A stretch of 64,000 nucleotides of DNA from Omnitrophica bacterium GWA2_41_15. Lineage in GTDB: Bacteria; Omnitrophota; Gorgyraeia; Gygaellales; Profunditerraquicolaceae. The notes beneath the pieces are model-generated. The model did no database searches. It saw only the letters and a list, made by a program, of their open reading frames with translations, and was not told where the DNA came from. Position numbers and translations under genes: made by a program. The DNA lies in NCBI GenBank assembly GCA_919901915.1, contig CAKKQB010000013.1, positions 64,192-128,191 on the forward strand, in the 5' to 3' direction. Within the stretch, counting starts at the first letter, position 1. Every line of letters starts with the position of its first letter. This document shows, piece after piece, positions 1 through 64,000 of the stretch.

Positions 1-1933
1 CTTTCGCTTTTTCTCTTATCTGCTTGTTCCAGAAAAATCTTTTTTTGCTTAAAAGAGTTAGGTAAGGAGAGGCCTCTTTGAAACAAACTTCTTCTATAAG
101 AGACATGTTCTCTAAAAGCGCGTTATTTTCCTTAACAGAAAAAAGCAATTCAACCGCCTCTTTTCTTGCCCCCTCACTTTTAGACAAAGCTTCTAACGCC
201 TGCCTCTTCAACAAAGGTGTACCTTTCTCTAAGGAAAGAATCGTAAATTTTTCATCAATCGCGCTTAATTTCTGCATCGCCTTCAATACTTCTATCTTTA
301 TAAACTCATTAGAAAACGAAAAAATATTCTTAAGCGCTTCTATGGCCAAGGCCAAATCAACTGTTTTCAAGCCATCTATAATCCCTAGCATAAATCCTAC
401 ATCAGTATTCTTTTTCTCTAAATTCCCATAAAAAATGTCCTTATGCCCGGGAAAAAACTTAAAAAATAATTTCAAGGCATAAGCGCTAACCTTACCTTCA
501 TTAAATATTTTATCCAGATAAAATTCAACCCCCATAGAGGATTTTTCCAGGGTATCCGCGAAATACTCCAAGTCAGAAGACAGTGGTTCGGCCTCCCCTT
601 GCCGAAGCCGCAAGTCAGAGGACAGTGGTTCGGCCGGCTCCCAAAACAGATTTTCTATTATTTTTGTAACGCGCGTATCCAAGACATCAAGAAAACGGCT
701 TAAATACGGTTTTTGTTTTCTTCCGTCTTTCAAAGCGCCACACAGATATTTAAGATATTGATAATCCTTTACCTTAACTATCTCGGGGAGCTCTTGAGAA
801 ATTTTTTCTATAATCTGCTCGGCCTTTTCAGAGTTTTCCTCTTGCGCGAACATACTCAACAAAATCAAACGGTAATTTTTTTGCAAAATTCCACGGTCAA
901 AAGAAAAAGCTCCCCCGGAAGAAATATCATTAAGCATAGCGCTAATCCTGCCGCGATAAACCTCTGAATCAAGAGAGGCATTGGGTTGGGCCAATAATTC
1001 CTGTATCTTTTTTATTGCTTTAGGATTCTGTTTTAAAGAATCTTTATTGAATGAATCTGTTAAAAAAAGTGAAGCGATGCCCTCCTGCATTTTTTCATCC
1101 GTGAAACGGGAAAATAACTCCAAACTTAAATTATCAAAATTTTCATCTTTTAATATTCCGCTCCAAAGCGCTCCCGCGAAGTCCTCTTCGCTCAAATGTC
1201 TAAAGAATACCTTAATTTTATCTATATTTTCTCCCCCTAAAACATCTTTATGCCTTAAAACTGACCTGAACATCGCGCTAATACAGGTTCTAAATCTTTC
1301 CTGATCATGTTTTTTAAGATAATCTAAAAAGGCCGTCACGCTCTGCCTTAGCTCTTCGTCATTAAGTAAATCATCCGCCTTAAACCTTAGAGCTATCTTT
1401 TCAAAATTATCCGCGAACACGCTTACCTTCTCTGAATCGCCCGAGCCTATTGCCTGAGCGACTAAATATTCCCATACATCCCTAATTTCTTCTCCCTCAT
1501 CTTTTAAAAATTGCGAATAATCCAACTCTTCAATAGATACATGCGCGATATTCTCCTTTTTTAGAATGCCCCCAAGGCCGCCTTGTTTAAAAACTTCTCG
1601 AACAGGTAAAGCTAAGCCGGCAAGAAAATATCTCAATTCCTCAACCGTAGCGCCTTGTTCTATCTGAATACTTCTCAATTTACGACGGTGAAAAATCATG
1701 GCTAATTCAACGCAAAACCCCATTTTCTGCCAATACCTTGAGTCCAAAAACAAAGAATTGGGAGTAACGCCTATTTTTATCGGGTTTAAAAAACCAAACA
1801 CCAAATCAGCGTTTTTTTTAAATTTTTCCACGGAATCTATAAAATAGGGGTGTGTTCCAGAATAAGAGGAGGCATTGTTTATAGCTATACGCAGGCTTTT
1901 AAGAAAATCATTTAAGACTTCTTCTTTATTCAT
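1..1933 (-). CDS. hypothetical protein, partial (C-terminus lies beyond window start); helical HEAT-like repeats in distal part
   Basis: Absent from ORF track because no stop falls in the window. Manual translation from ATG 1933..1931 (MNKEEVLNDFLKSLRIAINNASSYSGTHPYFIDSVEKF...) stays open for 644 codons to base 2. Only short low-complexity + ORFs oppose it. Confidence 0.6.
   Translation of the reverse strand, partial: MNKEEVLNDFLKSLRIAINNASSYSGTHPYFIDSVEKFKKNADLVFGFLNPIKIGVTPNSLFLDSRYWQKMGFCVELAMIFHRRKLRSIQIEQGATVEELRYFLAGLALPVREVFKQGGLGGILKKENIAHVSIEELDYSQFLKDEGEEIRDVWEYLVAQAIGSGDSEKVSVFADNFEKIALRFKADDLLNDEELRQSVTAFLDYLKKHDQERFRTCISAMFRSVLRHKDVLGGENIDKIKVFFRHLSEEDFAGALWSGILKDENFDNLSLELFSRFTDEKMQEGIASLFLTDSFNKDSLKQNPKAIKKIQELLAQPNASLDSEVYRGRISAMLNDISSGGAFSFDRGILQKNYRLILLSMFAQEENSEKAEQIIEKISQELPEIVKVKDYQYLKYLCGALKDGRKQKPYLSRFLDVLDTRVTKIIENLFWEPAEPLSSDLRLRQGEAEPLSSDLEYFADTLEKSSMGVEFYLDKIFNEGKVSAYALKLFFKFFPGHKDIFYGNLEKKNTDVGFMLGIIDGLKTVDLALAIEALKNIFSFSNEFIKIEVLKAMQKLSAIDEKFTILSLEKGTPLLKRQALEALSKSEGARKEAVELLFSVKENNALLENMSLIEEVCFKEASPYLTLLSKKRFFWNKQIREKAK
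570..635. repeat. intragenic palindromic element (E-type), two half-sites AAGTCAGARGACAGTGGTTCGGCC flanking TTGCCGAAGCCGC
   Basis: Direct 24-nt repeat at 570-593 and 612-635, in frame (AEPLSSDL twice). Its reverse complement closely matches 9768-9810, and the same modules recur more loosely at 35597-35658. Confidence 0.8.
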
Positions 1934-2066
1934 CGTACATTAGCAACTTGAACCCGGATTTTGCAATAGAAACGACATTCGCCGGCAAATCGGTTTCGGC
2001 TATAGGAAGCCGAACCATAGCCTTGTGGCTAAAAGAGCGCATCTTCATCATTTTAACAGGAACCGG

Positions 2067-2109
2067 AATAAGTGTAGAAACGAGGCACTGCCTCGTCTCT
2101 ACACTTATT
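2067..2109. repeat. GC-rich palindromic hairpin (GTAGAGACG type)
   Basis: aataagtgtagaaacgaggca / c / tgcctcgtctctacacttatt, 21-nt arms with 1 mismatch. Related cores at 10019-10046 and 22869-22897. Confidence 0.8.
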
Positions 2110-2145
2110 TCTGGCGCACCCTTCACATTATTTACAAAAGAACCA

Positions 2146-2376
2146 TTATTTTTGGGCTTTAATTTTCTCGATATTTATATCTTTACCTCTTAAATACTCA
2201 AAGGCCTTAGCTACTTCCTCTTCATCTCCCTCTAAGCCAAGTATAGCCCAACCGGAATACATAGAGAATGACGCCTCAAATATATTCAAGTTAATATTAA
2301 AACTTTTACACAAATAACAAATTATAGACTCATCCTTTAAATTGCCGGGAAAGGTTAACCCAATCAATACTTTCAT
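2146..2376 (-). CDS. small NIL/ACT-like domain protein
   Basis: 76 aa. The pattern LTFPGNLKDESIICYLCKSFNINLNIFEASF...GWAILGLEGDEEEV resembles NIL-domain proteins. RBS GGAG lies in gattacggagatttttagATG. Confidence 0.5.
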   Translation of the reverse strand: MKVLIGLTFPGNLKDESIICYLCKSFNINLNIFEASFSMYSGWAILGLEGDEEEVAKAFEYLRGKDINIEKIKAQK

Positions 2377-2401
2377 CTAAAAATCTCCGTAATCGATTCC
2401 A

Positions 2402-4114
2402 CTAAGCCTCCTCTGTTACCCGCAATACTTCATCTGGCGTCGTAGAGCCATTCTTGATTTTCTCTATGCCATCTTCGTATATGGTACGCGAACCTAAGAT
2501 TATCGCCTTTTTCTGAATTTCACGGCCAGGCATTTTAGCAACAACCATACTCTTAAGTTCATCATTCATCACCAGAAACTCAAAAATACCGATACGGCCA
2601 AAATATCCAGTATTCTTACAATTCTGACAGCCCTTTCCGCGATAAAATTCACCCTTATAATCTAATTTTAAATCACGCAACATCTCGTCAGAAGGCATAT
2701 AGCTTTCCTTACATTTAGGACAAATTACCCGCACTAACCTCTGCGCTAATATTCCAGTAACAGAAGTGGCAATTAAAAATGGCTCAATGCCCATATCCAA
2801 GAGCCGGGTCAGAGAACTAACGGCATCATTGGTATGCAGTGTAGAAAGCACTAAGTGCCCTGTTAAAGATGCCTGGATAGCAATCTCGGCAGTCTCTTTG
2901 TCGCGAATTTCACCTACCATTATTATATCCGGGTCCTGGCGCAAAATATTACGCAACCCATTAGCAAAAGTCAGGCCCGCAAGGGGATTAACCTGCGTTT
3001 GACGAATAAGAGGAACATCATATTCTACGGGATCCTCAATGGTAATGATATTTTTTTCTATGCTATTTATTACAGATAAGGCGGCGTAGAGGGTCGTGGT
3101 CTTACCTGAGCCAGTCGGCCCGGTAACTAAAATTATTCCATTGGGCCTTGTGATTAACTTTTCAAAGCCCTTTAGGTCTTTATCGGAAAAACCCAATTGG
3201 CTTAAACCTAAAATCACGTTGGATTTATCCAAAATTCTTAAAACTATATTTTCTCCGTTAATCGTAGGAAAAGAAGAAACCCTTAAATCAAGATTCTTGT
3301 TTTCCATCTTAATCTGAATCCGGCCATCTTGGGGCCTGCGCGTCTCAGCTATATCCATTCTCGCCATCACCTTAACACGCGAAACAAAAGCGCCCTGAAG
3401 GTATTTGGGAAGCTGCTGGGCCTCATGCAAAATTCCGTCAATGCGATAACGAATAAGTATCTTGCCTTGGGCTGGTTCAATATGGATATCGCTGGCGCGG
3501 TCTTTAACTGCCTGCATAATAATTAAATTTACTAATTTTATAACCGGCGCCTCCTCGGTAATATCAACTAATCCCTCGGGAACAAGCTTCTCTGCGCCTG
3601 TTGAAAAAGGAGACAAACCTTTAGGGCCTTTCGCCTGAACAGATAATTTTTCTTCGGTTAAATCTTCTATTAATTTTTTGACATCCCCTGCTGCCCCATA
3701 ATACTGGTCAATCATTTTTTCGATTGCCCCGGGTGAAGCCAGCATCGGCTCAATTACGTCTATACCGCTACTTTTTCTTATTTCATCTAACACCATAATG
3801 TTATGAGGATCTGCCATTGCCACTGTAAGAGAATTACCGATTTTAAATAAAGGCATGGCCTTGAATCTTTTTGCCATTGCCTCCGGAATAAATTTTATTA
3901 TCGCGGAATCAATCAAATAATCCGCCAAATCTATAAATGGAACACCTATTGAACCAGCCCATGCCTTCAAAATATCCACTTCGGAAATAAATCCCAGGCG
4001 TTCCAGGGCCTTCTCTAAAAGAAGACCTGTTTTTGCCGCCTCTTCCTGACCCTGGACAAGCTGCTCTCGCGTAATTATGCCTTCCTGAATAAGAAAATCA
4101 ACGCTTGCGCTCAT
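2402..4114 (-). CDS. pilB: type IV pilus assembly ATPase PilB (GspE family)
   Basis: 570 aa. N-terminal T2SSE_N-like domain, Walker A GPTGSGKTTT, Asp/His boxes, C-terminal CxxC...CxxC zinc motif (CPKCK...CQNCKNTG). RBS AAGGAG before the ATG. Confidence 0.92.
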   Translation of the reverse strand: MSASVDFLIQEGIITREQLVQGQEEAAKTGLLLEKALERLGFISEVDILKAWAGSIGVPFIDLADYLIDSAIIKFIPEAMAKRFKAMPLFKIGNSLTVAMADPHNIMVLDEIRKSSGIDVIEPMLASPGAIEKMIDQYYGAAGDVKKLIEDLTEEKLSVQAKGPKGLSPFSTGAEKLVPEGLVDITEEAPVIKLVNLIIMQAVKDRASDIHIEPAQGKILIRYRIDGILHEAQQLPKYLQGAFVSRVKVMARMDIAETRRPQDGRIQIKMENKNLDLRVSSFPTINGENIVLRILDKSNVILGLSQLGFSDKDLKGFEKLITRPNGIILVTGPTGSGKTTTLYAALSVINSIEKNIITIEDPVEYDVPLIRQTQVNPLAGLTFANGLRNILRQDPDIIMVGEIRDKETAEIAIQASLTGHLVLSTLHTNDAVSSLTRLLDMGIEPFLIATSVTGILAQRLVRVICPKCKESYMPSDEMLRDLKLDYKGEFYRGKGCQNCKNTGYFGRIGIFEFLVMNDELKSMVVAKMPGREIQKKAIILGSRTIYEDGIEKIKNGSTTPDEVLRVTEEA

Positions 4115-4132
4115 AACTGATACTCCTTCATT

Positions 4133-6085
4133 TTAAAGACGCGAACGTACAAATTTTGAGATAATTTTTTTATCTTTAGTTTTTAAATTTATAAATTCAA
4201 GGCCCAGCTTATATTCTTTAACGCCAATTCCCGGTGCCTCTTCTATATATTTTATCCAGGCCACATCCGCCATAACACAAAAAGGCTTTACTTTAGGAAA
4301 TTTCAATTTAACCTGTATCCGGCTGTCTGTTTCTATCTTTCTCTTAGCTATAAAACAAATTCCGCCTTCAGAGATATCAATAGTTTGAGAAGATTCTATC
4401 TCTTCCCCGGGCAATAAAATCTCAATATCCGCTTTATAAAAAATCCTGCGAAAACGCCTCTTTTCTAAGCCAACGCGTATCTTCTTAATATTGATACTGC
4501 TTATAAGCCGCGAAGCAGGAAGAGATTGAGATTTAGAATCATACGGCAATACTCCTAAATTTATAAAAACATTCTCTAAATTCTGTGCCGCGAAATATTT
4601 TCTTATTCTATTCTTGAGTAAATCGCAAAATTTTACGGCCACCTCTTCTCCTGCCTTTAAAAGCAGGATACCAATTTCTCCTTCTTTATAATTCTCTAAG
4701 CATACCCGCGGGGAACAGGCAGATATATCCCCCGCGCCTAATTTCTCAAATGTTTCCTCAAAAAATACCTTTAAATTACCAAGTAACCCTATGGAGTCAA
4801 TATTGAATTCTTTCTGGAATTGCGCGTAATTAACAATCAGCAAATTAACCAAATAAACAGGCAGGCTTTCTTCCGCTAAATTATTAATCTTATCCCTGAT
4901 ATCCTTGCTTAATATTTTATCCGTATAAAATCTGGGCAGGGTAAAATAAAATTTACTGCCCACGCCCAATTCAGATTCAACCCAAATCTCTCCACCGTGT
5001 TTTTCTATCAATTCTTTCGTGATAAAAAGCCCCAACCCGACTCCTTTTCTCTTTACTTGAGATTCACTGGCAAGCTGAATAAACTTATTAAATATTTTAG
5101 GTAAATCTTGTTTGGCTATCCCAATACCCGTGTCCATAACAACTACTCTAACCTTATCCTCCAAAATTCTGACTTCAATCCTAATCTTTCCGTTTTGTTC
5201 GGTAAACTTTATAGCGTTATTAACTAAGTTCGCGATAACCTGATTTATTCTTCCGGCATCTATAAATATATTTATTTCTTGGCCCTGAGGCAAATCATAC
5301 TCCAAACCTACGCCCTTTTGCTCTGCCAATTTTTTAAAAAACGCGAAAGAATCCATTAGTAAATCGCTAAGATTAACTAACGAATAACGCATTTTAATCT
5401 TACCTCTTTCAAATCTAGAAATATCAAGCAGTTCTTCTATTATATCATTTAGGCGCGCTATATTATTTTTTGCCTTCGTAAGTATTTCTTTCTGCTTAGA
5501 AATTAATGGGCCCGCAACCTCATCGATAAGAAGCATTACCGCGTCTTTAATAATCGCTAGTGGTGTCCTAATCTCATGAGAAACAACAGAAACAAATTCA
5601 GACTTCATTCTATTTAATTCTTCCAATCCTTCTATTTTTTTGCAAATCAACGCCTTTTCTTCTCTCAAGCGCTCAAATTGCATGCGCTGGGTAATATCCC
5701 TGGTAATACCAATAAGGCCGACAATCTTACCTTTATTGTCGTATCTGGGTATCTTGGTTGTTGACGCGTAATTATCAACGCCGTCTACCCGTGTAGCCCT
5801 TTCAATTTTATCAATTATAGGCTTACCGGTCGTCATAACATGCAAATCATCCTTAGCCATTTCCCGCGCCCGTTCCCGGGGAAAAATATCAAAATCCGTT
5901 TTCCCAACTACCTCTTCGGGCTTAAGGCCCAAGCCCTTAGCATGGGTCTGATTAACCATAATCAGCCTCCCCCGGGTATCTTTAAAGTAAATAACATCCG
6001 GCACCATATCCATAAGATCGGAAAGAAGTTTATACTTATTCTCTAACTCTTTATATTTCTTTTGTAACTCTTTAAAATTATTCAT
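4133..6085 (-). CDS. sensor histidine kinase: PAS - HisKA - HATPase_c - degenerate GGDEF-like region - PilZ
   Basis: 650 aa. H-box SHEIRTPL; G-boxes DTGIGI and GVGLGL; C-terminal PilZ motifs RRFRR and DISEGG. The intervening about 130 aa are GGDEF-like, with KEGEIG in place of GGDEF. Confidence 0.85.
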   Translation of the reverse strand: MNNFKELQKKYKELENKYKLLSDLMDMVPDVIYFKDTRGRLIMVNQTHAKGLGLKPEEVVGKTDFDIFPRERAREMAKDDLHVMTTGKPIIDKIERATRVDGVDNYASTTKIPRYDNKGKIVGLIGITRDITQRMQFERLREEKALICKKIEGLEELNRMKSEFVSVVSHEIRTPLAIIKDAVMLLIDEVAGPLISKQKEILTKAKNNIARLNDIIEELLDISRFERGKIKMRYSLVNLSDLLMDSFAFFKKLAEQKGVGLEYDLPQGQEINIFIDAGRINQVIANLVNNAIKFTEQNGKIRIEVRILEDKVRVVVMDTGIGIAKQDLPKIFNKFIQLASESQVKRKGVGLGLFITKELIEKHGGEIWVESELGVGSKFYFTLPRFYTDKILSKDIRDKINNLAEESLPVYLVNLLIVNYAQFQKEFNIDSIGLLGNLKVFFEETFEKLGAGDISACSPRVCLENYKEGEIGILLLKAGEEVAVKFCDLLKNRIRKYFAAQNLENVFINLGVLPYDSKSQSLPASRLISSINIKKIRVGLEKRRFRRIFYKADIEILLPGEEIESSQTIDISEGGICFIAKRKIETDSRIQVKLKFPKVKPFCVMADVAWIKYIEEAPGIGVKEYKLGLEFINLKTKDKKIISKFVRSRL

Positions 6086-6122
6086 AAAAAAGATTTTTCC
6101 GTAAATAGGGACTGCCCGACTG

Positions 6123-6215
6123 GACCCCGGCTTCCGCCGGGGTGACGAGCTAACATTGTCATTCCCTCGGTCAGCCTCATTACCATCGTCGTCATTCCGG
6201 CGAAAGCCGGAATCC
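6123..6215. repeat. cluster of GC-rich capped hairpins (GACCCCGGCTTCCGCCGGGGTGAC and GTCATTCCGGCGAAAGCCGGAATCC)
   Basis: Hairpins at 6123-6146 and 6191-6215. The same two modules recur together at 56161-56218. Confidence 0.8.
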
Positions 6216-6298
6216 AGAAAGAAATCTTGTCCACCTCGTAGGCGCGCGCTTATCTTTACTCGTATTCACCTACCAGGTGGACTCTGGTTCCCTAAATG

Positions 6299-6670
6299 CT
6301 AACCAAGTAACTGGCGAATCTTCTCTAATAACACGTGGGCATCAAAAGGTTTAGTAATATAAACGTCGGCGCGCACATCTTTAGCTATTTCTTTATCAGA
6401 TTCATCAGCGCGCGCGGTAAAAATAATAATTGGAATATTTTTATATTTCTCGTCAAACTTTAGCAACCGGCATACTTTATAACCGTCCATTTTAGGAAGC
6501 ATTAAATCTAATATAATAAGGTCTGGATTCTCTTTTTTCGCTTTCTCTAAACCCTCCAGGCCATCCCCCGCGGAAATAACCTCATAATCATTAGCCTCTA
6601 ACCGCAGGCTGACAGTTTCAACCAAATCACTCTCATCTTCAATAATCAATATTCTCTTTTTACTCATCAC
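6299..6670 (-). CDS. stand-alone response regulator receiver (CheY-like)
   Basis: 123 aa. Acidic pocket IIEDE, phospho-acceptor in LIILDLMLP, conserved T (FTA) and K (TKPF). Confidence 0.9.
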   Translation of the reverse strand: MMSKKRILIIEDESDLVETVSLRLEANDYEVISAGDGLEGLEKAKKENPDLIILDLMLPKMDGYKVCRLLKFDEKYKNIPIIIFTARADESDKEIAKDVRADVYITKPFDAHVLLEKIRQLLG

Positions 6671-6691
6671 ACGATACCTCCCTTAAAAATT

Positions 6692-6768
6692 TGGTGACGG
6701 CGGGTGGATTTGGACCACCGACTTAACGGGTATGAGCCGTTTGCTCTACCAGACTGAGCTACGCCGCC
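6692..6768 (-). tRNA. tRNA with CAU anticodon (elongator Met, or Ile2 if lysidine-modified)
   Basis: 77 nt: GGCGGCG TA GCTC AGTCTGGTA GAGC A AACGG CTCATAC CCGTT AAGTC GGTGG TCCAAAT CCACC CGCCGTC A CCA. The cloverleaf folds by hand and CCA is encoded. The anticodon stem lacks the three G-C pairs of an initiator. Confidence 0.85.
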
Positions 6769-6775
6769 TTAATCC

Positions 6776-7264
6776 TTACTGTTCCAAGATAAGTTCAATA
6801 TTTCTAGAGCCGTTATTCAAAATAACCCTGTCAAGCTTTATATCAACTACAGTATGGACGCCAATCTTATCTCCCACTTTTACAATATTATCATTTATTA
6901 TCGCCAAAGAAGCTTTTTTATCACAAATTATACCCATAAGTTTTAAGCCAATTATTTCTTCGTCGCAAAAATAAGTCTTACCGCTAAAAGGGCATCTTCC
7001 CTGAACATGTCCTTTGTCCGGCGGCGATTGCCTCGCGGTCCGTGGCTCCTCCGAGAAGCGGGTAAAACTAGGAACCTGCTTGTCTAACGGGTTAATTATC
7101 GCGGATACACCAGGATTTGTTCCGTTAAGAGGTTCTTTTCTCATGGAAGGAACGGCATTGGTCAAGGACCTTTTCTTAATCACCTTTAGGGTATTTCCCC
7201 AGGCAAAAATAAAAACCAGAATTAACACTCCTGTAATAATTATTTTTACGCGTTCCTTATCCAT
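6776..7264 (-). CDS. membrane-anchored PilP/GspC-like pilus assembly protein (putative)
   Basis: 162 aa. N-terminal TM segment, proline-rich linker, C-terminal beta-domain pattern LKLMGII...ASLAIINDNIVKVGDKIGVHTVVDIKLDRVIL. Positioned after pilO. Confidence 0.4.
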   Translation of the reverse strand: MDKERVKIIITGVLILVFIFAWGNTLKVIKKRSLTNAVPSMRKEPLNGTNPGVSAIINPLDKQVPSFTRFSEEPRTARQSPPDKGHVQGRCPFSGKTYFCDEEIIGLKLMGIICDKKASLAIINDNIVKVGDKIGVHTVVDIKLDRVILNNGSRNIELILEQ

Positions 7265-7284
7265 ATTGTCACAAAAAGAGTATT

Positions 7285-7429
7285 ATAGTTTCCACTGAAA
7301 AAGTGGAAACTATATGATTACAACGATTAAAAAATAGATTACAGTGATTAATGTCCGACGAGAAAAAATCTCCGTAATCTTTTTAAAATCTCCGTAATCA
7401 AGTTACTGCTGGGTTTTTCAGCAGTAACT
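7285..7429. repeat. intergenic region with two perfect hairpins and duplicated SD-like 15-mer
   Basis: Hairpins tatagtttccac/gtggaaactata (7285-7314) and agttactgctg/cagcagtaact (7401-7429). AAAATCTCCGTAATC occurs at 7365-7379 and 7385-7399, and again at 2380-2394. Confidence 0.7.
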
Positions 7430-7430
7430 A

Positions 7431-7991
7431 TTATGGAACCTTTTTAAACAAATAAACAGAAATTTGCAAAACAGCTTCTAAACAAATTTGACCTTCCCCC
7501 GCGCCCTGAATCTTAAGCTCTCTTATCCTTACAAGAAACACGGGATTATTCCTTAAAATATCTAAATATCTATTTATGGCTATAAATTCACCTGCCAAAT
7601 TAAAAGTTATAGGCAACTCTTCTATATCATAACCCGAAACAGGAGTTTCTATTGGGCGCCTGCTCGAACTGCTAAGATTTTTAATTTCGATATTTAAATT
7701 CTTTGCTGTCTCGGATAGATTATTTATTACTATTTCTTCCTTATTAAGCAGTTGGCTTTCAATTTTATTCAGTTGCGCTCCCATACCATTTAATGCTTCC
7801 CCTACATCCTTGCCCTGAAGAATACCTTTTATTTCTAAAATCTGGCTATCAGCATCCTTCAATTGATTCTTTATCAAAGCAAACCTCCGTATCTGGGGAG
7901 AATAAACAAACTGCCAGAACAAAAACAAAAACACCGCCGCGGCTACAGCAAAATAAATAATTTTCCTCTGTTCTTTGTTTAACACTATCAT
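7431..7991 (-). CDS. pilO: type IV pilus assembly protein PilO-like
   Basis: 186 aa. One N-terminal TM segment, a coiled coil, a C-terminal alpha/beta domain. Positioned after the pilM-pilN fusion. Confidence 0.6.
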   Translation of the reverse strand: MIVLNKEQRKIIYFAVAAAVFLFLFWQFVYSPQIRRFALIKNQLKDADSQILEIKGILQGKDVGEALNGMGAQLNKIESQLLNKEEIVINNLSETAKNLNIEIKNLSSSSRRPIETPVSGYDIEELPITFNLAGEFIAINRYLDILRNNPVFLVRIRELKIQGAGEGQICLEAVLQISVYLFKKVP

Positions 7992-8024
7992 AGCAATATT
8001 AATTTAACACGAATTCTCATGGGG

Positions 8025-8197
8025 CTGTTGCGAAATGCCATTTTTCGTCATTCCGGCGAAAACCGGAATCCAGAACTCTTTGATTTTAATAGACTTATGG
8101 ATACCGGCGACCGAGGGCGAAATGACCGAGGAAGTGTCGGAGCCTAACTGGGCTCGACCTTTCGCCAATATGACGATTTTAATGTATTTTGCAACAG
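8025..8197. mobile_element. MITE-like element, copy 1 (173 bp, inverted ends CTGTTGCGAAAT...ATTTTGCAACAG)
   Basis: Near-identical to 51992-52164 along its full length. It has an internal GTCATTCCGGCGAAAACCGGAATCC hairpin. The + ORF 8035..8259 (MPFFVIPAKTGIQ...) is its translation. Confidence 0.75.
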
Positions 8198-8207
8198 CCC
8201 CCTCATG

Positions 8208-8255
8208 GATTTATCCGTGTTTATCCGTGTTCTTTTATCCGTGTCAATCCGTGTT
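8208..8255. repeat. B-type array: four TATCCGTGT motifs
   Basis: ggatttatccgtgtttatccgtgttcttttatccgtgtcaatccgtgtt lies directly 3' of the pilM-pilN stop. Same unit order as 14690-14736. Confidence 0.85.
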
Positions 8256-15815: not shown

Positions 15816-16057
15816 TATTTTTTCTTATAAAGTGCTGCTAACTCTAGCGGATACCTCGCGTTAACAATATGATAATATTCCACAGCCATACGTATATTCA
15901 TTAGTTCATCTTTCAAAGCTGTTTTTCTGGCTGCGGCTAAGGTAATATTAACATATACCACGAAACTGCCAATCAATACAAATATCAGACAAATAACCGC
16001 CAAAAACTCAATAAGCGTAAATCCCATTAGGGCTTTTTTATCAGAATAATTTTTCAT
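15812..16057 (-). CDS. short pilin-like protein with canonical prepilin cleavage site
   Basis: 81 aa, MKNYSDKKALMG|FTLIEFLAVICLIFVLIG. Confidence 0.7.
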   Translation of the reverse strand: MKNYSDKKALMGFTLIEFLAVICLIFVLIGSFVVYVNITLAAARKTALKDELMNIRMAVEYYHIVNARYPLELAALYKKKY

Positions 16058-16071
16058 TTTTCATTTTCTAA

Positions 16072-17286
16072 CTACCCCGGCCTAAACAATTTAATCAAAT
16101 TCCACATCGGCAGGAATATAGCCAAAGCCATAATTAAAACCATAATCCCTAAAACAAAAATTAATATAGGCTCAATATAAGTAGTCAAATTCCTGATCAT
16201 ATAAGCTGTTTCCCTGTCATAATAATCCGCCACATTTATAAGCAATTCGCCCATCCTGCCTGTTTGTTCTCCGGTTGAGACCATCTGAACTACAACAATA
16301 GGAAACAAATTGCTTACCTTCATCGGTTCAGACATACCCTTGCCCTGGTTAACATTTTCCTTGATATGCCCGATTGCCCGCGCGACAATAATATTTCCGG
16401 ACGTGTTTGCCGTTAAATCCAACACCTCTAAAATAGACACGCCGCTTTCCATTAATATGGCGGTAACACGCGCGAAACGCGACATAATAAGCAAGGTTAT
16501 CAACGGCCCCAAAACCGGAATCTTTAATTTAAGATTATCAAAAATAGGCCTGCCTATTTTTGAATTAATGAAACTCCTTAAACCAAAAATACCTGCTCCT
16601 GTCAACAAAATAAATAAATACCAAAATTTCTTGATACTAATACTAAGGGCGATTAAAATCCTTGTCGGAAGAGGCAATAACGTATTAAACTGGCTGTAAA
16701 TAACCGCAAAACGCGGAATGACAAAGGTAATCACAATAAGAAAAGCTACACATAAAGCAGAAAATGCCAACATCGGATAACGCGTGGCCGCGTTTATGCG
16801 GCTGGAAGTATCAATCTCCTGCTCTAATAACCCCGAGAGCCTTTCCAAAACACCCACTATATTACCGCTGGTCTCCGCGACCTTAATCATCGCGACGTAG
16901 ATACCATTAAAAATTTGGGATTGCTCTTTTAAGCTATCAGAGAAACTTAAGCCTCCTTTAATATTGAGGGCAATTTTTTCAATAACAGATTTAAAATATC
17001 TATTTTTTGTTTGTTGTGCCAGCGTCTCTAAGTTTGATAACAAAGGAAGCCCCGCCTTTTGCATAGAATAAAGCTGGCGCGTAAAAACATCCAACTCTTG
17101 AAGCCCCACGCGCTTAAACCGCTTAAGAATCTTTCCAACGCCCAAATCACGCGCTTCAATAATGGATATGGGAATATAGCCCATATCCGCCAGTTCTTTC
17201 GCGGCAAAATCGCTGGTTTCAGCGACAATCGTGCCTATAGCAAGCTTAGAAAATTTATCACGCGCCTTATATTTAAAATTAGCCAT
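16072..17286 (-). CDS. pilC: type IV pilus platform protein PilC (GspF family)
   Basis: Two T2SSF repeats and three TM segments. Start preferred at ATG 17286 ([10 protein letters not shown]), which overlaps the carB stop by 8 nt. The track start at 17331 is GTG. Confidence 0.9.
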
Positions 17287-18916
17287 ACGTAGAATAATAA
17301 TAAGGTGTAGCGGCATGGAACTCCGCGGCACAGGTATCTACAAGTTTATACACGGGAAAAATATTAAATGATTCGCGTAATTTATACATGTCTTCTTCAT
17401 TTTTACCTAGTAAACGACTCAACTGCCTATCGCTAAAACCAAATTCCTTCGCTTGAGTAAGGAGCTCTTTTGTAATATTATTCTTGTTTTTTATAATCTC
17501 TTTCTCTAAATCAATTATTTCTTTTATATTTGCCAAAAACCAACGGTCAATCTTGGTTAATTCATTAATTTTTTCTATATCCACCCCTATCCTTAAGGCA
17601 TCGCCAATATAAAAGATCCTTTCAGCGTTAGGTATTCTTAACTTTTGCTCAATCTTTTCCCACGCGCCATTATCCAATTCGCCTAAACTTTCTAAACCAT
17701 ACTTTTTAATCTCCAGAGAACGCAGGCCCTTCTGCAAAGCCTCCTTAAAAGTCCTCCCTATCGCCATTACCTCACCAACGGACTTCATAGAAACTGTAAG
17801 CGTGGGATCAGCGGATGGAAATTTTTCAAAAGTAAAGCGGGGAATTTTTACCACGCAATAATCTATTGCCGGTTCAAAACAAGCGGGCGTTTCTTTGGTA
17901 ATATCATTAGGGATCTCATCTAAGGTATAACCCACGGCTAACTTCGCGGCAATTTTCGCGATGGGAAAACCAGTCGCCTTAGACGCCAGAGCAGAGCTTC
18001 TTGAAACCCTTGGATTCATCTCAATAATAACCATGCGCCCGGTTTCAGGATTAATCGCGAATTGAATATTAGAGCCTCCTGTACTAACGCCTATCTCTCT
18101 TATGCAGGCAATTGAGGCGTCGCGCATTTTTTGATATTCTTTATCAGTTAACGTTTGAATAGGCGCGACAGTAATACTATCTCCTGTATGTACGCCCATC
18201 GGATCAAAATTTTCAATGGAACAAACTATTACCACATTATCCATTGAATCCCGCATTACCTCTAATTCAAACTCCTTCCAGCCAATTACCGATTCCTCAA
18301 TAAGAATTTCGCTGTTCATGCTGGACTCAAGGCCATACTTTGCCAAATCCTTAAATTCTTCTATATTATAAGCAACACTTCCGCCTGTTCCGCCTAATGT
18401 AAAACTCGGCCGAATAATCACCGGAAAACCTATCTCTTTAACCGCCTCTATGGCCTCATTTAAATTATAGGCCTTTTTACTTTTAGGCAGGTCCAGGCCA
18501 ATTTTTTGCATCGCCTTTTTAAAAAGCTGCCTGTCTTCGCCTTTTTTGATTGCCTTTATATCTACGCCAATGGTTTCTACCTTATATTTTTTAAGGATTC
18601 CTTTTTCCGCTAAATCTATAGATATATTTAAAGCGGTCTGCCCTCCCAATGTAGGCAATAACGCGTCCGGCCTTTCTCTGGCGATAATCTTTTCTATGAC
18701 CTCTACGGTCATTGGCTCAATATATGTCGCGTCTGCCATTTGAGGGTCGGTCATAATAGTAGCAGGATTTGAATTTATTAAAACTACTTTATAACCTTCC
18801 TGCCTTAAAACCTTGCAGGCTTGAGTTCCGGAATAATCAAATTCACAACCCTGGCTGATAATAATCGGGCCTGAACCAATAATTAGAATCTTCTTTATGT
18901 CAGTACGTTTAGGCAT
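17279..18916 (-). CDS. carB: carbamoyl-phosphate synthase large subunit, N-terminal half only (split CarB)
   Basis: Start at [18 protein letters not shown]. The first ATP-grasp domain is present. It ends ...[19 protein letters not shown], exactly where the second half of a full-length (about 1070 aa) CarB begins. Confidence 0.9.
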
Positions 18917-18922
18917 AATAAT

Positions 18923-19029
18923 TAGCGTAGAGCGTAGAGCGGATAGTAAAATTAGCATTTAGCGTAGAGCGTAGAGCGTTTAATAAAAGTCTTTTGCCTT
19001 TTCTCTACGCTCTACGCTATACGCTATCC
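18923..19029. repeat. A-type heptamer-array hairpin (AGCGKAK)n ... (MTMCGCT)n
   Basis: tagcgtagagcgtagagcggatag...agcgtagagcgtagagcg-loop-ctctacgctctacgctatacgctatcc. The right arm contains the carA stop. Confidence 0.85.
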
Positions 19030-20102
19030 TTCATCATCTCTATAAATTTCCCAAATAGGTATTTCGTATCATGCGGACCAGGAGATGCCTCGGGATGAAA
19101 CTGAACAGAAAAAACAGGCAATTTCTTATGCCGCATTCCTTCCAGGGTATCGTCATTTAAATTTATATGCGTAAGCTCTATATCTTTCTTATCCAAAGAA
19201 TCTATGTCCACGCAAAAACCGTGATTTTGCGCTGTTATACAAACTTTTCCTGTCTTTAAGTCCTTAACCGGATGATTCGCGCCATGGTGGCCGAATTTAA
19301 GTTTATAGGTTTTACCGCCAAAAGCAAGCCCTAACATCTGATGGCCAAGGCAGATTCCGAATATCGGCAATTTACCAATTAAGCCTCTTGTTGTTTCTAC
19401 AACATATTTTACTGCTGATGGATCTCCCGGGCCGTTAGAAAGCAAAACCCCGTCAGGTTTAAGCTCTAAAATATCCTCTGCTCTTGTTTCAGCCGGCACA
19501 ACTACTGCTTCGCAATTATGCTCAACGAGCTCTCTTAAAATATTATATTTTACCCCGCAATCAATCACTACAACCTTATATTTAGCTTTCTTTAAACTAG
19601 GCCAGATATATTTTTTGGCACAACTTACCTCTTTAACTAAGTCTATTCCCGTCAGTCCCAATGACTTTTTTACTTTTTCCACTAAACTCTTTTCATCCAA
19701 ATCTCGCGTAGATAAAACTGCCTTCATCGCGCCTTTTTCTCTGACATGCAAGGTTAGCGCTCTTGTATCTATCCCTTCAATACCCATGATATTATTTTCT
19801 TCTAAGTATTCTCCTAATGACTGCTCCTTGCGCCAATTACTGGCAATTTTACTATATTCTTTTACCGCGAATCCTTCCAGAAACAACCCTGCTGACTCTG
19901 TATCAAGCCTGTTTACGCCATAATTACCAATTAAAGGATACGTCATCGTAACAATCTGGCCTTTATAAGAAGGGTCTGTCAAGATCTCCTGATACCCTGC
20001 CATACTGGTATTAAAAACTATCTCGCCATAGCTTTCGCCAGAAGCGCCAAAAGATTTACCCCTAAATATCATTCCGTCTTCTAATACAAGAATTGCTTCC
20101 AT
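19017..20102 (-). CDS. carA: carbamoyl-phosphate synthase small (glutaminase) subunit
   Basis: 361 aa. CPSase_sm N-domain plus class I GATase triad (GICLGHQ, HPE). Confidence 0.95.
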   Translation of the reverse strand: MEAILVLEDGMIFRGKSFGASGESYGEIVFNTSMAGYQEILTDPSYKGQIVTMTYPLIGNYGVNRLDTESAGLFLEGFAVKEYSKIASNWRKEQSLGEYLEENNIMGIEGIDTRALTLHVREKGAMKAVLSTRDLDEKSLVEKVKKSLGLTGIDLVKEVSCAKKYIWPSLKKAKYKVVVIDCGVKYNILRELVEHNCEAVVVPAETRAEDILELKPDGVLLSNGPGDPSAVKYVVETTRGLIGKLPIFGICLGHQMLGLAFGGKTYKLKFGHHGANHPVKDLKTGKVCITAQNHGFCVDIDSLDKKDIELTHINLNDDTLEGMRHKKLPVFSVQFHPEASPGPHDTKYLFGKFIEMMKDSV

Positions 20103-20107
20103 ATTTT

Positions 20108-20137
20108 TAGCGTATAGCGGATAGCGTAGAGCGTATA
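20108..20137. repeat. A-type heptamer array, single arm
   Basis: tagcgtatagcggatagcgtagagcgtata; no complementary arm seen nearby. Confidence 0.75.
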
Positions 20138-20157
20138 ATAGTATAAATTATTATCTT

Positions 20158-21525
20158 TTACTCCAATATGTACTTTGATATTTTTTTCGGCGGCTCTATG
20201 AGGTATTTTCCATCAAAACAAGCAGTGCAAAATTTATCTTTTGGTAAAGGCATAGCTTCCAGCATCCCTTCTTTGCTTAAATATTCAAGGCTATCCGCGC
20301 CGATAAAATCACGTATCCAATCAATGCTATGCTTAGCGGCAATAAGTTCTTTCTTGGTGGGAAAATCAATGCCATAAAAACAAGGGCTGATAAGCGGCGG
20401 GCAGCTTACCCGCATATGCACCTCTTTTGCTCCTGCCTCACGAATAGTTTTAATCCTGACCTTTGAGGTTGTGCCGCGCACAATTGAATCCTCAATAACC
20501 ACAACCTTTTTATCTTTTAAAATCGGCTTCACCGGATTAAGTTTTACCTTCACCCGGAAATCCCTCTGGGCCTGATCTGGCTGAATAAAAGTCCTGCCAA
20601 TATAATGATTACGCATCATTCCCATTTCATAAGAAATGCCTAAATGCTGCGCGTAACCTAACGCGGCGCAAGTACCGGAATCAGGGACAGGCATAACAAT
20701 ATCAGCCTTAACAGGAAATTCCCGCGCAAGCTGTTGGCCTAATTTTTTTCTTGTCTGATAAACATTCTCTTCAAAAATATTGCTGTCCGGCCGCGCGAAA
20801 TAAATGTATTCAAAAATACAAAACCCACAATCTTTTTTTATAACCGGCCTAATCGAATCTATTTTATCCTTTTGAATAAAGACAGTCTCCCCCGGCAAGA
20901 TATCCCGGACATATTGAGCGCCGATTAAATCAAATACACAGGTTTCACTGGCTAGGACATACGCCGCGCCTAATTTTCCTAAACAAAGCGGACGAAATCC
21001 TAAAGGGTCTCGTGAACCAATTAGAATATTATTAAACATTAAAACTAAGGAATACGCGCCTTTTAACTGCGCAAGCGCCCACGGGATTGCCTCTTGATAA
21101 TCTCTCTTAGGGCTATGGGCGATAAGATGCGCGATCACCTCTGAATCCATAGTCGTCTGAAACAACGCGCCCTTATCTTCTAATTGCCGCTGTAATTGAA
21201 ACGCGTTGACAATATTTCCATTATGGGCTATAGCAATATGACAGTTTTTAGTTTTTACATAAAACGGCTGGGCATTTTTTAAGGTACTGCTTCCTGTTGT
21301 GGAATAGCGCACATGACCAATCGCTAAATCGCCTTTGAGGCTAGAAATAGCTTTCTTATCAAATACCTCACTAACCAGGCCAAGGGCTTTATGGATATGG
21401 GGCTTCGAGCCATTGTGGGTAACTATGCCGGCAGATTCTTCGCCACGATGCTGAAGCGCGTATAATCCAAGGTAAGTAATTTTTGCGGCTTCTTTATGCG
21501 GATAAATCCCAAATATTCCACACAT
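20158..21525 (-). CDS. purF: amidophosphoribosyltransferase
   Basis: 455 aa. MCGIFGI Ntn start, PRTase motif VVVIEDSIVRGTT. Confidence 0.95.
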   Translation of the reverse strand: MCGIFGIYPHKEAAKITYLGLYALQHRGEESAGIVTHNGSKPHIHKALGLVSEVFDKKAISSLKGDLAIGHVRYSTTGSSTLKNAQPFYVKTKNCHIAIAHNGNIVNAFQLQRQLEDKGALFQTTMDSEVIAHLIAHSPKRDYQEAIPWALAQLKGAYSLVLMFNNILIGSRDPLGFRPLCLGKLGAAYVLASETCVFDLIGAQYVRDILPGETVFIQKDKIDSIRPVIKKDCGFCIFEYIYFARPDSNIFEENVYQTRKKLGQQLAREFPVKADIVMPVPDSGTCAALGYAQHLGISYEMGMMRNHYIGRTFIQPDQAQRDFRVKVKLNPVKPILKDKKVVVIEDSIVRGTTSKVRIKTIREAGAKEVHMRVSCPPLISPCFYGIDFPTKKELIAAKHSIDWIRDFIGADSLEYLSKEGMLEAMPLPKDKFCTACFDGKYLIEPPKKISKYILE

Positions 21526-21612
21526 CTTCTATTTATAGTATAAAAAGTTATGCCTAAGCATCTCTATTATTATCTCTTTATAAATAAAAATTAAGTAGTT
21601 AATACTAAAAAA

Positions 21613-21775
21613 GTGGCATTCAGGCTGTCTCGCAATCCTTATCGTGTCATTGCGAGGGCTGATTTATCAGCCCGTGGCAATCTTTTTACGACGAAGAATG
21701 TTAAAAAGATTGCTTCGCTTCGCTCGCTCTTGACACGCATTTTATTATTGTGATACAGTCTCAATGACACGAAAA
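21613..21775. mobile_element. MITE-like nested palindrome (ends CATTCAGGCTGT... / ...ACAGTCTCAATG; GTCATTGCGAG core)
   Basis: Imperfect inverted ends. The core gtcattgcgag...gcaatct...agattgcttcg is related to 23072-23177 and 29190-29262. A solo end is at 12397-12420. Confidence 0.6.
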
Positions 21776-21802
21776 TGAGGACTTTTCAGCGCTAACTAAC
21801 TA

Positions 21803-21830
21803 AGTATAACATATTCCTTTAGTCCGTCAA
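21803..21830 (-). promoter_or_regulatory. candidate sigma70 promoter upstream of purF (TTGACG-16-TATACT)
   Basis: Minus strand reads ttgacggactaaaggaatatgttatact. The MITE-like element lies between it and purF. Confidence 0.35.
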
Positions 21831-21898
21831 CATAAAACGCAACTTAATTTGGGAATGATACCATAAAAGCGATAAAAAGGGGAAAAGTTAAAGTAGTT

Positions 21899-22276
21899 TC
21901 AGGCAGTTTCGATAGCTCTTGTAGGCCGAGTAATATGAACTTTGTCTTTTTTTACAATTACCATGGCATTTTCAAAGGAAGCAAACATCTTTTTTTCTAC
22001 TAAGGGGTTCAAGATGTTAAGAAGGGCATCGGGAGCGAAAGGGTTAATTCTAAAAAATACAATTCCTTTATGGGTTCCTAAGGGGAATCTATAAAGACTG
22101 GTGAAATCATTATCTAAGGTAAGAATAATTCTATTTTCTTTTCTGCAAAACGAAACTATCTCTTCATCACTAGCCTTTTGCAATCCCACATCTAAGGCTT
22201 TAATAATATCGTAGCCATTCTTACGCAAGAGTTCTACGCCACAGCTAAAGAAACAATGGTCAGCAAATAACTTCAT
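21899..22276 (-). CDS. DUF5615 (PIN-like) putative toxin
   Basis: 125 aa. Has LFADHCF...ASDEEI...RIILTLDNDF, typical of DUF5615. Its start abuts the DUF433 stop. Confidence 0.7.
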   Translation of the reverse strand: MKLFADHCFFSCGVELLRKNGYDIIKALDVGLQKASDEEIVSFCRKENRIILTLDNDFTSLYRFPLGTHKGIVFFRINPFAPDALLNILNPLVEKKMFASFENAMVIVKKDKVHITRPTRAIETA

Positions 22277-22522
22277 TTAGTTAACCTCTTGGACAAAAAC
22301 TTCTTCGTTTTTAAAGATACAGGCAGCGTAATGAATGCAGGCTTTAATATCTTCGGGGGTAATATCAGGATAGCATTGTTTAATAATTTCCTCTATAGCC
22401 AGCCCTTGTTCAATAAGTTCCAGAACCATATAAACAGGAATTCTGGTTTCTTTAATACAGGGTTTTCCAAAGCAGATGTTGGGGTTAATAGAAATTCTAT
22501 CTTCCAGAGAATTATTTGCCAT
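22277..22522 (-). CDS. DUF433 putative antitoxin
   Basis: Start at ATG 22522 (MANNSLEDRISINPNICFGKPCIKETRIPV) with strong RBS GGAGGTGG. The track start at 22552 is an extension. Confidence 0.75.
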   Translation of the reverse strand: MANNSLEDRISINPNICFGKPCIKETRIPVYMVLELIEQGLAIEEIIKQCYPDITPEDIKACIHYAACIFKNEEVFVQEVN

Positions 22523-22613
22523 TGTTTCCACCTCCTGGCTGAAATATAACACGAACTTATATAAGCGTCAAGTTTTATCTCACAAAAATCAGGCCAGCCC
22601 ATATAAGTATAGA

Positions 22614-22704
22614 TGGAAATTAGGGGAAATTAGGGACAGCGACCGTTTTTCTGTAATAAAATAGTCGCTGACCCTATTTTCCGCAATTTCGCAATTTCGA
22701 AATT
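22614..22704. repeat. hairpin with decamer-repeat arms (GGAAATTAGG x2 ... CGCAATTTCG x2) around TAGGGACAGCGAC/GTCGCTGACCCTA
   Basis: Read directly from the sequence. Confidence 0.7.
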
Positions 22705-22847
22705 ATTATGAATAATATTGCCCCAAAGCAACCGCTTTCTTTTTTACCCCTTTTGGTATAGAAATCCCATAATTTATAGTGTATACTTTATTACAAAAAT
22801 ACATATCAGCTATCAGCTGTTGATGAACCGCGGTTCGTGGGATTATT

Positions 22848-23213
22848 ATGATTAACAAAAATAACAACATAGAGACGCCCCAGTGGGGCGTCTCTACAAA
22901 ATTCTTATCTTTAATTCTCTGCTTCTCTCTCCTACTTCAGCAGACAGGCTTGGCTCAGGCTCTGCCTTCTCTTTCTCAGCCTCAACCTCAGCCTTTGCTC
23001 CGCTATCTCTCCGTCAACTCCGCCAATCCCAATAATTATTTTAATTTCCTGATGGATAAGGGTAGTAACGTGTCATTGCGAAGAGGAGCGCTTTTTAGCG
23101 ACGACGAAGCAATCTTTTTACGAAGTAACTCTTTAAAAGATTGCTTCACCCTCGCTAACGCTCGGGTTCGCAATGACACATTACTTTCCACAATAATTAC
23201 GAATGACTCCTAA
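22848..23213 (+). CDS. doubtful ORF / gene remnant; signal-peptide-like segment flanked by repeat-derived sequence
   Basis: 121 aa. Residues ETPQWGVST derive from hairpin 22869-22897. The C-terminal 45 aa derive from palindrome 23072-23177. Only plus-strand candidate; weak RBS. Confidence 0.2.
   Translation: MINKNNNIETPQWGVSTKFLSLILCFSLLLQQTGLAQALPSLSQPQPQPLLRYLSVNSANPNNYFNFLMDKGSNVSLRRGALFSDDEAIFLRSNSLKDCFTLANARVRNDTLLSTIITNDS
23072..23177. repeat. GTCATTGCGA...TCGCAATGAC nested palindrome (core III)
   Basis: gtcattgcgaagagg...gaagcaatct...agattgcttc...gggttcgcaatgac. Confidence 0.8.
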
Positions 23214-23227
23214 TTTGTGCTATTTAC

Positions 23228-23517
23228 TTAGGTAACCTCTTCTATCGGCAGGAGAAAGGCTTTTACGCCTTCCTTATTTAAGGTTTCTCTCAATTTTCTT
23301 ACGCGGGATAAAAGTTTCTTAGCCAAATCATCCTCGCAAGCCACCGCTAAAACATTATTTAGGCCCGGCCATACGTTACTATCTAAATGCGGCTCACTTA
23401 CTTTGCCTTTACCTAAAACACGCTGCCATTTAGTAAAATGTTAATACCGCAGGCCTCTAAGGCATCCATAACCTCTATGTCAATTGCTTCATTATAAGTA
23501 ATCAAAACTAGCTTCAT
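23228..23517 (-). pseudogene. small P-II-like transporter-associated protein, disrupted by a 1-nt frameshift
   Basis: ATG 23517 overlaps the RND stop (ATGA). Frame 1 reads MKLVLITYNEAIDIEVMDALEACGINI, then stops. The adjacent frame continues FTKWQRVLGKGKVSEPHLDSNVWPGLNNVLAVACEDD...EEVT*. The span is 290 nt (3n+2). The shift is at the A4 run 23435-23438. Confidence 0.65.
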
Positions 23518-26500
23518 TGTTTATGCCTCCTGCCTTTAATAAGCGCGTAAATAACCGGGACTAAAACTAATGTAATGAGAGTAGAAATACTTAGGCCTCC
23601 GATCATGCTGATACCTATGGGCCTCCAAGTTTCCGAGCCTTCCCCGCGGCTAAAGGCAAGCGGAATCATCCCGAACAAGGTAGTGATGGTAGTCATTAAA
23701 ACCGGCCGCAAGCGGTTTGCGCCGCCGGTAACCACCGCGTCAGCAATAGAGAGCCCGCGGGAACGCAATATATTTATATAATCAACTAAAACAATCGCGT
23801 TATTTACGACGATACCGACGAGCATAATCAGGCCGATAAAAGAAGCAATATTTAAGGTTGTCCCTGTAACAAAAAGGCTAAAAGCCACGCCCGTAAAAGC
23901 AAAAGGCACGGAAAACATAATAATAAACGGGTCAATTAGGGAGCCGAATTGGCTGGCCATTACCATGTAAACCAAAAGCGCCCCCAGTAAAAATAAAAGA
24001 AATAAATCCCGGAAGGATTTTGCCTGTTCTTCCACATCTGCGCCCAGATTTACTGTTATGCCCTGCGGGATATTTTCCGTCTCAATTATTTTGCGCACAT
24101 CTTTAGCCACCTCACCTAAGGAACGCCGGAAAACATTCGCCTCTACCTTAATAATGCGCTCTTGATTCTGGCGTTCAATCTGTATGGGTCCGGTCTTATA
24201 AACTACTGCCGCTATACTGCTTAAACGGATAACCTTGCCCGCGGAATTCAGCAAAGAAATATTTTCTATATCACTTATACTGGCGCGGTCCTCGTCTTTA
24301 AGCCGCACAAAAACATCATATTCTTCTCCTGCCTCGCGGTATTTGGTAGCAGCACTCCCGTAAAAATAAGTACGCAACGTATCTGTAATCTGGCGCATGC
24401 TTAGCCCTAATAAAGATGCCTTGGTACGGTCAACCTCAATTTGTAGCTCTGGTTTGCCTATGTCGCGCGAAATACTTGTATCAACCACGCCGGGGATACG
24501 TTCCATCTTATCTTTAATTTTATTAGCAAGTTGGCCTGTAATTGTAAAATCATTCCCAAGGATTTCTACAGAGACAGGTTTGCCTGCCCCGAACATCAAT
24601 CGGGAAATCGGACTAATGGAAGAAATATTTACTTTTTTTACCCCGAGGATAGTTTTAAGCTTTGGTCGCAGACTTTCTCCGATTTCCTTGGCAGAGCGGC
24701 TGCGCTGTGTTGTTTTGCTTAATTTAATCCCGACAGTCGCGACATTTGAGCCGCTTTTTGCGCTAAATACCGAACCGAACCGACCGCTTGTGGTTGATTG
24801 TCCGCTGCGCGAATATACCTGTTTAGCCTCCGGAACTTCTCCATAGATAATTTTTTCCATTGCCCTTGCCGCGCGGTCAGTCTCTTCTACGCGCGTACCA
24901 ACCGGCATCTCTACTGTAATGGTCAAATCGCCGGAGTCTTCTTCCGGAACAAATTCCGTTCCAACGCGGGAAATAAGAAAAATACTAAAGATAAATACGC
25001 CAATAGCAATAAAAATAGTTGCACCTTTAAATTTAAGCGCTTGAGTTAAAATTTTCGCGTAAGTATAATCAAAAAAAGAAAGTAGTTTTCCGCTTTTCTC
25101 ATAAAGAAACCGCCAAAGGTCTTTTTTGTCCTTTACAGGTTCTGCCGCGGGATTTTTTAACCATAAAGAAGAGAGCATCGGGCTGAAGGTGAGAGCAGTA
25201 AAAAGCGAAGCCAGAAGCGTAACCGTAATCATTACTGCTAATTGTCTAAAGAAAACCCCGACTATTCCGGTAATAAAAACCATCGGCAGAAAAACAACTA
25301 CAGTGGTAAAGGTTGAGGCGCTGACTGCCGAGCCTACTTCAGAAGAGCCAAAGATTGCCGCCTCTTTCGGTTTCTGGCCGCGTTCAAGTTTGCGCACGAT
25401 ATTATCCACAATTACTATCGCGTTGTCCACGACCATTCCGATGGCAATAGCCAGGCTGGAAAGGGAGATGATGTTAATTGTGTAACCGAAAAAATACATA
25501 AAGGTAAAAGCGATAATCAGGGAAAACGGGATAGTCAGGGTAATGATTAGGCTGGGTAAAAATTGGCGCAGGAAAAAGAAAACCACAATTACCACAAAAA
25601 TTCCCCCCCAGTAAATAGTCTGAGACAAATCATTAATTGACTGTTCAATATGTTCGGCATTATCCATAAGCACGGCAAACTTAATTCCTTCTGGTAGGAG
25701 AGGTTGGAGCCGCAATAGTTCCTTGCGCACACTCTTAACGATATCCACGGTATTGGCGCCGGAACGTTTCTGTATCATCATCATTACACTGGGGACATTA
25801 TTTGAGCGCACAAACATTGTCTCTTCCTTAAAAGAATCCGCTACACTGGCAACATCCTTAAGATAAACGGTTTTTTCAGCCTGCTGGGTGAGGATGATGT
25901 CTTTTATCTGTTCGGGATTGCTGAATTCTCCGGGCACGCGCAGGCTGTAATCGGTAAAACCAATTTTTAGGCCGCCGGCAGGAAGGGTGATATTTTCTTC
26001 AGAGAGCCTGTTGATTACCTGTTGGGGGGAGATGTTATATGCCTCTAGGCGGCCGCGGTCAAGGCTGACATTAATCTGGCGCTCTCTTCCGCCAGAAATC
26101 TGCACTGCCCCGACCCCGGGAAGCCGTTTAAGCGCCTCAGCCACATTTTTATCCATCAGATGGTATAATTGGGTATAGTATTTTTCGGAGCTGACAGAGA
26201 AATAAAGAATAGGGATCATTGAGGTGTTAAACTTAAAGACAATCGGCGTATCAATTTCCTCAGGGAGGAGTCGTTTGGCAAATTCTAATTTATCGCGGAT
26301 ATCATTTGAGGCCTCATCAAGATTAACCCCCCATTTAAAACGGCAGGAGACTACGGATGTTCCCTCCATAGAACGCGAGGTAAGCTTGTCTAAGTTAGCA
26401 ACAGTGGCAAGGTTATTTTCTATAACCTCGGTAACCTTACTTTCTACATCTTCCGCGGAAGCCCCTTCATAAACAGTAATAACAGAAATTGAAGGCGGTT

Positions 26501-26621
26501 CAATTTCAGGCATCAAATCAAGAGGAAGCCGAAAAAAAGAAACTATCCCCCAGACTAGGACCGCGAAAAAAATCATCAGATTTGCTACCGGGTATTTTAC
26601 GCCGAATTCAGGTAATTTCAT
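23514..26621 (-). CDS. RND efflux transporter permease (AcrB/HAE1-like)
   Basis: 1035 aa, 12 TM segments, two large periplasmic loops, typical ACR_tran sequence. Confidence 0.95.
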   Translation of the reverse strand: MKLPEFGVKYPVANLMIFFAVLVWGIVSFFRLPLDLMPEIEPPSISVITVYEGASAEDVESKVTEVIENNLATVANLDKLTSRSMEGTSVVSCRFKWGVNLDEASNDIRDKLEFAKRLLPEEIDTPIVFKFNTSMIPILYFSVSSEKYYTQLYHLMDKNVAEALKRLPGVGAVQISGGRERQINVSLDRGRLEAYNISPQQVINRLSEENITLPAGGLKIGFTDYSLRVPGEFSNPEQIKDIILTQQAEKTVYLKDVASVADSFKEETMFVRSNNVPSVMMMIQKRSGANTVDIVKSVRKELLRLQPLLPEGIKFAVLMDNAEHIEQSINDLSQTIYWGGIFVVIVVFFFLRQFLPSLIITLTIPFSLIIAFTFMYFFGYTINIISLSSLAIAIGMVVDNAIVIVDNIVRKLERGQKPKEAAIFGSSEVGSAVSASTFTTVVVFLPMVFITGIVGVFFRQLAVMITVTLLASLFTALTFSPMLSSLWLKNPAAEPVKDKKDLWRFLYEKSGKLLSFFDYTYAKILTQALKFKGATIFIAIGVFIFSIFLISRVGTEFVPEEDSGDLTITVEMPVGTRVEETDRAARAMEKIIYGEVPEAKQVYSRSGQSTTSGRFGSVFSAKSGSNVATVGIKLSKTTQRSRSAKEIGESLRPKLKTILGVKKVNISSISPISRLMFGAGKPVSVEILGNDFTITGQLANKIKDKMERIPGVVDTSISRDIGKPELQIEVDRTKASLLGLSMRQITDTLRTYFYGSAATKYREAGEEYDVFVRLKDEDRASISDIENISLLNSAGKVIRLSSIAAVVYKTGPIQIERQNQERIIKVEANVFRRSLGEVAKDVRKIIETENIPQGITVNLGADVEEQAKSFRDLFLLFLLGALLVYMVMASQFGSLIDPFIIMFSVPFAFTGVAFSLFVTGTTLNIASFIGLIMLVGIVVNNAIVLVDYINILRSRGLSIADAVVTGGANRLRPVLMTTITTLFGMIPLAFSRGEGSETWRPIGISMIGGLSISTLITLVLVPVIYALIKGRRHKQ

Positions 26622-27499
26622 TCTCCTCTTCCCTCTCTATCAACGATTATTGCCGCGCCGTCTTTTAGGTCCTGCTGGCCGAAAACAATCACTATATCTC
26701 CTTCTTTTATCCCGGTTAATATCTCAAGCCTGTTGTTATCGCGCCGGCCCGTAGTAACCTTAGTTTTATTAGCAATATTACCCTCTGCCAAAAAGACAAA
26801 TTTTTCTCCTCCATCCTGCACAACGGCGTCTTGAGGTAAAACCAAAACATCGCTTAAAACTGAGGCAATAATTTTAATCCGGCAAAACATCCCGGATTTT
26901 AAATGATGGCTGTTATTCGGGATAGAGATTTCTATTGGCAGGGTGCGGGTTTGCGAGTCAACCATCTCGCTGACGCGCCAAACCTCTCCGAAAAATTCTT
27001 CACGCGGATAAGCCTCTACCGCAATGACTGCTCTAAGACCGCGTTTCATATAAGGTATATCCTGCTCAGGGATATTCAGCTGGACAATTACCTCATCCAT
27101 ATTTACGACAATTGCTACCGCGCTTAAGCCGGGCGTAAGGCTAGCCCCTTTATCAAGAAGGATTCTTCCGACAATGCCGGAAATCGGAGACTCAACTTTG
27201 GCTAATTCAAATTTTAATCCGGTTTCATCGCGGTCAATATTTGCCAGCGCCTGGCCTTTTTGCACTACATCCCCCTCCTCAACCAAATATTCAAAAAGCT
27301 TCCCGGTAACTTTAGAAAAAACCTTTGCTTCGTCTTTTGCCTTAAGGCTACCGACATAATCAAAGGATAAAGTAAAATTTTCTTTTTTTACCGGCGCGGC
27401 CTTAACAACTTGTTTCGCTTGCTCTGCCATGGCAGGGCAGACGAACAATAGAATAAAAAGATAAAGACAAATTTGCATTCTATATTTTGCATTTTTCAT
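26618..27499 (-). CDS. efflux RND periplasmic adaptor subunit (HlyD/MFP family)
   Basis: 293 aa. Signal peptide, lipoyl-like and beta-barrel segments. 4-nt overlap with the RND gene. Confidence 0.85.
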   Translation of the reverse strand: MKNAKYRMQICLYLFILLFVCPAMAEQAKQVVKAAPVKKENFTLSFDYVGSLKAKDEAKVFSKVTGKLFEYLVEEGDVVQKGQALANIDRDETGLKFELAKVESPISGIVGRILLDKGASLTPGLSAVAIVVNMDEVIVQLNIPEQDIPYMKRGLRAVIAVEAYPREEFFGEVWRVSEMVDSQTRTLPIEISIPNNSHHLKSGMFCRIKIIASVLSDVLVLPQDAVVQDGGEKFVFLAEGNIANKTKVTTGRRDNNRLEILTGIKEGDIVIVFGQQDLKDGAAIIVDREGRGE

Positions 27500-27501
27500 T
27501 T

Positions 27502-28764
27502 TTATATCCCTCCTGTTGCCTGCTCAAACTTTGCCTTAGCGATAATGTAATCGTAAATTGCCTGCTTTTGATTAAACAAAGAAACCTCGTATTTTAGCCC
27601 GGCATCACCCAAATCAAGGGAACTGCTCTGGCCGGCTTTGTATTTTTCCTGTAATACTAAAAATGTATTTTTATAAAGGCCCTCCTCGGTTTGGCTGGCC
27701 TTTATTCTGGCAATAGCGTTCTTCAGCTCTAAATAAGTATTTTTTAATTCCAAAGCGATATCCTTAACGGTTTTTTCTTTAATAAGACGCGTTGCTTTTA
27801 AATCCACGATTGCCTGCTCAATCTTAGCCTTGGTCAACCAACCATCAAATATAGGCCCGGAGAAAGTCAGGCCAATCACATTATAATCATTCTGGTTTTT
27901 TTCCATAGCTGTACTTGCGCGCGAACGGCCGTAATAATCCCAAGAGGCATAAATATCCGGACGGTTACCCGCCTTGGCAATTTCAATTGACCTCTTATCC
28001 GCGTTCTCCTGCGCCTCATATTGCTTTATTTCCGGCCTATTACGCATCGCTTTTAAAAATGCTTCATCAAAAGCAATCACGCGCTCTTCATAATTAAACA
28101 CGCCCGTTAATTTTATCCGCGCGTCAAAACCTAAATATAATAAATTTCTCAAAAGCTCTTCGCCTGTTTCAACCTGATTTAAAGACGCGCTATAAGCCTC
28201 TTCTGTTACGGCAAGCGACAACTGAATACCTAAAATATCAGATTCAGAAACCTCTCCGTTTTTATAACGTAAAAGTAAAGAATTCAAATGTTCTCGCGCG
28301 TTTTCAAGTATCCCTCTATTTAACCGCGTAAATTCCTCACTGAGAAGTAAAGCATAAAATGCCTTTGTTACGTCTAAAACTAATTCTAATTTTGTCTTAT
28401 CCATAATAGCCCGCGCCACTTCAAATTTAGCGTTATTATACCGGATAGTATTAACAACCTCGCCACCTCTATAAAGGTATTGTTTTAAAGCGGCTCCAGC
28501 AGTAGTTTGCGCCAAGTCCTTCGCGTAATACCCCCGAGTATCTGTCAGGCTTCCAGTAAGATTTAGCGTCGGGAAAAAACTGGCTTTACTCTCAGAGATT
28601 TTCTCTTTCGCTTTTTTAACATCTTCTGCCTTAAGCAAAATGCCGCGGTTATCCCGCAAGGCAATAACTATCGCTTCATCAAGAGTCAAAGTTATCTCTT
28701 GCGCGTGGACAATAGACGGTAAAAAAAAAGTAAGTACGATTAACAAAAAAAATAGTCTTTTCAT
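27502..28764 (-). CDS. TolC family outer-membrane efflux protein
   Basis: 420 aa. Signal peptide and a duplicated OEP repeat. Confidence 0.9.
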   Translation of the reverse strand: MKRLFFLLIVLTFFLPSIVHAQEITLTLDEAIVIALRDNRGILLKAEDVKKAKEKISESKASFFPTLNLTGSLTDTRGYYAKDLAQTTAGAALKQYLYRGGEVVNTIRYNNAKFEVARAIMDKTKLELVLDVTKAFYALLLSEEFTRLNRGILENAREHLNSLLLRYKNGEVSESDILGIQLSLAVTEEAYSASLNQVETGEELLRNLLYLGFDARIKLTGVFNYEERVIAFDEAFLKAMRNRPEIKQYEAQENADKRSIEIAKAGNRPDIYASWDYYGRSRASTAMEKNQNDYNVIGLTFSGPIFDGWLTKAKIEQAIVDLKATRLIKEKTVKDIALELKNTYLELKNAIARIKASQTEEGLYKNTFLVLQEKYKAGQSSSLDLGDAGLKYEVSLFNQKQAIYDYIIAKAKFEQATGGI

Positions 28765-28766
28765 TT

Positions 28767-29117
28767 TTAAACGAAATTTTCTTGAACCAACATCTCCTTT
28801 ATTCGCGTCAGAATACGCAGGTAATCAAGCCGATCTTTTTCTGAAATCTTGCTAAAAATTTTAATAATCATCTCTCGCCGCTGGACATTGATCTTCTTAA
28901 CCAGCTTCGTACCGCGCAAGCTAAGTTTTACTTTAATAATCCGCCTGTCTTTAGAATCATCCTGTCTTAAACAATATCCGCCCCTAACCAGCCTATCCAC
29001 AGTGCCGGTCATCGCGGCGGTAGTCACGCGCATAAAACGCGCCAAAGCGCTCATCTTAGATTCGCCTACACGGTTTAAAGACTCCAAAATCAAAATTGTC
29101 AAGGAGTAACTACTCAA
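28767..29117 (-). CDS. MarR family regulator, apparently N-terminally short
   Basis: 116 aa with a TTG start. The wHTH is present (MSALARFMRVTTAAMTGTVDRLVRGGY...DRRIIKVKLSLRG), but about 30 aa of the usual N-terminal helix are missing. A terminator abuts the start. Confidence 0.7.
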   Translation of the reverse strand: MSSYSLTILILESLNRVGESKMSALARFMRVTTAAMTGTVDRLVRGGYCLRQDDSKDRRIIKVKLSLRGTKLVKKINVQRREMIIKIFSKISEKDRLDYLRILTRIKEMLVQENFV

Positions 29118-29118
29118 T

Positions 29119-29156
29119 AAAAAAAGCGCCTCTGCTTTCGCAGAGGCGCTTTTTTT
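29119..29156 (-). terminator. bidirectional rho-independent terminator
   Basis: aaaaaa-gcgcctctgc-tttc-gcagaggcgc-tttttt, a GC-rich stem flanked by A6 and T6. Confidence 0.75.
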
Positions 29157-29427
29157 GTAATAGTTCAGCTCTCGGAAGTACCCGTCGGTGTCATTGCGAG
29201 CCCGAAGGGCGAAGCAATCTCTTTAAAAAGATTGCTTCGTCGCTATCGCTCCTCGCAATGAGACTGCGTCATAATTCGGTTTTGGTGTCATTCCGGCGAA
29301 AGCCGGAATCCATTCTCCGGCAATAACACAACTCACTGGATTCCGGCTTTCGCCGGAATGACGAATTTTTAACGATTATGACACAGTCTGAATGACACAA
29401 GTACTTCCAAGAGCTGAACTATTACCT
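29155..29427. mobile_element. composite nested palindromic element with about 21-bp inverted ends TAGTTCAGCTCTYGGAAGTAC
   Basis: Ends at 29161-29181 and 29400-29420 with 1 mismatch. Inside are core III (29190-29262) and an inverted pair of core I hairpins (29287-29311, 29338-29362). Confidence 0.65.
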
Positions 29428-29466
29428 TTTTTTGTATTTCTTAAAACAGAAAACTCCTTAAGTCCA

Positions 29467-31110
29467 TTAGGCCGCCTTCATGATCTTCTTTGCCTTGGCA
29501 TCAGCCGCATCTGTAATAAACGCGATTCCGGTTTCCTTTTCAGTCTCACGGTTGGCAGAGAAAATATCATCCCGGGTAATTGTCTTGAGCGAAAATCTCC
29601 TCGCGCCAGCCATTAACTGCTGAACCCCTGCGGCTAATTTATCCGCCAATGTCCAAACAGCAACCGCGCCATACGGAATATTTTTCATTTCATCCTTGCC
29701 AACCTTTTTCTGCACATCATAGTATCCGGAAAATATCTCATCAACAGTAGCTCCGAATTCAGCAACCGAAGCAGGAAGCTTATCCCAATTGCCACAAACT
29801 TTTTCTTTTACTGCCGGATTCAATGCTCCCTCGATATTCGAGCCCAAAAATCCGGGAATCATCAACGAGCGGCCCATACAAACAAGTTTCGTATACGGAG
29901 CGCCTAAAGCCAACGCCTTAAAAATATGGTCTTCACGGGCTAGACCGCCAGCAAAAGCCATATCCACAACTTTCTTATCTTTTTTAGTAAGCATTTGCGC
30001 GTACTCATAAGCCTTAGCATGCAAAAGAAGAGAAGGAACTCCCCATGCCTCCATCATATTCCACGGGCTCATTCCAGTTCCGCCGCCTGAACCATCAATA
30101 GTAAGCAAGTCTAATTTCGCGTCAGTAGCGTATTTTATAGACATCGCCAAAGCTTCCATTCCGTAAGAACCGGTTTTTAAAGAAATGCGCTTATAACCGA
30201 TTTTACGCAAATATTTAACCGCCTTCATAAAATTTTCTCTCACAGCGTCAGAAGAAGATAGGCTTGTATAACCTAAACGGCTGTGGCGCGCGAATGACTT
30301 AATTGCTTTGTGTTTAAAAGCCTCTTGAACTTCCGGAATCGTAGGATCAGGGTCAACCACATAACCTCTTTTCTTTAAGAAAAGGGCGTAGTCAAGGCTA
30401 TTTACCTGAATTTCTCCACCGATACACTTTGCTCCCTGGCCCCACTTAAGTTCAATAATCGCCTTATCACCATATTTCTCAATCACGTATTCAGCAACGC
30501 CATTACGCGTATCTTCCACATTCATCTGCACGATAATCGCGCCATATCCGTCATAATAACGTAAAAATGTCTCAATCCTTCTATCTAATTCCGGCGCCTT
30601 CAAAATCCTGCCGTCTTTTATTTCCGCTTTCTGATCAATACCAACTACGTTTTCGCCAACTACAATTGGAAAACCTACTAGCGCCGCGCCTACAGCAAAA
30701 GATTCCCAATATTTAGCGGCAATAAATGTTGAGCCTAACGCGCCGGTCATCACAGGAATTTTAAACTTTGTCTTTACTTGCTGCCCAAATTCACCCTCAA
30801 GGCTTACATTCGGAAAAATACAATCATCTTCAGAATTGGATAACCCTTTTGGCAAACCAGTAACTCCGTAATTATATCCATTTATACGCAAAGAATTATA
30901 GCAAACACCCGTATGAGAGGTATTGGAACTGCCTGCTGTAGTAAAACTATAATCCCTGGGGTAGAGCATTTTTCTTCCCTTAAGGCTCGAAAGCCATGTT
31001 TCACATTTTCCCATACAATCAGCCCGGCACAAGGTGCATAAGCCTGATTCCGCGGGATTGCCTCTATTCACACTCCCTAAAGCATCATTTGTCTTTGGCC
31101 ATTGAATCAT
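29467..31110 (-). CDS. FMN-binding glutamate synthase family protein (GltB central-domain homologue) with N-terminal Cys cluster
   Basis: 547 aa. Has CTLCRADCMGKCE, DGSGGGTG and GG...ALALGA, typical of the Glu_synthase domain. Confidence 0.85.
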   Translation of the reverse strand: MIQWPKTNDALGSVNRGNPAESGLCTLCRADCMGKCETWLSSLKGRKMLYPRDYSFTTAGSSNTSHTGVCYNSLRINGYNYGVTGLPKGLSNSEDDCIFPNVSLEGEFGQQVKTKFKIPVMTGALGSTFIAAKYWESFAVGAALVGFPIVVGENVVGIDQKAEIKDGRILKAPELDRRIETFLRYYDGYGAIIVQMNVEDTRNGVAEYVIEKYGDKAIIELKWGQGAKCIGGEIQVNSLDYALFLKKRGYVVDPDPTIPEVQEAFKHKAIKSFARHSRLGYTSLSSSDAVRENFMKAVKYLRKIGYKRISLKTGSYGMEALAMSIKYATDAKLDLLTIDGSGGGTGMSPWNMMEAWGVPSLLLHAKAYEYAQMLTKKDKKVVDMAFAGGLAREDHIFKALALGAPYTKLVCMGRSLMIPGFLGSNIEGALNPAVKEKVCGNWDKLPASVAEFGATVDEIFSGYYDVQKKVGKDEMKNIPYGAVAVWTLADKLAAGVQQLMAGARRFSLKTITRDDIFSANRETEKETGIAFITDAADAKAKKIMKAA

Positions 31111-31291
31111 TTTAATTCTCCTTTTCTATTTGTTACACAATTTCTCTGCCTATAGCTTTGGCTATCGAAAGCCAAAGCTAAAAATTAAAAAGACACCTTA
31201 GAAAGTATTCAGAACGTCTTTGTTCTATACTTCTTTCGAAAAACCCAACCTGCTTCTTTGCAAGTTCCGGCTGTCTTAAATTATTGACAAA

Positions 31292-31319
31292 ATCTTAGCA
31301 CCGAAACAACTTTTGTCAA
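31292..31319 (-). promoter_or_regulatory. sigma70-type promoter (tttttcTTGACA-16-TAAGAT)
   Basis: Minus strand reads TTGACAaaagttgtttcggtgcTAAGAT, about 175 nt upstream of the 31110 start. Confidence 0.5.
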
Positions 31320-31402
31320 GAAAAATAAACACGAATTACCACGAATTTTCACCCCACACCAATACATTAGTAACCCGCTTTGTCGTATCGAGCGCTCTTT
31401 TT

Positions 31403-31468
31403 GGGCGAGCAAGCTCGCCCCTACGAATCGTCGTATACATCGCGTAGGGGTGGGCTTGCCCACCCTAT
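31403..31468. repeat. pair of GC-rich hairpins (GGGCGAGCAAGCTCGCCCCTACGA; GTAGGGGTGGGCTTGCCCACCCTAT)
   Basis: The first is repeated at 33208-33231 with the same T-rich 5' flank. Confidence 0.8.
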
Positions 31469-31527
31469 GTTGATTATTAAATTCGTAACTATGTTCACAA
31501 TAAATACAAAACAACGAAAATTTGCTA

Positions 31528-33186
<1,659 letters not shown>

Positions 33187-33207
33187 TCATCTTATAATTT
33201 CTGTTTT

Positions 33208-33231
33208 GGGCGAGCAAGCTCGCCCCTACGA
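33208..33231. repeat. GC-rich hairpin GGGCGAGCAAGCTCGCCCCTACGA, copy 2
   Basis: Identical to 31403-31426. Confidence 0.85.
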
Positions 33232-33322
33232 AAAATTATCATCGTCCGGTCAAACCCCGGAATCGTACGGGACAGGCATGGCTACCCCCTACACGAGCGA
33301 CAATCCCTATTATAGGATATTT

Positions 33323-34750
33323 TTAGATAATCGGCAAATTATTTTCTTGCGTCAAATACTTATCCATAAAATCAGCGCAGCGCCTTCCTTCTGAAATGGC
33401 CCAAACAATTAAAGACTGACCGCGACGCATATCTCCACAAGAAAAAACGCCTCGCCGAGAAGTCAGAAAACTTTCTTTTAACAAGTTGTTTCTCTCTGGG
33501 GGCAAAAAACCCAAGGCTAAAATTACCAAATCCCCATCGAGTTCAAATTCGCTTCCGGAAATTTCTTCCATTACAGAATGGCCTGATTCATTCTTCTTGA
33601 ATTCAACCCGGCAGCAAGAAAGCTTTTTTACGTGTCCATTCTCACCAATAAACTTTTTTGTGGAAACCGACCAATCGCGAATTCCAGCTTCTTGGTGGCT
33701 GGTAGTAGCCTTAAGAAGCAGCGGATACTTTGGCCAGGGATAATCACGCGTGCGGGATTCAGCCGGCCGCGGCATAATTTCAATCTGGGTGACGCTCTTC
33801 GCGCCTTGCCTATGCGCGACGCCGATACAATCCGCGCCGGTATCCCCGCCGCCAATCACCACAACTTTTTTATCTTTAGCATCAATAAGTTCATCCGAAG
33901 AAAATTTTACGCCTTGCGCTCTTTTATTTGATTGAATCAAATAATCCATCGCGAAATATATGCCTTTTAATTCCCTTCCTTCTATCTTTTCAGCCGCAGG
34001 CTGATCCGCCTTCGGCGGAAGATCCCGAGGAATACGAGAACCGCAAGCTAAACAAATCGCGTCAAACTCTTTTCTTGAATAAGGCGCCTTTAAATCCATA
34101 CCCACATTTATGCCCGGCATAAATTTTATTCCTTCCTTTTTCAAAATTTCTAAGCGCCGATCCAAAATCCTTTTTTCTAATTTAAAATCCGGGATCCCAT
34201 AGCGAAGAATACCGCCAATTTTATCATCCCGCTCAAACACCACTACATTATGCCCCGCCTTGTTTAATTGATCCGCGCAAGATAAGCCCGCAGGGCCAGA
34301 ACCAATAATTGCCACTTTTTTTCCGGTGCGCCTCTTAGGCGGATTAGGCTTAATAAATCCATGTTTAAACGCGTACTCAATTATTGCCAACTCATTCTCT
34401 CTTGTAGTTACCGCCTCATCATTAATCTCTAAAACACAGGCATATTCGCAAAGAGCCGGACAAATTCTGCCGGTAATCTCCGGAAAATTATTAGTAGCCG
34501 AAAGCAGCAAATAAGCCTTTTCCCACTTGCCGCGAAATAACAAATCATTCCATTCCGGGATATAATTACTAATGGGACAGCCCCAAAGACAAAACGGCGT
34601 CCCACAATCCATGCAGCGCGAAGCCTGCTCCATAGAATGTTCGACTGCAGGTAATATGCCCACTTCGCGATAATCTTGGACGCGTTCACAAACAGGCCTG
34701 CATTTAGATACTTGCCTTTTAACTTTTAAGAAACCTTTAATATCACCCAT
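33323..34750 (-). CDS. gltD: glutamate synthase small subunit (NAD(P)H)
   Basis: 475 aa. Fe-S Cys motifs, GSGPAGL and GGGDTG dinucleotide folds. 8-nt overlap with gltB. Confidence 0.9.
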   Translation of the reverse strand: MGDIKGFLKVKRQVSKCRPVCERVQDYREVGILPAVEHSMEQASRCMDCGTPFCLWGCPISNYIPEWNDLLFRGKWEKAYLLLSATNNFPEITGRICPALCEYACVLEINDEAVTTRENELAIIEYAFKHGFIKPNPPKRRTGKKVAIIGSGPAGLSCADQLNKAGHNVVVFERDDKIGGILRYGIPDFKLEKRILDRRLEILKKEGIKFMPGINVGMDLKAPYSRKEFDAICLACGSRIPRDLPPKADQPAAEKIEGRELKGIYFAMDYLIQSNKRAQGVKFSSDELIDAKDKKVVVIGGGDTGADCIGVAHRQGAKSVTQIEIMPRPAESRTRDYPWPKYPLLLKATTSHQEAGIRDWSVSTKKFIGENGHVKKLSCCRVEFKKNESGHSVMEEISGSEFELDGDLVILALGFLPPERNNLLKESFLTSRRGVFSCGDMRRGQSLIVWAISEGRRCADFMDKYLTQENNLPII

Positions 34751-37700
34751 CTGATGCCTCCACCAACTCTATTTTCTCTTCTGTTTTTCTGCCTCCTAAT
34801 ACACGTTTATATTCAATGGGCATAACTTTTACAAATTTTTTTAATTCAGGAGTAAAATTATCTAAGATATTTTTCGCGCTGGAACTGCGCGTATAATGAT
34901 AGTGATTAGAAAGCAACTTCTCGATTGTTCGCGCGTCTTCTTCGGCCACGGCCTCAAGTATTACCATTTCCATATTGCACTTATTCTTAAAATCTCCGTC
35001 CTTATCCCAAACATAGGCGATACCGCCTGACATACCCGCGGCAAAATTTCTTCCGGTTCTGCCGATAACCACAACTCTGCCTCCGGTCATATATTCGCAA
35101 GCGTGATCTCCTACGCCCTCAACCACCGCGTAAAGGCCGGAATTCCTGATACAAAATCTCTCACCGGCAATCCCGCGGATATAGGCAGAGCCTAAAATTG
35201 CTCCGTAAAAAGTAGTATTGCCAATAATAATATTTTCTTCTACTTTGTAATTTGATTGCCTATCCGGATAGATGATAATTTTCCCTCCGGACATACCTTT
35301 ACCTACATAATCATTCGTCAGGCCTTCTAACTCAAGAGTAACTCCTTTGGCAAGCCAAGCGCCAAAACTTTGACCTGCCACACCCTTAAATTTAAAGTGT
35401 ATCGTATTCGCGGGTAAACCATCCTCCCCAAAAATACGACAAACTTCGCCGCTTAACATCGTGCCGACACTACGATTATGATTTCTAATGGATAGCTCTA
35501 TTTTAATTGGCTTCCTATTTTCCAAGGCGCCCCGAGCCAATTCGATAAGTTTTCTATCTAGAATATTGTCAATTCCGTAATCCTGTTTATAAGGAGCCAA
35601 ACCACTGCCCTCTGGCTTGCGGCTCGGGCTATGGGAAGCCCGACCATTGCCCTTTGGCTGATATAAAATCCGGGAAAAATCTATTTTCTTTGCTTTCCAG
35701 GGAAGAATCTTGCTATTTACTTCCAACAAATCAGCGCGGCCAATCAGATCATCTATTTTAACAATACCTAAACTACTCATAATCTGACGCAATTCCTGGG
35801 CAATGAAACGAAAATAATTTTCTACATATTCCGGCTTCCCGCTAAAGCGTTTCTCTAAAAGTTCATCCTGCGTAGCCACGCCAAGAGAACAGTTATTTAA
35901 GTGGCAATGTCTAAGCATAACACATCCCAAAACAACTAAGACTGAAGTACAAAATCCAAACTCCTCCGCGCCCAAAAGCGCGGCCACAGCCACATCCCTG
36001 CCGGTGCGCATTCCTCCGTCAACCTGAAGCCTCACCCTGCTTCTTAAATCATTTAAAACCAGGGTCTGATGTGTTTCGGCAATACCTAATTCCCAGGGAA
36101 GCCCGGCATGCTTAATGGAACTTAAGGGGGATGCCCCGGTGCCGCCATCTCCGCCGGAAATCAAAATCATATCCGCGTGCCCCTTAGCCACTCCCGTGGC
36201 AATAGTTCCTACTCCAATTTCAGAAACAAGTTTTACACTAACGCGCGCGCGCGGATTAACATTTTTTAAATCAAAAATTAGCTGGGCTAAATCTTCAATA
36301 GAATAAATATCATGATGCGGCGGCGGAGAAATCAAAGTTACGCCGGGAGTTGTATAACGAATCTTAGCGATAGCCGCGCTTACTTTGTGGCCGGGAAGCT
36401 GGCCGCCTTCCCCGGGCTTAGCGCCTTGCGCGATTTTAATCTGCAATTCATCAGCATTTACTAAGTAATTCGTAATAACGCCAAAACGCCCGGAAGCAAC
36501 CTGCTTTATAGCGCTGCGCTTAGAATCTCCGTTTGGGAACGCGACAAAACGCGCTGGATCCTCTCCTCCTTCGCCGGTATTAGACCTACCCCCCAATCTA
36601 TTCATCGCGATAGCTATTGTTTCATGGCAAGCCTTACTAATTGAGCCAAAACTCATCGCGCCGGTAACAAAACGCCGGACGATTTCGCTAACCGGCTCTA
36701 CTTCTTCAATGGGAATAGGCTTAACTTCTTTAAATTTAAAAAGGCTTCTTAAAGTAGCAGGATTACTTGATTGATCATTAATGAGTTTCGCAAACTCCTG
36801 GTATTTTTTAGAATCATTATTTCTTACCGCACCCTGCAAAGCGGCAATACTATCCGGATTCCAAAGATGAAATTCACCGTCTTTCTTCCACTGATACAGG
36901 CCGCCAGTTGCTAAAAATGGCCTTTGTAAACCATCGACCGCGAATGCCTCTTTGTGCCTTAGAAGCGCTTCCTTCTCAATAATTCCTAAATCAATACCTC
37001 CAATACGGGAAACTGTTCCGGTGAAATATTTATCAATTACCTCTGAACTTAGGCCCAATGCCTCGAATATCTGCGCGCCCCGATAACTTTGTAAAGTAGA
37101 AATTCCCATTCTTGAGAGTATCTTTAGAATGCCTTTATCCACTGCCTTAATATAATGCTTTATCGCGGACTCTAAATCTAAGTCAACTTCCTTATCTCTA
37201 ATTAAAAAGGCGGCCGCTTCATAGGCAAGATACGGATTAATACAATCCGCGCCATACCCAAACAAGAGCGCGAAATGATGCACCTCGCGCGGAGAAGCGC
37301 TTTGAACAATAATACTTACCTGGGTACGCAGCGCCTTTCTTACCAAATCCTGATGCACACAAGCCGTTGCCAATAACGCGCTAAGGCAGGCCTTATCTTT
37401 ATTTATACCCTGATCACTTAAAATAACAAAAGTAAAACCCTCTTTTATCGCGGCTTCTGTTTCTTTGCAAATCCTGTCTAATGCTTTTTTAAAATTGTTT
37501 TTTTCTGAAATATTAAACAGAAGAGAAATTGTTTTTGTTTTAAAACCGTTCTTTTTTATATCGTGAATCTTTTTCAGATCTTCATTTGTCAAAATAGGAT
37601 TTTTTACTAATAACTTATGGCAATGCCGCGGCTGCTCATCCAAAATATTTTTTTGCGGCCCTAAATACGTATCAAGGCTCATCACCAGCTCTTCCCTGAT

Positions 37701-39386
37701 TGGGTCAATTGCCGGATTAGTAACCTGCGCGAATAACTGTTTAAAATAACTATAAAGCAACTGCGGCTTATCAGATAAAACCGCATGCGGGGTATCATTA
37801 CCCATTGAGCCATTCGGTTCATGAGAATCTTCCACCATAGGTTTAATGATAAATTTAAAATCCTCGCGGGTGTAACCGAAAGCTTTGAATAGAGTTAACG
37901 GATCTACTTTATTAGCGGATAGCGGATAGCTTTTATTAGCGTAGAGCGTAGAGCGTAAAGCGTAGAGCGTTTTGCTTTTCCTATCCGCTATACGCTCTAC
38001 GCTATCCGCTGATAATTTATCCAACTCTAACATATTTTTTTTAAGCCATTCTCCATACGGCTTAGAGCTTGCCATTGTTTCTTTTATTTCCTTATCTTCA
38101 ATTATGCGGCCTTCTTCTGTATCAACAAAAAGCATCTTTCCCGGTTCAAGCCTTCCTGAGATAGAAATATCATCCGGCGCGATATCTAAAACCCCTGCCT
38201 CTGAAGCCATAACTACCAAATTCTTTTTGGTCACAATATAGCGGCTAGGCCTTAAACCATTTCTGTCTAAAACCGCGCCAATCCTTACGCCATCAGTAAA
38301 GGCAATGGCTGCCGGTCCATCCCAGGACTCAATAAGACAAGTGTGGTATTTATAAAAATCTCTTACATTTTGACTCAAAAGATTATTCTGCTCCCAAGCG
38401 CTGGGTATTAACATCATCATCGCGTGAGACAAAGATCTACCCGATAAAACTAAAAGTTCAAAAACATTATCAATAGCCGCGGAATCGCTTCCCCCGGGAA
38501 CAATCACCGGAAAAATTTCCTTTAAATCCTTACCAAATAATTTACTTTTTAGTAAACCTTGGCGGGCAGTCATCCAATTTATATTCCCTTTTAAGGTATT
38601 TATCTCTCCATTATGCGCCAAGAACCGAAAAGGCTGCGCCAGATCCCAAGTGGGAAAAGTATTGGTACTATAACGGGAATGCACTAAACAAATCGCGCTT
38701 TGAAGAGCGCTGTCTTTTAAATCCAAAAAGAATTTCTCCAACTGCTCAGGCATAAGCAGGCCTTTATAAGAAAGCGTGCGGCAAGAAAGATTAGTAATAT
38801 AAAAAAATGATTTTTGTTTTAAGAATAAAGAGCGGATTTCGTTTTCTATTTTCTTGCGGATAATATAAAGCCTGCGCTCAAAATCAAGGCCATCCTTACC
38901 TATACTTAGACCTTTACCTTTACCTATAAAAACCTGCTCAATCACCGGTTGAGTAAGCTTTGCGGTTTTGCCAATCGCGGAATTATCAACCGGGACAATC
39001 CGCCAACCAAGCAAGGCCTGGCCCTCTTCTTTAATAATTCTAGCAAAGATACCCTTACATAACGCGCGCTCTTTTTTGTTAGTGGGAAGAAATACCATGC
39101 CTATCCCATAATCGCCAGAGGACGGTAAAATAAAATTTTCCTTCGCGCAGGCTTTTGCCAAAAATTCATGTGGCGCCTGAATAAGTATGCCTGCGCCATC
39201 CCCGGTCTCTGGGTCGGCGCCAGTTGCCCCGCGATGAGAAAGACGGCCTAAAACCTCCATGCCCTGTTTAATAATTTCATAAGATTTTTTGCCTTTGACA
39301 TCGCAAACAAATCCTACGCCGCAGGAATCATGTTCAAAACGGGAATCATACAACCCGTATTTTTCTAATTTCTGACGATTATCCAT
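34743..39386 (-). CDS. gltB: glutamate synthase large subunit
   Basis: 1547 aa. Ntn Cys (DSCGVGF), central domain, FMN domain and GXGXG domain. Contains two repeat-derived inserts. Confidence 0.95.
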   Translation of the reverse strand: MDNRQKLEKYGLYDSRFEHDSCGVGFVCDVKGKKSYEIIKQGMEVLGRLSHRGATGADPETGDGAGILIQAPHEFLAKACAKENFILPSSGDYGIGMVFLPTNKKERALCKGIFARIIKEEGQALLGWRIVPVDNSAIGKTAKLTQPVIEQVFIGKGKGLSIGKDGLDFERRLYIIRKKIENEIRSLFLKQKSFFYITNLSCRTLSYKGLLMPEQLEKFFLDLKDSALQSAICLVHSRYSTNTFPTWDLAQPFRFLAHNGEINTLKGNINWMTARQGLLKSKLFGKDLKEIFPVIVPGGSDSAAIDNVFELLVLSGRSLSHAMMMLIPSAWEQNNLLSQNVRDFYKYHTCLIESWDGPAAIAFTDGVRIGAVLDRNGLRPSRYIVTKKNLVVMASEAGVLDIAPDDISISGRLEPGKMLFVDTEEGRIIEDKEIKETMASSKPYGEWLKKNMLELDKLSADSVERIADRKSKTLYALRSTLYANKSYPLSANKVDPLTLFKAFGYTREDFKFIIKPMVEDSHEPNGSMGNDTPHAVLSDKPQLLYSYFKQLFAQVTNPAIDPIREELVMSLDTYLGPQKNILDEQPRHCHKLLVKNPILTNEDLKKIHDIKKNGFKTKTISLLFNISEKNNFKKALDRICKETEAAIKEGFTFVILSDQGINKDKACLSALLATACVHQDLVRKALRTQVSIIVQSASPREVHHFALLFGYGADCINPYLAYEAAAFLIRDKEVDLDLESAIKHYIKAVDKGILKILSRMGISTLQSYRGAQIFEALGLSSEVIDKYFTGTVSRIGGIDLGIIEKEALLRHKEAFAVDGLQRPFLATGGLYQWKKDGEFHLWNPDSIAALQGAVRNNDSKKYQEFAKLINDQSSNPATLRSLFKFKEVKPIPIEEVEPVSEIVRRFVTGAMSFGSISKACHETIAIAMNRLGGRSNTGEGGEDPARFVAFPNGDSKRSAIKQVASGRFGVITNYLVNADELQIKIAQGAKPGEGGQLPGHKVSAAIAKIRYTTPGVTLISPPPHHDIYSIEDLAQLIFDLKNVNPRARVSVKLVSEIGVGTIATGVAKGHADMILISGGDGGTGASPLSSIKHAGLPWELGIAETHQTLVLNDLRSRVRLQVDGGMRTGRDVAVAALLGAEEFGFCTSVLVVLGCVMLRHCHLNNCSLGVATQDELLEKRFSGKPEYVENYFRFIAQELRQIMSSLGIVKIDDLIGRADLLEVNSKILPWKAKKIDFSRILYQPKGNGRASHSPSRKPEGSGLAPYKQDYGIDNILDRKLIELARGALENRKPIKIELSIRNHNRSVGTMLSGEVCRIFGEDGLPANTIHFKFKGVAGQSFGAWLAKGVTLELEGLTNDYVGKGMSGGKIIIYPDRQSNYKVEENIIIGNTTFYGAILGSAYIRGIAGERFCIRNSGLYAVVEGVGDHACEYMTGGRVVVIGRTGRNFAAGMSGGIAYVWDKDGDFKNKCNMEMVILEAVAEEDARTIEKLLSNHYHYTRSSSAKNILDNFTPELKKFVKVMPIEYKRVLGGRKTEEKIELVEASDG
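35597..35658. repeat. E-type palindromic element inside gltB (in frame, linker between FMN and C-terminal domains)
   Basis: ccaaaccactgccctctggcttgcggctcgggctatgggaagcccgaccattgccctttggc encodes QPKGNGRASHSPSRKPEGSGL. Confidence 0.7.
37911..38010. repeat. A-type heptamer-array hairpin inside gltB (in frame)
   Basis: attagcggatagcggatagc...tagcgtagagcgtagagcgtaaagcgtagagcg-loop-ctatccgctatacgctctacgctatccgct encodes SADSVERIADRKSKTLYALRSTLYANKSYPLSAN. Confidence 0.85.
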
Positions 39387-39389
39387 ATT

Positions 39390-39558
39390 TTTAGCGTATA
39401 GCGTATAGCGTAGAGCGTAGAGCGTATAGCGTATAGCGTAGAACGTAGAGCGTAGAGCGGATAGCGGATAGTAAAAATCTATGTTTTAACTATATGTTAT
39501 CCGCTATTCCTACACGCTTTCTTTCCTATCCGCTAAACGCTATACGCTCTACGCTAAT
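39390..39558. repeat. A-type heptamer-array hairpin, largest copy (left arm about 11 units)
   Basis: tagcgtatagcgtatagcgtagagcgtagagcgtatagcgtatagcgtagaacgtagagcgtagagcggatagcggatag, then a loop, then a degenerate complementary arm. Confidence 0.85.
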
Positions 39559-39589
39559 ATAAAATACCTCATAGACCTACGAGGCATAT

Positions 39590-41785
39590 TTAGTTTATAA
39601 ATAACATCTCCCTATATTTGGGAAGATCCCAGGTATCATCCGGAACAACAGATTCCAATGAGTCCACGTGCCTGCGGATATGCTCCATTAACGGCTTAAG
39701 CTCCTCAAAATAAATCTGCGCGCGTTTTTCGCTGCCTACCTGTTTAGCCCTATCAAGCAGTTTAACCATCGCCAGAGAATTTTTACGCACATAATAAATC
39801 TTTGAAACTACCTCACAAAGATGCTCTTTTTTATCATTTAATACCGCCTCATTTATTTTTAGGCCCGCGCTTTTCTTAAGCTTAACTAATTCATCCAAAG
39901 TAGAAGCCAGTAATTTCTCATACTTATAACCCGCTGGCACCACCGAAGCATTAACCATCTCATTTAAAGTATTAGCTTCGATTTCCAGAATGAGATTATA
40001 CATATGGATCCAAATGTGATACCGCGCAGCCAACTCCTCTTTAGAAAAAACCTTATATTTTTCAAAAAGAGCGACATTTTCTTTTTTATTTAAAGCTTCC
40101 AGCGACTCATAAGTAGCAGCGACATTCGCTAAACCGCGTTTTTTAGCTTCCTTGACCCACTCCTCTGAATAGTTATTTCCTTCAAAACGAATATACTTAG
40201 TTTCTTTAACGATTTTAGAGATCACCTGCAAAACGCCAGCGTTAAAATCCTTTCCCGCGGAAACAGCTCCCTTAATCTGCTCAGCAACATAGTCTAAGCT
40301 TTCAGCAATTATCGTGTTGATTACCGTAATCGACGTAGAGATATTCTGCGATGAACCTACAGCGCGGAATTCGAATTTAGCCCCGGTAAAAGCAAACGGT
40401 GAAGTACGATTCCTATCCGTTGAATCCTTGCTAAACTTAGGCAGACGAGCGATACCAAAATCCATAATATCAGCTTTAGAAACTTTTGACTTAACCCCTT
40501 TTTCAATCATATCCAAAATATTAGTCAATTGCTCGCCCAGAAACACACTAATGATCGCCGGAGGCGCTTCATTTGCCCCTAAACGATGCTCATTGCCGGC
40601 TAATGCCACAGAGGCGCGCAAAAGATCGCCATGCGAATAGACTGCTCTTAAAACCGCGGCTAAAACCGCTAAAAATTGCAGATTATCTTCCGGAGTCTGG
40701 CCGGGATTAAGCAAATTATTACCTTGATCATCCGCTAGCGACCAGTTCAGGTGTTTTCCGCTTCCGTTTATACCGGCAAATGGTTTCTCATGCAAAAGGC
40801 AAACCAGATTATGCTTTAAGGCAACCTTCTTCATCAACTCCATAAGTAATTGGTTATGATCAGCGGCAATATTTGATTCCTCAAACATTGGAGCAAATTC
40901 ATACTGATGCGGAGCAACTTCATTATGACGGGTTATTACCGGTATGCCCAACTTATAAGCCTCTTGAGCCACCTCAAACATAAAATTAACTACGCGCTCT
41001 TTAATCGTTCCGAAATACTGATCTTCTAATTGCTGGCCTTTAGGGCTTGGCGCGCCAATCAAAGTGCGGCCGGTCATAATTAAATCCTGGCGTAAATTAT
41101 AATAGTTTTTATCAATCAAAAAGTATTCCTGCTCCGCCCCGCAAGTTGAAAAAACTTTTTTGATCTGCTGATGGCCAAAAAGCTTAAGCAATTCCAATGC
41201 GGATTTATTTAAAGCTTCATCAGAACGCAGAAGCGGAAGCTTCTTATCCAATGCCTCACCATGATAAGAAATAAATATCGTCGGAATACAGAGAGTCTTA
41301 CCCAGCGCGCTTTCAATAATAAAAGCGGGGCTGGAAGGATCCCATGCGGTGTAACCTCTGGCTTCAAAAGTCGCGCGAATGCCGCCTGAAGGAAAACTCG
41401 ACGCATCAGGCTCGCCTTGAATCAGTTTATTCCCGGAAAATTTCTCAATAACTTTACCCGGGCCAATAATCGAAATAAAACTATCATGTTTTTCCGCGGT
41501 AAGCCCGGTCATCGGCTGAAACCAATGCGTATAATAGGTAGCGCCCAAATCAGTCGCCCAATTTTTTATAGCATCAGCAATCTCATCAGCTTGAACCAAA
41601 CTTATAATCTTACCCGCAGACATCCATGTCTTAAACGCCTCAAAAGTATCCTTAGAAATATGTTTCTGCATAGTTTCAAGGCTAAAAGTATTCTGCCCGA
41701 AATACGTAGAAACTTTATCCGGCGCCTCCACCTTATCTAATTCTAAACTTTTAATCCTAAACAAAACTTTCTGTCTTATACTCAT
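39590..41785 (-). CDS. glnN: glutamine synthetase type III
   Basis: 731 aa. Length and sequence typical of GSIII (GEPDASSFPSGG, NGSGKHLNWS). Confidence 0.9.
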   Translation of the reverse strand: MSIRQKVLFRIKSLELDKVEAPDKVSTYFGQNTFSLETMQKHISKDTFEAFKTWMSAGKIISLVQADEIADAIKNWATDLGATYYTHWFQPMTGLTAEKHDSFISIIGPGKVIEKFSGNKLIQGEPDASSFPSGGIRATFEARGYTAWDPSSPAFIIESALGKTLCIPTIFISYHGEALDKKLPLLRSDEALNKSALELLKLFGHQQIKKVFSTCGAEQEYFLIDKNYYNLRQDLIMTGRTLIGAPSPKGQQLEDQYFGTIKERVVNFMFEVAQEAYKLGIPVITRHNEVAPHQYEFAPMFEESNIAADHNQLLMELMKKVALKHNLVCLLHEKPFAGINGSGKHLNWSLADDQGNNLLNPGQTPEDNLQFLAVLAAVLRAVYSHGDLLRASVALAGNEHRLGANEAPPAIISVFLGEQLTNILDMIEKGVKSKVSKADIMDFGIARLPKFSKDSTDRNRTSPFAFTGAKFEFRAVGSSQNISTSITVINTIIAESLDYVAEQIKGAVSAGKDFNAGVLQVISKIVKETKYIRFEGNNYSEEWVKEAKKRGLANVAATYESLEALNKKENVALFEKYKVFSKEELAARYHIWIHMYNLILEIEANTLNEMVNASVVPAGYKYEKLLASTLDELVKLKKSAGLKINEAVLNDKKEHLCEVVSKIYYVRKNSLAMVKLLDRAKQVGSEKRAQIYFEELKPLMEHIRRHVDSLESVVPDDTWDLPKYREMLFIN

Positions 41786-41803
41786 GTGTTCCTCCTTTTA
41801 ATA

Positions 41804-41840
41804 GTGTATAGCGGATAGTTTTACTTTTTTTTATCCACTA
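41804..41840. repeat. short degenerate A-type hairpin
   Basis: gtgtatagcggatag-ttttactttttt-ttatccacta. Confidence 0.5.
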
Positions 41841-41865
41841 ACCTACCCTTTATAACTAACAATTA

Positions 41866-43023
41866 CTAAGCATCAAGAAATTCTTCAGCATCCGCGTAGG
41901 CCTCTGCTCTTCTGCCAAAAAGCGAAAGTATTAATCCCGAGATATACCCACTAACAAAAGCTAGTACAACAGCAATAACAATACCTGTCCACTGCTTTCT
42001 GCAATCTAATCCGCTTACAACAAACATCGCGGCAATACCGCCCATTAAACCGGGTAGCCCATGTAAACACATAACACCGCAAGTATCTACTTTCTTAATT
42101 TTATTCTGCAACCATGGGAGAATAACAGCAAAACCAAATACCGACAAGGCTCCGGCTAATAATCCGATTACCATTGAACTAACTGGGTTCGCGTAATCAC
42201 AAGTAGAACCAATAGCCACGCCGCCAGCCAATGACGCGTTCGCGATATCACTAATTGAAATCTTGCGCCTCAAAACACAAGAAGTAATATAGGTAGCTAA
42301 CGTCGCGCCGCAAAGAGCAATAACCACATTAATTACCGTTTGTGGCACCTTTGCCGTTGGCACAAGCGCCGCGCAAAAACTTGGCCAAAAAAACCACAAG
42401 ACCATACTCCCCAACATTGAGAATCTGTCGCTTACAACATCCGTTTCTATGGGTGTATCAAATTCTTTTTTTGTGGTCAAATTCATTATCAGGCCAAACC
42501 CAAAAATAGCTCCGAAGGCATGGATTATTATAGAACCTCCAGTATCCGCGAAACCGCCATTAGGCAACAATCCAAAGCCGCCTGAAAGAATTATCCATTC
42601 ATTCAACATATAACAAGGAACAAAAAGCAACCCTAATATAATATATTGAATCATTTTTAATCTGCCTAACACCGCGCCGGCACAGATCAAAAGGCCTGCT
42701 CCCGCGAACTCTGCCAAAATCAAGCCGTCTATACCTGTCTGAACATTTCCAAATAAACCTAAACTATTGAGACAAATATATAACGGTACTGCCACGCTTA
42801 CCAGCAAGAATGTCGCTGTCAACGCGGAGCGCCCATACTTTTTAACAAAAACCATCAAAAAACCAAACCCAACTAAAAGCATTGCCATTATATGTATTGC
42901 CCGATCACATTTTTGAACATCTGTAACTGGGCCTAAAAAATCCTCTGCCGAACTAACACGCAGAAAAATTAACGACGCAGCCAACACCAACAACAATATT
43001 AACATCCAACGATTTTTTTTCAT
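41866..43023 (-). CDS. ammonium channel, Rh-type (Rh50-like) rather than AmtB-type
   Basis: 385 aa, about 11 TM segments. Has LVGFGFLMVFVKKYGRSA and IIHAFGAIFGFG, which resemble Rh-family signatures. Confidence 0.75.
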   Translation of the reverse strand: MKKNRWMLILLLVLAASLIFLRVSSAEDFLGPVTDVQKCDRAIHIMAMLLVGFGFLMVFVKKYGRSALTATFLLVSVAVPLYICLNSLGLFGNVQTGIDGLILAEFAGAGLLICAGAVLGRLKMIQYIILGLLFVPCYMLNEWIILSGGFGLLPNGGFADTGGSIIIHAFGAIFGFGLIMNLTTKKEFDTPIETDVVSDRFSMLGSMVLWFFWPSFCAALVPTAKVPQTVINVVIALCGATLATYITSCVLRRKISISDIANASLAGGVAIGSTCDYANPVSSMVIGLLAGALSVFGFAVILPWLQNKIKKVDTCGVMCLHGLPGLMGGIAAMFVVSGLDCRKQWTGIVIAVVLAFVSGYISGLILSLFGRRAEAYADAEEFLDA

Positions 43024-43083
43024 TTTATCCTTTCTTTGCCTAAAAAAGTAACTTCCCTTAATAAGCTGAAGACGTCCCTGTCC

Positions 43084-43121
43084 TTAAAAACAAGAAGCCC
43101 CAAAACATTTTGGGGCTTCTT
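43084..43121 (-). terminator. intrinsic-terminator-like hairpin + U tract located inside the predicted leader of the Rh-type channel gene
   Basis: Minus strand reads aagaagccccaaaatgttttggggcttctt followed by gttttt. Confidence 0.6.
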
Positions 43122-43147
43122 TGCCTTTGACTTAATTGTCAATTAAG

Positions 43148-43175
43148 ATCATAGCATATTTCATATTCTTGTCAA
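43148..43175 (-). promoter_or_regulatory. sigma70-type promoter (tttttcTTGACA-16-TATGAT) upstream of the Rh-type channel gene
   Basis: Minus strand reads TTGACAagaatatgaaatatgcTATGAT, followed by palindrome cttaattgacaattaag. Confidence 0.5.
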
Positions 43176-43201
43176 GAAAAAAAATGCAAGGGGAGGGGAA
43201 T

Positions 43202-44635
43202 TTAGGTTCTTTCGTCTTTAAGGTAGTTAATTATTGAAAAAGCGGCTTTCTTAGCCATGCCCATTGCCTCAATAACCGTGCCTTCTCCACCCACGATATC
43301 TCCGCCGGCAAAAACGCCTTTAATAGATGTCTCCATAGTTTGGGGGTTTACGATAACATCTTTGTATTTATCGGTTTTTAACTCCGATGTAACATTAGTT
43401 AAAACCTGATTTGCCTGCAAACCCACGGCAATAATCGCTATATCGCAATCTATTCCAAAATCGCTTCCCTCTACAGCAACCGGCCTTCTTCTCCCGGATT
43501 CATCCGGCTCTCCCAAGCGGCACCTAAGACACCTTAACTTTTGCACCTTTCCTTCCTCATCGCCGATAAACTCTACTGGCTGAACCAAAAATTCAATTTT
43601 TATTCCCTCTTCCTTAGCATGTTCGATTTCCAATCTTCTTGCCGGCATCTCAACTTCAGTCCTACGATAAAGAATTGTGGTGTTAGGGCTAAACCCATTT
43701 ATTATTTGCAATCTTAACGCGGCTCGAGCAGCATCCAAAGCTGTATTGCCTCCGCCAACAACTAAGACCTGCTTACCTATATTAATAGGGGTGTGAAACT
43801 GAGGAAACTTGTCAGCTAACATCAAATTAACCCGAGTTAAGAATTCATTGGCTGAATAAACATTGCCTAAATTCTCGCCTTTTATTTCTAAAAATGACGG
43901 CACACCCGCGCCCAACCCCAGAAATATAGCAGAATATCCTTCGCTAAAAAGCTCATCTAACGCCTTAACTTTTCCCACAATAAAATTAGGGATGAGTTGA
44001 ACCCCCAATTTCTTTAACTCATTTATTTCATAATCAAGAACATCGCGCGGCATCCTAAAAGGGGGTATCCCATACCTTAAAACTCCGCCCGGTTTATGCA
44101 AACTCTCAAAGATATCCACCTTTACTCCCTGCCTTGCCAATTCACCGGCGCAAGCCAAACCAGCCGGACCAGAACCCACAACCGCGACTTTAAACCCAAA
44201 CTTAACAAATTTCTGATCCTTGCCTGCTGGCGCCTCCAAATTATTCTTTACCCCATAATCACCGACAAATCTTTCCAAAAAATGAATATTGATTGCCTGC
44301 TCTGAAGCAAAAGAGGCGGTCTTTTTTGTCAAAACACAAGCCCTGCGGCACTGATATTCCGCGGGACAAACCCTTCCGCAAATAGAGGGAAAATCATTCT
44401 TTTCCCGAAGAATAAAATAAGCCGCCCTATAATCTTTTTTGGTAATCCAAGAGATAAACTCCTTTATATTTATTCCTACGGGACAACCGAATTGACAAAT
44501 AGGGTTCGGACACTGCAGACAGCGGTTAGCCTCAATAAGCGCCTCTTCTTCTGTGTATCCTAAAACTACCTCATCAAAATTCTTTATTCTTTCTGAAGGA
44601 TTTAATTCTCTTACTTTTACTGCTTCTTTTTTCAT
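43202..44635 (-). CDS. nfnB: NfnB/SudA-like NADPH-dependent glutamate-synthase-beta-type oxidoreductase
   Basis: 477 aa. Two Fe-S Cys clusters, GSGPAGL and GGGNTA folds. Paired with the NfnA-like gene. Confidence 0.75.
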   Translation of the reverse strand: MKKEAVKVRELNPSERIKNFDEVVLGYTEEEALIEANRCLQCPNPICQFGCPVGINIKEFISWITKKDYRAAYFILREKNDFPSICGRVCPAEYQCRRACVLTKKTASFASEQAINIHFLERFVGDYGVKNNLEAPAGKDQKFVKFGFKVAVVGSGPAGLACAGELARQGVKVDIFESLHKPGGVLRYGIPPFRMPRDVLDYEINELKKLGVQLIPNFIVGKVKALDELFSEGYSAIFLGLGAGVPSFLEIKGENLGNVYSANEFLTRVNLMLADKFPQFHTPINIGKQVLVVGGGNTALDAARAALRLQIINGFSPNTTILYRRTEVEMPARRLEIEHAKEEGIKIEFLVQPVEFIGDEEGKVQKLRCLRCRLGEPDESGRRRPVAVEGSDFGIDCDIAIIAVGLQANQVLTNVTSELKTDKYKDVIVNPQTMETSIKGVFAGGDIVGGEGTVIEAMGMAKKAAFSIINYLKDERT

Positions 44636-44659
44636 CCTCTTATTTTTAATGTTTTAGTA

Positions 44660-44732
44660 TTTAGCGGATAGCGTATAGCGTATATATAGGTTTTACTATC
44701 CGCTATACGCTCTACGCTATACGCTATACGCT
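44660..44732. repeat. A-type heptamer-array hairpin
   Basis: tttagcggatagcgtatagcgtata-loop-tatccgctatacgctctacgctatacgctatacgct. The right arm contains the nfnA stop. Confidence 0.85.
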
Positions 44733-45569
44733 TGATATTTTAAGATTACAGATATGCTTTTCTTTATCTAAATAAACACTGTTCCTCTTTGTCAATTCAT
44801 CCCAATTTACTTGAGTTCCGTCAAATTCCGGGCCATCAACGCAAGCAAATTTCGTCTTACCTGCCACAGTTACACGGCAACAGCCGCACATTCCAGTAGC
44901 ATCTACCATCAAAGGATTCAAAGAAACAATGGTTTTAACTTTAAAATCGCTAGCAACCTCGCAAACTCTTCTCATCATCGGTATCGGGCCGACTGCGTAA
45001 ATTAGCGAATAGCGGATAGCGGATAGTGAATAGCTTAATACCTCCTGCAAAATATCAGTAACAAAGCCTTTCCTGCCGCAAGAACCGTCATCAGTGGTTA
45101 TATAAAGCTCATCGCAAAACACCTTTAGCTCCTGCTCCAAAATCAATAAATCATTGTTTCTTGCGCCCAGTATAGTAGTAGTATGGTTTCCCGCTTCTTT
45201 CAAAGCCTTGGCAACCGGATAAATCTCCGCAATTCCTACGCCTCCGCCTACAAGAATTAAATTTCCAAAATTTTTAATCTCAGTAGCATGCCCCAGGGGC
45301 CCGGCCAAAGCGTATAATGAATCACCAACCTCCATCTTGCCCAGCAACTTAGTAGTTAAGCCAACCTCTTGAAAGATCAAGGTAATTGTGCCTATGTCAG
45401 AATTTTTATCTACTATAGTTAGAGGTATCCTTTCGCCTTCCTCGCATACCATAAGAACAACAAATTGGCCCGGTCTTACTTTCCTGGCAATAAGCGGGCT
45501 TAAGATTTCAAAGCGCTTAATTGTTACGTCTTGCGTTTGTGCTAAAATTTCTTTTTTGATTATCCGCAT
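44724..45569 (-). CDS. nfnA: NfnA/SudB-like FAD/NAD-binding ferredoxin-reductase-type subunit (PyrK family)
   Basis: 281 aa. Has RPGQFV, GGGVGIA and a C-terminal 2Fe-2S Cys cluster (GMCGCCRV...CVDGPEF). Confidence 0.75.
   Translation of the reverse strand: MRIIKKEILAQTQDVTIKRFEILSPLIARKVRPGQFVVLMVCEEGERIPLTIVDKNSDIGTITLIFQEVGLTTKLLGKMEVGDSLYALAGPLGHATEIKNFGNLILVGGGVGIAEIYPVAKALKEAGNHTTTILGARNNDLLILEQELKVFCDELYITTDDGSCGRKGFVTDILQEVLSYSLSAIRYSLIYAVGPIPMMRRVCEVASDFKVKTIVSLNPLMVDATGMCGCCRVTVAGKTKFACVDGPEFDGTQVNWDELTKRNSVYLDKEKHICNLKISSV
45001..45035. repeat. A-type heptamer array (single arm) inside nfnA, in frame
   Basis: agcgaatagcggatagcggatagtgaatagc encodes SYSLSAIRYSLIY. Confidence 0.7.
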
Positions 45570-45607
45570 AGAAAAAATTGATTACCGAAAGAAAAGGATT
45601 CGTTGAT

Positions 45608-45728
45608 GGGACTGTTGTGAAATACCAAACCTTGCGTCATTCTGAGGCCGAAAGCCGAAGAATCTCGACGCTGATAAGATCCTTCGCTTCGCTCAGGATG
45701 ACGAAAAAGGGTATTTCGCAACGGTCCC
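45608..45728. mobile_element. MITE-like element, short variant (ends GGGACTGTTGTGAAATACC / GGTATTTCGCAACGGTCCC)
   Basis: Same end family as 8025-8197 and 51992-52164, but with core II inside (gtcattctgaggccgaaagccgaagaatc...gctcaggatgac). Confidence 0.75.
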
Positions 45729-45740
45729 TTGATCGGAATC

Positions 45741-46478
45741 TTACTTTACATCACTGTAATCATTCTTATTTTTTAATTCGGCAGTTAAAATAATTGCTTC
45801 GGCGATTTCGCGCATGGACTTACGTTTATCCATACTCTGTTTTTGAATTAATCTGTAGGCCTCGGATGGTTTTACATCTGCCTCCTGGGAAAGTATATCC
45901 TTTGCCCGTTCAATCAGCTTGCGGGTAACTAAGGCTTCTTCAGCGCTATGCGCCCGCAAAGATAATTCAGCATTTTCAATGGCCATAGCCGTCTGATTGG
46001 CCAAAGTTGTAAGAAGACTTATCTCGGATTTTGTAAACTTATGTCTTTTTGAGGTATAACAATTAAGCACGCCGATTACTGTCCCTCTTACTGCCAAAGG
46101 GACACTAGCCAAAGAACAAAGCCCTTCTTTTTTAGCGATGTCCCTATTTAAGTAATCCGCGTCTTCCCTGACATCCAAAACAACCATTGATTTATTATCC
46201 CGCGCAACCGCTCCCGCAATCCCCTCTCCTAATTTTATATTGGGTTTTTTATTGTAGCTTTGAGAAATAGACTGGGTCGCGCGTACAACTAATTCTTTCC
46301 TCTCGGAATCAAGAAGCATCAAAGAAGAGATTTTTAAATTCATCACCTGGGCAGTAACCTCAACAACTAAACGAAGAAGCTCGTCCAGATACAAGCCTGA
46401 AGTAATCAGGTTCGCGACCTTAGAAATCGCCTCAATCTGCTTTGTATAAACCTGATAACCCTTTACCTTTTTAATCAT
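45741..46478 (-). CDS. GAF + ANTAR domain RNA-binding antitermination regulator
   Basis: 245 aa. A GAF domain, then an ANTAR-like C-terminus (LVTRKLIERAKDILSQEADVKPSEAYRLIQKQSMDKRKSMREIAEAII). Confidence 0.85.
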   Translation of the reverse strand: MIKKVKGYQVYTKQIEAISKVANLITSGLYLDELLRLVVEVTAQVMNLKISSLMLLDSERKELVVRATQSISQSYNKKPNIKLGEGIAGAVARDNKSMVVLDVREDADYLNRDIAKKEGLCSLASVPLAVRGTVIGVLNCYTSKRHKFTKSEISLLTTLANQTAMAIENAELSLRAHSAEEALVTRKLIERAKDILSQEADVKPSEAYRLIQKQSMDKRKSMREIAEAIILTAELKNKNDYSDVK

Positions 46479-46484
46479 AATTAG

Positions 46485-47642
46485 TTAACGATTCCTCTTC
46501 AAAAAACTTTCTATTCTACTTAACGCCTCTTTCAAATTATCAAAACTTGCGGCATAGGATATGCGAATATTGTCCGCGAACTGAGCGCCAAAAGCTGTGC
46601 CCGGAATAACCGCGACCTTTTCCTCCTTTAAAAGCTGTTGGCAAAAATCCATCGCCTTAAGACCGCTGCTTTTTATGCTGGGAAAAGCATAGAAAGCACC
46701 CTGCGGCTTTGAACACTCAAGGCCGATGCGATTCAGCTCACTAACCACAAACTCTCTTCTTCGTTTATATTCACGCTTCATCTCTTCCACTGATTTTCTG
46801 CCTGAATGCATCGCTTCAGAAGCAGCTATTTGAGAAGTAATAGACACGCACATAATGGTATACTGATGAATCTTAGTCATAGCCGCGATAATCTCTTTTG
46901 GGCCGCAAGCAAAGCCCACACGCCAGCCAGTCATCGCGTAACTTTTGGAAAAACCATCAAGATAAACAGTCGAATTTTTTGCTTGAGGCAATGTCGCGAA
47001 AGGCGTATGAGTAAAATCATACGTCAAATCTCCATAAACCTCATCGCTGATACAAAGCAGATTATACTTCAACGCGATCTTCTTAATTTCCTCTAATTCT
47101 TTTTTAGTATAAGATACGCCCGTAGGATTAGTAGGGTAGTTCAATATAATTGCTTTAGCTTTCTTGTCTATGCTCTTCTCCAAGCTTTCCGGTGTAAGCT
47201 TAAAATTGTTTTTACTTGTATCGATATAAACAGGTATACCGCCGGCTAATTCACTAACCGGGCCGTAAGAAACATAACATGGCTCGGGTATAATTATTTT
47301 ATCACCCGGATTTATAATGGAACGCAAAACTAAATCCAAAGCCTCGCTTACCCCAACAGTAATCAAAATCTCTTCATCCGGACAATAATCCAAACCGTAT
47401 TTATTTTTTAGGTATTGTGAAATGGTCAGCCTTAATTTATACAAGCCCTTATTTGAGGTGTAAGAGGTAAAACCCTCTTCTAATGAAGCTATCCCTGCTT
47501 CGCGTATCTGCCAAGGCGTAACAAAATCCGGCTCACCCACGCCAAGGGAAATTACATCCTTCATGCCTAATACTAAATCAAAAAACGCGCGAATTCCGGA
47601 GGGATGCATTTGCTTAACTTTTTCGGAAACCAAATCTTTCAT
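46485..47642 (-). CDS. class I/II PLP-dependent aminotransferase (AspC-like)
   Basis: 385 aa. Has NPTG and the PLP lysine motif SKSYAMTGWRVG. Confidence 0.9.
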   Translation of the reverse strand: MKDLVSEKVKQMHPSGIRAFFDLVLGMKDVISLGVGEPDFVTPWQIREAGIASLEEGFTSYTSNKGLYKLRLTISQYLKNKYGLDYCPDEEILITVGVSEALDLVLRSIINPGDKIIIPEPCYVSYGPVSELAGGIPVYIDTSKNNFKLTPESLEKSIDKKAKAIILNYPTNPTGVSYTKKELEEIKKIALKYNLLCISDEVYGDLTYDFTHTPFATLPQAKNSTVYLDGFSKSYAMTGWRVGFACGPKEIIAAMTKIHQYTIMCVSITSQIAASEAMHSGRKSVEEMKREYKRRREFVVSELNRIGLECSKPQGAFYAFPSIKSSGLKAMDFCQQLLKEEKVAVIPGTAFGAQFADNIRISYAASFDNLKEALSRIESFLKRNR

Positions 47643-47649
47643 CGTTTTC

Positions 47650-47716
47650 AGCGTTTAGCGGATAGCGTTTAGCGTATAGTTTTTTTTATCCGCTATACGC
47701 TCTACGCTATACGCTA
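47650..47716. repeat. A-type heptamer-array hairpin
   Basis: cagcgtttagcggatagcgtttagcgtatag-ttttttt-tatccgctatacgctctacgctatacgcta. Confidence 0.85.
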
Positions 47717-48202
47717 TTAATACGATATAGCTATCCTCTTATTCTCTTCCCTGTGCTTCAAAATCACTCCATCTTCCTTATATTTTTTTAATAAAAAGTG
47801 CGTGACTATGCCGCGGATATTCTCGAGGCAAGAAAGTTTCTCCGCTACAAATTGTGAAACTTTTTGTAAATTCTTGCCCTCAACTATAACCAAAAGGTCA
47901 TACGTGCCGGAAATCAAGCAACAGTCAGTTACCTCCGGAAACGAATAAATACGCTCAGCAATTTTATCAAAACCAATATCCTTTTGCGGAGCAATATTAA
48001 CCTCTATCAAAGCCCTGACGGAAGGCTCTTCGGTTTTAATTAAATCCTTATTTATTACTGTTTTATATTTTAAAATTATCCCCTCTTTTTCATACTTTTT
48101 TATCGCCTCTTTTATTGCCTCCGGCTTTTTCTTTAACATTTTCGCGATCTCTTCCGGAGTTACAAGCGCGTTCTTTTCTAATATCTCTAATATTTCGTCC
48201 AT
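47717..48202 (-). CDS. Lrp/AsnC family transcriptional regulator
   Basis: 161 aa. An HTH, then a RAM/AsnC_trans_reg domain. Confidence 0.85.
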   Translation of the reverse strand: MDEILEILEKNALVTPEEIAKMLKKKPEAIKEAIKKYEKEGIILKYKTVINKDLIKTEEPSVRALIEVNIAPQKDIGFDKIAERIYSFPEVTDCCLISGTYDLLVIVEGKNLQKVSQFVAEKLSCLENIRGIVTHFLLKKYKEDGVILKHREENKRIAISY

Positions 48203-48225
48203 TACCTCGCTCCTTTCAGTCGCTC

Positions 48226-48287
48226 GGAGAGAACAGATTACAGAGTACGGATTACTGAAAGATTTTTCTGTGCTCTGTTCTCTGTGC
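48226..48287. repeat. C-type heptamer hairpin (CAGAGMA units), overlapping the nadE 3' end
   Basis: ggagagaacagattacagagtac...ctgtgctctgttctctgtgc. Related to 61007-61095. Confidence 0.7.
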
Positions 48288-49008
48288 TTTCTTTAATATA
48301 GCATATTTTCGGCCCTTCCCTCTTATGCTCTGATTTCTTTACCATATTTTTTACTTTATTTACTTTCTCTTTTGATAAGACCTGTTTCTTCTTGTTTTCC
48401 AAACGCTCCAATATGTCATCTAACTCGTTATAGGTAAGCCCCATTTCTCCTTCATCGGTCTGGCCTGGCCAGAGTCCGGCAGTAGGCGGCTTAGTAACAA
48501 TGGATTCGGGAATCTTTAATTCTTTAGCCAATGCCCTTACCTGTTTTTTTAATAAACCGCCGATTGGCAAAATATCCGTTGCCCCGTCGCCATACTTGGT
48601 AAAATAACCGACTTCAATTTCAGATCTATTTCCTGTGCCGCAGACAAGATAATTAAGTTTATTGGCAAAATAATATAAAACTAACATCCTTAAGCGCGGT
48701 TTTAAATTTGCCAAAGCTAACGGCCCCGCTTTGGGTAAAATTTTCATGACATTGTCGTAAATATCAGCCAAATCAATTAATTTTATTTTTATCCCAAATT
48801 TCCTTGCCACTAACTTTGCGTCATCTAAATCCTGTTTTTGACTATGACAGCCAAGAAACAAAACCAAAAGTTTTTGTTTACCCAGCGCTTCCCTGGCTAA
48901 AACAGCTACCACCGCGGAATCTATCCCCCCGCTTAAACCCATAACAATACCCTTTGCCTTAGCCGCTTTGACCTGCTGCCTAATCCAAGAAATAATTTTC
49001 TTTTTCAT
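48238..49008 (-). CDS. nadE: NH3-dependent NAD+ synthetase
   Basis: 256 aa with the SGGIDS PP-loop. The last about 16 aa (STENRAQKNLSVIRTL) are repeat-derived. Confidence 0.9.
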   Translation of the reverse strand: MKKKIISWIRQQVKAAKAKGIVMGLSGGIDSAVVAVLAREALGKQKLLVLFLGCHSQKQDLDDAKLVARKFGIKIKLIDLADIYDNVMKILPKAGPLALANLKPRLRMLVLYYFANKLNYLVCGTGNRSEIEVGYFTKYGDGATDILPIGGLLKKQVRALAKELKIPESIVTKPPTAGLWPGQTDEGEMGLTYNELDDILERLENKKKQVLSKEKVNKVKNMVKKSEHKREGPKICYIKESTENRAQKNLSVIRTL

Positions 49009-49107
49009 ATTTTATTTAAAAATATCACCTAAATAAACCGGGACCGAGAACCGCCCCTGTTTCTTGCCCCTGCTTCTCACAATATTGCACTTTTAAGCAA
49101 TGCTCGT

Positions 49108-49815
49108 TTACGCGGCTTCGCGCAAAAAATTTGTACCCCTGCAGGCGCCGACGCAAACTCCGCAAACATATTGATCTGCTAATCTCTGCTTTTGAAACTC
49201 CTTTAACTTCTCAAAACACTTGATATGATCAAATTCTGTTGCTTCCTCTTTTATTGCTCCAGAGGGACATATTTTAGCACAAAGCATACAACTACCGCAA
49301 TCTTTTTTTACCGGCTTATCTATTTTCAAAGGCATATTGGTAAGTATGGTAACTAAGCGAAATTGACTTCCTAAGGTTTCGTTAACCAATAAATTATTCC
49401 TGCCAATCCAGCCTAAACCAGCTAAGACACCTATCTTTTTATGCGAAAGATGCGCCTTTTGGTTCTGCCAATCTAAAATTATTGAAGCAGGAATTGGCAA
49501 GGCAAGAAAACTTTTTTTCTGTATGTAATTACATATTTTAAGGCTACTCTGATCCAAAAACGCGTTGACTACGCGATAATGATGAAAATAAAGACGGGTA
49601 GGACTATCAACAATTTCTTCTAAAATACTCCCGGATAACCTTACGCCCAGGCAAACCGCGCTATCTAATTTATCAATGGCCTTGCCAGATAAAAGAAAAT
49701 CCTTTTTTATCTCTTTGATATCCGCGACACCAAATAAATCTATACCTAAATCCTGACAGAATTTCTTTAATTGCGAATAATTTTTATTTTTGCTTACACT
49801 CTCTTGCATATACAA
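49108..49815 (-). CDS. 4Fe-4S protein, short QueG (epoxyqueuosine reductase)-like
   Basis: 235 aa. Has AGLGWIGRNNLLVNETLGSQFRLVTILTN and CGSCMLCAKICPSGAI. Confidence 0.5.
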   Translation of the reverse strand: MYMQESVSKNKNYSQLKKFCQDLGIDLFGVADIKEIKKDFLLSGKAIDKLDSAVCLGVRLSGSILEEIVDSPTRLYFHHYRVVNAFLDQSSLKICNYIQKKSFLALPIPASIILDWQNQKAHLSHKKIGVLAGLGWIGRNNLLVNETLGSQFRLVTILTNMPLKIDKPVKKDCGSCMLCAKICPSGAIKEEATEFDHIKCFEKLKEFQKQRLADQYVCGVCVGACRGTNFLREAA

Positions 49816-49832
49816 TTATCAAAAACCACCCT

Positions 49833-49903
49833 GTCATTCTGAGGCCCTGAAGGGGCCGAAGAATCTCGACGCTAATAAGATCCTTCGCTTCGCTCAGGAT
49901 GAC
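49833..49903. repeat. core II capped hairpin without MITE ends, overlapping the mnmG 3' end
   Basis: gtcattctgaggccctgaaggggccgaagaatctcgacgctaataagatccttcgcttcgctcaggatgac; compare 45636-45702. Confidence 0.8.
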
Positions 49904-51773
49904 AAAAATGAGATATTTTCTTCAAATACACCATTAAAATAGAAATGGCCGCGGGCGTTACTCCGGAAATTCGCGAAGCCTGGCCCAGATTTAATGGCCT
50001 AAACTTACTTAGCTTTTCTTTAACCTCTCTCGAAAGGCTATTGATAGCAGTATAATCCAACCCCTCCGGAAGCCTGATTTTTTCTAAATTTTTAAATCTC
50101 TCCACATCCTTTAATTGCCTCCGGATAAATCCCGCGTATTTTACCTCAATTTCAATCTGACGTAAAGCTAATTCCGGAAAATTATTGAAAAAATCCTCCT
50201 GGCACAAGTTTTTTAATTTCTCGATGTCAATCTGCGGCCTTTTTAAGAGCTCCTCAAGAGTTACGGATTTCTTTAAAGGAGAACTACTATATTGGGTCAG
50301 CTTATCATTGACCTCCCGCGTTGGCTTAAGACGCGTATTTCTTATACAATTAAAACCTTCGGTTATCGCGTCTTTTTTCCTTTGTAATTTTTCATAATCC
50401 TTGCTATTTACCAATCCTAAATCATACCCTATTTTTCCAAGGCGTAAATCCGCGTTATCTTCGCGCAAGATCAAGCGATATTCCACGCGCGAAGTAAACA
50501 TCCGGTATGGCTCAAGAGTTCCCTTAATAGTTAAATCATCTATCAATACGCCAATATAGCTGGTCGCGCGATCCAAAATCAATGCCTCCTTAGATTTTAC
50601 TCTTAAGGCCGCGTTTATTCCCGCGATTAAACCCTGGGCTGCTGCTTCCTCATAACCGGTAGTGCCATTAATTTGTCCGGCAAAATATAAATTCTTAATC
50701 AATTTTGTTTCTAAAGAAAGCTTTAGCTGGGTAGGCTCTGCCACAGTATGCTCTATTCCATAACCAAAACGAATAATTTTAGCATTCTCTAATCCTTCAA
50801 TTGAATGTATTAAGTCCGATTGCGCGTCTTCAGGCAAACTTGTGGACAGGCCATTCGGATACACCTCATCCGTAGACAAACCTTCTAGCTCCAGAAACAC
50901 CTGGTGCCTTTCTTTATCAGAAAATTTAACAATTTTGTCTTCAACTGACGGACAATAGCGGACTCCCGTTGCCTTGATAAGGCCGGTATAGAGCGGAGAA
51001 CGGCATAAATTATCAAGAATAATTTTATGAGTTCTTTTATTTGTATAGGTTATATGGCAGGGAACTTGTTTTTGTATTAACTTTTCACTTGAAAAAGAAA
51101 ACGCTCGCGCCGGATTATCCCCTTCCTGAACTATAAGCTTAGAAAAATCTATTGTATTCTTATCTAAGCGGCTGCAGGTCCCGGTTTTAAATCTAAGCAA
51201 ATAGAAACCTAACTCCTTTAGGTTATTTGTCAGGCCTATCGCCGCTGGCTCATTGATGCGCCCCGCGCTAAAAGACTTAAGGCCAACATAGATTAAGCCA
51301 TCTAAAAACGTGCCCGGACAGATAACCACGGTTTTGGATAAAATCTCCTCGTCCTTACTCGTAACCACCCCCATCACTATATTATCAGAAACTACCAATC
51401 TTTTTACCTCCGCCTCTTTGATAAAAAGATTTTCCTGTTTCTCCAATATTTCCTTCATATACTGGCTGTATATTTCCATATCCACCTGCGCGCGGGATGA
51501 TTGCACAGCCGGCCCCTTAGAGGCATTAAGAATTCTAAACTGAATTCCGCTAAAATCAGCGGCCTTCGCCATTTGCCCGCCCAAGGCATCAATCTCTTTT
51601 ACAAGCTGGCCCTTGCCTACTCCGCCAATCGCCGGATTACAGCTCATCAAGCCTATTGTTTTCACGCTCAAAGTAATAATAAGCGTCTTGCAGCCCATCC
51701 GCGCTGAAGCCAACCCTGCCTCAATTCCAGCATGGCCGGCGCCAATAATTATAACGTCGTAATTTTGAGTCAT
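49872..51773 (-). CDS. mnmG: tRNA uridine-5-carboxymethylaminomethyl modification enzyme MnmG (GidA)
   Basis: 633 aa, YDVIIIGAGHAGIEA. The tail CHPERSEGSY is encoded by repeat 49833-49903. Confidence 0.95.
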   Translation of the reverse strand: MTQNYDVIIIGAGHAGIEAGLASARMGCKTLIITLSVKTIGLMSCNPAIGGVGKGQLVKEIDALGGQMAKAADFSGIQFRILNASKGPAVQSSRAQVDMEIYSQYMKEILEKQENLFIKEAEVKRLVVSDNIVMGVVTSKDEEILSKTVVICPGTFLDGLIYVGLKSFSAGRINEPAAIGLTNNLKELGFYLLRFKTGTCSRLDKNTIDFSKLIVQEGDNPARAFSFSSEKLIQKQVPCHITYTNKRTHKIILDNLCRSPLYTGLIKATGVRYCPSVEDKIVKFSDKERHQVFLELEGLSTDEVYPNGLSTSLPEDAQSDLIHSIEGLENAKIIRFGYGIEHTVAEPTQLKLSLETKLIKNLYFAGQINGTTGYEEAAAQGLIAGINAALRVKSKEALILDRATSYIGVLIDDLTIKGTLEPYRMFTSRVEYRLILREDNADLRLGKIGYDLGLVNSKDYEKLQRKKDAITEGFNCIRNTRLKPTREVNDKLTQYSSSPLKKSVTLEELLKRPQIDIEKLKNLCQEDFFNNFPELALRQIEIEVKYAGFIRRQLKDVERFKNLEKIRLPEGLDYTAINSLSREVKEKLSKFRPLNLGQASRISGVTPAAISILMVYLKKISHFCHPERSEGSY

Positions 51774-51823
51774 TCGTAAATATTATGAAGTAATTATCGT
51801 AAATATTTAATAGACAACCTGAT

Positions 51824-51987
51824 AACGAAAGTTCCTGTTTGCGCACGAAATTTTTTGCCATGCGCTACGGTTTACTCCTCGTTTCCGCAGTGACTTACCA
51901 AAAAAAACAAGTGCTCCAACTCGTCGTAAATCCTTGCGCACATTTGGCAAAAAAATTTCTAATTGTGCGCAAACAGGAACTTTCGTT
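51824..51987. mobile_element. 164-bp MITE-like element with perfect 23-bp terminal inverted repeats
   Basis: AACGAAAGTTCCTGTTTGCGCAC (51824-51846) and GTGCGCAAACAGGAACTTTCGTT (51965-51987). Further imperfect internal complementarity. Confidence 0.7.
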
Positions 51988-51991
51988 GAGT

Positions 51992-52164
51992 CTGTTGCGA
52001 AATGCCATTTTTCGTCATTCCGGCGAAAGCCGGAATCCAGAACTCTTTGATTTCAATAGGCTTATGGATACCGGCGACCGAGGGCGAAATGCCCGAGGAA
52101 GTGTCAGAGCCCAACTGGGCTCGACCTTTCGCCGGTATGACGGTTTTAATGTATTTCGCAACAG
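51992..52164. mobile_element. MITE-like element, copy 2 (173 bp)
   Basis: Collinear with 8025-8197, differing by a few substitutions. It starts 4 nt after the 51824-51987 element. Confidence 0.75.
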
Positions 52165-52280
52165 TCCCTCGTTATCTGACAACCATCATTTTTTATCACA
52201 TTATTTACGAAAGAACCATAATTTTCCATATAAATTAAAAAAAATGCTATAATTTAGATTCTTTCGTATTTAAAATAATC

Positions 52281-52310
52281 CGTAGGGGCGGTTCGTGAAC
52301 CGCCCTTACG
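52281..52310. repeat. GC-rich hairpin CGTAGGGGCGGTTCGTGAACCGCCCTTACG
   Basis: Related copy at 59738-59761 (GTAGGGGCGGTTCGCGAACCGCCC). Confidence 0.8.
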
Positions 52311-52353
52311 ACGAAACATAAATCATTGAAACGGTTGATTGGCGCGTTTAATA

Positions 52354-53637
52354 TTATTCTCTCGCGCTTTTCACGAGGAGAGGCATGATATCCCGGCCAA
52401 GAAGCTCGCCAAGCGAACCAAGCGATGCCGCTTTTTCAGAAAAACTTAAAGAACCGTCGGGCTTAATGTTTCCACCCGAGATAAGCAAAGGAACGGGGTC
52501 AGAGGAATGGGCTTTTATGACGCAAACAGTAGAATGATCCGCGGTTACAGCAATAATCGTATTGTTTATATCTATTTTTGGCAAAAAGCTTGAAAAAAAA
52601 TACTTATCTATCGCTTCAATAATGTCTTTCTTTTTATTAAAATCTCCGTCGTGCGCTGGCTCATCAGGGCCTTTGATATGCACATAAATACCATCATATT
52701 TCTTCATTGATTCCAAAGCCACCTTAGCCCAAACAGGATAATCCACATCTAAATGCCCGCTTGCATCAGGAACATCAATTATATCCATACCTGTTAATAA
52801 GGCAATCCCTTTTTCTACAGGCATCTGCACAAATGAACCAAACTTTACATCGTAAAAACTCTGAATAGGGGGAAATTTAGGGATGTGGTCCCCCGCGTCA
52901 CGCGATAAAATCACATTGCCGGGCATCTTATTTTCAGAAATCCTCTTTTTATTAACTAAGGAATCATTTAAAACTTTATGGGATTTCTGGGTAAATTCAT
53001 TTAAAAGCGCGGCCGCCTCCTTTGACTCGGGTGAATTCTCGTATCCGGGCATAGGAATTGACTCAACCACAAAATTCTCAAATTTCTCCTTGGCAACACC
53101 AAACACACCCTCCCTGTCATACGCGGGATCAGTATTAGTAATCCATCCGGATAATCTAGAGCGAACCCCTCTTATCACCAAAATTCCGCGATGCCCAATA
53201 GTACTTTTAAATTCAAAAGTCGCGCTTGAAAGCGTAACCTTTGAATTAATTTCTTTTGATAAAGCGACAGCCTCTTCAGTGGTAAGATTTCTTCCCACGC
53301 GCCTATCCTTAATTGTCAAGCCATCTGGCGCCACTGTGGCAAAATTAACCCGGAAAGCCACATCACCATCATTTACAACCAACCCTTCCGCGAAAGATTC
53401 TAAGGGCCCTCTGCCTGTATAATATTTGTGCGCGTCATAGCCTAAAAGACTGATTACCGCGATATCCGACTCCGGAGCAATTCCCTTAGCAACAGGATAA
53501 ACAATACCGGTTCTGCCTTTTTGAGCAAGACGATCAAGATTAGGCGTTAAAGCCGCCTCTAAAGGAGTTTTATTACCTAATTCCTTAACCGGTAAATCAC
53601 CTAAACCATCGAGAACTATATAAATAATTTTTTTCAT
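52354..53637 (-). CDS. apgM: cofactor-independent phosphoglycerate mutase, archaeal-type
   Basis: 427 aa, alkaline-phosphatase-superfamily pattern (ILDGLGD...ADHS). Confidence 0.85.
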   Translation of the reverse strand: MKKIIYIVLDGLGDLPVKELGNKTPLEAALTPNLDRLAQKGRTGIVYPVAKGIAPESDIAVISLLGYDAHKYYTGRGPLESFAEGLVVNDGDVAFRVNFATVAPDGLTIKDRRVGRNLTTEEAVALSKEINSKVTLSSATFEFKSTIGHRGILVIRGVRSRLSGWITNTDPAYDREGVFGVAKEKFENFVVESIPMPGYENSPESKEAAALLNEFTQKSHKVLNDSLVNKKRISENKMPGNVILSRDAGDHIPKFPPIQSFYDVKFGSFVQMPVEKGIALLTGMDIIDVPDASGHLDVDYPVWAKVALESMKKYDGIYVHIKGPDEPAHDGDFNKKKDIIEAIDKYFFSSFLPKIDINNTIIAVTADHSTVCVIKAHSSDPVPLLISGGNIKPDGSLSFSEKAASLGSLGELLGRDIMPLLVKSARE

Positions 53638-53642
53638 ATTTT

Positions 53643-53700
53643 ATTAGCGCGGATAGCGTTTAATTTTTTCTATACGCTATACGCTCTACGCTATACGCTA
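53643..53700. repeat. A-type heptamer-array hairpin
   Basis: ttagcgcggatagcgttta-atttttt-ctatacgctatacgctctacgctatacgcta. Confidence 0.85.
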
Positions 53701-53710
53701 AAACTTTTAT

Positions 53711-56068
53711 TTAACATTTACTAAATCCGCACCCCTGACATTTGACACAACCCTCTTCGTGACGCAATGTTCCTCCGCAATCAGGACAAACACCCATAAT
53801 CTCCCCATGCAATTTAGCGTTAAAAATAACAGCTTCATCACTAGAAGAGTGCTTCATAGCCATATCTACGGATTCTAAAGAAGCTACAGCCGAGGCGCCA
53901 TTTATCAACCTTTTCTCAATCACACGGGCAATAGCATCAGCGCAAGAAAATATTCGCTGCCCCTTTTCCCATGATGGACTGGGACAACGGATATTGCGCA
54001 ATTGCTCAATAATGGATTTTACCTCAATGCCTGAACGAAAAGCCAGAGAAACCAACCGGCCAATAGCTTCGAGCTGAGAAGCAGCGCAACCACCGGCTTT
54101 ACCCATCTGAGTAAAAAGCTCAAAAGGCATACCTCCTTCATCACTATTGGTTGTTATATATAAGTTACCGCATCCTGTAGCGACTTTGGTCGTTGTGCCG
54201 CTAATTACTTCCGGCCGCGGCTGCGGAGCAATTTCTTTCTTAGTCTCTGGAGTTTTTGTATCCTGTTTTTGCTCATTATGCGCGATATTTAAAACCTGTT
54301 CTTCACGGCTCCTATCACGATATATGGTAATACCCTTACAACCCAATTCATAAGCCAGCTCATAAGCGCGCTCGACATCTTCTATTGTTGCCTCATGAGG
54401 AAAATTAATAGTTTTGGATACAGCGTTATGTGTATATTTCTGAAAGACAGCCTGCATACGCACATGCCACTCAGGCGAAATATCGTGCGAAGTAACAAAT
54501 ACCCTCCTTATGTCTCCGGGAATATCCTTAAAATCATGAATAGAACCTTTTTCAGTAATTCTTTGTATCAACTCGCGGCTATAAAAACCTCTTTCACGCG
54601 CCACCTTTTCAAATAACGGCTCAACCTCCATCAATTTATTATTATCCATTACATTACGATAATAGGATAAAGCGAATAACGGCTCTATCCCTGAAGAACA
54701 GGGCCCGGCAATAATACTAATTGTTCCGGTAGGAGCAATAGTAGTTAAAGTGGCATTGCGCAGACGCAACCCCTTAGAACCTTCTTTTTTATCATAAATA
54801 CTGCCTTCAAAAACAGGAAATAATCCTTTCGTCTTGCCTAATTCCTGCGACTTCTTAATTGCCTCATTTAACACAAAAGACATCACCTTATCGGCAAGGT
54901 TAACCGCTTCATCGCTATTGTAAGGAATATTAAGCTGTATTAATAAACTTGCCCAACCCATAACGCCTAAACCGATTTTACGCGTTAATTTTGTGGCTTT
55001 TTCTATAGCAGGTAATGGAAATTTATTTACATCAATAAGATTGTCCAGAAAATACACGGCTAAATGCGTTACGCTTCTTAATTTATCCCAATCAATCCGT
55101 TCGGCGCACTTTGTTTGCTCAGGATTGATGGTGAGCGTAGTCGAACCATCAATTTCACAGCCTCCTGCTCCTTTTTCCTTAATCATCCGCGCCAAATTTA
55201 CAGAACCTAAATCACAACTTTCATAAGGCAAAAGTACTTGCTCACCACACGGATTTGTTGATTCATATCTTCCCAATTTCGGCGTGGGATTAAAATCATT
55301 CATCCTATCAATAAAAATAAGTCCTGGTTCGCCATTCTTATGCGCCTGTTTTACGATTAAATCAAATACTTTTTTCGCGCTAAGCTGCCGGACGGCTTTA
55401 TTTGTATGGGGGTCAATCAAATCATACTCTTGTCCATTTTGTAATTTCCGCATAAAATCATGAGTTATGGCAACCGAAATATTGAAATTAGTAATCTCTT
55501 TATTACTGTTCTTACAAGTAATAAATTCCAATATATCCGGATGGTCTACACGCAAAATACCCATGTTAGCGCCTCTGCGGCAACCGCCCTGCTTTACCGC
55601 CTCTGTTGCCGCATCATAAACTCTCATAAAAGAAATCGGGCCTGAGGCAACCCCTCCAGTGGTTCTAACCATAGAGTTTTTAGGGCGCAGGCGAGAAAAA
55701 GAAAACCCTGTACCTCCACCGGATTGATGAATCAGAGATGTTGCTTTTAATGTTTCAAATATCGACTCCATAGAATCTTCAATGGGAAGTGTAAAACAAG
55801 CGCTCAATTGAGCAAGCTCTTTTCCCGCGTTCATAAGGCAAGGCGAATTCGGCATAAATTCCAAGGCAGTCATAATACGATAAAAAGCCTCTTCTAATTG
55901 AGCTATCTCTTCTTCTGTCTTACCATAAAGTTTATCCGCGCTGGCAATCGCTTTTGCTACACGGCGAAATAACTCTTGCGGCTTTTCGACAACACAACCC
56001 GTCTCATCCTTGCTCAAATATCTTTTTTCTAATACCTTTAAAGCATTCTCAGAAAGTTTTAATGTCAT
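53711..56068 (-). CDS. nrdJ: class II (adenosylcobalamin-dependent) ribonucleotide reductase
   Basis: 785 aa. Has TNPCGEQ and a C-terminal Cys-rich tail CPDCGG...CVKCQGCGFSKC. Confidence 0.9.
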   Translation of the reverse strand: MTLKLSENALKVLEKRYLSKDETGCVVEKPQELFRRVAKAIASADKLYGKTEEEIAQLEEAFYRIMTALEFMPNSPCLMNAGKELAQLSACFTLPIEDSMESIFETLKATSLIHQSGGGTGFSFSRLRPKNSMVRTTGGVASGPISFMRVYDAATEAVKQGGCRRGANMGILRVDHPDILEFITCKNSNKEITNFNISVAITHDFMRKLQNGQEYDLIDPHTNKAVRQLSAKKVFDLIVKQAHKNGEPGLIFIDRMNDFNPTPKLGRYESTNPCGEQVLLPYESCDLGSVNLARMIKEKGAGGCEIDGSTTLTINPEQTKCAERIDWDKLRSVTHLAVYFLDNLIDVNKFPLPAIEKATKLTRKIGLGVMGWASLLIQLNIPYNSDEAVNLADKVMSFVLNEAIKKSQELGKTKGLFPVFEGSIYDKKEGSKGLRLRNATLTTIAPTGTISIIAGPCSSGIEPLFALSYYRNVMDNNKLMEVEPLFEKVARERGFYSRELIQRITEKGSIHDFKDIPGDIRRVFVTSHDISPEWHVRMQAVFQKYTHNAVSKTINFPHEATIEDVERAYELAYELGCKGITIYRDRSREEQVLNIAHNEQKQDTKTPETKKEIAPQPRPEVISGTTTKVATGCGNLYITTNSDEGGMPFELFTQMGKAGGCAASQLEAIGRLVSLAFRSGIEVKSIIEQLRNIRCPSPSWEKGQRIFSCADAIARVIEKRLINGASAVASLESVDMAMKHSSSDEAVIFNAKLHGEIMGVCPDCGGTLRHEEGCVKCQGCGFSKC

Positions 56069-56160
56069 TTTTTTTCTCCCTATCGTATTACATTTGACAC
56101 TATCATATTACACGTATTGTCAAAAGTATTTAGTTAATTCTTTTATATCTGCTGGCTCTT

Positions 56161-56218
56161 GTCATTCCGGCGAAAGCCGGAATCCAGTCTTCTGGACCCC
56201 GGCTTTCGCCGGGGTGAC
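56161..56218. repeat. core I hairpin + GACCCCGGCTTTCGCCGGGGTGAC hairpin in the nrdJ leader
   Basis: Same module pair as 6123-6215. Confidence 0.8.
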
Positions 56219-56238
56219 ATCTTAAATTTTCTATAATA

Positions 56239-56267
56239 AGTATAACCTATACAAAAATTTTTGTCAA
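56239..56267 (-). promoter_or_regulatory. sigma70-type promoter (tttttcTTGACA-17-TATACT) for nrdJ
   Basis: Minus strand reads TTGACAaaaatttttgtataggtTATACT. Confidence 0.5.
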
Positions 56268-56274
56268 GAAAAAA

Positions 56275-56320
56275 ACACAATCTATAGTATTATATTAAAT
56301 TAAGTATACAATATGCTGTA
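56275..56320. promoter_or_regulatory. candidate tandem NrdR boxes
   Basis: 56275-56290 read on the minus strand gives ATACTATAGATTGTGT, matching 14 of 16 positions of the remembered consensus acaCwAtATaTwGtgt. 56305-56320 (atacaatatgctgtat) matches 12 of 16. Centres are 30 bp apart. Confidence 0.4.
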
Positions 56321-56338
56321 TTTTACCTCGAGTGGGGT

Positions 56339-57367
56339 TTAACCGGGATTTAAAGGTTGACAGGATTCCCTGATAATTAATTCTGATGGCAAAATTATTT
56401 TTTCTATTTTCTCATTATTCCCCGGACGCATAAGCAAGTTTATTTTTTTTACGCTTTCCTCGCCCATCTTAATCAGGGGCTGCCGGACTGTAGTTAAAGC
56501 TACCGGGCCATAAAGACCGGATGGATTATCATCAAAACCTACGATAGACAAATCAGCAGGTATCTTTTTGCCCAATTCTCTGGCTACGCTCATTACCTCC
56601 AAAGCCATAGCATCCGAAGAAACAAATACAGCAGAAGGCCCGTCTTGCATCTTAAGCAAATTTTCCGCGGCACTCCTGGCCTGGCCGCGAGAATAATCCG
56701 TTCTAAATATATATTTTTCGTCTAACGTGATATTGTTCTTCTCTAAAATATGCTTATACCCCTCAAAACGCTGAGTTGCCGCTTGCGTAGCCAAATCGCC
56801 CGTAATATGCGCTACTTTTCTATGCCCCAAACTAATTAAATAATTAACTGCTACCTCCGCTCCGCCTGTATTATCAACAGCAATACAATTAACATTTAAG
56901 TCTTCAATGAAATTATTAATTACCACGCAAGGAATATTATTATCCAGCACGTCTAAAAGCTGTTGGCGATTACCGATAATATCAGCAAAAATTATGCCGC
57001 CTAAACCGCTTAAATTTAAAAATGCCTGCCTATTAGTAAGATGTAACAATAAATCTAATTTTAACGCGTCGCAAAGCGTGCCGATACCGCGTATCAACTC
57101 CAGCGCGTAAAATGAATAAAAAATCCCTTCATATTGCGGCATAACCAAAGTTACTACATTGCTTTTTCCTGTGGCAAGCCTTTGCGCGAATATTGATGGT
57201 TTAAATTTAAGCTCCTCAATTACCTCCAATACCTTAGCGCGATTCTTTTCTCCTACTGTGGGAATTTTATTTATCACACGCGAAACTGTAGTAATAGATA
57301 CCCGGGCTTTACGGGCAACATCCTCTATGGAAATAGTCTTGGAAGGAGTTTTTCTAATGCGGCTCAT
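56339..57367 (-). CDS. LacI family transcriptional regulator
   Basis: 342 aa. An HTH (IEDVARKARVSITTVSRVIN) and a periplasmic-binding-fold sugar sensor. Confidence 0.9.
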   Translation of the reverse strand: MSRIRKTPSKTISIEDVARKARVSITTVSRVINKIPTVGEKNRAKVLEVIEELKFKPSIFAQRLATGKSNVVTLVMPQYEGIFYSFYALELIRGIGTLCDALKLDLLLHLTNRQAFLNLSGLGGIIFADIIGNRQQLLDVLDNNIPCVVINNFIEDLNVNCIAVDNTGGAEVAVNYLISLGHRKVAHITGDLATQAATQRFEGYKHILEKNNITLDEKYIFRTDYSRGQARSAAENLLKMQDGPSAVFVSSDAMALEVMSVARELGKKIPADLSIVGFDDNPSGLYGPVALTTVRQPLIKMGEESVKKINLLMRPGNNEKIEKIILPSELIIRESCQPLNPG

Positions 57368-57381
57368 TCATTAAATCACAA

Positions 57382-57456
57382 ATATACACGAATTTTTTAA
57401 CACGGATTTTCACGGATCTATCCGTGCCCATCCGTATCTTATTTATTCGTGTATAT
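57382..57456. repeat. nested inverted repeat with CACGGAT/ATCCGTG core (B-type) and ATATACACGAAT/ATTCGTGTATAT outer arms
   Basis: cacggattttcacggatctatccgtgcccatccgta, flanked by the outer arms. Confidence 0.75.
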
Positions 57457-57462
57457 CAAGTG

Positions 57463-58326
57463 CTATCTAACAACATCCCCGATCTTAACGGGAAACATTT
57501 CTCTCTTTATATCACAAGCCGCGATATTGCTGCGAGTCTGAATCACTTCAAGAGAAGCGATAAGTTGATCTTCTCTATAAACCCGAAAGATATCACCTAC
57601 CTTGGCGCCCGCGTCAAACCCTAAATTTATAATCACGAAATTACTCTCTTTATTTATTGCTAATACTTTGCCCCTAACGGGCACGACAGGTATTTCCCGC
57701 GCTTCGGGTTCTGCCGATGGACGCACCACAATGGGAGATAGCTCTATGGCTTTTATACCATCCCTTACCTCTTCGGCCTTAGGTATCCGCGGCCCGGGCG
57801 CGCTTTGAATAACATCCGGCTGTTCTTTAAGGTTATCTACCTGCGCTACAGGGCTTGGTATTATCTGCTCTTCTCCTTCAAAACTTTGTTCAACCTTTAT
57901 CTTCTCTTTTTGTGAATCCTGAAATTTTTTCTCCAGATCATTCTTTTGCTCGTTCAACTTACTTAATTGCCGCGTTAGAATCTTATTATCATTTTTTAAT
58001 ACCTCAAATCTCTGCTCTAATAGAGCCTTGGCATTCTTCTCTTCCTCTAATTCACTCGTTATACTATCTATTGCTTTTTGAAGGCCATCCTTTTCCGAAG
58101 AAATCTCATCCATCCCAGCGCTTAAAGAATTAAGCTTTTTTTCATAATCATGCGCGTCGCTTTTAAGCTTATTAATACCATTCTCTAATGTTACCTTTTC
58201 CTCTTTTAAAACTTCTTTATCTCTTATTAATTGCTGCTTAACGCCTTGGGCTTGTATAAAAAGAAGAAAAAAAACTATCGCGAAACCCGCAAGACCTATT
58301 ATAATAAATTTTGTTTTTTGCTCCAT
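57463..58326 (-). CDS. membrane-anchored coiled-coil protein with C-terminal beta-rich domain (hypothetical)
   Basis: 287 aa. An N-terminal TM segment, about 130 aa of heptad-rich sequence, a Pro-rich linker and a C-terminal domain. No family recognised. Confidence 0.6.
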   Translation of the reverse strand: MEQKTKFIIIGLAGFAIVFFLLFIQAQGVKQQLIRDKEVLKEEKVTLENGINKLKSDAHDYEKKLNSLSAGMDEISSEKDGLQKAIDSITSELEEEKNAKALLEQRFEVLKNDNKILTRQLSKLNEQKNDLEKKFQDSQKEKIKVEQSFEGEEQIIPSPVAQVDNLKEQPDVIQSAPGPRIPKAEEVRDGIKAIELSPIVVRPSAEPEAREIPVVPVRGKVLAINKESNFVIINLGFDAGAKVGDIFRVYREDQLIASLEVIQTRSNIAACDIKREMFPVKIGDVVR

Positions 58327-58364
58327 CAGTTCTCCTCAGAAAAGAAAACTTATACTTACTCTAA

Positions 58365-59591
58365 TCAAACAAATGTTTTCTGCATAACAAGGCTTGCCGC
58401 GCCTAATGCTACCGCGTTTTCTCTTAGCTGGGAATAAACTATCCTTAAATCATCGGTTGCCTCCCTAAAAGCCCAAGACTTAACCGTAAAATTAACCTTA
58501 CTTAAAAAATCATCTCCTGCTTCTTCAAGCCCGCCTCCGATAACAACAGTCTGGGGATTAAGCAAATTCACAAGATGCGCGATTTTTATACCTAACCTTC
58601 TGGCTGCCACTTCTAAAACTGAAAGCGCGATTTCATCCCTTGAGCGCACAGCTATAAATACACTTTTTAAATCCACATTATCTATATTACTTGAGGTAAG
58701 CTTAAAAAACTTTTCCGCCTTCTCCTTATCCTTAGCCAGCATTAACTTCACATCGCTGACAATACCCATATCCATTTCCCAATGCTTTATAAAACAACTG
58801 TTGCCGAGAGAACAATTAAAATCATCCTGCTCCTTATAATTAGAAATTGAAACTTCTCCGGCGTAACCTTGAGACCCGCGGTAACAATCGCCATTAATCA
58901 TAATTCCGCACCCCACACCTGAGAACATAAATATAGCATTACTAATATCACGGTTTAGAACAAACCATTTCTCGCCGAAACAAGCGGCGGTCGCGTCATT
59001 TTCAATTAATACTGGTAAATTAAATTCTTTTCCTAATAGATCGCCTAAAGGAAAATCTGCCGAAGCATACGTATAACAATGATCCATCTTTTGAGGCCAG
59101 TGTATGGAACCATTTTTTTTGTTAATCAAACCGGCAATACCTACACCAATGCCTCTTATTTTAGGAGTATACTCCTTTGAGCGCCTGAAAATCTCCCGAA
59201 CAATCTCAAGCAGGCATTCAGCAATATCTTTAACAGAAGGCCTTGGACGGACAATCTGTGTTTTGGTAATGATGTTGCCTTTTAAATCTATCAAAAGGCC
59301 AACCATGTTCATAAGATTTAATCCTACCCCGATAACATAACCGGCTTGAGAATTTAAATCCAAAAGAACAGGCCTTCTTCCGCCTTCCGAAGTATCTAAT
59401 TCTTTCTCGTAAATTAAATCCTGTTTTATAAACTCATCGATATAACTAGAGATAGTTACTACATTTACGCCCATCTCTTTAGATATATCCGGACGGCTTA
59501 TAGGCCCATGCCTTCTTAATATTTCCAATATATCAATATTGCGTTTCTCTTTTTCTGATAAAATTTCTTTTTGAAGGTTTAATGAAGACAT
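58365..59591 (-). CDS. ROK family transcriptional regulator (NagC/XylR-like)
   Basis: 408 aa. An N-terminal wHTH and a ROK sugar-kinase fold (GVGIAGLI, CGCG-type region). Confidence 0.85.
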   Translation of the reverse strand: MSSLNLQKEILSEKEKRNIDILEILRRHGPISRPDISKEMGVNVVTISSYIDEFIKQDLIYEKELDTSEGGRRPVLLDLNSQAGYVIGVGLNLMNMVGLLIDLKGNIITKTQIVRPRPSVKDIAECLLEIVREIFRRSKEYTPKIRGIGVGIAGLINKKNGSIHWPQKMDHCYTYASADFPLGDLLGKEFNLPVLIENDATAACFGEKWFVLNRDISNAIFMFSGVGCGIMINGDCYRGSQGYAGEVSISNYKEQDDFNCSLGNSCFIKHWEMDMGIVSDVKLMLAKDKEKAEKFFKLTSSNIDNVDLKSVFIAVRSRDEIALSVLEVAARRLGIKIAHLVNLLNPQTVVIGGGLEEAGDDFLSKVNFTVKSWAFREATDDLRIVYSQLRENAVALGAASLVMQKTFV

Positions 59592-59644
59592 CTAGCGCAC
59601 CATAAGTATAATTTTTATAAAATTTTCGTACCCGCCATTAACTA

Positions 59645-59673
59645 TTTATACTACTAAAAATAGGGCAAGTCAA
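59645..59673 (-). promoter_or_regulatory. sigma70-type promoter (tttttcTTGACT-17-TATAAA) for the ROK gene
   Basis: Minus strand reads TTGACTtgccctatttttagtagTATAAA. Confidence 0.45.
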
Positions 59674-59775
59674 GAAAAATCGTAGAGATTATTTCGTGTT
59701 TAAGGTAATAAACGTAGATTAAATATAAAAGATATTTGTAGGGGCGGTTCGCGAACCGCCCAAATAATAGAATTA

Positions 59776-61116
59776 TTAATGAAATTTTTTCTTGGCTTTT
59801 TTTGAGATACACAAGGCGGGATTTTTCCAAAACTCTTTGAGCGTATAATAAGCTTTGCGGGGAGAGCGTTTATTCAACCTTTGTCCTGCCGGGTCTTTAC
59901 TGCCTAATAAGGCATCCTCAGGCTCTTGCGACAATGCCACAATACCAAACCACTCTTCATTCATATTTTTATTGCCTTCTACCTTTATATCAAAATAATA
60001 GTTTCCGTTAGACCAATTCGAACCAGTATCATGCTCGAGCCACGTATCAGAGGCATGCTCATCATACTTCCACCATTCATCTGACCACTCAAAAATAACG
60101 CCGCCTAAACAATTGCCCGCGCCTTTCTTATTACCCGCCAGATTCCCATAAATCTGACACCATTGAGATTCCAGGAAAAATGCCTGCATATCCTGATCTT
60201 CCTTTTTTAAATAGGCATCATAACAATCAGCACCAATTTCTACCAAAAGAATTGGCTTGTCAAAAGTTAATTTTAAAGATTTAAAAAGGTTTCCAAAGGT
60301 CTTACCTCTATAGATAATGCAAGCAATCAAATCTACGTCAGGACAATATTCCTTCGCGTATTCCAACCCTGTCAACTCGCCATTCCCCAATGCCACAGGA
60401 TGTTGAGGGTCGAGTTCATGGACAGCTTTCGTCAAATCATTTACATAAGAATAATAAATCCTGGAACGTATGGCTCCTTGTTTCTGGGGATCTGGTTCTT
60501 TTTCTGCTTCTTCGCAGGCCCAAGGATTAACACGGCCTAAACAAGAATAGTTATTTTCATTGCCCATAATCCACATAAGCAATCCGGGCTCGTCCTTATA
60601 TAAGCTGACCATATCCAGGACATCTTTCTTTATTCTTTCCTGAAAACCCTTATCTCCATAGAATGGGCCGGGATACTCCCAAAAAGATAACCAATGGCCT
60701 AAAATTGTGCGTATTCCGTAAAGCTGATAAAGCTCGCTAATTACTTTTTTTACCGCTTCTGGATTATCTCCCGGCTGATAAATTCTTATGGTATTAACCC
60801 CCATCTCATGCATCAGTTTTCCGTCTACAATCCAAGGTTTATTGGGGTCAGACCACCAGTCATATTCGTGATTCTTACCAATAGGAACAGGATTATAACA
60901 AACCCCTTTTACGATGTAAGGTTTTTTATCTACTATCAACTGGTAGTAATTATTTTTAAGTTTTTTAATATAAACTCCGGGCTTTGGCTTTGAGGCCATA
61001 CCCATTAAAAACAGAACACAGAGCACAGAAAACAGAGAACAGAATATTTTTCTCTGTGCTCTGCGCTCTGTTCTCTGTGCTCTATTTTCCGTTCTCTTAT
61101 TCATACTTAATTTCAT
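59776..61116 (-). CDS. clan GH-A (beta/alpha)8 glycoside hydrolase (GH2/GH72-like motifs), paralogue 1
   Basis: 446 aa. Has VKGVCYNP, GVNTIRIY, WIMGNENNY (acid/base) and LLVEIG (nucleophile region). The N-terminal 40 aa are encoded by repeat 61007-61095. Confidence 0.7.
   Translation of the reverse strand: MKLSMNKRTENRAQRTERRAQRKIFCSLFSVLCVLFLMGMASKPKPGVYIKKLKNNYYQLIVDKKPYIVKGVCYNPVPIGKNHEYDWWSDPNKPWIVDGKLMHEMGVNTIRIYQPGDNPEAVKKVISELYQLYGIRTILGHWLSFWEYPGPFYGDKGFQERIKKDVLDMVSLYKDEPGLLMWIMGNENNYSCLGRVNPWACEEAEKEPDPQKQGAIRSRIYYSYVNDLTKAVHELDPQHPVALGNGELTGLEYAKEYCPDVDLIACIIYRGKTFGNLFKSLKLTFDKPILLVEIGADCYDAYLKKEDQDMQAFFLESQWCQIYGNLAGNKKGAGNCLGGVIFEWSDEWWKYDEHASDTWLEHDTGSNWSNGNYYFDIKVEGNKNMNEEWFGIVALSQEPEDALLGSKDPAGQRLNKRSPRKAYYTLKEFWKNPALCISKKAKKKFH
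61007..61095. repeat. C-type heptamer-array hairpin (CAGAGMA)n / (TKCTCTG)n inside the 5' end of the hydrolase ORF
   Basis: acagaacacagagcacagaaaacagagaacagaa-tattttt-ctctgtgctctgcgctctgttctctgtgctc. Confidence 0.8.
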
Positions 61117-62290
61117 CTAAATAAAATGTTACTCCTTGCGGATTATTGTCAAGATTAGCCGCCCAGCAGAAACCACCGATAATATAGGACATATCCTTGC
61201 CCTTTAAATCAATAGAATACTGTGTCCATTCTTTGTTCAGGATAACCGGGCCAATATTAGCTGAATCAGAATCAGAATATTCCCCCATTATTCCGCCAAC
61301 CTTAAATTCCTCGATACGCTCTCCTCCATTTTCTCCGTGCGCCCAAAAGGATAATTTAACAGCCTTGGACAGATCATAACCCGCGTCTATTGTTCCCCAG
61401 TTATTAGCCGGCTCCTGCCAAAACATCCCCGCCCAACGACTGCCTTGAGAAGCCTTATTACCATAAATAATTTTAATACAAGTATCTCCTAAATAAGGGT
61501 TCTCCTTCGACGTTCCATTAAATTTCAAATCACTGTAATCACCCATCCAACCCGAAGAAATAAAGTGGTTTATGGAAGACCTATCAGCATAAACATAGAA
61601 AGGCATCTCCTTTTGTTTTTTGCCTTCCGGTTTCATAGCTGAATCAACCTCAAACTTTATATCGTCAATAAAAAATTTGGCTCCTTCGAGATTCAAATCA
61701 GCGGTAGTAATCCACGAGAAACCACCGCTTACACAAGATAAGTCTTTCCCCGCAAGATTAATTGTATATTGCTTCCATACATCAGTAAGTTCGATCGGCC
61801 CCATTTGCGCGTCTACTGAATCTGGATATGTATTTTTTGGCTCAATACCAATTCCGCCGACCTTTACCTTCTCTATCACTTCCCCGCCTTTAGCGCCTCT
61901 TGCCCAAAAAGTTAACTTAGTCATCCCGGTTAAATCATACCCGCCTTTTTTGCTTCCCCAATTATTAGCCGGATTCTGCCAATAAACACCTACCCATTCC
62001 TTGCCTTGCGATCTCTTGGCGGTATATTCAAATTCAATGCAAGTACTTCCTGAATGAGGGTCTTCCGTAGACTGATCATTCATCTTAACATCGCCATAAT
62101 CACCCATCCATCCGGAAGGGGCATAATGATTTTCACGGCTATTTCTATCCGCGTAAACCACGAATTCCTTAGTGCCCGCGACACTCTCAACAACTTGAGT
62201 TGTTTCTCCGGTTTCCCCTGCTTCCTGCGCCATTACGCAAAAAGGCAACGCCAAAATCGCTGCTACTAACACCACTAACAACTTCTTCAT
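61097..62290 (-). CDS. secreted protein with two tandem carbohydrate-binding-module-like domains
   Basis: 397 aa with a signal peptide. Internal duplication: YADRNSRENHYAPSGWMGDYGDVKMN...YWQNPANNWG versus YADRSSINHFISSGWMGDYSDLKFN...FWQEPANNWG. Confidence 0.65.
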   Translation of the reverse strand: MKKLLVVLVAAILALPFCVMAQEAGETGETTQVVESVAGTKEFVVYADRNSRENHYAPSGWMGDYGDVKMNDQSTEDPHSGSTCIEFEYTAKRSQGKEWVGVYWQNPANNWGSKKGGYDLTGMTKLTFWARGAKGGEVIEKVKVGGIGIEPKNTYPDSVDAQMGPIELTDVWKQYTINLAGKDLSCVSGGFSWITTADLNLEGAKFFIDDIKFEVDSAMKPEGKKQKEMPFYVYADRSSINHFISSGWMGDYSDLKFNGTSKENPYLGDTCIKIIYGNKASQGSRWAGMFWQEPANNWGTIDAGYDLSKAVKLSFWAHGENGGERIEEFKVGGIMGEYSDSDSANIGPVILNKEWTQYSIDLKGKDMSYIIGGFCWAANLDNNPQGVTFYLDEIKYE

Positions 62291-62307
62291 TTTACCCCTC
62301 CCATTTT

Positions 62308-62379
62308 TCGTATTACGTGATGCGTGACGCGTATCGCGTTAAAATTTTCGCAATACGCACAACGCACGACGCAATACGA
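62308..62379. repeat. D-type heptamer hairpin (CGTNNNN units)
   Basis: tcgtatta cgtgatg cgtgacg cgtatcg cg-ttaaaatttt-cg caatacg cacaacg cacgacg caatacga. The arms are only partly complementary. Confidence 0.65.
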
Positions 62380-62380
62380 A

Positions 62381-64000: not shown

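What the first reader, a model, noticed from the sequence alone, without database searches (positions are those of the whole stretch)
4133..6085. Histidine kinase carrying a C-terminal PilZ domain (and a degenerate GGDEF-like module) wedged between pilB and an orphan receiver
The domain order I read is PAS, HisKA (SHEIRTPL), HATPase_c, about 130 aa resembling an inactive GGDEF fold (KEGEIG replaces GGDEF), then a canonical PilZ (RRFRR ... DISEGG).

That would make phosphotransfer to the adjacent single-domain receiver (6299-6670) directly responsive to c-di-GMP. It sits in the locus that also encodes the pilus extension ATPase.

PilZ proteins and c-di-GMP control of T4P are established (PilZ/FimX, MshE). 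A kinase with a covalently fused PilZ output or input is uncommon, and I cannot assign it to a described system.
Basis: partly seen in the sequence, partly recalled or inferred. Interest (0 to 1): 0.62.

Follow-up and report, generated by a model that had tools for sequence, protein, structure and literature searches.

The report
Pilus-linked histidine kinase with PilZ

Summary
ORF 4133-6085 (minus strand, 650 aa) reads PAS, HisKA, HATPase_c, a degenerate GGDEF-derived domain, then a canonical PilZ.

- **PilZ:** Pfam scores 51 bits against a cut-off of 22.5. The RxxxR and DxSxxG motifs are 97-100% conserved in 121 orthologues.
- **Family size:** the protein is not a one-off. At least 765 sequence clusters share strong full-length similarity. 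The best 120 all have this architecture, and every named one is from Candidatus Omnitrophota.
- **Synteny:** of 21 related loci, 12 carry the orthologous single-domain receiver next to the kinase and 10 also carry PilB, followed where the contig continues by PilC, pilins and PilMN.
- **Likely mechanism (inferred, untested):** c-di-GMP binding at PilZ tunes phosphotransfer to the receiver, which then acts on the pilus motor.
- **Known relatives:** c-di-GMP-sensing kinases are known (CckA, ShkA, SgmT, and HapZ-SagS acting in trans). I found no described kinase with a fused PilZ.

Verdict: a new variant of a known kind, of moderate interest.

The parts
4133..6085 (-). Whole gene: cytoplasmic sensor histidine kinase, 650 aa, PAS-HisKA-HATPase_c-GGDEF*-PilZ
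   Evidence: ORF. Pfam domains. No hydrophobic run longer than 8 aa, so no membrane segment. Full-length AlphaFold model has mean pLDDT 83.
5684..6007 (-). PAS sensor domain (aa 27-134)
   Evidence: Pfam PAS_4, E 4e-18. Most conserved domain of the family: 76% mean identity to the window protein over 120 orthologues.
5402..5608 (-). HisKA / DHp domain (aa 160-228), with phospho-acceptor H170 at window 5576-5578
   Evidence: Pfam HisKA, E 3.5e-15. H170 is present in 121 of 121 sequences. Coordinates verified.
4934..5260 (-). HATPase_c catalytic domain (aa 276-384) with N, G1, F and G2 boxes
   Evidence: Pfam HATPase_c, E 8e-31. The boxes are conserved. PDB sequence matches to HK853-type kinases reach E 2e-43.
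4547..4906 (-). GGDEF-derived, catalytically dead domain (aa 394-513). KEGEI (window 4673-4687) occupies the GG(D/E)EF hairpin. No RxxD I-site. Truncated after beta4.
4502..4543 (-). Predicted disordered linker (aa 515-528) between GGDEF* and PilZ
   Evidence: pLDDT below 50 in the deep-alignment model. Poorly conserved, with indels in orthologues.
4148..4465 (-). Canonical PilZ domain (aa 541-646), with RxxxR (RRFRR, window 4445-4459), DxSxxG (DISEGG, window 4361-4378) and a C-terminal helix
6299..6670 (-). Single-domain response regulator (123 aa), the probable cognate partner
   Evidence: Pfam Response_reg, E 9e-28. E11, D12, D55, T85 and K107 are present. A 57-73% identical orthologue is adjacent to the kinase in 12 of 21 loci.
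2402..4114 (-). PilB/GspE-family extension ATPase, starting 18 bp after the kinase stop codon
   Evidence: Pfam T2SSE, E 1e-140, plus MshEN/N1D. TIGR02538 scores 605 bits and TIGR02533 scores 623 bits, both just under their cut-offs. Adjacent to the kinase-receiver pair in 10 of 21 loci.
6692..6768 (-). tRNA-Met gene, 21 bp upstream of the receiver, separating it from the pilMNOP-like genes
   Evidence: ARAGORN. Rfam tRNA, 64.9 bits.
6776..17331 (-). Rest of the pilus gene cluster upstream: PilC (16072-17331), pilin (14737-15240), TPR membrane protein (12476-13969), three pseudopilin-like genes (10130-12367), PilM-PilN fusion (8256-9980), PilO-like (7431-7991), PilP/GspC-like (6776-7264)
   Evidence: Pfam T2SSF, N_methyl and PilM_2, with weaker PilN, T2SSM and T2SSC matches. 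The same genes follow PilB in relatives.

Best explanation
The gene encodes a soluble, dimeric-type (HisKA) sensor histidine kinase with two inputs. One is an N-terminal PAS domain with an unknown ligand. The other is a C-terminal canonical PilZ domain that binds c-di-GMP.

Between the ATP-binding domain and PilZ sits a relic GGDEF domain. It has lost its catalytic site and its I-site, and it now serves as a structural spacer or lever.

Proposed mechanism:
1. c-di-GMP binds the RxxxR arm and the DxSxxG face of the PilZ barrel.
2. This orders the flexible linker and re-docks the GGDEF*-PilZ unit against the kinase core.
3. The balance between kinase and phosphatase activity shifts, or access of the receiver changes.
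4. The phosphorylation state of the adjacent single-domain receiver follows cellular c-di-GMP as well as the PAS signal.
5. The receiver has no output domain, so it acts by protein-protein contact, most probably on the co-encoded PilB extension ATPase or its platform, switching pilus assembly.

Shown here: the architecture, the intact catalytic and ligand-binding residues, family-wide conservation, and conserved linkage to the receiver and PilB.

Inferred: ligand binding, the direction of the effect on the kinase, and the receiver's target.
For: - **Architecture and motifs:**
- **PilZ ligand-binding residues:** almost invariant in 121 orthologues (R543, S572, G575 100%; R547 99%; D570 D or N), although the PilZ domain as a whole is only 49% identical on average. 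That implies selection on ligand binding.
- **Kinase and receiver look functional:** H170 is 100% conserved and the N, G1, F and G2 boxes are intact. The receiver keeps D12, D55, T85 and K107.
- **GGDEF ancestry with loss of both nucleotide sites:**. More GGDEF-like relatives that also carry PilZ still keep RxxD.
- **Gene linkage:** 18-bp gap between the kinase and pilB. The kinase-receiver-PilB-PilC-pilin order recurs in L008-L010, L013, L014, L016, L018, L019, L021 and L022.
- **c-di-GMP signalling is present in the lineage:** an HD-GYP-type gene lies three genes downstream of pilB on the same contig, and a GGDEF-HD-GYP gene sits near the kinase in L015.
- **The window PilB is unlikely to sense c-di-GMP itself:** it matches the MshEN c-di-GMP motif only below threshold (33.7 against 38 bits), so the signal may enter through the kinase.
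- **Precedents:** c-di-GMP controls the histidine kinases ShkA and CckA (PMC6969517, PMC7010744) and SgmT (PMC3509222). The PilZ adaptor HapZ gates SagS phosphotransfer (10.1101/2020.02.11.943704). Single-domain or PATAN-CheY regulators act on PilB (10.1101/2021.06.11.447907, PMC11181946).
Against: - There is no biochemical evidence of any kind. The organism is known only from metagenomes.
- In 9 of 21 related loci the kinase has neither the receiver nor PilB within about 8 kb, and its neighbours vary. The link to pili is therefore frequent but not obligatory.
- No intact diguanylate cyclase was seen in the 64-kb window, the 95-kb contig segment read, or the other loci. The one GGDEF gene found reads GGATF.
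- The target of the receiver is pure inference.
- A 213-bp gap separates the receiver from the kinase in this window, and gene order differs among relatives (receiver before or after the kinase).
- The structure models are monomeric, so they say nothing about docking in the kinase dimer.
Confidence: 0.55

Rival explanations
1. HapZ-like gating in cis. The fused PilZ does not change autokinase activity. When loaded with c-di-GMP it binds the stand-alone receiver and blocks or promotes phosphotransfer, or holds the receiver on the kinase.
For: The stand-alone PilZ protein HapZ binds the receiver domain of SagS at high c-di-GMP and controls phosphotransfer (10.1101/2020.02.11.943704, read). Here the kinase and receiver are conserved neighbours. 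The PilZ has the charged C-terminal helix (aa 636-649) that the PilZ survey names as a protein-interaction element (10.1101/814665).
Against: No interaction data exist. This rival overlaps largely with the best explanation and differs only in which step is regulated. The window PilZ was not compared with HapZ.
Confidence: 0.15
2. The PilZ acts as a docking or localisation module. It tethers the kinase to PilB or the pilus platform, or sequesters it in clusters in a c-di-GMP-dependent way. Spatial control, not allostery, sets the output.
For: In Xanthomonas and Pseudomonas a PilZ protein binds the PilB N-terminal domain (PMC8389850 listed; PMC11656802). In SgmT, c-di-GMP binding to the C-terminal GGDEF domain sequesters the kinase spatially rather than changing its activity (PMC3509222). 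pilB starts 18 bp after the kinase gene.
Against: The PilB-binding PilZ proteins of those systems are the non-c-di-GMP-binding type, which has lost the motifs. Here the motifs are strictly conserved. Nine of 21 loci lack an adjacent PilB.
Confidence: 0.12
3. The two-component pair regulates something other than pili, for example another c-di-GMP-dependent process reached through a diffusible receiver. Its position at the head of the pilus operon would be historical linkage without functional coupling.
For: Nine orphan loci have unrelated neighbours. In L020 the receiver is retained next to the kinase but PilB is not. In the window a tRNA gene and a 213-bp gap break the cluster.
Against: The kinase-receiver-PilB adjacency persists in lineages whose kinases are only 54-77% identical to the window protein in the N-terminal half, and it survives inversion of the kinase/receiver order. 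That is hard to explain without selection. In a rough tree the linked state is found on both sides of the root.
Confidence: 0.1
4. The PilZ domain does not bind c-di-GMP in these organisms. It binds a different nucleotide or nothing, and serves only as a structural or interaction domain.
For: No intact diguanylate cyclase was found in the sequence examined. Some PilZ domains are known to have lost binding (10.1101/814665).
Against: PilZ domains that lost binding also lost the RxxxR and DxSxxG motifs. Here those motifs are 97-100% conserved. The PilZ survey notes that PilZ domains in fusion proteins retain c-di-GMP binding. HD-GYP-type genes are present in the lineage. Only a small part of each genome was examined.
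Confidence: 0.06

Closest known systems
SgmT/DigR of Myxococcus xanthus (histidine kinase with a C-terminal c-di-GMP-binding GGDEF domain; PMC3509222)
   Same: A histidine kinase with a C-terminal, catalytically inactive GGDEF domain used for c-di-GMP input, alongside an N-terminal primary sensor domain. It is tied to type IV pilus-dependent behaviour.
   Different: SgmT is a hybrid kinase with an in-line receiver, and it binds c-di-GMP at the GGDEF I-site (RxxD). The window protein has no in-line receiver, has lost RxxD and carries a PilZ instead. SgmT's partner DigR binds DNA, whereas here the partner is a receiver-only protein.
HapZ-SagS of Pseudomonas aeruginosa (PilZ adaptor controlling a kinase's phosphotransfer; described in 10.1101/2020.02.11.943704)
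   Same: [quoted passage not shown]
   Different: HapZ is a separate single-domain protein acting in trans on the receiver domain of a hybrid kinase. Here the PilZ is covalently fused to the kinase behind a GGDEF relic, and the receiver is a separate protein.
ShkA and CckA of Caulobacter crescentus (c-di-GMP-regulated histidine kinases; PMC6969517, PMC7010744)
   Same: c-di-GMP directly binds the kinase polypeptide and switches its output. In ShkA, binding to a degenerate internal domain releases an autoinhibited state, which is a plausible analogue of the mechanism proposed here.
   Different: The binding sites are a pseudo-receiver domain (ShkA) or the catalytic ATP-binding domain (CckA; from my own knowledge), not a PilZ. 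Neither is encoded with pilus genes.
Two-domain PilZ receptors (YcgR, MotI/DgrA, PP4397, PlzA)
   Different: In those proteins the N-terminal partner domain is PilZ-like (PilZN or xPilZ) and the proteins are stand-alone effectors. Here the partner domain is a GGDEF relic and the whole unit is appended to a kinase.
PilZ-FimX-PilB and MshE/MshEN control of pilus extension ATPases (PMC8389850, PMC5595344, PMC11656802)
   Same: c-di-GMP input to the type IV pilus extension motor, with a PilZ-family protein encoded with or acting on PilB.
   Different: Those systems act by direct protein or ligand binding to PilB, without phosphorylation. The PilB-binding PilZ there does not bind c-di-GMP. The window PilB matches the MshEN c-di-GMP motif only below threshold.
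Single-domain or PATAN-CheY regulators of pilus motors (PilG/PilH of Pil-Chp; PixG/PixH/PixE of Synechocystis; PMC10519157, PMC11181946, 10.1101/2021.06.11.447907)
   Same: Receiver proteins without a DNA-binding output control type IV pilus extension by protein contact, in cyanobacteria directly with PilB.
   Different: Those receivers are fed by CheA-type kinases of chemosensory arrays, not by a HisKA-type kinase with a PilZ. No c-di-GMP input at the kinase is known for them.

Membership tests
[quoted passage not shown] | Match to the family profile above the curated threshold | tested here: met
   51 bits against a gathering score of 22.5, E 2e-13, profile positions 1-100 of 102. All 30 and all 120 relatives examined also match.
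[quoted passage not shown] | RxxxR motif on the N-terminal arm | tested here: met
   R543-R-F-R-R547. R543 is in 121 of 121 sequences and R547 in 120 of 121.
[quoted passage not shown] | (D/N)xSxxG motif in the barrel | tested here: met
   D570-I-S572-E-G-G575. Position 570 is D in 117 and N in 4 sequences. S572 and G575 are in 121 of 121.
[quoted passage not shown] | Six-stranded beta-barrel followed by a C-terminal helix | tested here: met
[quoted passage not shown] | Actual binding of c-di-GMP | not testable with these tools
   Requires a binding assay on purified protein.
HisKA-type (class I) sensor histidine kinase | H-box with phospho-acceptor histidine; N, G1, F and G2 boxes of the ATP-binding domain | tested here: met
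   HisKA and HATPase_c are above threshold. H170 is invariant and the boxes are conserved. PDB sequence matches to HK853-type kinases reach E 2e-43.
HisKA-type (class I) sensor histidine kinase | Autophosphorylation and transfer to a cognate receiver | not testable with these tools
   Only conserved adjacency of a receiver with intact D12, D55, T85 and K107 can be shown.
GGDEF domain / diguanylate cyclase, PF00990 | Match of the protein itself to the family profile | tested here: not met
   aa 386-543 scanned alone give no Pfam family at E<=10.
GGDEF domain / diguanylate cyclase, PF00990 | Homology to GGDEF domains (common ancestry and fold) | tested here: met
GGDEF domain / diguanylate cyclase, PF00990 | GG(D/E)EF active-site hairpin, and metal-binding Asp in beta1 | tested here: not met
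   KEGEI stands at the hairpin. Beta1 reads LVNLLIVNY, with no Asp. No family member has GG(D/E)EF. The protein is therefore not a cyclase.
GGDEF I-site c-di-GMP receptors (SgmT type) | RxxD motif five residues upstream of the GGDEF position | tested here: not met
   The window reads SPRVCLENY-KEGEI, with an insertion. RxxD is retained only in distant PilZ-bearing relatives (RRATD, RRNAD, HRTSD) and in PilZ-less relatives.
Hybrid histidine kinase | Receiver domain fused after the ATP-binding domain | tested here: not met
   There is no Response_reg match in the protein. The region after HATPase_c is GGDEF-derived.
MshEN-type c-di-GMP-binding extension ATPase (the neighbouring PilB) | Tandem 24-residue RLGxx(L/V/I)(L/V/I)xxG(L/V/I)(L/V/I)xxxxLxxxLxxQ motifs | tested here: inconclusive
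   The NCBIfam c-di-GMP motif model scores 33.7 bits against a cut-off of 38. By eye, motif 1 lacks RLG and the terminal L..Q (sequence). The Pfam MshEN hit (aa 57-143) covers the general N1 domain, not the motif.
Type IVa pilus assembly ATPase PilB (the neighbouring gene) | Equivalog-level match | tested here: inconclusive
   TIGR02538 PilB scores 605 against a cut-off of 676. TIGR02533 GspE scores 623 against 630. The context (PilM_2, PilC, pilins) favours a type IV pilus-like system.

The most novel reading that the evidence does not exclude
Omnitrophota use a dedicated three-gene module (PAS-kinase-GGDEF*-PilZ, a receiver-only protein and PilB) in which c-di-GMP is read by a PilZ fused to a histidine kinase and converted into a phosphorylation signal. 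That signal directly switches the pilus extension motor.

This would be a previously undescribed route from c-di-GMP to type IV pili, and the first kinase regulated through a covalently attached PilZ. In evolutionary terms, the PilZ would have taken over c-di-GMP sensing from the I-site of an ancestral kinase-GGDEF receptor. Relatives that still carry both RxxD and PilZ would be the intermediates.
Probability: 0.35. Interest if true: 0.65.

Novelty: new variant of a known kind. Interest (0 to 1): 0.5.

Why it matters
c-di-GMP and two-component phosphorylation are the two main bacterial signalling currencies. Only a few direct junctions between them are understood: CckA, ShkA, SgmT and HapZ-SagS. 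A kinase with a built-in PilZ would be the simplest such junction, and it is easy to test in vitro because the protein is soluble and has a single, obvious partner.

The module is conserved across Omnitrophota, an uncultured and environmentally widespread phylum, and it sits at the head of the pilus operon. It therefore gives a concrete handle on how these organisms regulate pili.

The series from kinase-GGDEF with RxxD, through kinase-GGDEF with RxxD plus PilZ, to kinase-dead GGDEF plus PilZ also illustrates how one ligand-sensing site can be replaced by another within a single protein lineage.

Tried and rejected
- **Direct Pfam scan of the middle region:** no hit. Homology had to be established through relatives and profiles.
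- **Word-indexed homologue searches with the C-terminal part, alone or as an alignment:** only 4 and 7 hits, mostly fragments. This gave a misleading impression of rarity, which the exhaustive HMMER search and the full-length search corrected.
- **The search for related loci with the diverse alignment A5:** failed because no stretch was conserved enough. The closer alignment A2 worked.
- **A c-di-GMP riboswitch or other RNA element in the 213-bp receiver-kinase gap:** Rfam finds only the tRNA.
- **Promoter and terminator scans of 1800-7400:** not informative. Terminator-like sites are at the level expected from shuffles and promoter-like sites only modestly above it.
- **REC-GGDEF cyclases next to orphan kinases in L003 and L011:** rejected. 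By eye, the L003 protein looks REC-CBS-like and the L011 protein is REC plus an unrecognised region. Neither has a GGDEF motif or matches my GGDEF profile.
- **Regex HD...GYP hits in L002, L013 and L014:** false positives. L002 is an ornithine/arginine decarboxylase-type protein, L013 has no Pfam family, and L014 is an antisense ORF inside pilB. Only the L001 and L015 proteins are HD-GYP-type.
- **Orphan and pilus-linked kinases as separate paralogue clades:** a rough neighbour-joining tree does not separate them.
- **Foldseek against the AlphaFold database:** not available.
Full report
**1. The observation**

Pfam assigns four domains:
- PAS_4 at aa 27-134
- HisKA at aa 160-228
- HATPase_c at aa 276-384
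- PilZ at aa 541-646 (E 2e-13; 51 bits against a gathering score of 22.5)

The quoted strings are real. SHEIRTPL contains H170, RRFRR is aa 543-547 and DISEGG is aa 570-575. The kinase core is an ordinary HK853-type core by comparison with solved structures (E 2e-43). The protein has no hydrophobic stretch longer than 8 residues, so it is cytoplasmic.

**2. The middle domain**

Residues 386-543 give no Pfam family when scanned alone, even at E<=10.

- A first AlphaFold model from a 5-sequence alignment (pLDDT 61) showed a beta-alpha-alpha-beta-beta-alpha-beta core with KEGE on the beta2-beta3 hairpin.
- A second model from 121 sequences (mean pLDDT 83; 77-90 in this region) confirmed alpha0-beta1-alpha1-alpha2-beta2-beta3-alpha3-beta4 at aa 394-513. 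A disordered linker follows (aa 515-528), then the PilZ barrel and its C-terminal helix (aa 636-649).
- An exhaustive profile search of 1.84 billion representative proteins found kinases carrying the same C-terminal unit, and kinases carrying only the middle domain. Eleven of 30 of the former hit Pfam GGDEF at that position (best family-wide E 2.9e-14). All 22 of the latter do too.
- A profile built only from those recognised GGDEF domains hits the window protein at about aa 390-515 with E 4e-7.
- hhalign of the 121-orthologue middle-domain alignment against the same domains gives 98.4% probability, E 7e-15, over 119 columns.

The domain is dead as an enzyme. KEGEI aligns with GG(D/E)EF, the beta1 strand (LVNLLIVNY) has no metal-binding Asp, and no family member has GG(D/E)EF. 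It has also lost the RxxD I-site. That site survives in the PilZ-less relatives (consensus LRRxxD) and in more GGDEF-like PilZ-bearing relatives (RRATD, RRNAD, HRTSD).

The KEGEIG string is not itself conserved. This is the least conserved domain of the protein, at 33% mean identity to the window sequence.

**3. How common is it?**

Searches with the divergent C-terminus in the word-indexed database found only 4-7 proteins, which suggested rarity. That impression was wrong.
- The full-length search found 765 clusters at E<=1e-60. The best 120 are all 622-687 aa, 52-69% identical, and annotated PAS + HisKA + HATPase_c + PilZ.
- Every source name among them is Candidatus Omnitrophota or Omnitrophica. 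The product names are generic, such as "ATP-binding protein" or "PAS domain-containing protein".
- A scan of one genome per species returned 14 loci. All are Omnitrophota, or MAGs labelled Planctomycetia.
- The window itself comes from a 95-kb metagenome contig, ENA ERZ1292638.
- More distant kinase-GGDEF*-PilZ proteins of 515-900 aa with other N-terminal sensors exist. One is from a Spirochaetales MAG (MBN1410896.1) and one from Omnitrophota (MDP3921641.1).

**4. Conservation**

Counts are over 121 aligned sequences.

| Residue | Conservation |
|---|---|
| H170 | 121 of 121 |
| R543 | 121 of 121 |
| R547 | 120 of 121 |
| D570 | D in 117, N in 4 |
| S572 | 121 of 121 |
| G575 | 121 of 121 |

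| Domain | Mean identity to the window protein |
|---|---|
| PAS | 76% |
| HATPase_c | 69% |
| HisKA | 64% |
| PilZ | 49% |
| GGDEF* | 33% |

Both the kinase catalytic residues and the c-di-GMP-contacting residues are therefore under strong purifying selection, while the GGDEF relic drifts. The unusually conserved PAS domain implies a common primary signal, which remains unknown.

**5. Context**

In the window, the following genes all lie on the minus strand:
- PilC, pilins, a TPR membrane protein and three pseudopilin-like genes
- a PilM-PilN fusion, a PilO-like gene and a PilP/GspC-like gene
- tRNA-Met, then 21 bp
- the receiver, then 213 bp
- the kinase, then 18 bp
- PilB, then 25 bp
- a 76-aa NIL-domain protein

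The receiver has all the phospho-acceptor pocket residues: E11, D12, D55, T85 and K107.

Across 21 other loci the picture is as follows:
- An orthologous receiver (57-73% identical) is adjacent to the kinase in 12.
- PilB is also adjacent in 10: L008-L010, L013, L014, L016, L018, L019, L021 and L022. L017 is truncated at that point. Where the contig continues, PilC, pilins and PilMN follow.
- Gene order varies. The receiver precedes the kinase in the window, L016, L017 and L018, and follows it in the others.
- Nine loci have the kinase in unrelated neighbourhoods.
- A rough tree does not split linked and orphan kinases into two clades.

So the kinase, receiver and PilB form a frequently conserved module, but not an obligatory one.

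**6. c-di-GMP in this lineage**

- Just outside the window, three genes downstream of pilB on the same contig, lies a 449-aa HD_5/HD protein with HD and GYP motifs. It is a candidate c-di-GMP phosphodiesterase.
- In L015 a GGDEF-HD-GYP protein lies about 4.7 kb from the kinase. Its GGDEF reads GGATF and has an intact RxxD.
- I found no intact diguanylate cyclase in the window or any locus held. Only a small fraction of each genome was available.
- The window PilB matches the NCBIfam MshE-related c-di-GMP motif model below threshold (33.7 against 38 bits). By eye it lacks the RLG start and the terminal L..Q of the published motif (motif as summarised in PMC11656802). PilB itself may therefore not sense c-di-GMP here.

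**7. Mechanism**

*Shown:* an intact HisKA kinase; a conserved partner receiver without an output domain; a canonical PilZ with invariant ligand-binding residues, placed after a flexible linker; a dead GGDEF spacer; and linkage to PilB.

*Inferred:*
- c-di-GMP binds the RxxxR arm and the barrel.
- This orders the linker and re-docks the GGDEF*-PilZ unit on the kinase core. Two-domain PilZ receptors close around the ligand in this way, and ShkA is released from autoinhibition by c-di-GMP (PMC6969517).
- Re-docking changes kinase/phosphatase balance or receiver access.
- The receiver then acts by contact on PilB or its platform. CheY-like and PATAN-CheY regulators do this in other bacteria (PMC11181946, 10.1101/2021.06.11.447907, PMC10519157).

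*Variants I cannot exclude:*
- HapZ-like gating of the receiver by the PilZ (10.1101/2020.02.11.943704)
- docking to PilB, or spatial sequestration as in SgmT (PMC3509222)
- an output unrelated to pili
- a PilZ that does not bind c-di-GMP

The direction of regulation is unknown.

**8. Comparison with what is known, and novelty**

c-di-GMP-responsive histidine kinases are established (CckA, ShkA, SgmT). So is a PilZ adaptor acting on a kinase in trans (HapZ-SagS). Published lists of PilZ fusions mention REC, GGDEF, EAL, HD-GYP, MCP, CheC and the Ser/Thr kinase Pkn1 (10.1101/814665).

I did not find a histidine kinase-PilZ fusion described in those surveys, in a large-scale PilZ classification, in full-text searches, or in the 2024 review of PilB cofactors. 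The proteins are in public databases under generic names.

I therefore rate this a new variant of a known kind. It is not categorically new, and the gene itself is not rare.

**9. Verdict**

The architecture is right, the functional claim is plausible but untested, and "orphan receiver" and "uncommon" need correction.
- Interest is 0.5. This is a clean, testable junction between c-di-GMP and two-component signalling, conserved phylum-wide at the head of a pilus operon in an uncultured lineage. It is built entirely from known parts, and no experiments exist yet.

Noticed in passing
L001 16231-17580 (same contig, just beyond the window's left edge; three genes downstream of pilB): A 449-aa HD_5/HD protein with HD (aa 246) and GYP (aa 309) motifs, a candidate HD-GYP c-di-GMP phosphodiesterase. 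It is encoded in the same orientation as the kinase-PilB genes. It is not conserved next to the module in the other loci.
   Followed up: partly
window 2402-4114 (PilB), residues 6-51: The PilB N-terminus matches the NCBIfam MshE-related c-di-GMP-binding motif model just below threshold (33.7 against 38 bits). By eye it lacks the RLG start and the terminal L..Q of the published motif, so whether this PilB binds c-di-GMP itself is open.
   Followed up: partly
window 6692-6768 (-): A tRNA-Met (CAT) gene sits inside the pilus cluster, between the PilP/GspC-like gene and the receiver, only 21 bp upstream of the receiver's start codon. The relatives examined do not show the same arrangement of pilMNOP genes upstream of the receiver.
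   Followed up: no
window 1-1935 (-), complete copy at L001 14153-16108: A 651-aa protein between the NIL gene and the HD-GYP gene has no Pfam family (scanned at E<=0.001) and no tblastn match in any of the 21 other loci.
   Followed up: partly
window 2146-2376 (-): A stand-alone 76-aa NIL-domain protein starts 25 bp after pilB. The NIL domain is otherwise the C-terminal regulatory domain of MetN-type ABC ATPases. It is not seen next to PilB in the other loci.
   Followed up: no
window 8256-9980 (-): PilM and PilN are fused in one 574-aa protein with an ~85-aa N-terminal extension. The same PilM_2 + PilN fusion is called in L016 and L018, so it may be typical of this lineage.
   Followed up: no
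whole window 1-64000: 39 of the 40 ORFs of at least 150 aa are on the minus strand. The one plus-strand ORF (52883-53422) lies inside a minus-strand gene. GC skew is negative throughout the 14 kb profiled. The strand bias extends over at least 64 kb.
   Followed up: no
L001 1631-1963 (corresponds to window about 14123-14455, -): A PemK-family toxin gene (110 aa), preceded by a 64-aa ORF, sits between the pilin genes and the TPR membrane protein gene, inside the pilus cluster.
   Followed up: no
L015 299-1537 (-): An Omnitrophota GGDEF-HD-GYP fusion protein (412 aa) lies about 4.7 kb from an 'orphan' kinase-PilZ gene. Its GGDEF signature reads GGATF with an intact RxxD I-site, so it looks like a c-di-GMP-sensing phosphodiesterase rather than a cyclase.
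   Followed up: partly
window 5684-6007 (-), PAS domain of the kinase: The PAS domain is the most conserved part of the family (76% mean identity, with many invariant residues such as D30, Y33, F34, K35, N45, K62, D64, D79 and D80). This suggests a specific shared ligand or cofactor, which I did not identify.
   Followed up: no
window 29467-47642 (-): A nitrogen-assimilation block: glutamate synthase large subunit, two pyridine-nucleotide oxidoreductase/4Fe-4S proteins of the glutamate synthase small-subunit type, type III glutamine synthetase, an ammonium transporter, CTP synthase and an aminotransferase. A GAF-ANTAR RNA-binding regulator (45741-46478) is embedded in it.
   Followed up: no
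L008 6031-6750 and 8779-9144; L021 5146-5517 and 7934-8302: Some relatives carry two or three single-domain receiver genes around the kinase-PilZ gene. This hints at branched phosphotransfer, for example antagonistic receivers as in PilG/PilH.
   Followed up: no

Follow-up and report, generated by a model that had tools for sequence, protein, structure and literature searches.

A nitrogen-assimilation neighbourhood conserved in Candidatus Omnitrophota, with ANTAR-type attenuators as its probable link

Results

The window analysed here is a 64 kb stretch of a metagenomic contig from an uncultured Candidatus Omnitrophota bacterium with strong strand bias; GSIII, its type III glutamine synthetase, shares 83-89% identity with GSIII proteins of Omnitrophota. 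The minus strand holds all 40 window ORFs of at least 150 aa, and GC skew is negative throughout. Every gene of the block described below is a minus-strand gene, and all identities were verified through NCBIfam, Pfam or PDB searches, which upheld each gene call of the first-pass annotation, including the Rh50-type channel, GSIII, the NfnAB-like pair, the GAF-ANTAR regulator and the NH3-type nadE.

At 17279-18958 lies the N-terminal half of a split carB (NCBIfam PRK05294, positions 1-541 of 1058); its first 14 codons are heptamer-repeat sequence, and Met15, at ~18916, is probably the true start. A tblastn search across the 64 kb window found no second carB half. Next in coordinate order are carA, the glutamine amidotransferase subunit of carbamoyl-phosphate synthase (19017-20102; TIGR01368, E = 3.5e-160), and purF, an amidophosphoribosyltransferase (20158-21525; TIGR01134, E = 7e-162) whose leader reads a promoter-like TTGACG-17-TATACT at ~21829-21801. 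A toxin-antitoxin (TA)-like DUF5615/DUF433 pair (21899-22552) and a MarR-TolC-MFP-RND efflux operon (23514-29117) share a raised GC content of 0.43-0.44 over 21899-29117. GltS-FMN (29467-31110) is a 547-aa FMN-type protein of the glutamate synthase family, and its sequence shows a Cys motif at the N terminus as well as the motif DGSGGGTG; Pfam PF01645 Glu_synthase (E = 4.6e-17) is its sole match, as neither sequence nor profile searches matched it to the PDB.

The remaining genes are pyrG, a glutamine-hydrolysing CTP synthase (31528-33135; PRK05380, E = 3e-255), gltD (33323-34750) and gltB (34743-39386) of an NADPH-type glutamate synthase, and GSIII (39590-41785; Pfam GSIII_N, Gln-synt_C and Gln-synt_C-ter). 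The 385-aa ammonium channel at 41866-43023 is of the Rh50 type, matching PDB 3b9w at E = 4e-113 versus ~1e-6 for AmtB. Next come an nfnB-like (43202-44635) and an nfnA-like gene (44724-45569) for an NADPH/ferredoxin oxidoreductase (TIGR01316 / PRK06222 for the pair), and a one-component GAF-ANTAR regulator (45741-46478; Pfam GAF_2 and ANTAR), which matches GAF domains and the ANTAR domains of Rv1626 and NasR in the PDB and is 76-82% identical to its orthologs across Omnitrophota. A class I/II aminotransferase (46485-47642), an AsnC-family regulator (47717-48202) and nadE (48238-49008) complete the block, the last being NH3-type because its 256 aa include no nitrilase domain. The earlier remark that no P-II gene accompanies the channel agrees with tblastn of the whole 64 kb window, which found none.

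Gene order was compared with 80 species-level relative loci, individually labelled L031 and the like, in which a core order recurs: nadE–asnC–aminotransferase–GAF-ANTAR, a variable slot, then GSIII–gltB–gltD, with pyrG–carA–carB-N as an optional extension. Downstream of GSIII, gltB follows within 3.5 kb in 41 of 46 loci; upstream, GAF-ANTAR lies within 10 kb in 24 of 37, with the aminotransferase immediately upstream of GAF-ANTAR in 22 of 31. The nadE, asnC and aminotransferase adjacencies are kept in about 22-25 relatives, and pyrG lies within ~3 kb past gltD in 11 of 28 loci. Since this order recurs in species-level relatives, the clustering goes beyond chance. The first-pass annotation, which had suggested checking the neighbourhood in related genomes and spoke of unusually dense co-directional clustering, was right about the clustering; its co-direction carries no information, because every large ORF of the window shares the strand and the bias is nearly the same in relatives (648 of 677 large ORFs on the GSIII strand). 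The shared strand is a genome-wide property and no evidence on the nitrogen block itself.

The block is a rearranged version of a neighbourhood conserved across a clade of uncultured Candidatus Omnitrophota. Three relatives (L031, L048, L065) have the run gltD-pyrG-carA-carB-N, with carA directly after pyrG and neither the DUF5615/DUF433 pair nor the efflux genes between them, and in L082 purF comes after gltD. The window differs in that GltS-FMN, the efflux operon, the TA-like pair and purF sit between pyrG and carA, where they would have been inserted into an ancestral layout that presumably read nadE-asnC-aminotransferase-GAF-ANTAR, a variable cargo slot, GSIII, a small Fis-type HTH gene in some cases, gltB-gltD and often pyrG-carA-carB(N). 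Only ancestral synteny ties carA, carB-N and purF to the core. Non-nitrogen neighbours, namely nrdJ-apgM-mnmG and a Fer4 protein, also keep a conserved order beside the block, and because conserved order reaches nrdJ-apgM-mnmG, synteny alone is no proof of co-regulation.

The slot between GAF-ANTAR and GSIII usually carries a sigma factor, a porin and amtB–glnK in relatives (AmtB in 41 of 52, P-II in 40 of 61), and Pfam searches of the relatives' cluster genes identified P-II, AmtB, a sigma-70-like protein, GDH, a Gln-dependent NAD synthase and HTH_8. The window carries nfnA–nfnB–Rh50 there, and the relatives' sigma, HTH and P-II genes are absent from it; the slot has probably been refilled in this genome by nfnA-nfnB and the Rh50 channel. 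Rh50 genes of other Omnitrophota lie in contexts different from this GSIII-adjacent one. Four relatives (L026, L028, L032, L059) have nfnA-nfnB-gdhA modules, which makes the earlier suggestion that NfnAB supplies reductant to GltS more plausible, and NfnAB may act as an NADPH supplier. GltS-FMN is paired with a GAF-ANTAR paralog in five relatives.

A further feature of the block is its heptamer repeats. The GSIII-gltB spacer (39387-39589, minus strand) contains a terminator-like hairpin at 39587-39564 followed by a large hairpin of 11 copies of TAGCGTA plus its complement, folding at -82.7 kcal/mol (z = -7.8). In relatives this position is taken by an ANTAR attenuator together with a small Fis-type HTH gene, both of which heptamer-repeat hairpins replace in this genome. 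Arrays of TAGCGTA/CTATACG stand at the junctions carA|carB, purF|carA, GSIII|gltB, Rh50|GSIII, nfnA|nfnB (as a hairpin) and asnC|aminotransferase, and eight of the nine arrays lie inside the block. This unit is found at nrdJ|apgM too, and arrays of other units lie near pilin genes and at 61 kb. Repeats have entered coding sequence as well, with an in-frame insertion in gltB (37899-38010) and a repeat-derived 4-aa insertion in nfnA. Such arrays are mostly missing or built of different units in relatives, so they are young and genome-specific rather than a conserved signal.

Attenuators of the ANTAR type are found in the leaders of relatives. Each consists of two hexaloop hairpins with A at loop position 1 and G at position 4, the 3' half of the second being shared with an intrinsic terminator, so that the two structures compete; this competition is directly readable in 22 leaders. 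Pairs of A..G.. hexaloop hairpins number 177 on the sense and 41 on the antisense strand of the loci. A covariance model, R1, gave 85 matches, all 85 on the sense strand, with 94.5% of cells paired and double changes at five pairs. Downstream of the 69 mapped R1 matches lie HTH-gltBD (32), GSIII (18), gltB directly (3), amtB (3), a porin (2) and the Gln-dependent NAD synthase (2). A second class, GAC[A..G..]GTC, stands before sigma, porin, amtB, P-II, nfnA and GltS-FMN genes. Attenuator-led units in relatives thus comprise amtB-glnK, GSIII, gltBD, nfnAB-gdhA, the Gln-dependent NAD synthase and GltS-FMN. A negative control of 58 kb, taken from Omnitrophota lineages without a GAF-ANTAR gene at their Rh50 loci, gave no attenuator matches. 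In L084, one of these lineages, a GAF-sigma54 activator is encoded upstream of GSIII.

Two ANTAR-type leaders are left in the window, both on the minus strand. The Rh50 leader (43037-43178), with a two-unit attenuator, has a TTGACA-16-TATGAT promoter (43175-43148), followed by P1, TTGAC[AATTAA]GTCAA (43142-43127), whose loop, reading AATTAA, has no G at position 4, and by P2, GGC[AAAGAA]GCC (43125-43114), which overlaps a strong 13-bp terminator (43121-43092 plus T5). The second unit, AGGAC[AGGGAC]GTCTT (~43085-43069), has a weak terminator with T6 at 43047-43042. This leader is homologous to the relatives' amtB leaders: an nhmmer profile from six of their amtB/porin leaders matches 43178-43052 at E = 4.4e-22. 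The GltS-FMN leader (31180-31319; motif matches at E = 0.01 and 0.013) has a promoter-like TTGACA-16-TAAGAT (31319-31292), P1 AACTTGC[AAAGAA]GCAGGTT (31266-31247), P2 TAGAAC[AAAGAC]GTTCTG (31227-31210) and, again weak as a terminator, an arm with T-runs to ~31180. The orthologous leader in L027 keeps both loops with changed stems, which suggests selection on structure.

In the 20 kb scanned, the two best sigma-70-like promoters are those of the Rh50 and GltS-FMN leaders, and the best terminator is in the Rh50 leader. The raw count of dual hairpins in the window is at chance level (3 observed versus 3.3 in shuffles), and the GltS-FMN leader is the single window site that reaches E ~0.01 with the covariance models. 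No attenuator was found in the window leaders of gltBD, pyrG, purF, carA or nfnA, or for the nadE-asnC-aminotransferase-GAF-ANTAR unit. Of the three gene starts proposed earlier to share a leader motif, 43023 and 31110 have one; 46478 has no leader, being separated from the aminotransferase by a 6-nt gap only.

Discussion

We consider it fairly probable that the block is a conserved Omnitrophota nitrogen neighbourhood whose units are tied by ANTAR-type attenuators, with GAF-ANTAR as the candidate reader. The nitrogen regulon suggested by the first-pass annotation is partly borne out by the conserved order, the motif on two units and GAF-ANTAR within the block; this support does not extend to most window units, which have no attenuator, or to carA, carB-N and purF, joined by synteny. 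In relatives, attenuators in the leaders would link separate transcription units. Under nitrogen scarcity, the GAF domain would bind a metabolite, our guess being 2-oxoglutarate or glutamine, the ANTAR dimer would clamp both hairpins and so block the terminator, and RNA polymerase would proceed into genes for ammonium uptake and assimilation. Such an RNA "stop/go" switch on several operons is probably read by the regulator encoded in the neighbourhood. In the window, Rh50 would have been placed behind a former amtB-type promoter and attenuator, probably forming one operon with GSIII, and the second attenuator would control GltS-FMN. The view here covers 64 kb, and the genome may encode further ANTAR proteins.

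The locus could instead owe its appearance to inherited synteny only, as frozen order in a small strand-biased genome with independent or constitutive expression and two relic hairpin leaders. The co-directional window, the conserved nrdJ, apgM, mnmG and Fer4 neighbours, the many leaders without attenuator, the lost gltBD attenuator and the degenerate look of Rh50 P1 and two terminators all fit this account. We nevertheless judge it rather unlikely: the Rh50 leader retains promoter, P2, the 13-bp terminator and its similarity to amtB leaders, the GltS-FMN loops are kept though their stems differ from L027, and the slot has repeatedly been refilled with nitrogen-related cargo, not random genes.

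A regulon run mainly by DNA-binding regulators (AsnC, and in relatives the sigma-70-like, Fis-type HTH and P-II proteins), with the hairpins as ordinary terminators or targets of another ANTAR reader, seems quite improbable. The conservation of asnC within the nadE-to-GAF-ANTAR unit, the sigma-like, HTH_8 and glnK genes of relatives and the GAF-sigma54 activator of another Omnitrophota lineage speak for it; yet those sigma, HTH and P-II genes are missing here, and sigma-54 promoter signals in the window are at expectation (21 matches versus 22), with none in leaders. Moreover, the hairpins bear the ANTAR signature (hexaloops, A1/G4, P2-terminator overlap) strictly on the sense strand, and GAF-ANTAR and its paralog are the sole ANTAR genes seen in the examined loci. 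We give very little credence to the heptamer hairpin as the relevant motif, acting on nitrogen genes as a shared signal for RNA processing, stability or termination: the arrays fold very stably and are concentrated at six block junctions, but they also occur outside the block, behave like selfish repeats within gltB and nfnA, and are mostly absent or of other units in relatives.

The two-hairpin ANTAR mechanism and its link to nitrogen genes were described by Ramesh et al. 2012 (PMC3369931), with EutV, NasR and AmiR as known antiterminators and predicted regulons in Desulfotomaculum acetoxidans, Pelobacter and others. The system described here shares with these regulons the tandem hexaloop hairpins (A1, G4), the second overlapping an intrinsic terminator, the targets (P-II, ammonium transporter, glutamine synthetase, glutamate synthase), several units per regulon and an ANTAR-domain protein encoded nearby. 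It differs in its GAF-domain sensor within a one-component protein and in its host, the uncultured phylum Omnitrophota, where the Rh50 channel, NfnAB(-GDH), stand-alone GltS-FMN and NAD synthase are predicted from sequence as extra targets. No GAF-ANTAR protein has been characterised according to PMC3369931 and PMC7496416.

In Geobacter sulfurreducens, the GnfK/GnfR system (REC-ANTAR) exerts antitermination of nitrogen-fixation genes, GnfR binding CAGGCAANGGCGCC, a GGC[AANGGC]GCC hairpin (Ueki & Lovley 2010, PMC2995071). Relief of premature termination in nitrogen-gene leaders by an ANTAR protein is predicted here too, and the P2 hairpins have the same form, GGC[AAAGAA]GCC and GAAC[A.AGGC]GTTC. 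GnfR, however, is phosphorylated by a kinase under a sigma-54/GnfLM cascade, whereas no receiver domain, kinase or sigma-54 signal is seen here, and the targets are assimilation genes, not nif.

As in amtB-glnK and glnA-ntrBC P-II clusters, the ammonium channel adjoins glutamine synthetase and GOGAT, and relatives have amtB-glnK exactly at the position of the window's channel. Unlike those clusters, the window combines an Rh50-type channel with a type III enzyme and no P-II in 64 kb, and its control appears to be post-initiation, by attenuation. The Rh50 gene of Nitrosomonas europaea is likewise not known to have a linked glnK. The protein of that organism (PDB 3b9w, 3bhs) is the closest solved homolog (E = 4e-113, residues 38-383), and the gene described here differs in its amtB-type, putatively ANTAR-controlled leader and its place directly upstream of GSIII. 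The block is a well-supported example of a regulon type that is already known, not a new kind of system.

Gene content of the nitrogen block

Searches against NCBIfam, Pfam, and the PDB upheld every gene identity that the first-pass annotation had proposed for the nitrogen block. carA and purF were recovered as such, as were pyrG, gltD, and gltB, along with an AsnC-family regulator, an aminotransferase, a GAF-ANTAR protein (45741-46478), a 256-aa NAD synthetase of the NH3 type, a DUF5615/DUF433 pair, and a MarR-TolC-MFP-RND operon. The carB gene of the block (17279-18958) is the N-half alone, matching model positions 1-541 of 1058, and tblastn found no second half in the 64-kb window; pilC (16072-17331) follows it directly, and another Omnitrophota lineage carries a full-length carB of 1096 aa (L084, 10474-13764). 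The 731-aa glutamine synthetase GSIII (39590-41785) matches PF12437 at 5e-73, PF00120 at 2e-20, and PF18318 at 7e-37 in Pfam, presenting the GSIII_N, catalytic, and GSIII C-terminal domains and the length of about 730 aa typical of type III, and its homologs at 83-89% identity carry the name Candidatus Omnitrophota; an identical protein is encoded on a 95-kb metagenome contig in ENA. The 547-aa FMN-type glutamate-synthase-family protein, GltS-FMN (29467-31110), matched Pfam Glu_synthase only; sequence and profile searches found no match in the PDB, and its single-sequence AlphaFold model, with a mean pLDDT of 38, was unusable. A 235-aa 4Fe-4S protein related to the QueG/reductive-dehalogenase families (49108-49815) has its counterpart between mnmG and nadE in many relatives.

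The NfnA-like protein matched PRK06222 at 7e-111 and the NfnB-like protein matched TIGR01316 at 1e-160, above the cut-off. The pair matches the subunit families of NfnAB, with a putative electron-bifurcating activity; these families also take in SudAB-type enzymes. Its role as an NADPH supplier is proposed on the sole basis of an association with gdhA in relatives and the NADPH-type gltBD here.

The ORF listing shows an uninterrupted minus-strand gene run, which had been remarked on as part of the clustering. However, all 40 of the 40 window ORFs of at least 150 aa lie on one strand, GC skew is negative across the entire window, and 648 of 677 large ORFs in relatives lie on the GSIII strand; because strand bias pervades both the window and its relatives, co-directionality is uninformative.

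An Rh-type ammonium channel

The 385-aa channel Rh50 (41866-43023) finds its best match in Nitrosomonas europaea Rh50 (NeRh50, E = 4e-113), followed by human RhAG (5e-50) and RhCG (1e-45), with Escherichia coli AmtB at about 1e-6, which places it in the Rh branch; JGI labels its homologs “ammonium transporter Rh”. As had been remarked from the sequence, no P-II gene accompanies the channel: tblastn found no glnK/P-II of the kind coupled to AmtB, either adjoining Rh50 or elsewhere in the 64-kb window. Rh50 stands beside GSIII in none of 80 Omnitrophota loci, where the best matches to an Rh50 query (26-30% identical) are AmtB. Homologs at 80-87% identity occur in varied contexts in other Omnitrophota (e.g., L084), so Rh50 itself is not unique to the window's genome. 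In one other Omnitrophota lineage (L085, 7102-9158; L086, 4047-6103), a carbonic-anhydrase-like gene (Pfam Pro_CA_2) is followed, about 560 nt downstream and with no gene in between, by Rh50, a curious setting in view of the old debate on whether Rh proteins conduct CO2.

A conserved neighborhood around GSIII

The window was compared with 80 Omnitrophota loci, one genome per species and up to 10 kb on each side of GSIII, by tblastn of window proteins and clustering of all ORFs. The recurrent order is (nrdJ-apgM-)mnmG-Fer4-nadE-asnC-aminotransferase-GAF-ANTAR-[slot]-GSIII, followed by (small Fis-type HTH)-gltB-gltD-(PPDK_N-like protein or ExbBD or pyrG-carA-carB-N), where the slot is a variable region. 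Conservation of gene order, which the regulon idea had called for, therefore holds for this core across the 80 species-representative loci. The aminotransferase lies directly before GAF-ANTAR in 22 of 31 loci, GAF-ANTAR up to 10 kb upstream of GSIII in 24 of 37, AmtB upstream of GSIII in 41 of 52, and P-II directly before it in 40 of 61; past GSIII, the HTH gene comes next in 44 of 67, gltB lies within 3.5 kb in 41 of 46, and pyrG follows gltD within about 3 kb in 11 of 28. Wherever sequence extends past pyrG (L031, L048, L065), carA-carB-N come next. The HTH gene, the first one past the attenuator described below, encodes a conserved protein of 127 aa in which a degenerate receiver-like N-terminus is joined to an HTH_8 domain of the Fis type (e.g., L006, 12350-12733).

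The distance from GAF-ANTAR to GSIII ranges from 31 nt to 9 kb across relatives. By Pfam, the slot is taken up in some species by sigma-70-like and porin-like genes together with one to three pairs of amtB-glnK; others hold a Gln-dependent NAD synthase with GS type I, nfnA-nfnB-gdhA, or a GAF-ANTAR paralog with GltS-FMN. The window's slot is nfnA-nfnB-Rh50, without amtB-glnK, and the HTH gene is missing between GSIII and gltB; neither this gene nor the sigma-like gene was found anywhere in the 64-kb window. In addition, pyrG and carA are separated by an insertion of about 11.4 kb that comprises GltS-FMN, MarR-efflux, purF, and the TA-like pair. The window therefore represents a derived arrangement, and the positions of nfnAB-Rh50 and of GltS-FMN/efflux/TA/purF are specific to its genome among the 80 loci. 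The carAB/purF arm, counted as part of the cluster on first reading, is tied to it by ancestral synteny only. A literature search found no description of an Omnitrophota cluster of this kind.

ANTAR-type attenuators in relatives

A scan of the loci for pairs of hairpins with A..G.. hexaloops returned 177 on the sense strand vs. 41 on the antisense strand. The pairs accumulate in front of amtB, GSIII, HTH-gltBD, sigma, and porin genes. In 22 leaders, a complete ANTAR attenuator is readable, consisting of a first hairpin (P1) GCAC[A..G..]GTGC, a linker, a second hairpin (P2) GAAC[A.AG.C]GTTC, and a terminator, in whose stem the 3' half of P2 pairs anew with the 3' arm (TGAACGTC and a T-run). The covariance model R1, built from these 22 leaders, gave 85 matches in 1.17 Mb of loci, 100% of them on the sense strand, with 94.5% of cells paired and five pairs changed on both sides. 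Among the 69 mapped matches, the downstream gene is HTH-gltBD in 32, GSIII in 18, and gltB directly in 3; amtB also accounts for 3, porin and Gln-dependent NAD synthase for 2 each, and GS type I and a GAF-ANTAR paralog for 1 each.

A second P2 class, GAC[A..G..]GTC with the terminator GACGTCTTC...GAAGTCGTC and Ts, sits before sigma, porin, amtB, P-II, nfnA (L032, L042, L059), and GltS-FMN (L027), and promoters with tandem attenuators lie upstream of GAF-ANTAR-paralog/GltS-FMN operons. Rfam at gathering thresholds returned a tRNA alone, with no curated family for these leaders. In four loci (58 kb) of Omnitrophota lineages whose Rh50 loci lack GAF-ANTAR, the attenuator scan gave 0 matches. One of them, L084 (420-9158), places a NifA-like GAF-sigma54 activator-HTH_8 gene directly upstream of GSIII-amtB-P-II-porin-Rh50-carA-carB and lacks ANTAR-type attenuators, so the same genes come with two alternative regulatory arrangements in different lineages.

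Attenuator leaders in the window

Shared leader motifs had been suggested as a check upstream of the units starting at 31110, 43023, and 46478; they are present at the first two, GltS-FMN and Rh50, but not at the third, which has no leader at all. The GltS-FMN leader is the sole significant window match of the covariance models R1 and R2 (E about 0.01). It combines a promoter-like TTGACA-16-TAAGAT with an extended -10, P1 AACTTGC[AAAGAA]GCAGGTT (31266-31247), P2 TAGAAC[AAAGAC]GTTCTG (31227-31210), both loops having A at position 1 and G at position 4, and a weak 7-bp terminator with T-runs. The orthologous leader in L027 keeps both loops and has changed stems (CTTAC/GTAAG; GAC/GTC).

R1 and R2, whose training set was the GSIII/gltB class, for that reason miss the Rh50 leader. 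This leader can be aligned column by column to amtB/porin leaders of six relatives (L010, L011, L020, L037, L057, L063), and an nhmmer profile from those six alone recovers window positions 43178-43052 at E = 4.4e-22. Its promoter, TTGACA-16-TATGAT, is the best match (11/12) in the 20 kb scanned. P1, TTGAC[AATTAA]GTCAA (43142-43127), has T rather than G at loop position 4, and some relatives have GATTAA or AATTGA in the equivalent loop; P2, GGC[AAAGAA]GCC (43125-43114), follows the A1/G4 rule and overlaps the 5' arm of a 13-bp terminator (43121-43092) followed by T5, a terminator that ranks first in the region. AGGAC[AGGGAC]GTCTT forms a second unit, also with A1 and G4, and its terminator is weak. 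Both window leaders present tandem stem-loops with hexanucleotide loops, and P2 and terminator are mutually exclusive in the Rh50 leader as in the 22 leaders of relatives. Since the gap between Rh50 and GSIII is only 80 nt long and contains no terminator, the two probably form one attenuator-controlled operon.

The GSIII-gltB spacer, where the closest relatives (87-88% GSIII identity) carry an attenuator and the HTH gene, holds a terminator-like hairpin and then a heptamer-repeat hairpin of -82.7 kcal/mol, and the pyrG, purF, nfnA, and aminotransferase leaders have no ANTAR motif, showing REP-like palindromes or heptamer hairpins instead. Heptamer repeats were rejected as the main shared signal, because some of them sit within ORFs or between genes unrelated to nitrogen, and they are genome-specific. 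Sigma-54 promoters were likewise rejected after a consensus scan with 21 matches vs. 22 expected and 0 in leaders. Raw counts of dual hairpins in the window, 3 observed vs. 3.3 in shuffles, are not above chance; the case for the window's attenuators is built on position and homology to relatives, not on counts.

Repeats and duplications

In total, 21 arrays of tandemly repeated 7-nt units occur in the window (TAGCGTA/AGCGTAG/AGCGGAT with their complements and, at 61 kb, AACAGAG), including 18924-19025, 20108-20137, 37899-38010, 39392-39556, 41809-41830, 44662-44732, 45003-45034, 47650-47717, 53670-53700, and 61008-61097. They are mostly inverted pairs forming long intergenic hairpins. Period 7 is also the commonest repeat period in relatives' loci, with units differing by genome and most relatives having none; the arrays resemble cyanobacterial STRR heptamer repeats. 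In-frame hairpins of this type lie inside gltB (37899-38010) and nfnA (45003-45034), at loops variable among orthologs, adding about 35 aa to GltB (SADSVERIADRKSKTLYALRSTLYANKSYPLSANK) and 4 aa to NfnA, and the carB-N ORF likewise opens with 14 repeat-derived codons. Such insertions are reminiscent of Rickettsia palindromic elements. gltB has no recognizable Shine-Dalgarno sequence (39380-39400), the heptamer array reaching 8 nt before its ATG; AGGAG-like sites are present at GSIII, Rh50, and GltS-FMN.

Several families of REP-like palindromes, e.g., GTCATTCCGGCGAAAGCCGGAATCCA and CGTAGGGGCGAGCTTGCTCGCCC, occupy intergenic spacers (29287-29362, 52013-52142, 56160-56219; also 45600-45730, 31400-31470, 33215-33235), and a 130-nt imperfect palindrome separates GAF-ANTAR from nfnA. 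These palindromes give rise to spurious small ORFs such as orf92 (31281-31559), so judged because it has no family match and overlaps a promoter and a REP-like palindrome. A 464-bp tandem duplication with 100% identity (14714-15598) covers two prepilin-type genes (14737-15240, 15201-15617), and copies of the decamer repeat TTTATCCGTG lie on either side of the pilin genes (8210-8255, 13986-14046, 14692-14734, 15178-15198).

A candidate GAF-ANTAR nitrogen regulon

Judged from sequence, the conserved core and the shared attenuators are real and lend partial support to the supra-operonic nitrogen regulon suggested by the first-pass annotation; in the window's own genome, attenuators stand at two units only. 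The candidate reader of these attenuators is the conserved GAF-ANTAR protein, which would antiterminate under nitrogen limitation. Its orthologs are 76-82% identical across Omnitrophota, and its ANTAR domain (Pfam E = 3.8e-17) is nearest Rv1626 and NasR, while the GAF domain is nearest PtsP, Nlh, and NifA-type proteins. Since GAF domains of PtsP and NifA sense 2-oxoglutarate or glutamine, one of these might, as a guess by analogy, be the ligand here. We consider it possible, though rather doubtful, that GAF-ANTAR is a P-II-independent one-component sensor of cellular nitrogen status (2-oxoglutarate or glutamine) that antiterminates essentially all ammonium assimilation in this Omnitrophota clade, with Rh50 functionally replacing AmtB-GlnK under that control in the window's genome. 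If true, the GAF-ANTAR architecture would gain its first defined regulon and signal, and the genome would be a natural experiment in which a bacterial Rh50, with no P-II plug, acts as the channel for nitrogen-regulated uptake of ammonium.

The cluster offers a testable regulon for the GAF-ANTAR class, made up of one protein, two or more classes of RNA target, and over 80 natural sequence variants, in a phylum without a cultured model, where nitrogen physiology has been inferred from gene lists alone. The slot beside glutamine synthetase has been refilled with alternative ammonium modules, namely amtB-glnK, Rh50, nfnAB-gdhA, GltS-FMN, and NAD synthase, and the exchange of amtB-glnK for Rh50 behind an unchanged leader lends indirect support, on genomic grounds, to a role of bacterial Rh50 in ammonium handling. 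Annotators should note that co-directionality is meaningless in such genomes and that hairpins derived from repeats can pass for shared leader motifs.

In kind, the system is an ANTAR-based nitrogen regulon, a type already known. EutV, NasR, and AmiR are established cases of the two-hairpin attenuator architecture, which is also predicted in many nitrogen regulons (PMC3369931), and the Geobacter GnfR site has the same hairpin form as the attenuators of the window and its relatives (PMC2995071). No GAF-ANTAR protein has been characterized to date (PMC3369931, PMC7496416). Compared with known ANTAR nitrogen regulons, the new elements are the phylum, a GAF domain as sensor, the wide range of targets, and the presence of Rh50 in place of amtB-glnK behind an unchanged leader.

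What the first reader, a model, noticed from the sequence alone, without database searches (positions are those of the whole stretch)
37911..38010. A complete heptamer-array hairpin sits in frame inside glutamate synthase large subunit
About 100 nt of A-type repeat (both arms plus loop) lies within the gltB ORF without stops or frameshift. It encodes SADSVERIADRKSKTLYALRSTLYANKSYPLSAN. The insert falls between the amidotransferase domain and the conserved FGYT...SMGNDTP region, where I recall other GltB proteins having a short variable linker.

A 7-nt unit is not a multiple of 3, so a stop-free, frame-preserving total length implies selection after insertion. The closest known analogy is the in-frame Rickettsia palindromic elements in protein-coding genes.
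Basis: partly seen in the sequence, partly recalled or inferred. Interest (0 to 1): 0.68.

Follow-up and report, generated by a model that had tools for sequence, protein, structure and literature searches.

The report
In-frame heptamer hairpin repeat in GltB
A roughly 100-base hairpin-forming repeat built from 7-base units, one of a family scattered between genes in this Omnitrophota genome, sits in frame in a flexible linker of glutamate synthase; the same element occupies the same spot in five distant relatives, which makes it a counterpart of the Rickettsia palindromic elements.

Summary
Window 37908-38010 (minus strand) is a heptamer-array hairpin: four AGCGNAN units, an A-rich loop, then NNNCGCT units. 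It lies in frame in gltB (34743-39386) and encodes S459-K493. About eight further arrays of this family lie in the window, nearly all intergenic.

The segment replaces a hypervariable interdomain linker. That linker has a median of 11 aa in 120 Omnitrophota orthologues and is 36 aa here. AlphaFold2 gives pLDDT <50 for residues 462-492.

The insertion is not private to this genome. Five orthologues that are only 70-72% identical carry the same element at the same nucleotide and in the same frame.

The element is 77-91% identical between carriers, against 67-70% for the gene. All three codon positions are equally conserved, so the constraint acts on nucleotides rather than on the protein. Synonymous sites next to the element are also unusually similar among carriers, and gltB is visibly mosaic. 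This points to one element-bearing allele spread by recombination.

A stop-free frame is not rare (8 of 66 strand/frame combinations in non-genic copies), so no reshaping after insertion is required.

Best reading: a dispersed REP/MITE-like heptamer hairpin tolerated and translated as a disordered loop. It is an analogue of Rickettsia palindromic elements, not a member. Interest is moderate.

The parts
34743..39386 (-). gltB, glutamate synthase large subunit, 1547 aa, intact ORF that hosts the element
   Evidence: Pfam GATase_2, Glu_syn_central, Glu_synthase and GXGXG; PDB matches to GltB/Fd-GOGAT
37908..38010 (-). In-frame heptamer-array hairpin, encoding A460-K493 plus the last base of the S459 codon; it takes the place of the native ~11-aa linker
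   Evidence: boundaries set by comparison with the empty-site orthologue P0047 and with the five other carriers
37983..38010 (-). 5' arm: AGCGGAT AGCGTAG AGCGTAT AGCGGAT. The units whose last three bases fall in frame are GAT, not TAG.
   Evidence: phase analysis and the text
37970..37982 (-). A-rich loop AGGAAAAGCAAAA
   Evidence: loops of six of the seven other paired copies aligned or displayed are A-rich on the gene's sense strand where that is known; 39392-39556 is mixed
37938..37969 (-). Proximal 3' arm: CGCTCTA CGCTTTA CGCTCTA CGCTCTA CGCT
37908..37937 (-). AATAAA, then an 18-nt partial arm (AGCTATCCGCTATCCGCT), then AATAAA. This is a 24-nt repeat of the element's 3' end and accounts for most of the extra 36 nt compared with the other carriers.
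   Evidence: (D2, 24-nt period), (gap of 98 nt against 62 nt)
39392..39556 (.). Long compound intergenic copy of the same family between the glnA(III) stop and the gltB start; it ends 6 nt before the gltB ATG
47650..47717 (.). Intergenic 4+loop+4 copy whose minus-strand sequence is almost identical to the in-frame gltB element of orthologue P0039
44662..44732 (.). Intergenic copy; its first unit supplies the stop codon of the NfnA-like gene
18924..19025 (.). Intergenic compound copy between carA and carB; the carA stop lies inside it
20108..20137 (.). Single-arm copy 6 nt upstream of the carA start
53646..53700 (.). Intergenic copy between the ribonucleotide reductase and phosphoglycerate mutase genes
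45003..45034 (-). Second in-frame case: a single CGCT-type arm (ATCCGCT ATCCGCT ATTCGCT) encoding SLSAIRYSL in a loop of the NfnA/PyrK-like gene (44724-45569)
   Evidence: (3-4 residues longer than PDB 5jca and 4ylf at that loop)

Best explanation
The segment is a copy of a dispersed, REP/MITE-like repeat family of Omnitrophota. The family has a stereotyped sequence: AGCGTAT AGCGTAG AGCGTAT AGCGGAT, an A-rich loop, then about four NNNCGCT units. This copy lies in, and has replaced, the hypervariable linker between the Ntn-amidotransferase domain and the central domain of GltB.

Shown:
- It is in frame.
- It is absent from 114 of 120 orthologues.
- It sits where solved GltB structures have a short linker.
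- It is modelled as disordered.

Inferred:
- It is transcribed and translated as a roughly 35-aa surface loop that the enzyme tolerates.
- It survived because it was one of the minority of insertions that kept the frame open.
- It arose once (or very few times) and reached six divergent lineages as an element-bearing gltB segment, through descent plus homologous recombination.
- In this genome it later grew by a 24-nt repeat of its 3' end, for a net +36 nt.

Its DNA stays close to the family consensus. Either the allele is younger than the gene-wide divergence, or it is homogenised against other copies or within the hairpin. The enzyme that mobilises the family is unknown.
For: The family is real and dispersed: 34 pattern matches against 0.02 expected, at about nine sites in 64 kb, almost all filling the gaps between co-directional genes.

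Intergenic copies in this window and in another genome (L004) align base for base with the gltB copies of other lineages.

It is an insertion. The linker median is 11 aa against 36 aa here. The empty-site orthologue P0047 reads L-PVKKASKRKIS-VDPL. There are 21-26 extra residues relative to PDB GltB/Fd-GOGAT chains. pLDDT is <50 for residues 462-492, with confident flanks.

The six carriers share ancestry. All six share the same 5' junction (xC|AGCG), the same frame and four 5' units. Four have exactly the same length.

Recombination is visible. P0039 is closest to the non-carrier P0070 over codons >480 (0.84-0.93 identity). Across the linker it is closest to the carrier P0020 (0.85-0.91). The excess synonymous identity of the flanks among carriers is +0.15 at +-15 codons and decays to +0.05 at +-80 codons. 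It is about 0 for carrier/non-carrier pairs. Label permutation gives 13 of 924.

Translation-level filtering: the lengths are 72, 72, 72, 72, 78 and 108 nt, all multiples of 3, and no copy has a stop. The in-frame phase of units 1 and 4 is never TAG or TAA, although 37% of intergenic units are TAG.

The linker is a general sink for repeats. Unrelated hairpins or simple repeats sit in the same linker in P0070, P0002, P0107 and P0081.

There are other in-frame arrays of the same family: NfnA-like (this window), IspG, TpiA, Lnt and NadC in other genomes.
Against: The element is more conserved (0.77-0.91; third codon positions 0.875) than synonymous sites in its own flanks (0.58-0.70). A purely neutral passenger of the same age should not be.

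Recombination between genes that are only about 68% identical at the nucleotide level is expected to be rare.

The 3' arm of this window's copy uses different units (CTA/TTA) from those of the other five carriers (AAA/ATC/ATA). Its common origin with them therefore rests on the 5' junction, the 5' arm and the flank signal only.

No transposase or RAYT gene was seen in the window and no target-site duplication was found.

There is no transcript or peptide evidence. DNA was available for only 12 of the 120 orthologues.
Confidence: 0.6

Rival explanations
1. The hairpin is a selected intragenic nucleic-acid signal. It would be kept because the RNA or DNA structure does something at the domain boundary. 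Examples are a binding site for whatever recognises the family elsewhere, an mRNA processing or stability element, or a translational pause that helps the 450-aa amidotransferase domain fold. The peptide would be incidental.
For: Conservation is at the nucleotide level and independent of codon position. Positions 1, 2 and 3 are all about 0.85-0.9 identical, and third positions are 0.875-0.92, against 0.43-0.51 gene-wide.

The hairpin is retained in all six carriers, with z from -2.7 to -7.5.

Unrelated strong hairpins occupy the same linker in P0070 (15 bp perfect, z -5.9) and P0002 (-65.6 kcal/mol).

In six of seven paired copies the A-rich loop is on the sense strand of the neighbouring genes (the exception is 39392-39556), and the window's copies abut start codons.
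Against: 114 of 120 orthologues lack the element, and most have an 8-16-aa linker. One of the two short non-carrier linkers folded at the DNA level shows no structure (P0038, z about -0.1 to -1).

The nearest relatives of carriers are non-carriers.

The P0072 copy is decaying (z -2.7).

The high identity can also be explained by a young allele spread by recombination or by homogenisation against other copies.
Confidence: 0.2
2. Independent, recurrent insertions. The family is actively mobile and has a strong target preference, so the same site in gltB was hit separately in several lineages.
For: The distribution on the whole-gene tree is patchy, with non-carrier sister sequences.

Copies look fresh and close to the family consensus seen at unrelated intergenic loci in two genomes.

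This window's copy has a different 3' arm and loop length from the others.

Other repeats have also landed in the same linker.
Against: The 5' flanks of about eight other copies share no motif beyond A/T richness, and there is no target-site duplication.

An identical junction nucleotide, frame and four-unit arm in six carriers, and an identical length in four, would require near-perfect site specificity.

Independent insertion does not predict the excess flank synonymous similarity among carriers.

The native linker is replaced rather than interrupted.
Confidence: 0.15
3. Artefact, or local growth of a simple repeat. Either the segment is an assembly chimera, or it is a heptamer microsatellite that expanded in place by slippage rather than an inserted element.
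For: Heptamer simple repeats are the commonest long simple-sequence-repeat class in bacteria and are slippage-prone (PMC4679880, PMC4692102). Repeats are classic places for assemblies to break.
Against: The identical protein is recorded on three contigs. The same architecture occurs in five assemblies from other samples.

The order of unit variants (TAT, TAG, TAT, GAT), the loop and the inverted arm match unlinked intergenic copies. Slippage from a local seed would not produce that match.
Confidence: 0.03

Closest known systems
Rickettsia palindromic elements (RPE; Ogata et al. 2000, as summarised in PMC10969869)
   Same: A dispersed palindromic repeat found both between genes and in frame inside unrelated housekeeping genes. 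It adds a peptide at a position compatible with the fold. Here that position is the GltB linker, and single arms occur in loops of NfnA-like, IspG, TpiA and Lnt.
   Different: RPEs are about 100-150 bp, are not built from 7-nt units, belong to Rickettsia, and each family encodes a conserved peptide. Here the element is 65-105 nt of heptamers, the host is Omnitrophota, conservation is at the nucleotide level, and most copies are intergenic.
REP/BIME/REPIN elements mobilised by RAYT (TnpA-REP) transposases (PMC2817692, PMC8266576)
   Same: Short, abundant, imperfect palindromes that fill gaps between co-directional genes. A GTAG tetranucleotide is present in the AGCGTAG units. Copies occur as hairpin-forming inverted pairs.
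   Different: REPs are single 20-40-nt palindromes, not arrays of 7-nt units, and are by definition extragenic. No RAYT gene was seen in the 64-kb window.
Bacterial heptamer repeat arrays: cyanobacterial STRR, convergent GGGAATC arrays of Xanthomonas (PMC4692102), TAACTGA repeats of Beggiatoaceae and cyanobacteria (PMC4679880)
   Same: Tandem 7-nt units, mostly intergenic and close to ORF ends or start codons. In Xanthomonas they are often convergent pairs able to form stem-loops. The mechanism of origin is unknown.
   Different: The unit sequence is different. The Omnitrophota elements have a fixed order of unit variants and a fixed 4+loop+4 layout, like a transposable unit. In those reports intragenic copies are the minority, and an in-frame complete hairpin in a conserved enzyme was not among the passages I read.
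Prokaryotic MITEs (for example Nezha, Correia, ERIC; review PMC10969869)
   Same: Small non-autonomous repeats with inverted ends that sometimes create in-frame fusions with host ORFs.
   Different: No target-site duplication and no recognisable parent insertion sequence. The whole element is the inverted repeat.

Membership tests
Rickettsia palindromic elements | Dispersed palindromic repeat present in many copies in one genome | tested here: met
   About nine sites in 64 kb; 34 pattern matches against 0.02 expected
Rickettsia palindromic elements | Copies inserted in frame in protein-coding genes at fold-compatible (surface or loop) positions | tested here: met
   GltB linker; NfnA-like loop; IspG and TpiA loops in other genomes
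Rickettsia palindromic elements | Sequence homology to an RPE family, and a Rickettsia host | not tested
   No RPE sequences were available to align. The host is Omnitrophota and the element is made of 7-nt units, which RPEs are not (my own knowledge). It is therefore treated as an analogue only.
REP/REPIN (RAYT-associated) | Short imperfect palindrome with a conserved GT[AG]G head | tested here: inconclusive
   GTAG recurs inside the AGCGTAG units, but as part of a tandem array rather than as a single head.
REP/REPIN (RAYT-associated) | Extragenic location | tested here: not met
   The copy in question, and the one at 45003-45034, are intragenic and in frame. Other copies are intergenic.
REP/REPIN (RAYT-associated) | A cognate RAYT (Y1 HUH transposase) gene in the genome | tested here: inconclusive
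   None among 40 ORFs of the window scanned against Pfam. The rest of the genome was not available.
Heptamer tandem-repeat arrays (STRR / GGGAATC / TAACTGA type) | Head-to-tail 7-nt units | tested here: met
   Tandem Repeats Finder gives period 7 at all sites
Heptamer tandem-repeat arrays (STRR / GGGAATC / TAACTGA type) | Predominantly intergenic, close to ORF starts or stops, sometimes as convergent pairs | tested here: met
   Copies lie 6-27 nt upstream of start codons, and two ORF stops lie inside arrays. Convergent arms are present at most sites.
Heptamer tandem-repeat arrays (STRR / GGGAATC / TAACTGA type) | Same unit sequence as a described family | tested here: not met
   The unit is AGCG(T/G)A(T/G). 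The described units are CCCCAGT, TTGGTCA and CAACAGT (from my own recall of the cyanobacterial STRR literature, not checked here), plus GGGAATC and TAACTGA (PMC4692102, PMC4679880).
MITE | Target-site duplication flanking terminal inverted repeats | tested here: not met
   Inspection of the flanks of six window copies and of L004, L027 and L108 shows no consistent direct repeat.
Known RNA families (Rfam 15) | Match to a curated covariance model | tested here: not met
   Only two sub-threshold miRNA-precursor hits that reflect a generic hairpin (22 bits against gathering scores of 56-80).

The most novel reading that the evidence does not exclude
The heptamer hairpin is not a mere passenger. 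It would be a selected, nucleotide-level signal embedded in the coding sequence at the GltB domain boundary. It would be recognised as RNA or DNA by the same unknown factor that maintains the family's fixed sequence across Omnitrophota. It would have spread between lineages by recombination because it is advantageous, for example by pausing translation or by setting mRNA processing or stability between the parts that encode the two domains.
Probability: 0.15. Interest if true: 0.75.

Novelty: new variant of a known kind. Interest (0 to 1): 0.5.

Why it matters
It extends the 'selfish DNA inside protein genes' phenomenon, so far best documented for Rickettsia palindromic elements, to an uncultured phylum and to a different kind of repeat: arrays of 7-base units whose origin is a long-standing puzzle.

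The six GltB carriers give a natural series in which one element sits at one site in genes that have diverged by about 30%. This makes several questions directly testable:
- Are such elements neutral passengers or functional RNA/DNA signals?
- Are they homogenised against other copies?
- Do they move between lineages by recombination?

It is also a practical warning. Peptides such as SVERIADRK and (A/S)IRYPLSA in Omnitrophota proteins are repeat-encoded, not domain features.

Tried and rejected
- Word-indexed protein search with a 60-aa carrier-type linker query: no candidates. One capped search was lost.
- phmmer of the 36-aa element peptide against 1.84 billion representative proteins: no hit at E <= 0.001. 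The query is too short, so this says nothing about how common in-frame copies are.
- Metagenome scan for the junction pattern AGCGKAKAGCGKATA N{56,86} GCNTTYGGNTAYWC: it returned only the contig already held, so the carrier sample could not be enlarged.
- Rfam: nothing meaningful.
- Pfam scan of 40 window ORFs for a transposase or RAYT: none.
- Target-site duplications and a shared target motif at the element flanks: none seen.
- Intrinsic terminator: rejected by inspection, because no T-run follows the hairpin on the sense strand.
- Intein, intron or bypass-type removal: considered and rejected. All six copies keep an open frame and lengths divisible by three, which would not be needed if the segment were removed.
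- The idea that short 'native' linkers are decayed hairpins: not supported. P0038 shows no structure and no AGCG remnants.
- I did not run covariation statistics on the stem. Six related sequences with register-shifting repeats give no power.
Full report
**1. The observation**

The ORF at 34743..39386 on the minus strand encodes a 1547-aa glutamate synthase large subunit. It has the four expected Pfam domains and strong matches to solved GltB and Fd-GOGAT chains.

Read on the coding strand, positions 38010-37908 have this layout:
- four AGCGNAN units (AGCGGAT AGCGTAG AGCGTAT AGCGGAT);
- a 13-nt A-rich loop;
- five CGCT cores spaced by CTA or TTA;
- AATAAA;
- an 18-nt partial arm;
- AATAAA again.

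As RNA the region folds at -49 kcal/mol, with z = -5.5 and 0 of 200 shuffles as good. As DNA, z is also -5.5. The motif AGCGNANAGCGNANAGCG occurs 34 times in the window against 0.02 expected.

The same protein is recorded on three contigs, although whether these are separate assemblies was not established.

**2. The family it belongs to**

Arrays of the same units lie at 18924-19025, 20108-20137, 39392-39556, 44662-44732, 45003-45034, 47650-47717 and 53646-53700. All but 45003-45034 fill the short gaps between co-directional genes:
- They end 6-27 nt upstream of a start codon. CGCTAAAAATATG occurs at both 39386 and 20102.
- They sometimes contribute the stop codon of the upstream gene (at 19017 and 44724).

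They are not random heptamer runs. Three intergenic copies of this window, and one in another genome (L004, between gltB and gltD), align base for base. They share the same order of unit variants (TAT, TAG, TAT, GAT) and the same A-rich loop, followed by TATACGCT.... In six of the seven other paired copies aligned or displayed, the loop is A-rich on the sense strand of the neighbouring genes where that is known; 39392-39556 is mixed.

So this is a stereotyped dispersed repeat of about 65-70 nt, with a 4+loop+4 layout.
- No target-site duplication or shared flank motif was seen.
- No transposase or RAYT gene was found among the 40 window ORFs scanned.
- Rfam has no match.

**3. It is an insertion into a permissive linker**

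The best 120 homologues are all Omnitrophota-type GltB proteins, 69-73% identical to this one apart from the identical record.
- In their alignment, the stretch between ...ELDxL and D.LT.LKAFGYTRED has a median of 11 aa (interquartile range 11-14). Here it is 36 aa, the third longest.
- The orthologue with the most similar flanks, P0047, reads L-PVKKASKRKIS-VDPLVLFKAFGYTREDF. This fixes the 3' boundary of the element before V494.
- Against solved structures the query has 21-26 extra residues exactly here, between the amidotransferase and central domains.
- An AlphaFold2 model of residues 1-800 (61-sequence alignment, pTM 0.79) gives pLDDT <50 for residues 462-492, with confident flanks.
- The native linker is replaced rather than interrupted.

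**4. It is not private to this genome**

Five orthologues (P0020, P0039, P0040, P0072, P0078) have PAxSVERxADRKxYTLNAKRYPL at this position. Their DNA was fetched from five other assemblies. It shows the same element:
- starting at the same nucleotide (xC|AGCG after the Leu codon);
- in the same frame;
- with four AGCG units, a 9-10-nt A-rich loop and about four CGCT units.

Four of the five have exactly the same length. P0072 is 6 nt longer and decayed. This window's copy is 36 nt longer. All six still fold, with z from -2.7 to -7.5.

**5. How the six copies are related**

Whole-gene nucleotide identity between carriers of different clades is 0.67-0.70. Third-position identity at identical residues is 0.43-0.51. 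The element itself is 0.77-0.91 identical.

Within the element, codon positions 1, 2 and 3 are equally conserved (third positions 0.875, and 0.92 over the first 11 codons). The constraint therefore acts on the nucleotides, not on the peptide.

On the whole-gene tree the carriers are scattered, and their nearest relatives are non-carriers: P0039 with P0070 (0.82), and P0072 with P0038 (0.81).

The gene is mosaic. P0039 matches P0070 at 0.84-0.93 after codon ~480, but only 0.62-0.80 before it. Across the linker it matches the carrier P0020 at 0.85-0.91.

I compared 12 genes for which DNA was available. Synonymous identity next to the element exceeds the rest of the gene by these amounts:

| Flank width | Carrier-carrier pairs |
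|---|---|
| +-15 codons | +0.15 |
| +-25 codons | +0.13 |
| +-40 codons | +0.10 |
| +-80 codons | +0.05 |

Carrier/non-carrier pairs show about 0 excess. Only 13 of 924 relabellings reach the observed value (4 of 462 without P0020).

The simplest account is one element-bearing gltB segment that is younger than the gene-wide divergence and has been passed between lineages by homologous recombination.

The element is still more conserved than its own flanks. That may reflect short recombination tracts, homogenisation against other copies or within the hairpin, or selection on the structure. I cannot separate these.

**6. The 'selection after insertion' argument**

The NNNCGCT strand has no stop in any frame. 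The AGCGNAN strand carries a TAG every 7 nt, at one of two offsets.
- In the gltB phase, units 1 and 4 must not end in TAG or TAA, and unit 2 must not end in T.
- With the unit frequencies of the intergenic arrays (TAT 15, TAG 13, GAT 4, TTT 3), the chance of meeting these conditions is about 0.15.
- Empirically, 8 of 66 strand/frame combinations of non-genic hairpins are stop-free.
- With the one-in-three length requirement, a few per cent of random insertions would be viable. Simple survival of the compatible ones is enough.

Translation is nevertheless supported. All six copies keep open frames and lengths divisible by three, and none of the 12 phase-sensitive units is TAG or TAA.

This window's copy shows one later change. 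It is a 24-nt repeat of the element's 3' end (partial arm plus AATAAA), which is again a multiple of three.

**7. The linker is a sink for repeats, and other genes carry arrays**

Other orthologues hold unrelated structures or simple repeats in the same linker:
- a perfect 15-bp hairpin in P0070;
- a large GTCATTGCGAG...CTCGCAATGAC palindrome in P0002;
- GACGAAG heptamers in P0107;
- GCGAA pentamers in P0081.

Single arms of the AGCGNAN family also lie in frame in loops of other enzymes:
- the NfnA-like gene of this window (45003-45034, +3-4 aa against PDB 5jca and 4ylf);
- IspG (+6 aa) in an Omnitrophota MAG;
- TpiA (+3 aa) in a MAG labelled Rickettsiales;
- Lnt and a cyclase in Omnitrophota MAGs, and NadC in a MAG labelled Planctomycetales.

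This is the pattern expected if the repeats land widely and persist only at tolerant sites.

**8. Comparison with what is known**

In-frame palindromic repeats are best known from Rickettsia (PMC10969869). The present case works like an RPE but is not one: the unit structure, size and host all differ. It shares with REP elements the intergenic habit and a GTAG motif, but it is an array, and no RAYT gene was seen.

Heptamer arrays are known in several groups. Examples are the convergent pairs of Xanthomonas and the TAACTGA repeats next to start codons in Beggiatoaceae (PMC4692102, PMC4679880). Their origin is unexplained, and a complete in-frame hairpin in a conserved enzyme was not among the passages I read.

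A scan of species-representative genomes found AGCGKAK arrays in many phyla, with Omnitrophota contributing 11 of the 117 stretches returned. I had no control heptamer, so I draw no conclusion from the breadth.

**9. Verdict**

This is a real, in-frame copy of a dispersed heptamer-hairpin repeat in a tolerant GltB linker. It is most likely translated as a disordered loop, and it is shared as an allele by six divergent Omnitrophota lineages.

I rate it a new variant of a known kind, of moderate interest. The unresolved point that could raise the interest is why the element's DNA is better conserved than the enzyme gene around it.

Noticed in passing
window 45003-45034 (ORF 44724-45569, minus strand): A single CGCT-type arm (ATCCGCT ATCCGCT ATTCGCT) lies in frame in an NfnA/PyrK-like gene and encodes SLSAIRYSL. 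That loop is 3-4 residues longer than in PDB 5jca and 4ylf. The gene's stop codon is supplied by the next intergenic array.
   Followed up: yes
window 14714-15598: A perfect (100%) tandem duplication with a period of 464 bp covers two pilin-like (N_methyl) ORFs. It is bordered by arrays of the decamer TTTATCCGTG, which also occur at 8210-8255, 14013-14046 and 15178-15198, within a type IV pilus gene cluster.
   Followed up: partly
window 61008-61097 and 48228-48288: A second hairpin family is built from other heptamers (AACAGAG/CACAGAG facing CTCTGTG). It also sits in gene junctions. One copy contains a CGCT unit of the first family.
   Followed up: no
window 39387-39392 and 20103-20108: Two arrays end in the identical string CGCTAAAAATATG. 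The hairpin stops 6 nt before the start codons of gltB and carA and leaves no room for a Shine-Dalgarno sequence. Elsewhere the gap is 7-27 nt.
   Followed up: partly
L002, L003 and L126 (gltB of P0039, P0020, P0070): gltB is a recombination mosaic. Which pair is most similar switches along the gene, for example at about codon 480 and within the first 60 codons.
   Followed up: partly
L126 (P0070 linker) and L127 (P0002 linker): Unrelated in-frame palindromes occupy the same GltB linker. One is TTCGTTTGCCTTTGC-CGAAA-GCAAAGGCAAACGAA (15 bp perfect). The other is a ~150-nt element with GTCATTGCGAG...CTCGCAATGAC ends, encoding ...CEADEVNRSNL...RGRNDE.
   Followed up: partly
L063 878-1112 (MAG labelled Planctomycetales): The two arms of a family element (AGCGTAT AGCGTAG AGCGTAT AGCGGAT, and TATACGCT AAACGCT ATCCGCT ATCCGCT) lie 185 nt apart. 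Each is in frame in a different loop of a NadC-like gene, and together they bracket native coding sequence.
   Followed up: no
L047 337-361, L104 1476-1500, L085 7457-7481, L074 7533-7557: In-frame single arms that encode (N/S)AIRYPLSA or SLSALRSPL are present in IspG, TpiA, Lnt and a cyclase-like protein from other MAGs. The IspG and TpiA cases were checked against PDB alignments (+6 aa and +3 aa).
   Followed up: partly
L005-L121 (genome-contig scan): AGCGGAT/ATCCGCT arrays occur in many phyla with GC content from 36% to 73%, often as convergent pairs. Some enclose a second pair of different heptamers (L044: GTGAGTC.../...ACTCACA). Others alternate with CCTGAAC-type arrays (L079). No control heptamer was scanned.
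   Followed up: no
window 1-64000: Essentially every real gene is on the minus strand, and GC skew is strongly negative throughout (-0.09 to -0.27). The polarity of the elements relative to transcription therefore cannot be separated from their polarity relative to replication in this window.
   Followed up: no

What the first reader, a model, noticed from the sequence alone, without database searches (positions are those of the whole stretch)
39390..39558. Family of hairpins whose arms are tandem heptanucleotide arrays (AGCGKAK)n, placed at gene junctions
On the + strand, runs of 7-nt units (AGCGTAT, AGCGTAG, AGCGGAT) are followed by a short AT-rich loop and then the complementary units (CTACGCT, ATACGCT, ATCCGCT). 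I see nine copies:
- 18923-19029 (carA/carB junction)
- 20108-20137 (single arm)
- 37911-38010 (inside gltB)
- 39390-39558 (gltB/glnN junction; left arm about 11 units)
- 41804-41840 (degenerate)
- 44660-44732 (nfnA/nfnB junction)
- 45001-45035 (inside nfnA)
- 47650-47716
- 53643-53700

All lie between or inside co-directional genes. None is followed by a U tract on the coding strand, so they are not ordinary intrinsic terminators. Arms built from 7-nt units can pair in several slipped registers.

Heptanucleotide tandem repeats are known as STRR sequences in heterocystous cyanobacteria, and junction hairpins as REP/BIME in enterobacteria. I do not recognise this combination of inverted heptamer arrays abutting stop codons. 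All copies fall between 18.9 and 53.7 kb, in the metabolic operons, not the pilus or glycan loci.
Basis: partly seen in the sequence, partly recalled or inferred. Interest (0 to 1): 0.72.

Follow-up and report, generated by a model that had tools for sequence, protein, structure and literature searches.

The report
Heptad-armed hairpin repeats between genes

Summary
All nine sites carry AGCGNNN heptad arrays, and seven form hairpins. The window is an Omnitrophota metagenome contig with every gene on the minus strand.

This is more than loose microsatellite. A 23-mer shared by three window copies recurs in more than 111 distinct metagenome contexts. There it usually has a partner arm of defined unit order, 4+4 heptads and a 9-10 nt loop.

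Placement and orientation are strongly non-random:
- The 5' end abuts or supplies the upstream stop codon.
- The 3' end lies 4-10 nt before an SD-less AUG, or just before the SD.
- Orientation relative to the gene is biased 63:12.

Downstream genes are ordinary housekeeping genes, so this is not a nitrogen regulon. Copies also sit in frame inside gltB and nfnA. Sister genomes lack them at the same junctions.

Generic (AGCGKAK)n arrays are no commoner than shuffled-unit controls. Inverted heptamer arrays between co-directional genes are already described in Xanthomonas, and start-codon-abutting heptamer arrays in Beggiatoaceae.

Verdict: a new, lineage-specific REP/MITE-like repeat with microsatellite arms. 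It is probably a tolerated intercistronic stem-loop that may couple translation. Mobility and function are both inferred, not shown.

The parts
47650..47715 (-). Canonical copy. It has 4+4 heptads and an 8-nt loop. It fills the spacer between the asnC-family stop (47717) and the aminotransferase start (47642).
   Evidence: Best match to the profile built from 32 metagenome copies: 77.4 bits on the minus strand against 46.0 on the plus strand. RNA fold -30.1 kcal/mol, z -5.6. Units listed.
39393..39555 (-). Largest copy, in the glnN/gltB spacer. The start-proximal arm has 11 heptads and the stop-proximal arm about 5. It ends 6 nt before the gltB ATG (39386). The glnN stop is at 39590, with a small terminator-like hairpin at 39587-39564 in between.
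   Evidence: -84.1 kcal/mol, z -7.2. TRF finds a 28-nt higher-order period, 2.6 copies, 93% match. Identical in two assemblies.
18924..19025 (-). Copy in the carA/carB spacer. The carA stop (19017-19019) lies inside the 5' arm. The carB ATG at 18916 is 7 nt after the 3' arm.
   Evidence: -41.7 kcal/mol, z -4.4. carB start supported by Pfam CPSase_L_D1 matching from residue 7.
20109..20136 (-). Single start-proximal arm (4 heptads) between the purF stop (20158) and the carA ATG (20102). The spacer to the ATG is AAAAAU.
   Evidence: Unstructured as RNA (-2.7 kcal/mol). Matches only the 3' half of the profile. purF and carA identified by Pfam.
37914..38010 (-). Complete hairpin translated in frame inside gltB (SADSVERIADRKSKTLYALRSTLYANKSYPLSA). 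It lies in the linker between the amidotransferase and central domains.
   Evidence: About 25 extra residues relative to GltB of L121. An element sits at the same nucleotide position in gltB of L323, whose GltB is 71% identical. RNA fold -46.6 kcal/mol, z -5.9.
44663..44732 (-). Copy in the nfnA/nfnB spacer. The nfnA stop (44724-44726) is a UAG supplied by the 5' arm. The nfnB ATG (44635) follows 27 nt later, behind an AAGAGG Shine-Dalgarno.
   Evidence: -32.3 kcal/mol, z -4.9. Profile score 70.0 bits on the minus strand.
45004..45034 (-). Single arm inside nfnA. It is translated as LSAIRYSLI and occupies a short variable stretch.
   Evidence: Alignment to Pyrococcus NfnI chain 5jca_S shows only a 3-residue length difference at this point. 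Units.
53648..53699 (-). Copy between the ribonucleotide reductase stop (53711) and the phosphoglycerate mutase ATG (53637). The start-proximal arm is eroded.
   Evidence: Weak fold (-16.8 kcal/mol, z -1.6). Profile score 48.9 bits on the minus strand.
41803..41840 (-). Degenerate remnant between the amtB stop (41866) and the glnN ATG (41785). It lies upstream of a GGAGG Shine-Dalgarno.
   Evidence: Fold -15.4 kcal/mol, z -2.2. Only marginal profile matches, E about 0.06.
61008..61097 (-). Same architecture built from a different heptad (ACAGARN / CTCTGTK). It lies near the junction of two overlapping ORFs, 59776-61116 and 61097-62290. It is not a member of the AGCG family.
   Evidence: RNA fold -50.4 kcal/mol, z -9.2.
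62307..62380 (-). Same architecture from a third heptad (ACGCRNN). It spans from the upstream stop to the GGGAGGGG Shine-Dalgarno of ORF 61097-62290.
   Evidence: repeat I9. RNA fold -41.1 kcal/mol, z -6.5.
48228..48288 (-). Weaker hairpin of the ACAGARN type at the NAD-synthase/asnC junction.
   Evidence: RNA fold -25.3 kcal/mol, z -2.6.

Best explanation
Shown:
- These are copies of a high-copy dispersed palindromic repeat of about 65 nt, found mainly in Candidatus Omnitrophota.
- Its consensus on the mRNA strand is UU-AGCGUAU-AGCGUAG-AGCGUAU-AGCGGAU-AG(A5 or U5)CU-AUACGCU-AAACGCU-AUCCGCU-AAACGCU-AAAA.
- Each arm is a run of AGCG-type heptads. The arms gain and lose whole units, and blocks of units, as a microsatellite does.
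- The element lodges in the short spacer between the stop codon of one gene and the ribosome-binding region of the next co-directional gene, usually in one orientation.
- It is occasionally tolerated in frame in permissive protein linkers.

Inferred:
- It spreads by a copy mechanism of the REP or MITE type.
- It is transcribed within polycistronic mRNAs and folds into an interrupted stem of 5-6 bp blocks.
- That fold puts the upstream stop and the downstream start at the base of the same helix. A ribosome terminating upstream would melt the basal turns and expose the start. The insertion would therefore preserve or enforce translational coupling, and would be tolerated for that reason.
- The long duplex could also act as an exonuclease barrier or an RNase III site.
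For: Discrete family:
- The 23-mer shared by window copies at 37983, 44698 and 47688 occurs in more than 118 metagenome stretches, 111 of them distinct contexts.
- 87 of the 111 have a partner arm. The modal architecture is 4+4 heptads with a 9-10 nt loop.
- The partner arm was not part of the search. It is within 2 mismatches of one 28-mer in 31 of 111 contexts, and within 4 mismatches in 52.
- A profile built from those copies recovers all nine window sites. It finds nothing in two sister loci and only a marginal hit (E 0.019) in the third.

Lineage:
- GlnN relatives are all Omnitrophota.
- In named genomes, 10 of the 16 best full-length profile hits are Omnitrophota MAGs. High-GC phyla match one arm only.

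Placement:
- In the window, the 3' arm ends 2-7 nt before the ATG in 4 of 5 arms scored. The upstream stop lies from 9 nt inside the element to 34 nt away.
- In metagenomes, the spacer to the start is 1-10 nt in 37 cases, mostly A-rich with no SD. Otherwise it is 12-48 nt, often with a canonical SD.
- A co-directional upstream stop is nearby in 73 contexts. In 32 of those it is a UAG supplied by the element itself.
- 49 of 111 contexts have the upstream stop tight against the 5' end and a downstream start within 60 nt.
- Orientation relative to the downstream gene is 63:12, p = 1.7e-9. By profile score it is 70:16.

RNA hairpins.

Slippage: arms of 11 versus 5 units, a 28-nt higher-order period, and arm sizes from 2 to 5 units elsewhere.

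Turnover and insertion:
- Absent at orthologous junctions in three sister genomes with 87-88% GlnN identity.
- Present in frame in gltB and nfnA.
- Present at the same gltB site in L323, upstream of carA in L314 and upstream of glnN in L296.

Not a regulon: downstream genes are diverse.
Against: - No transposase or other recurrent neighbouring gene was found.
- No unambiguous target-site duplication. The TA at both ends is part of the palindrome.
- Mobility is therefore inferred only from copy number and shared sequence.
- The metagenome sample was ascertained on one arm, so the conservation of that arm says nothing. Some contexts are close strains of one another.
- The arms pair imperfectly: about 4 mismatches in 28 positions. 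The unselected arm varies without compensation. Selection for a perfect helix is not evident.
- At the glnN/gltB copy the stop lies 34 nt upstream of the hairpin, with a terminator-like hairpin in between. Coupling cannot apply there.
- The orientation bias is unexplained. I could not separate a link to transcription from a link to replication; only three contigs have mixed orientation.
- Short intergenic spacers alone would force a 65-nt insert to touch both the stop and the start.
- No expression data were available.
Confidence: 0.55

Rival explanations
1. Plain microsatellite. Each locus grew its own heptamer array by polymerase slippage, with occasional strand switching creating the inverted arm. 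Nothing is dispersed or mobile, and the arrays are neutral filler of intergenic DNA.
For: - Heptamers are the most over-represented long simple repeats in bacteria (Mrazek 2007, as cited in PMC4679880, and PMC4692102).
- (AGCGKAK)3 is no commoner in viral contigs (34 stretches) than two shuffled-unit controls (29 and 33).
- The same contig carries hairpins and arrays of other 7- and 8-nt units at junctions.
- Arms are unequal and there is a 28-nt higher-order repeat.
- Period 7 dominates the loci from other phyla.
Against: - Independent slippage would not produce the same heterogeneous order of units in both arms, the same loop (AGTTTTTCT or its complement) and the same 4+4 size in dozens of unrelated contexts.
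- It would not produce a 63:12 orientation bias.
- A whole hairpin inside gltB is hard to grow in situ without passing through frameshifts.
Confidence: 0.12
2. Adaptive cis-regulatory RNA. The heptad stem-loop is a translational operator or enhancer, read by a trans-acting factor such as ribosomal protein S1, a CsrA-like protein binding the apical GGA, or another protein that recognises the heptad repeats. It sets the expression of the downstream cistron.
For: - Fixed orientation relative to the downstream gene, and a narrow distance to the AUG or SD.
- The start-proximal arm alone can stand immediately before carA with no SD.
- Elements are retained at carA, glnN and gltB in genomes only 54-74% identical in those proteins.
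- Similar proposals exist for TAACTGA arrays (PMC4679880) and for Nostoc heptamers (10.1101/2022.06.06.494920).
Against: - Downstream genes share no function.
- Sister genomes manage the same junctions without the element. Two of four genomes have short unstructured spacers at asnC/aminotransferase.
- Copies occur inside coding sequences.
- Arm length and unit content vary freely.
- No candidate factor was identified.
Confidence: 0.2
3. Operator sites of a nitrogen regulon. For example, targets of the neighbouring GAF-ANTAR regulator or of a GlnR/NtcA-like factor, given their position by carA, carB, gltB, glnN, amtB and an aminotransferase.
For: Most window copies flank nitrogen-assimilation genes, and a GAF-ANTAR gene lies at 45741-46478.
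Against: - One window copy lies between ribonucleotide reductase and phosphoglycerate mutase.
- In 30 related loci the downstream genes include alr, pgk, uppS, purA, ackA, cca, ilvD, pfk, glyQ, lpxC and others.
- The anatomy is one long stem with a 9-10 nt loop. From my own knowledge, ANTAR targets are two short hairpins with hexaloops.
- Sister genomes with the same regulator lack the element.
Confidence: 0.02
4. Intrinsic terminators or attenuators separating transcription units.
For: Stable GC-containing stems between genes.
Against: - On the coding strand the stem is followed by AAAA and the start codon, and preceded by U.
- The terminator scan picks up array sequence only on the antisense strand, using loop T-runs as the tail.
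Confidence: 0.02
5. Assembly artefact of low-complexity sequence.
For: Short-read metagenome assembly; repetitive 7-mers.
Against: - The sequence is identical in an independent assembler's contig.
- Arrays are shorter than a read.
- The element recurs in more than 100 contigs from many projects.
- In-frame copies keep long ORFs open.
Confidence: 0.01

Closest known systems
Xanthomonas (GGGANTN)n heptamer arrays (Rehm et al. 2015, PMC4692102)
   Same: - Heterogeneous 7-nt units with a conserved core and two variable positions.
- About 185 arrays per genome, 89-93% intergenic, mostly between co-directional genes.
- 70-75 arrays are convergent pairs that could form stem-loops.
- They lie close to the upstream gene's 3' end.
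- They are not conserved at the same genes between two species.
   Different: - The unit sequence differs (G-rich and quadruplex-prone there; AGCG core here).
- No fixed order of units or fixed loop was reported there.
- There the arrays lie far from the downstream start (about 160 nt on average), whereas here they abut it.
- Different phylum.
TAACTGA direct repeats of Beggiatoaceae, cyanobacteria and Bacteroidetes (MacGregor 2015, PMC4679880)
   Same: - Heptamer arrays ending a few nt before start codons, in a preferred orientation.
- They often replace any Shine-Dalgarno.
- Some overlap the end of the upstream ORF, and a few are translated inside ORFs.
- Downstream genes share no common function.
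   Different: - Those are direct arrays: only 1 inverted case in 170 sets.
- Here the inverted two-arm hairpin is the rule (7 of 9 in the window; 87 of 111 elsewhere).
REP/BIME and REPIN elements of proteobacteria
   Same: High-copy imperfect palindromes in transcribed intergenic DNA after stop codons. They form RNA stem-loops and show lineage-specific expansion. (Properties from my own knowledge; PMC3116915 appeared in a literature search but I did not read it.)
   Different: - REPs are 20-40 nt, are not built from tandem units, and are tied to a RAYT transposase gene.
- No such gene could be looked for here.
- REPs are not known for abutting start codons.
Correia and ERIC-type miniature inverted-repeat elements
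   Same: Non-autonomous palindromic insertions of 60-150 nt. They are co-transcribed with neighbouring genes, fold into long hairpins that RNases process, and are present or absent between close relatives. (From my own knowledge; not tested here.)
   Different: - Those have unique-sequence arms, a clear TA duplication and a known parent IS family.
- Here the arms are tandem heptads and no duplication can be distinguished from the palindrome.
STRR heptanucleotide repeats of heterocystous cyanobacteria
   Same: Tandem 7-nt units dispersed in intergenic regions (Mazel 1990, as cited in PMC4692102).
   Different: Different units (CCCCAGT and others, from my own knowledge), different phylum, and not described as a discrete two-arm element.
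Rickettsia palindromic elements
   Same: Palindromic repeats that insert in frame into protein-coding genes and are translated. (From my own knowledge.)
   Different: Those are 100-150 nt, are not heptad-built and lie mainly in ORFs. Here only 2 of 9 copies are in ORFs.

Membership tests
Heptanucleotide long simple-sequence repeats (STRR, GGGAATC and TAACTGA class) | Head-to-tail arrays of a 7-nt unit, with imperfect units allowed | tested here: met
   TRF period 7 at all sites. 35 double units against 0.01 expected. Unit lists.
Heptanucleotide long simple-sequence repeats (STRR, GGGAATC and TAACTGA class) | Strong preference for intergenic DNA, mostly between co-directional genes | tested here: met
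   Window: 7 of 9 sites at junctions, with all genes co-directional. Other genomes (low-GC loci): 54 intergenic plus 10 boundary of 77 arrays, and 42 of 54 flanks co-directional.
Heptanucleotide long simple-sequence repeats (STRR, GGGAATC and TAACTGA class) | Unit sequence of a named family (CCCCAGT/TTGGTCA/CAACAGT, GGGAATC or TAACTGA) | tested here: not met
   The unit is AGCG followed by three variable bases. The sequences were not found in the full-text library.
Heptanucleotide long simple-sequence repeats (STRR, GGGAATC and TAACTGA class) | Arrays explained by local slippage alone, with no conserved order of unit variants between loci | tested here: not met
   The same order of unit variants in both arms, and the same loop, recur in dozens of contexts.
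REP/BIME (RAYT-associated) | High-copy imperfect palindrome in extragenic, transcribed DNA | tested here: met
REP/BIME (RAYT-associated) | Conserved terminal GTAG/CTAC tetranucleotide (from my own knowledge) | tested here: inconclusive
   GTAG occurs inside AGCGTAG units, but the element ends are TTAGCG...CGCTAA.
REP/BIME (RAYT-associated) | A cognate Y1 (RAYT) transposase gene in the same genome | not testable with these tools
   Only about 77 kb of this genome is held. No transposase was seen among the window ORFs annotated with Pfam. No recurrent neighbouring protein in 117 loci.
MITE (Correia-like) | Terminal inverted repeats | tested here: met
   The two arms are 80-96% complementary.
MITE (Correia-like) | Target-site duplication flanking the insertion | tested here: inconclusive
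   TA is present at both ends but is part of the palindrome TTAGCG...CGCTAA. No longer direct repeat is visible in the flanks.
MITE (Correia-like) | A parent insertion sequence with the same ends | not testable with these tools
   No complete genome is available, and none was seen in the loci held.
Intrinsic terminator | GC-rich stem followed directly by a U tract on the transcribed strand | tested here: not met
   The stem is followed by AAAA and the AUG. The consensus scan flags only the antisense strand.
ANTAR or nitrogen-regulon operator | Restricted to genes of one regulon, and made of two short hairpins with hexaloops (from my own knowledge) | tested here: not met
   Diverse downstream genes. 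Anatomy is a single long stem with a 9-10 nt loop.
Any Rfam 15 family | Match at or above the gathering score | tested here: not met
   Only a tRNA in the window. The best hit on the canonical copy is 18.7 bits against a gathering score of 94.

The most novel reading that the evidence does not exclude
The element is a purpose-built intercistronic module. It is a heptad-periodic stem-loop that juxtaposes stop and start codons so that downstream genes lacking a Shine-Dalgarno are translated only by ribosomes handed over from the upstream cistron. Alternatively, it is read by a protein that recognises the heptad repeats. Unit-number slippage would then act as a heritable tuning knob for operon stoichiometry across Omnitrophota. 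A second novel reading is a new class of microsatellite-armed mobile element with an unknown, strand-specific mobilising enzyme.
Probability: 0.2. Interest if true: 0.75.

Novelty: new variant of a known kind. Interest (0 to 1): 0.5.

Why it matters
Omnitrophota are an abundant, mostly uncultured phylum, and nothing has been described about their repeat content or post-transcriptional organisation.

This element may number in the hundreds per genome: nine copies in 64 kb here. It occupies the exact position where translation of the next gene begins. It may therefore bear on three matters:
- Gene calling. It supplies stop codons and in-frame peptides.
- Operon expression.
- Genome plasticity.

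It also links two phenomena usually treated apart, microsatellite-like heptamer arrays and REP/MITE-like palindromes. It offers a sequence-defined family in which the long-open question of what intergenic heptamer arrays do could be tested with simple reporters.

If it proves to be only a tolerated selfish insert, it is still a useful marker for Omnitrophota lineages and a warning for annotation.

Tried and rejected
1. Nitrogen regulon or ANTAR target. Suggested by the window's gene content and the adjacent GAF-ANTAR gene. Rejected after Pfam surveys of flanking genes in the window and in 30 other loci.
2. A universally special heptamer. The genome-wide scan hit many phyla. However, shuffled-unit controls in viral contigs were equally frequent, and high-GC phyla match only one arm.
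3. A linked gene such as a transposase. All-against-all BLAST of ORFs in 117 loci found no recurrent neighbour.
4. Known RNA family. Rfam at gathering and at permissive thresholds gave nothing.
5. Strain-level unit-number polymorphism. Exact-protein look-ups returned only this same genome.
6. Order-specificity controls for the 23-mer in viral contigs. Zero hits for the real and the permuted patterns, so uninformative.
7. Separating replication-linked from transcription-linked orientation. Only three contigs have mixed orientation.
8. How widespread the gltB insertion is. The search returned only gene fragments, none carrying the element peptide. It did show that the linker is normally 12-21 residues and occasionally hosts other repeats.
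9. Covariation analysis. Not meaningful, because one arm was fixed by the search and the other varies without compensation.
10. The extra 13 kb of the same contig holds no AGCG copies.
Full report
**1. What is in the window**

The window is part of a 95 kb metagenome contig, ENA ERZ1292638 NODE_67.
- Its type III glutamine synthetase has 83-89% identical relatives, and every one that carries a name is Candidatus Omnitrophota.
- All substantial ORFs lie on the minus strand, and GC skew is uniformly negative on the plus strand.
- The pattern (AGCGKAK)2 occurs 35 times, against 0.01 expected.
- TRF finds period-7 arrays at each of the nine reported sites. A one-mismatch unit scan lists the units.
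- On the plus strand every two-armed copy reads AGCG-type units, then a short loop, then the complementary CGCT-type units.

Folded as minus-strand RNA, five copies are strongly stable. Free energies run from -30 to -84 kcal/mol and z-scores from -4.4 to -7.2. Two copies are weak, and the single arm at 20.1 kb is unstructured.

The 39.4 kb copy is identical in an independent Logan assembly.

**2. Anatomy relative to genes**

With gene starts checked by Pfam and homology:
- The start-proximal arm ends 6-7 nt before the ATG of carB (18916), carA (20102), gltB (39386) and the aminotransferase (47642). The eroded arm of the 53.7 kb copy ends about 10 nt before the phosphoglycerate mutase ATG (53637). 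None of these five has a Shine-Dalgarno.
- At glnN and nfnB a Shine-Dalgarno lies between the element and the ATG.
- The upstream stop lies inside the 5' arm at carA and nfnA, 1 nt away at asnC, and 11 nt away at ribonucleotide reductase. It is 34 nt away at glnN, where a small terminator-like hairpin intervenes.
- No U tract follows any stem on the coding strand, so these are not intrinsic terminators.

Two copies are translated:
- A whole hairpin in gltB adds about 25 residues to the linker between the amidotransferase and central domains.
- A single arm in nfnA encodes LSAIRYSLI, with a net length change of 3 residues relative to a solved NfnI structure.

**3. The AGCG family is not the only one here**

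- Hairpins of the same design, built from other heptads, lie at 48228-48288, 61008-61097 and 62307-62380.
- The 13 kb of contig outside the window carries further 7- and 8-nt arrays ending at start codons.
- This genome is therefore rich in short-unit arrays in general. The restriction of the AGCG family to 18.9-53.7 kb is a sampling matter. A profile search found no AGCG copy elsewhere in the 77 kb held.

**4. Is the heptamer itself special? No**

- A scan of one genome per species found (AGCGKAK)3 in more than 117 stretches from many phyla. My estimate of the chance expectation is about 17.
- In those loci period 7 is by far the commonest tandem period, with many different units.
- In viral contigs the pattern is found 34 times, and two composition-matched shuffled units are found 29 and 33 times.
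- Generic heptamer arrays of any sequence are thus common. This agrees with the known over-representation of heptamer repeats.
- In the low-GC loci the arrays are 70% intergenic plus 13% at gene boundaries, and mostly between co-directional genes.

**5. Is there a discrete element? Yes**

Three window copies share the block ATCCGCTATACGCTCTACGCTAT. These fall into 111 distinct contexts, some of them close strains of one another.

Features that the search did not select are nevertheless shared:
- 87 of 111 have the partner arm.
- The modal form is 4+4 heptads with a 9-10 nt loop. The loop reads AGTTTTTCT or its exact complement AGAAAAACT, that is, a flipped loop between unflipped arms.
- The partner arm is within 2 mismatches of AGCGTTTAGCGGATAGCGTTTAGCGTAT in 31 contexts and within 4 mismatches in 52.

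The window copy at 47650-47715 is the canonical form. A profile built from 32 metagenome copies finds all nine window sites, and in five of six it scores higher on the gene-sense strand.

In named genomes, full-length matches are nearly all in Omnitrophota MAGs. The remainder are a few unnamed or PVC-labelled bins. High-GC phyla match one arm only.

No paper in the searchable library contains these sequences or describes Omnitrophota repeats. Rfam has no matching family.

**6. Placement and orientation in the wider sample**

- 68 contexts have a gene starting next to the AAACGCU-type arm, and 17 next to the other arm. Counting exclusive cases, this is 63 against 12 (p = 1.7e-9). Orientation judged by profile score gives 70 against 16.
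- The spacer to the start takes two forms. It is either 1-10 nt (37 cases, mostly A-rich with no SD), or 12-48 nt, often with a canonical SD placed normally.
- 73 contexts have a co-directional upstream stop close to the 5' end. In 32 of these the stop is a UAG supplied by the element.
- 49 of 111 contexts have the upstream stop tight against the 5' end and a downstream start within 60 nt.
- The downstream genes in 30 contexts are unrelated housekeeping genes. They include alanine racemase, pgk, uppS, purA, ackA, cca, a sigma factor, ilvD, pfk, glyQ, lpxC-fabZ and holA. The nitrogen-regulon idea is therefore rejected.

**7. Evolutionary behaviour**

- Three sister contigs share the gene order nadE-asnC-aminotransferase-GAF/ANTAR-amt-PII-glnN, and two of them continue into gltB. 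Their GlnN is 87-88% identical to the window's. None carries the element at the orthologous junctions. One has a weak related heptamer run at asnC/aminotransferase.
- At those junctions the sisters have either unrelated hairpins or short unstructured spacers. A hairpin is therefore not required there.
- Conversely, more distant relatives do carry the element at equivalent places:
  - L323 (GltB 71% identical to the window's) has it at the same nucleotide of the gltB linker.
  - L314 has it upstream of carA.
  - L296 has it upstream of glnN.
- I cannot tell ancient retention from repeated insertion. The identity of the 5' arm is ascertained, and the other arm differs between the copies.
- Arms vary from 2 to 11 units, and the 39.4 kb copy contains a duplicated 28-nt block. 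This shows microsatellite-type growth in place.
- No gene recurs near the arrays in 117 loci.

**8. Interpretation**

Shown:
- a discrete, oriented, high-copy palindromic repeat with heptad arms;
- specific to an Omnitrophota lineage;
- sitting between stop and start codons and sometimes in frame;
- with arms that slip.

Inferred:
- It spreads by a REP- or MITE-like copy mechanism.
- It is tolerated mainly where, as a compact hairpin, it keeps the upstream stop and the downstream start next to each other at the helix base.
- A terminating ribosome would open the basal turns and expose the start, so translational coupling would be preserved or made obligatory.
- Duplexes of 25-35 bp are also plausible substrates for RNase III, or barriers to exonucleases.

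The main rivals are in-situ slippage alone and a true regulatory operator read by a trans-acting factor. Slippage alone is contradicted by the shared unit order, loop and orientation. The operator reading is compatible with the orientation and spacing. It is weakened by the diversity of genes, the absence from sister genomes, the in-ORF copies and the free variation of the arms.

**9. Comparison with what is known**

The closest precedents are:
- The Xanthomonas (GGGANTN)n arrays: about 185 per genome, 70-75 of them convergent pairs, intergenic between co-directional genes, and not conserved between species (PMC4692102).
- The TAACTGA arrays, which end just before start codons in Beggiatoaceae (PMC4679880).

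The present family combines the two placements. It adds a fixed two-arm sequence, as a REP or MITE has. It fails the sequence definitions of all the named families, and the defining transposase of REPs could not be sought.

I class it as a new variant of a known kind. Interest is moderate:
- The phenomenon is not unprecedented and its function is unproven.
- The family appears undescribed, is very sharply positioned, and could make the old question of what intergenic heptamer arrays do experimentally approachable.

Noticed in passing
window 29287-29362, 52013-52142, 56160-56219: A second, unrelated dispersed palindrome (GTCATTCCGGCGAAAGCCGGAATCCAG and its complement). It occurs three times in intergenic DNA, once with 26-nt arms that are 100% complementary. 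It looks like a classical REP-type element.
   Followed up: no
window 14714-15598: A 464-bp unit repeated 1.9 times at 100% identity, spanning two pilin-like ORFs with the N-terminal methylation motif. Arrays of the decamer TTTATCCGTG lie in and around it (14013-14046, 14692-14734, 15178-15198) and also at 8210-8255. It is either a real tandem duplication or an assembly effect.
   Followed up: no
L121 9842-10000 and 12200-12359; L122 9833-10000 and 12197-12623: In two sister genomes, the leaders of glnN and of the HTH_8-gltB operon share a conserved motif (GTTACC..N..TTTACTTGTAT). It is followed by a short hairpin and a stem with a T-run. This may be an attenuator served by the nearby GAF-ANTAR regulator. 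The window lacks these leaders and the HTH_8 gene, and has heptad elements in their place.
   Followed up: partly
window 43092-43175: Upstream of amtB there is a near-consensus promoter (TTGACA, 16 nt, TATGAT with a TG extension) followed by a strong 13-bp terminator-like hairpin. This could be the regulated leader of an amtB-glnN-gltB unit in this genome.
   Followed up: no
window 17279-18916: carB is only 545 residues. It has the pre-ATP-grasp, first ATP-grasp and oligomerisation domains, and is followed directly by a type II secretion F-family (pilC-like) gene. The second half of carB must lie elsewhere or be absent.
   Followed up: partly
L221 1570-1602 and 4702-4806 (same contig, beyond the window's right end): Perfect heptamer arrays inside coding sequence. 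(TTCTGTT)4.7 encodes the hydrophobic core of a signal peptide. (TCAGCCG)4.6 and (TTACCAC)4.4 lie at the start of a glycoside hydrolase gene.
   Followed up: no
L221 2848-2901 and 3826-3844: An 8-nt unit hairpin (GTTAGCCK / AAACCGGC) and a (TAGCTGA)2.7 array each end directly at a start codon with no Shine-Dalgarno. TAGCTGA differs by one base from the TAACTGA repeat of Beggiatoaceae.
   Followed up: no
proteins P0186 and P0147 (GltB fragments from other organisms): The same GltB inter-domain linker, normally 12-21 residues, carries 67- and 33-residue Gly/Glu-rich repetitive insertions in unrelated organisms. The site seems generally permissive to in-frame repeat insertions.
   Followed up: no
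L067 5088-5251 (Gammaproteobacteria MAG): A nested hairpin made of two heptad families. (AGCGGAT)4 and (GTGAGTC)n on one side mirror (CAACTCA)n and (ATCCGCT)4 on the other. In Gemmatimonadales loci L060 and L066 the arm order is reversed, around a central GC-rich hairpin.
   Followed up: no
window 12476-13969, 19017-20102, 34743-39386: Three genes share nearly the same start context, GCUAAAAAUAU(C)AUG. This suggests that the A-rich tail of the repeat doubles as a translation-initiation context that needs no Shine-Dalgarno.
   Followed up: no
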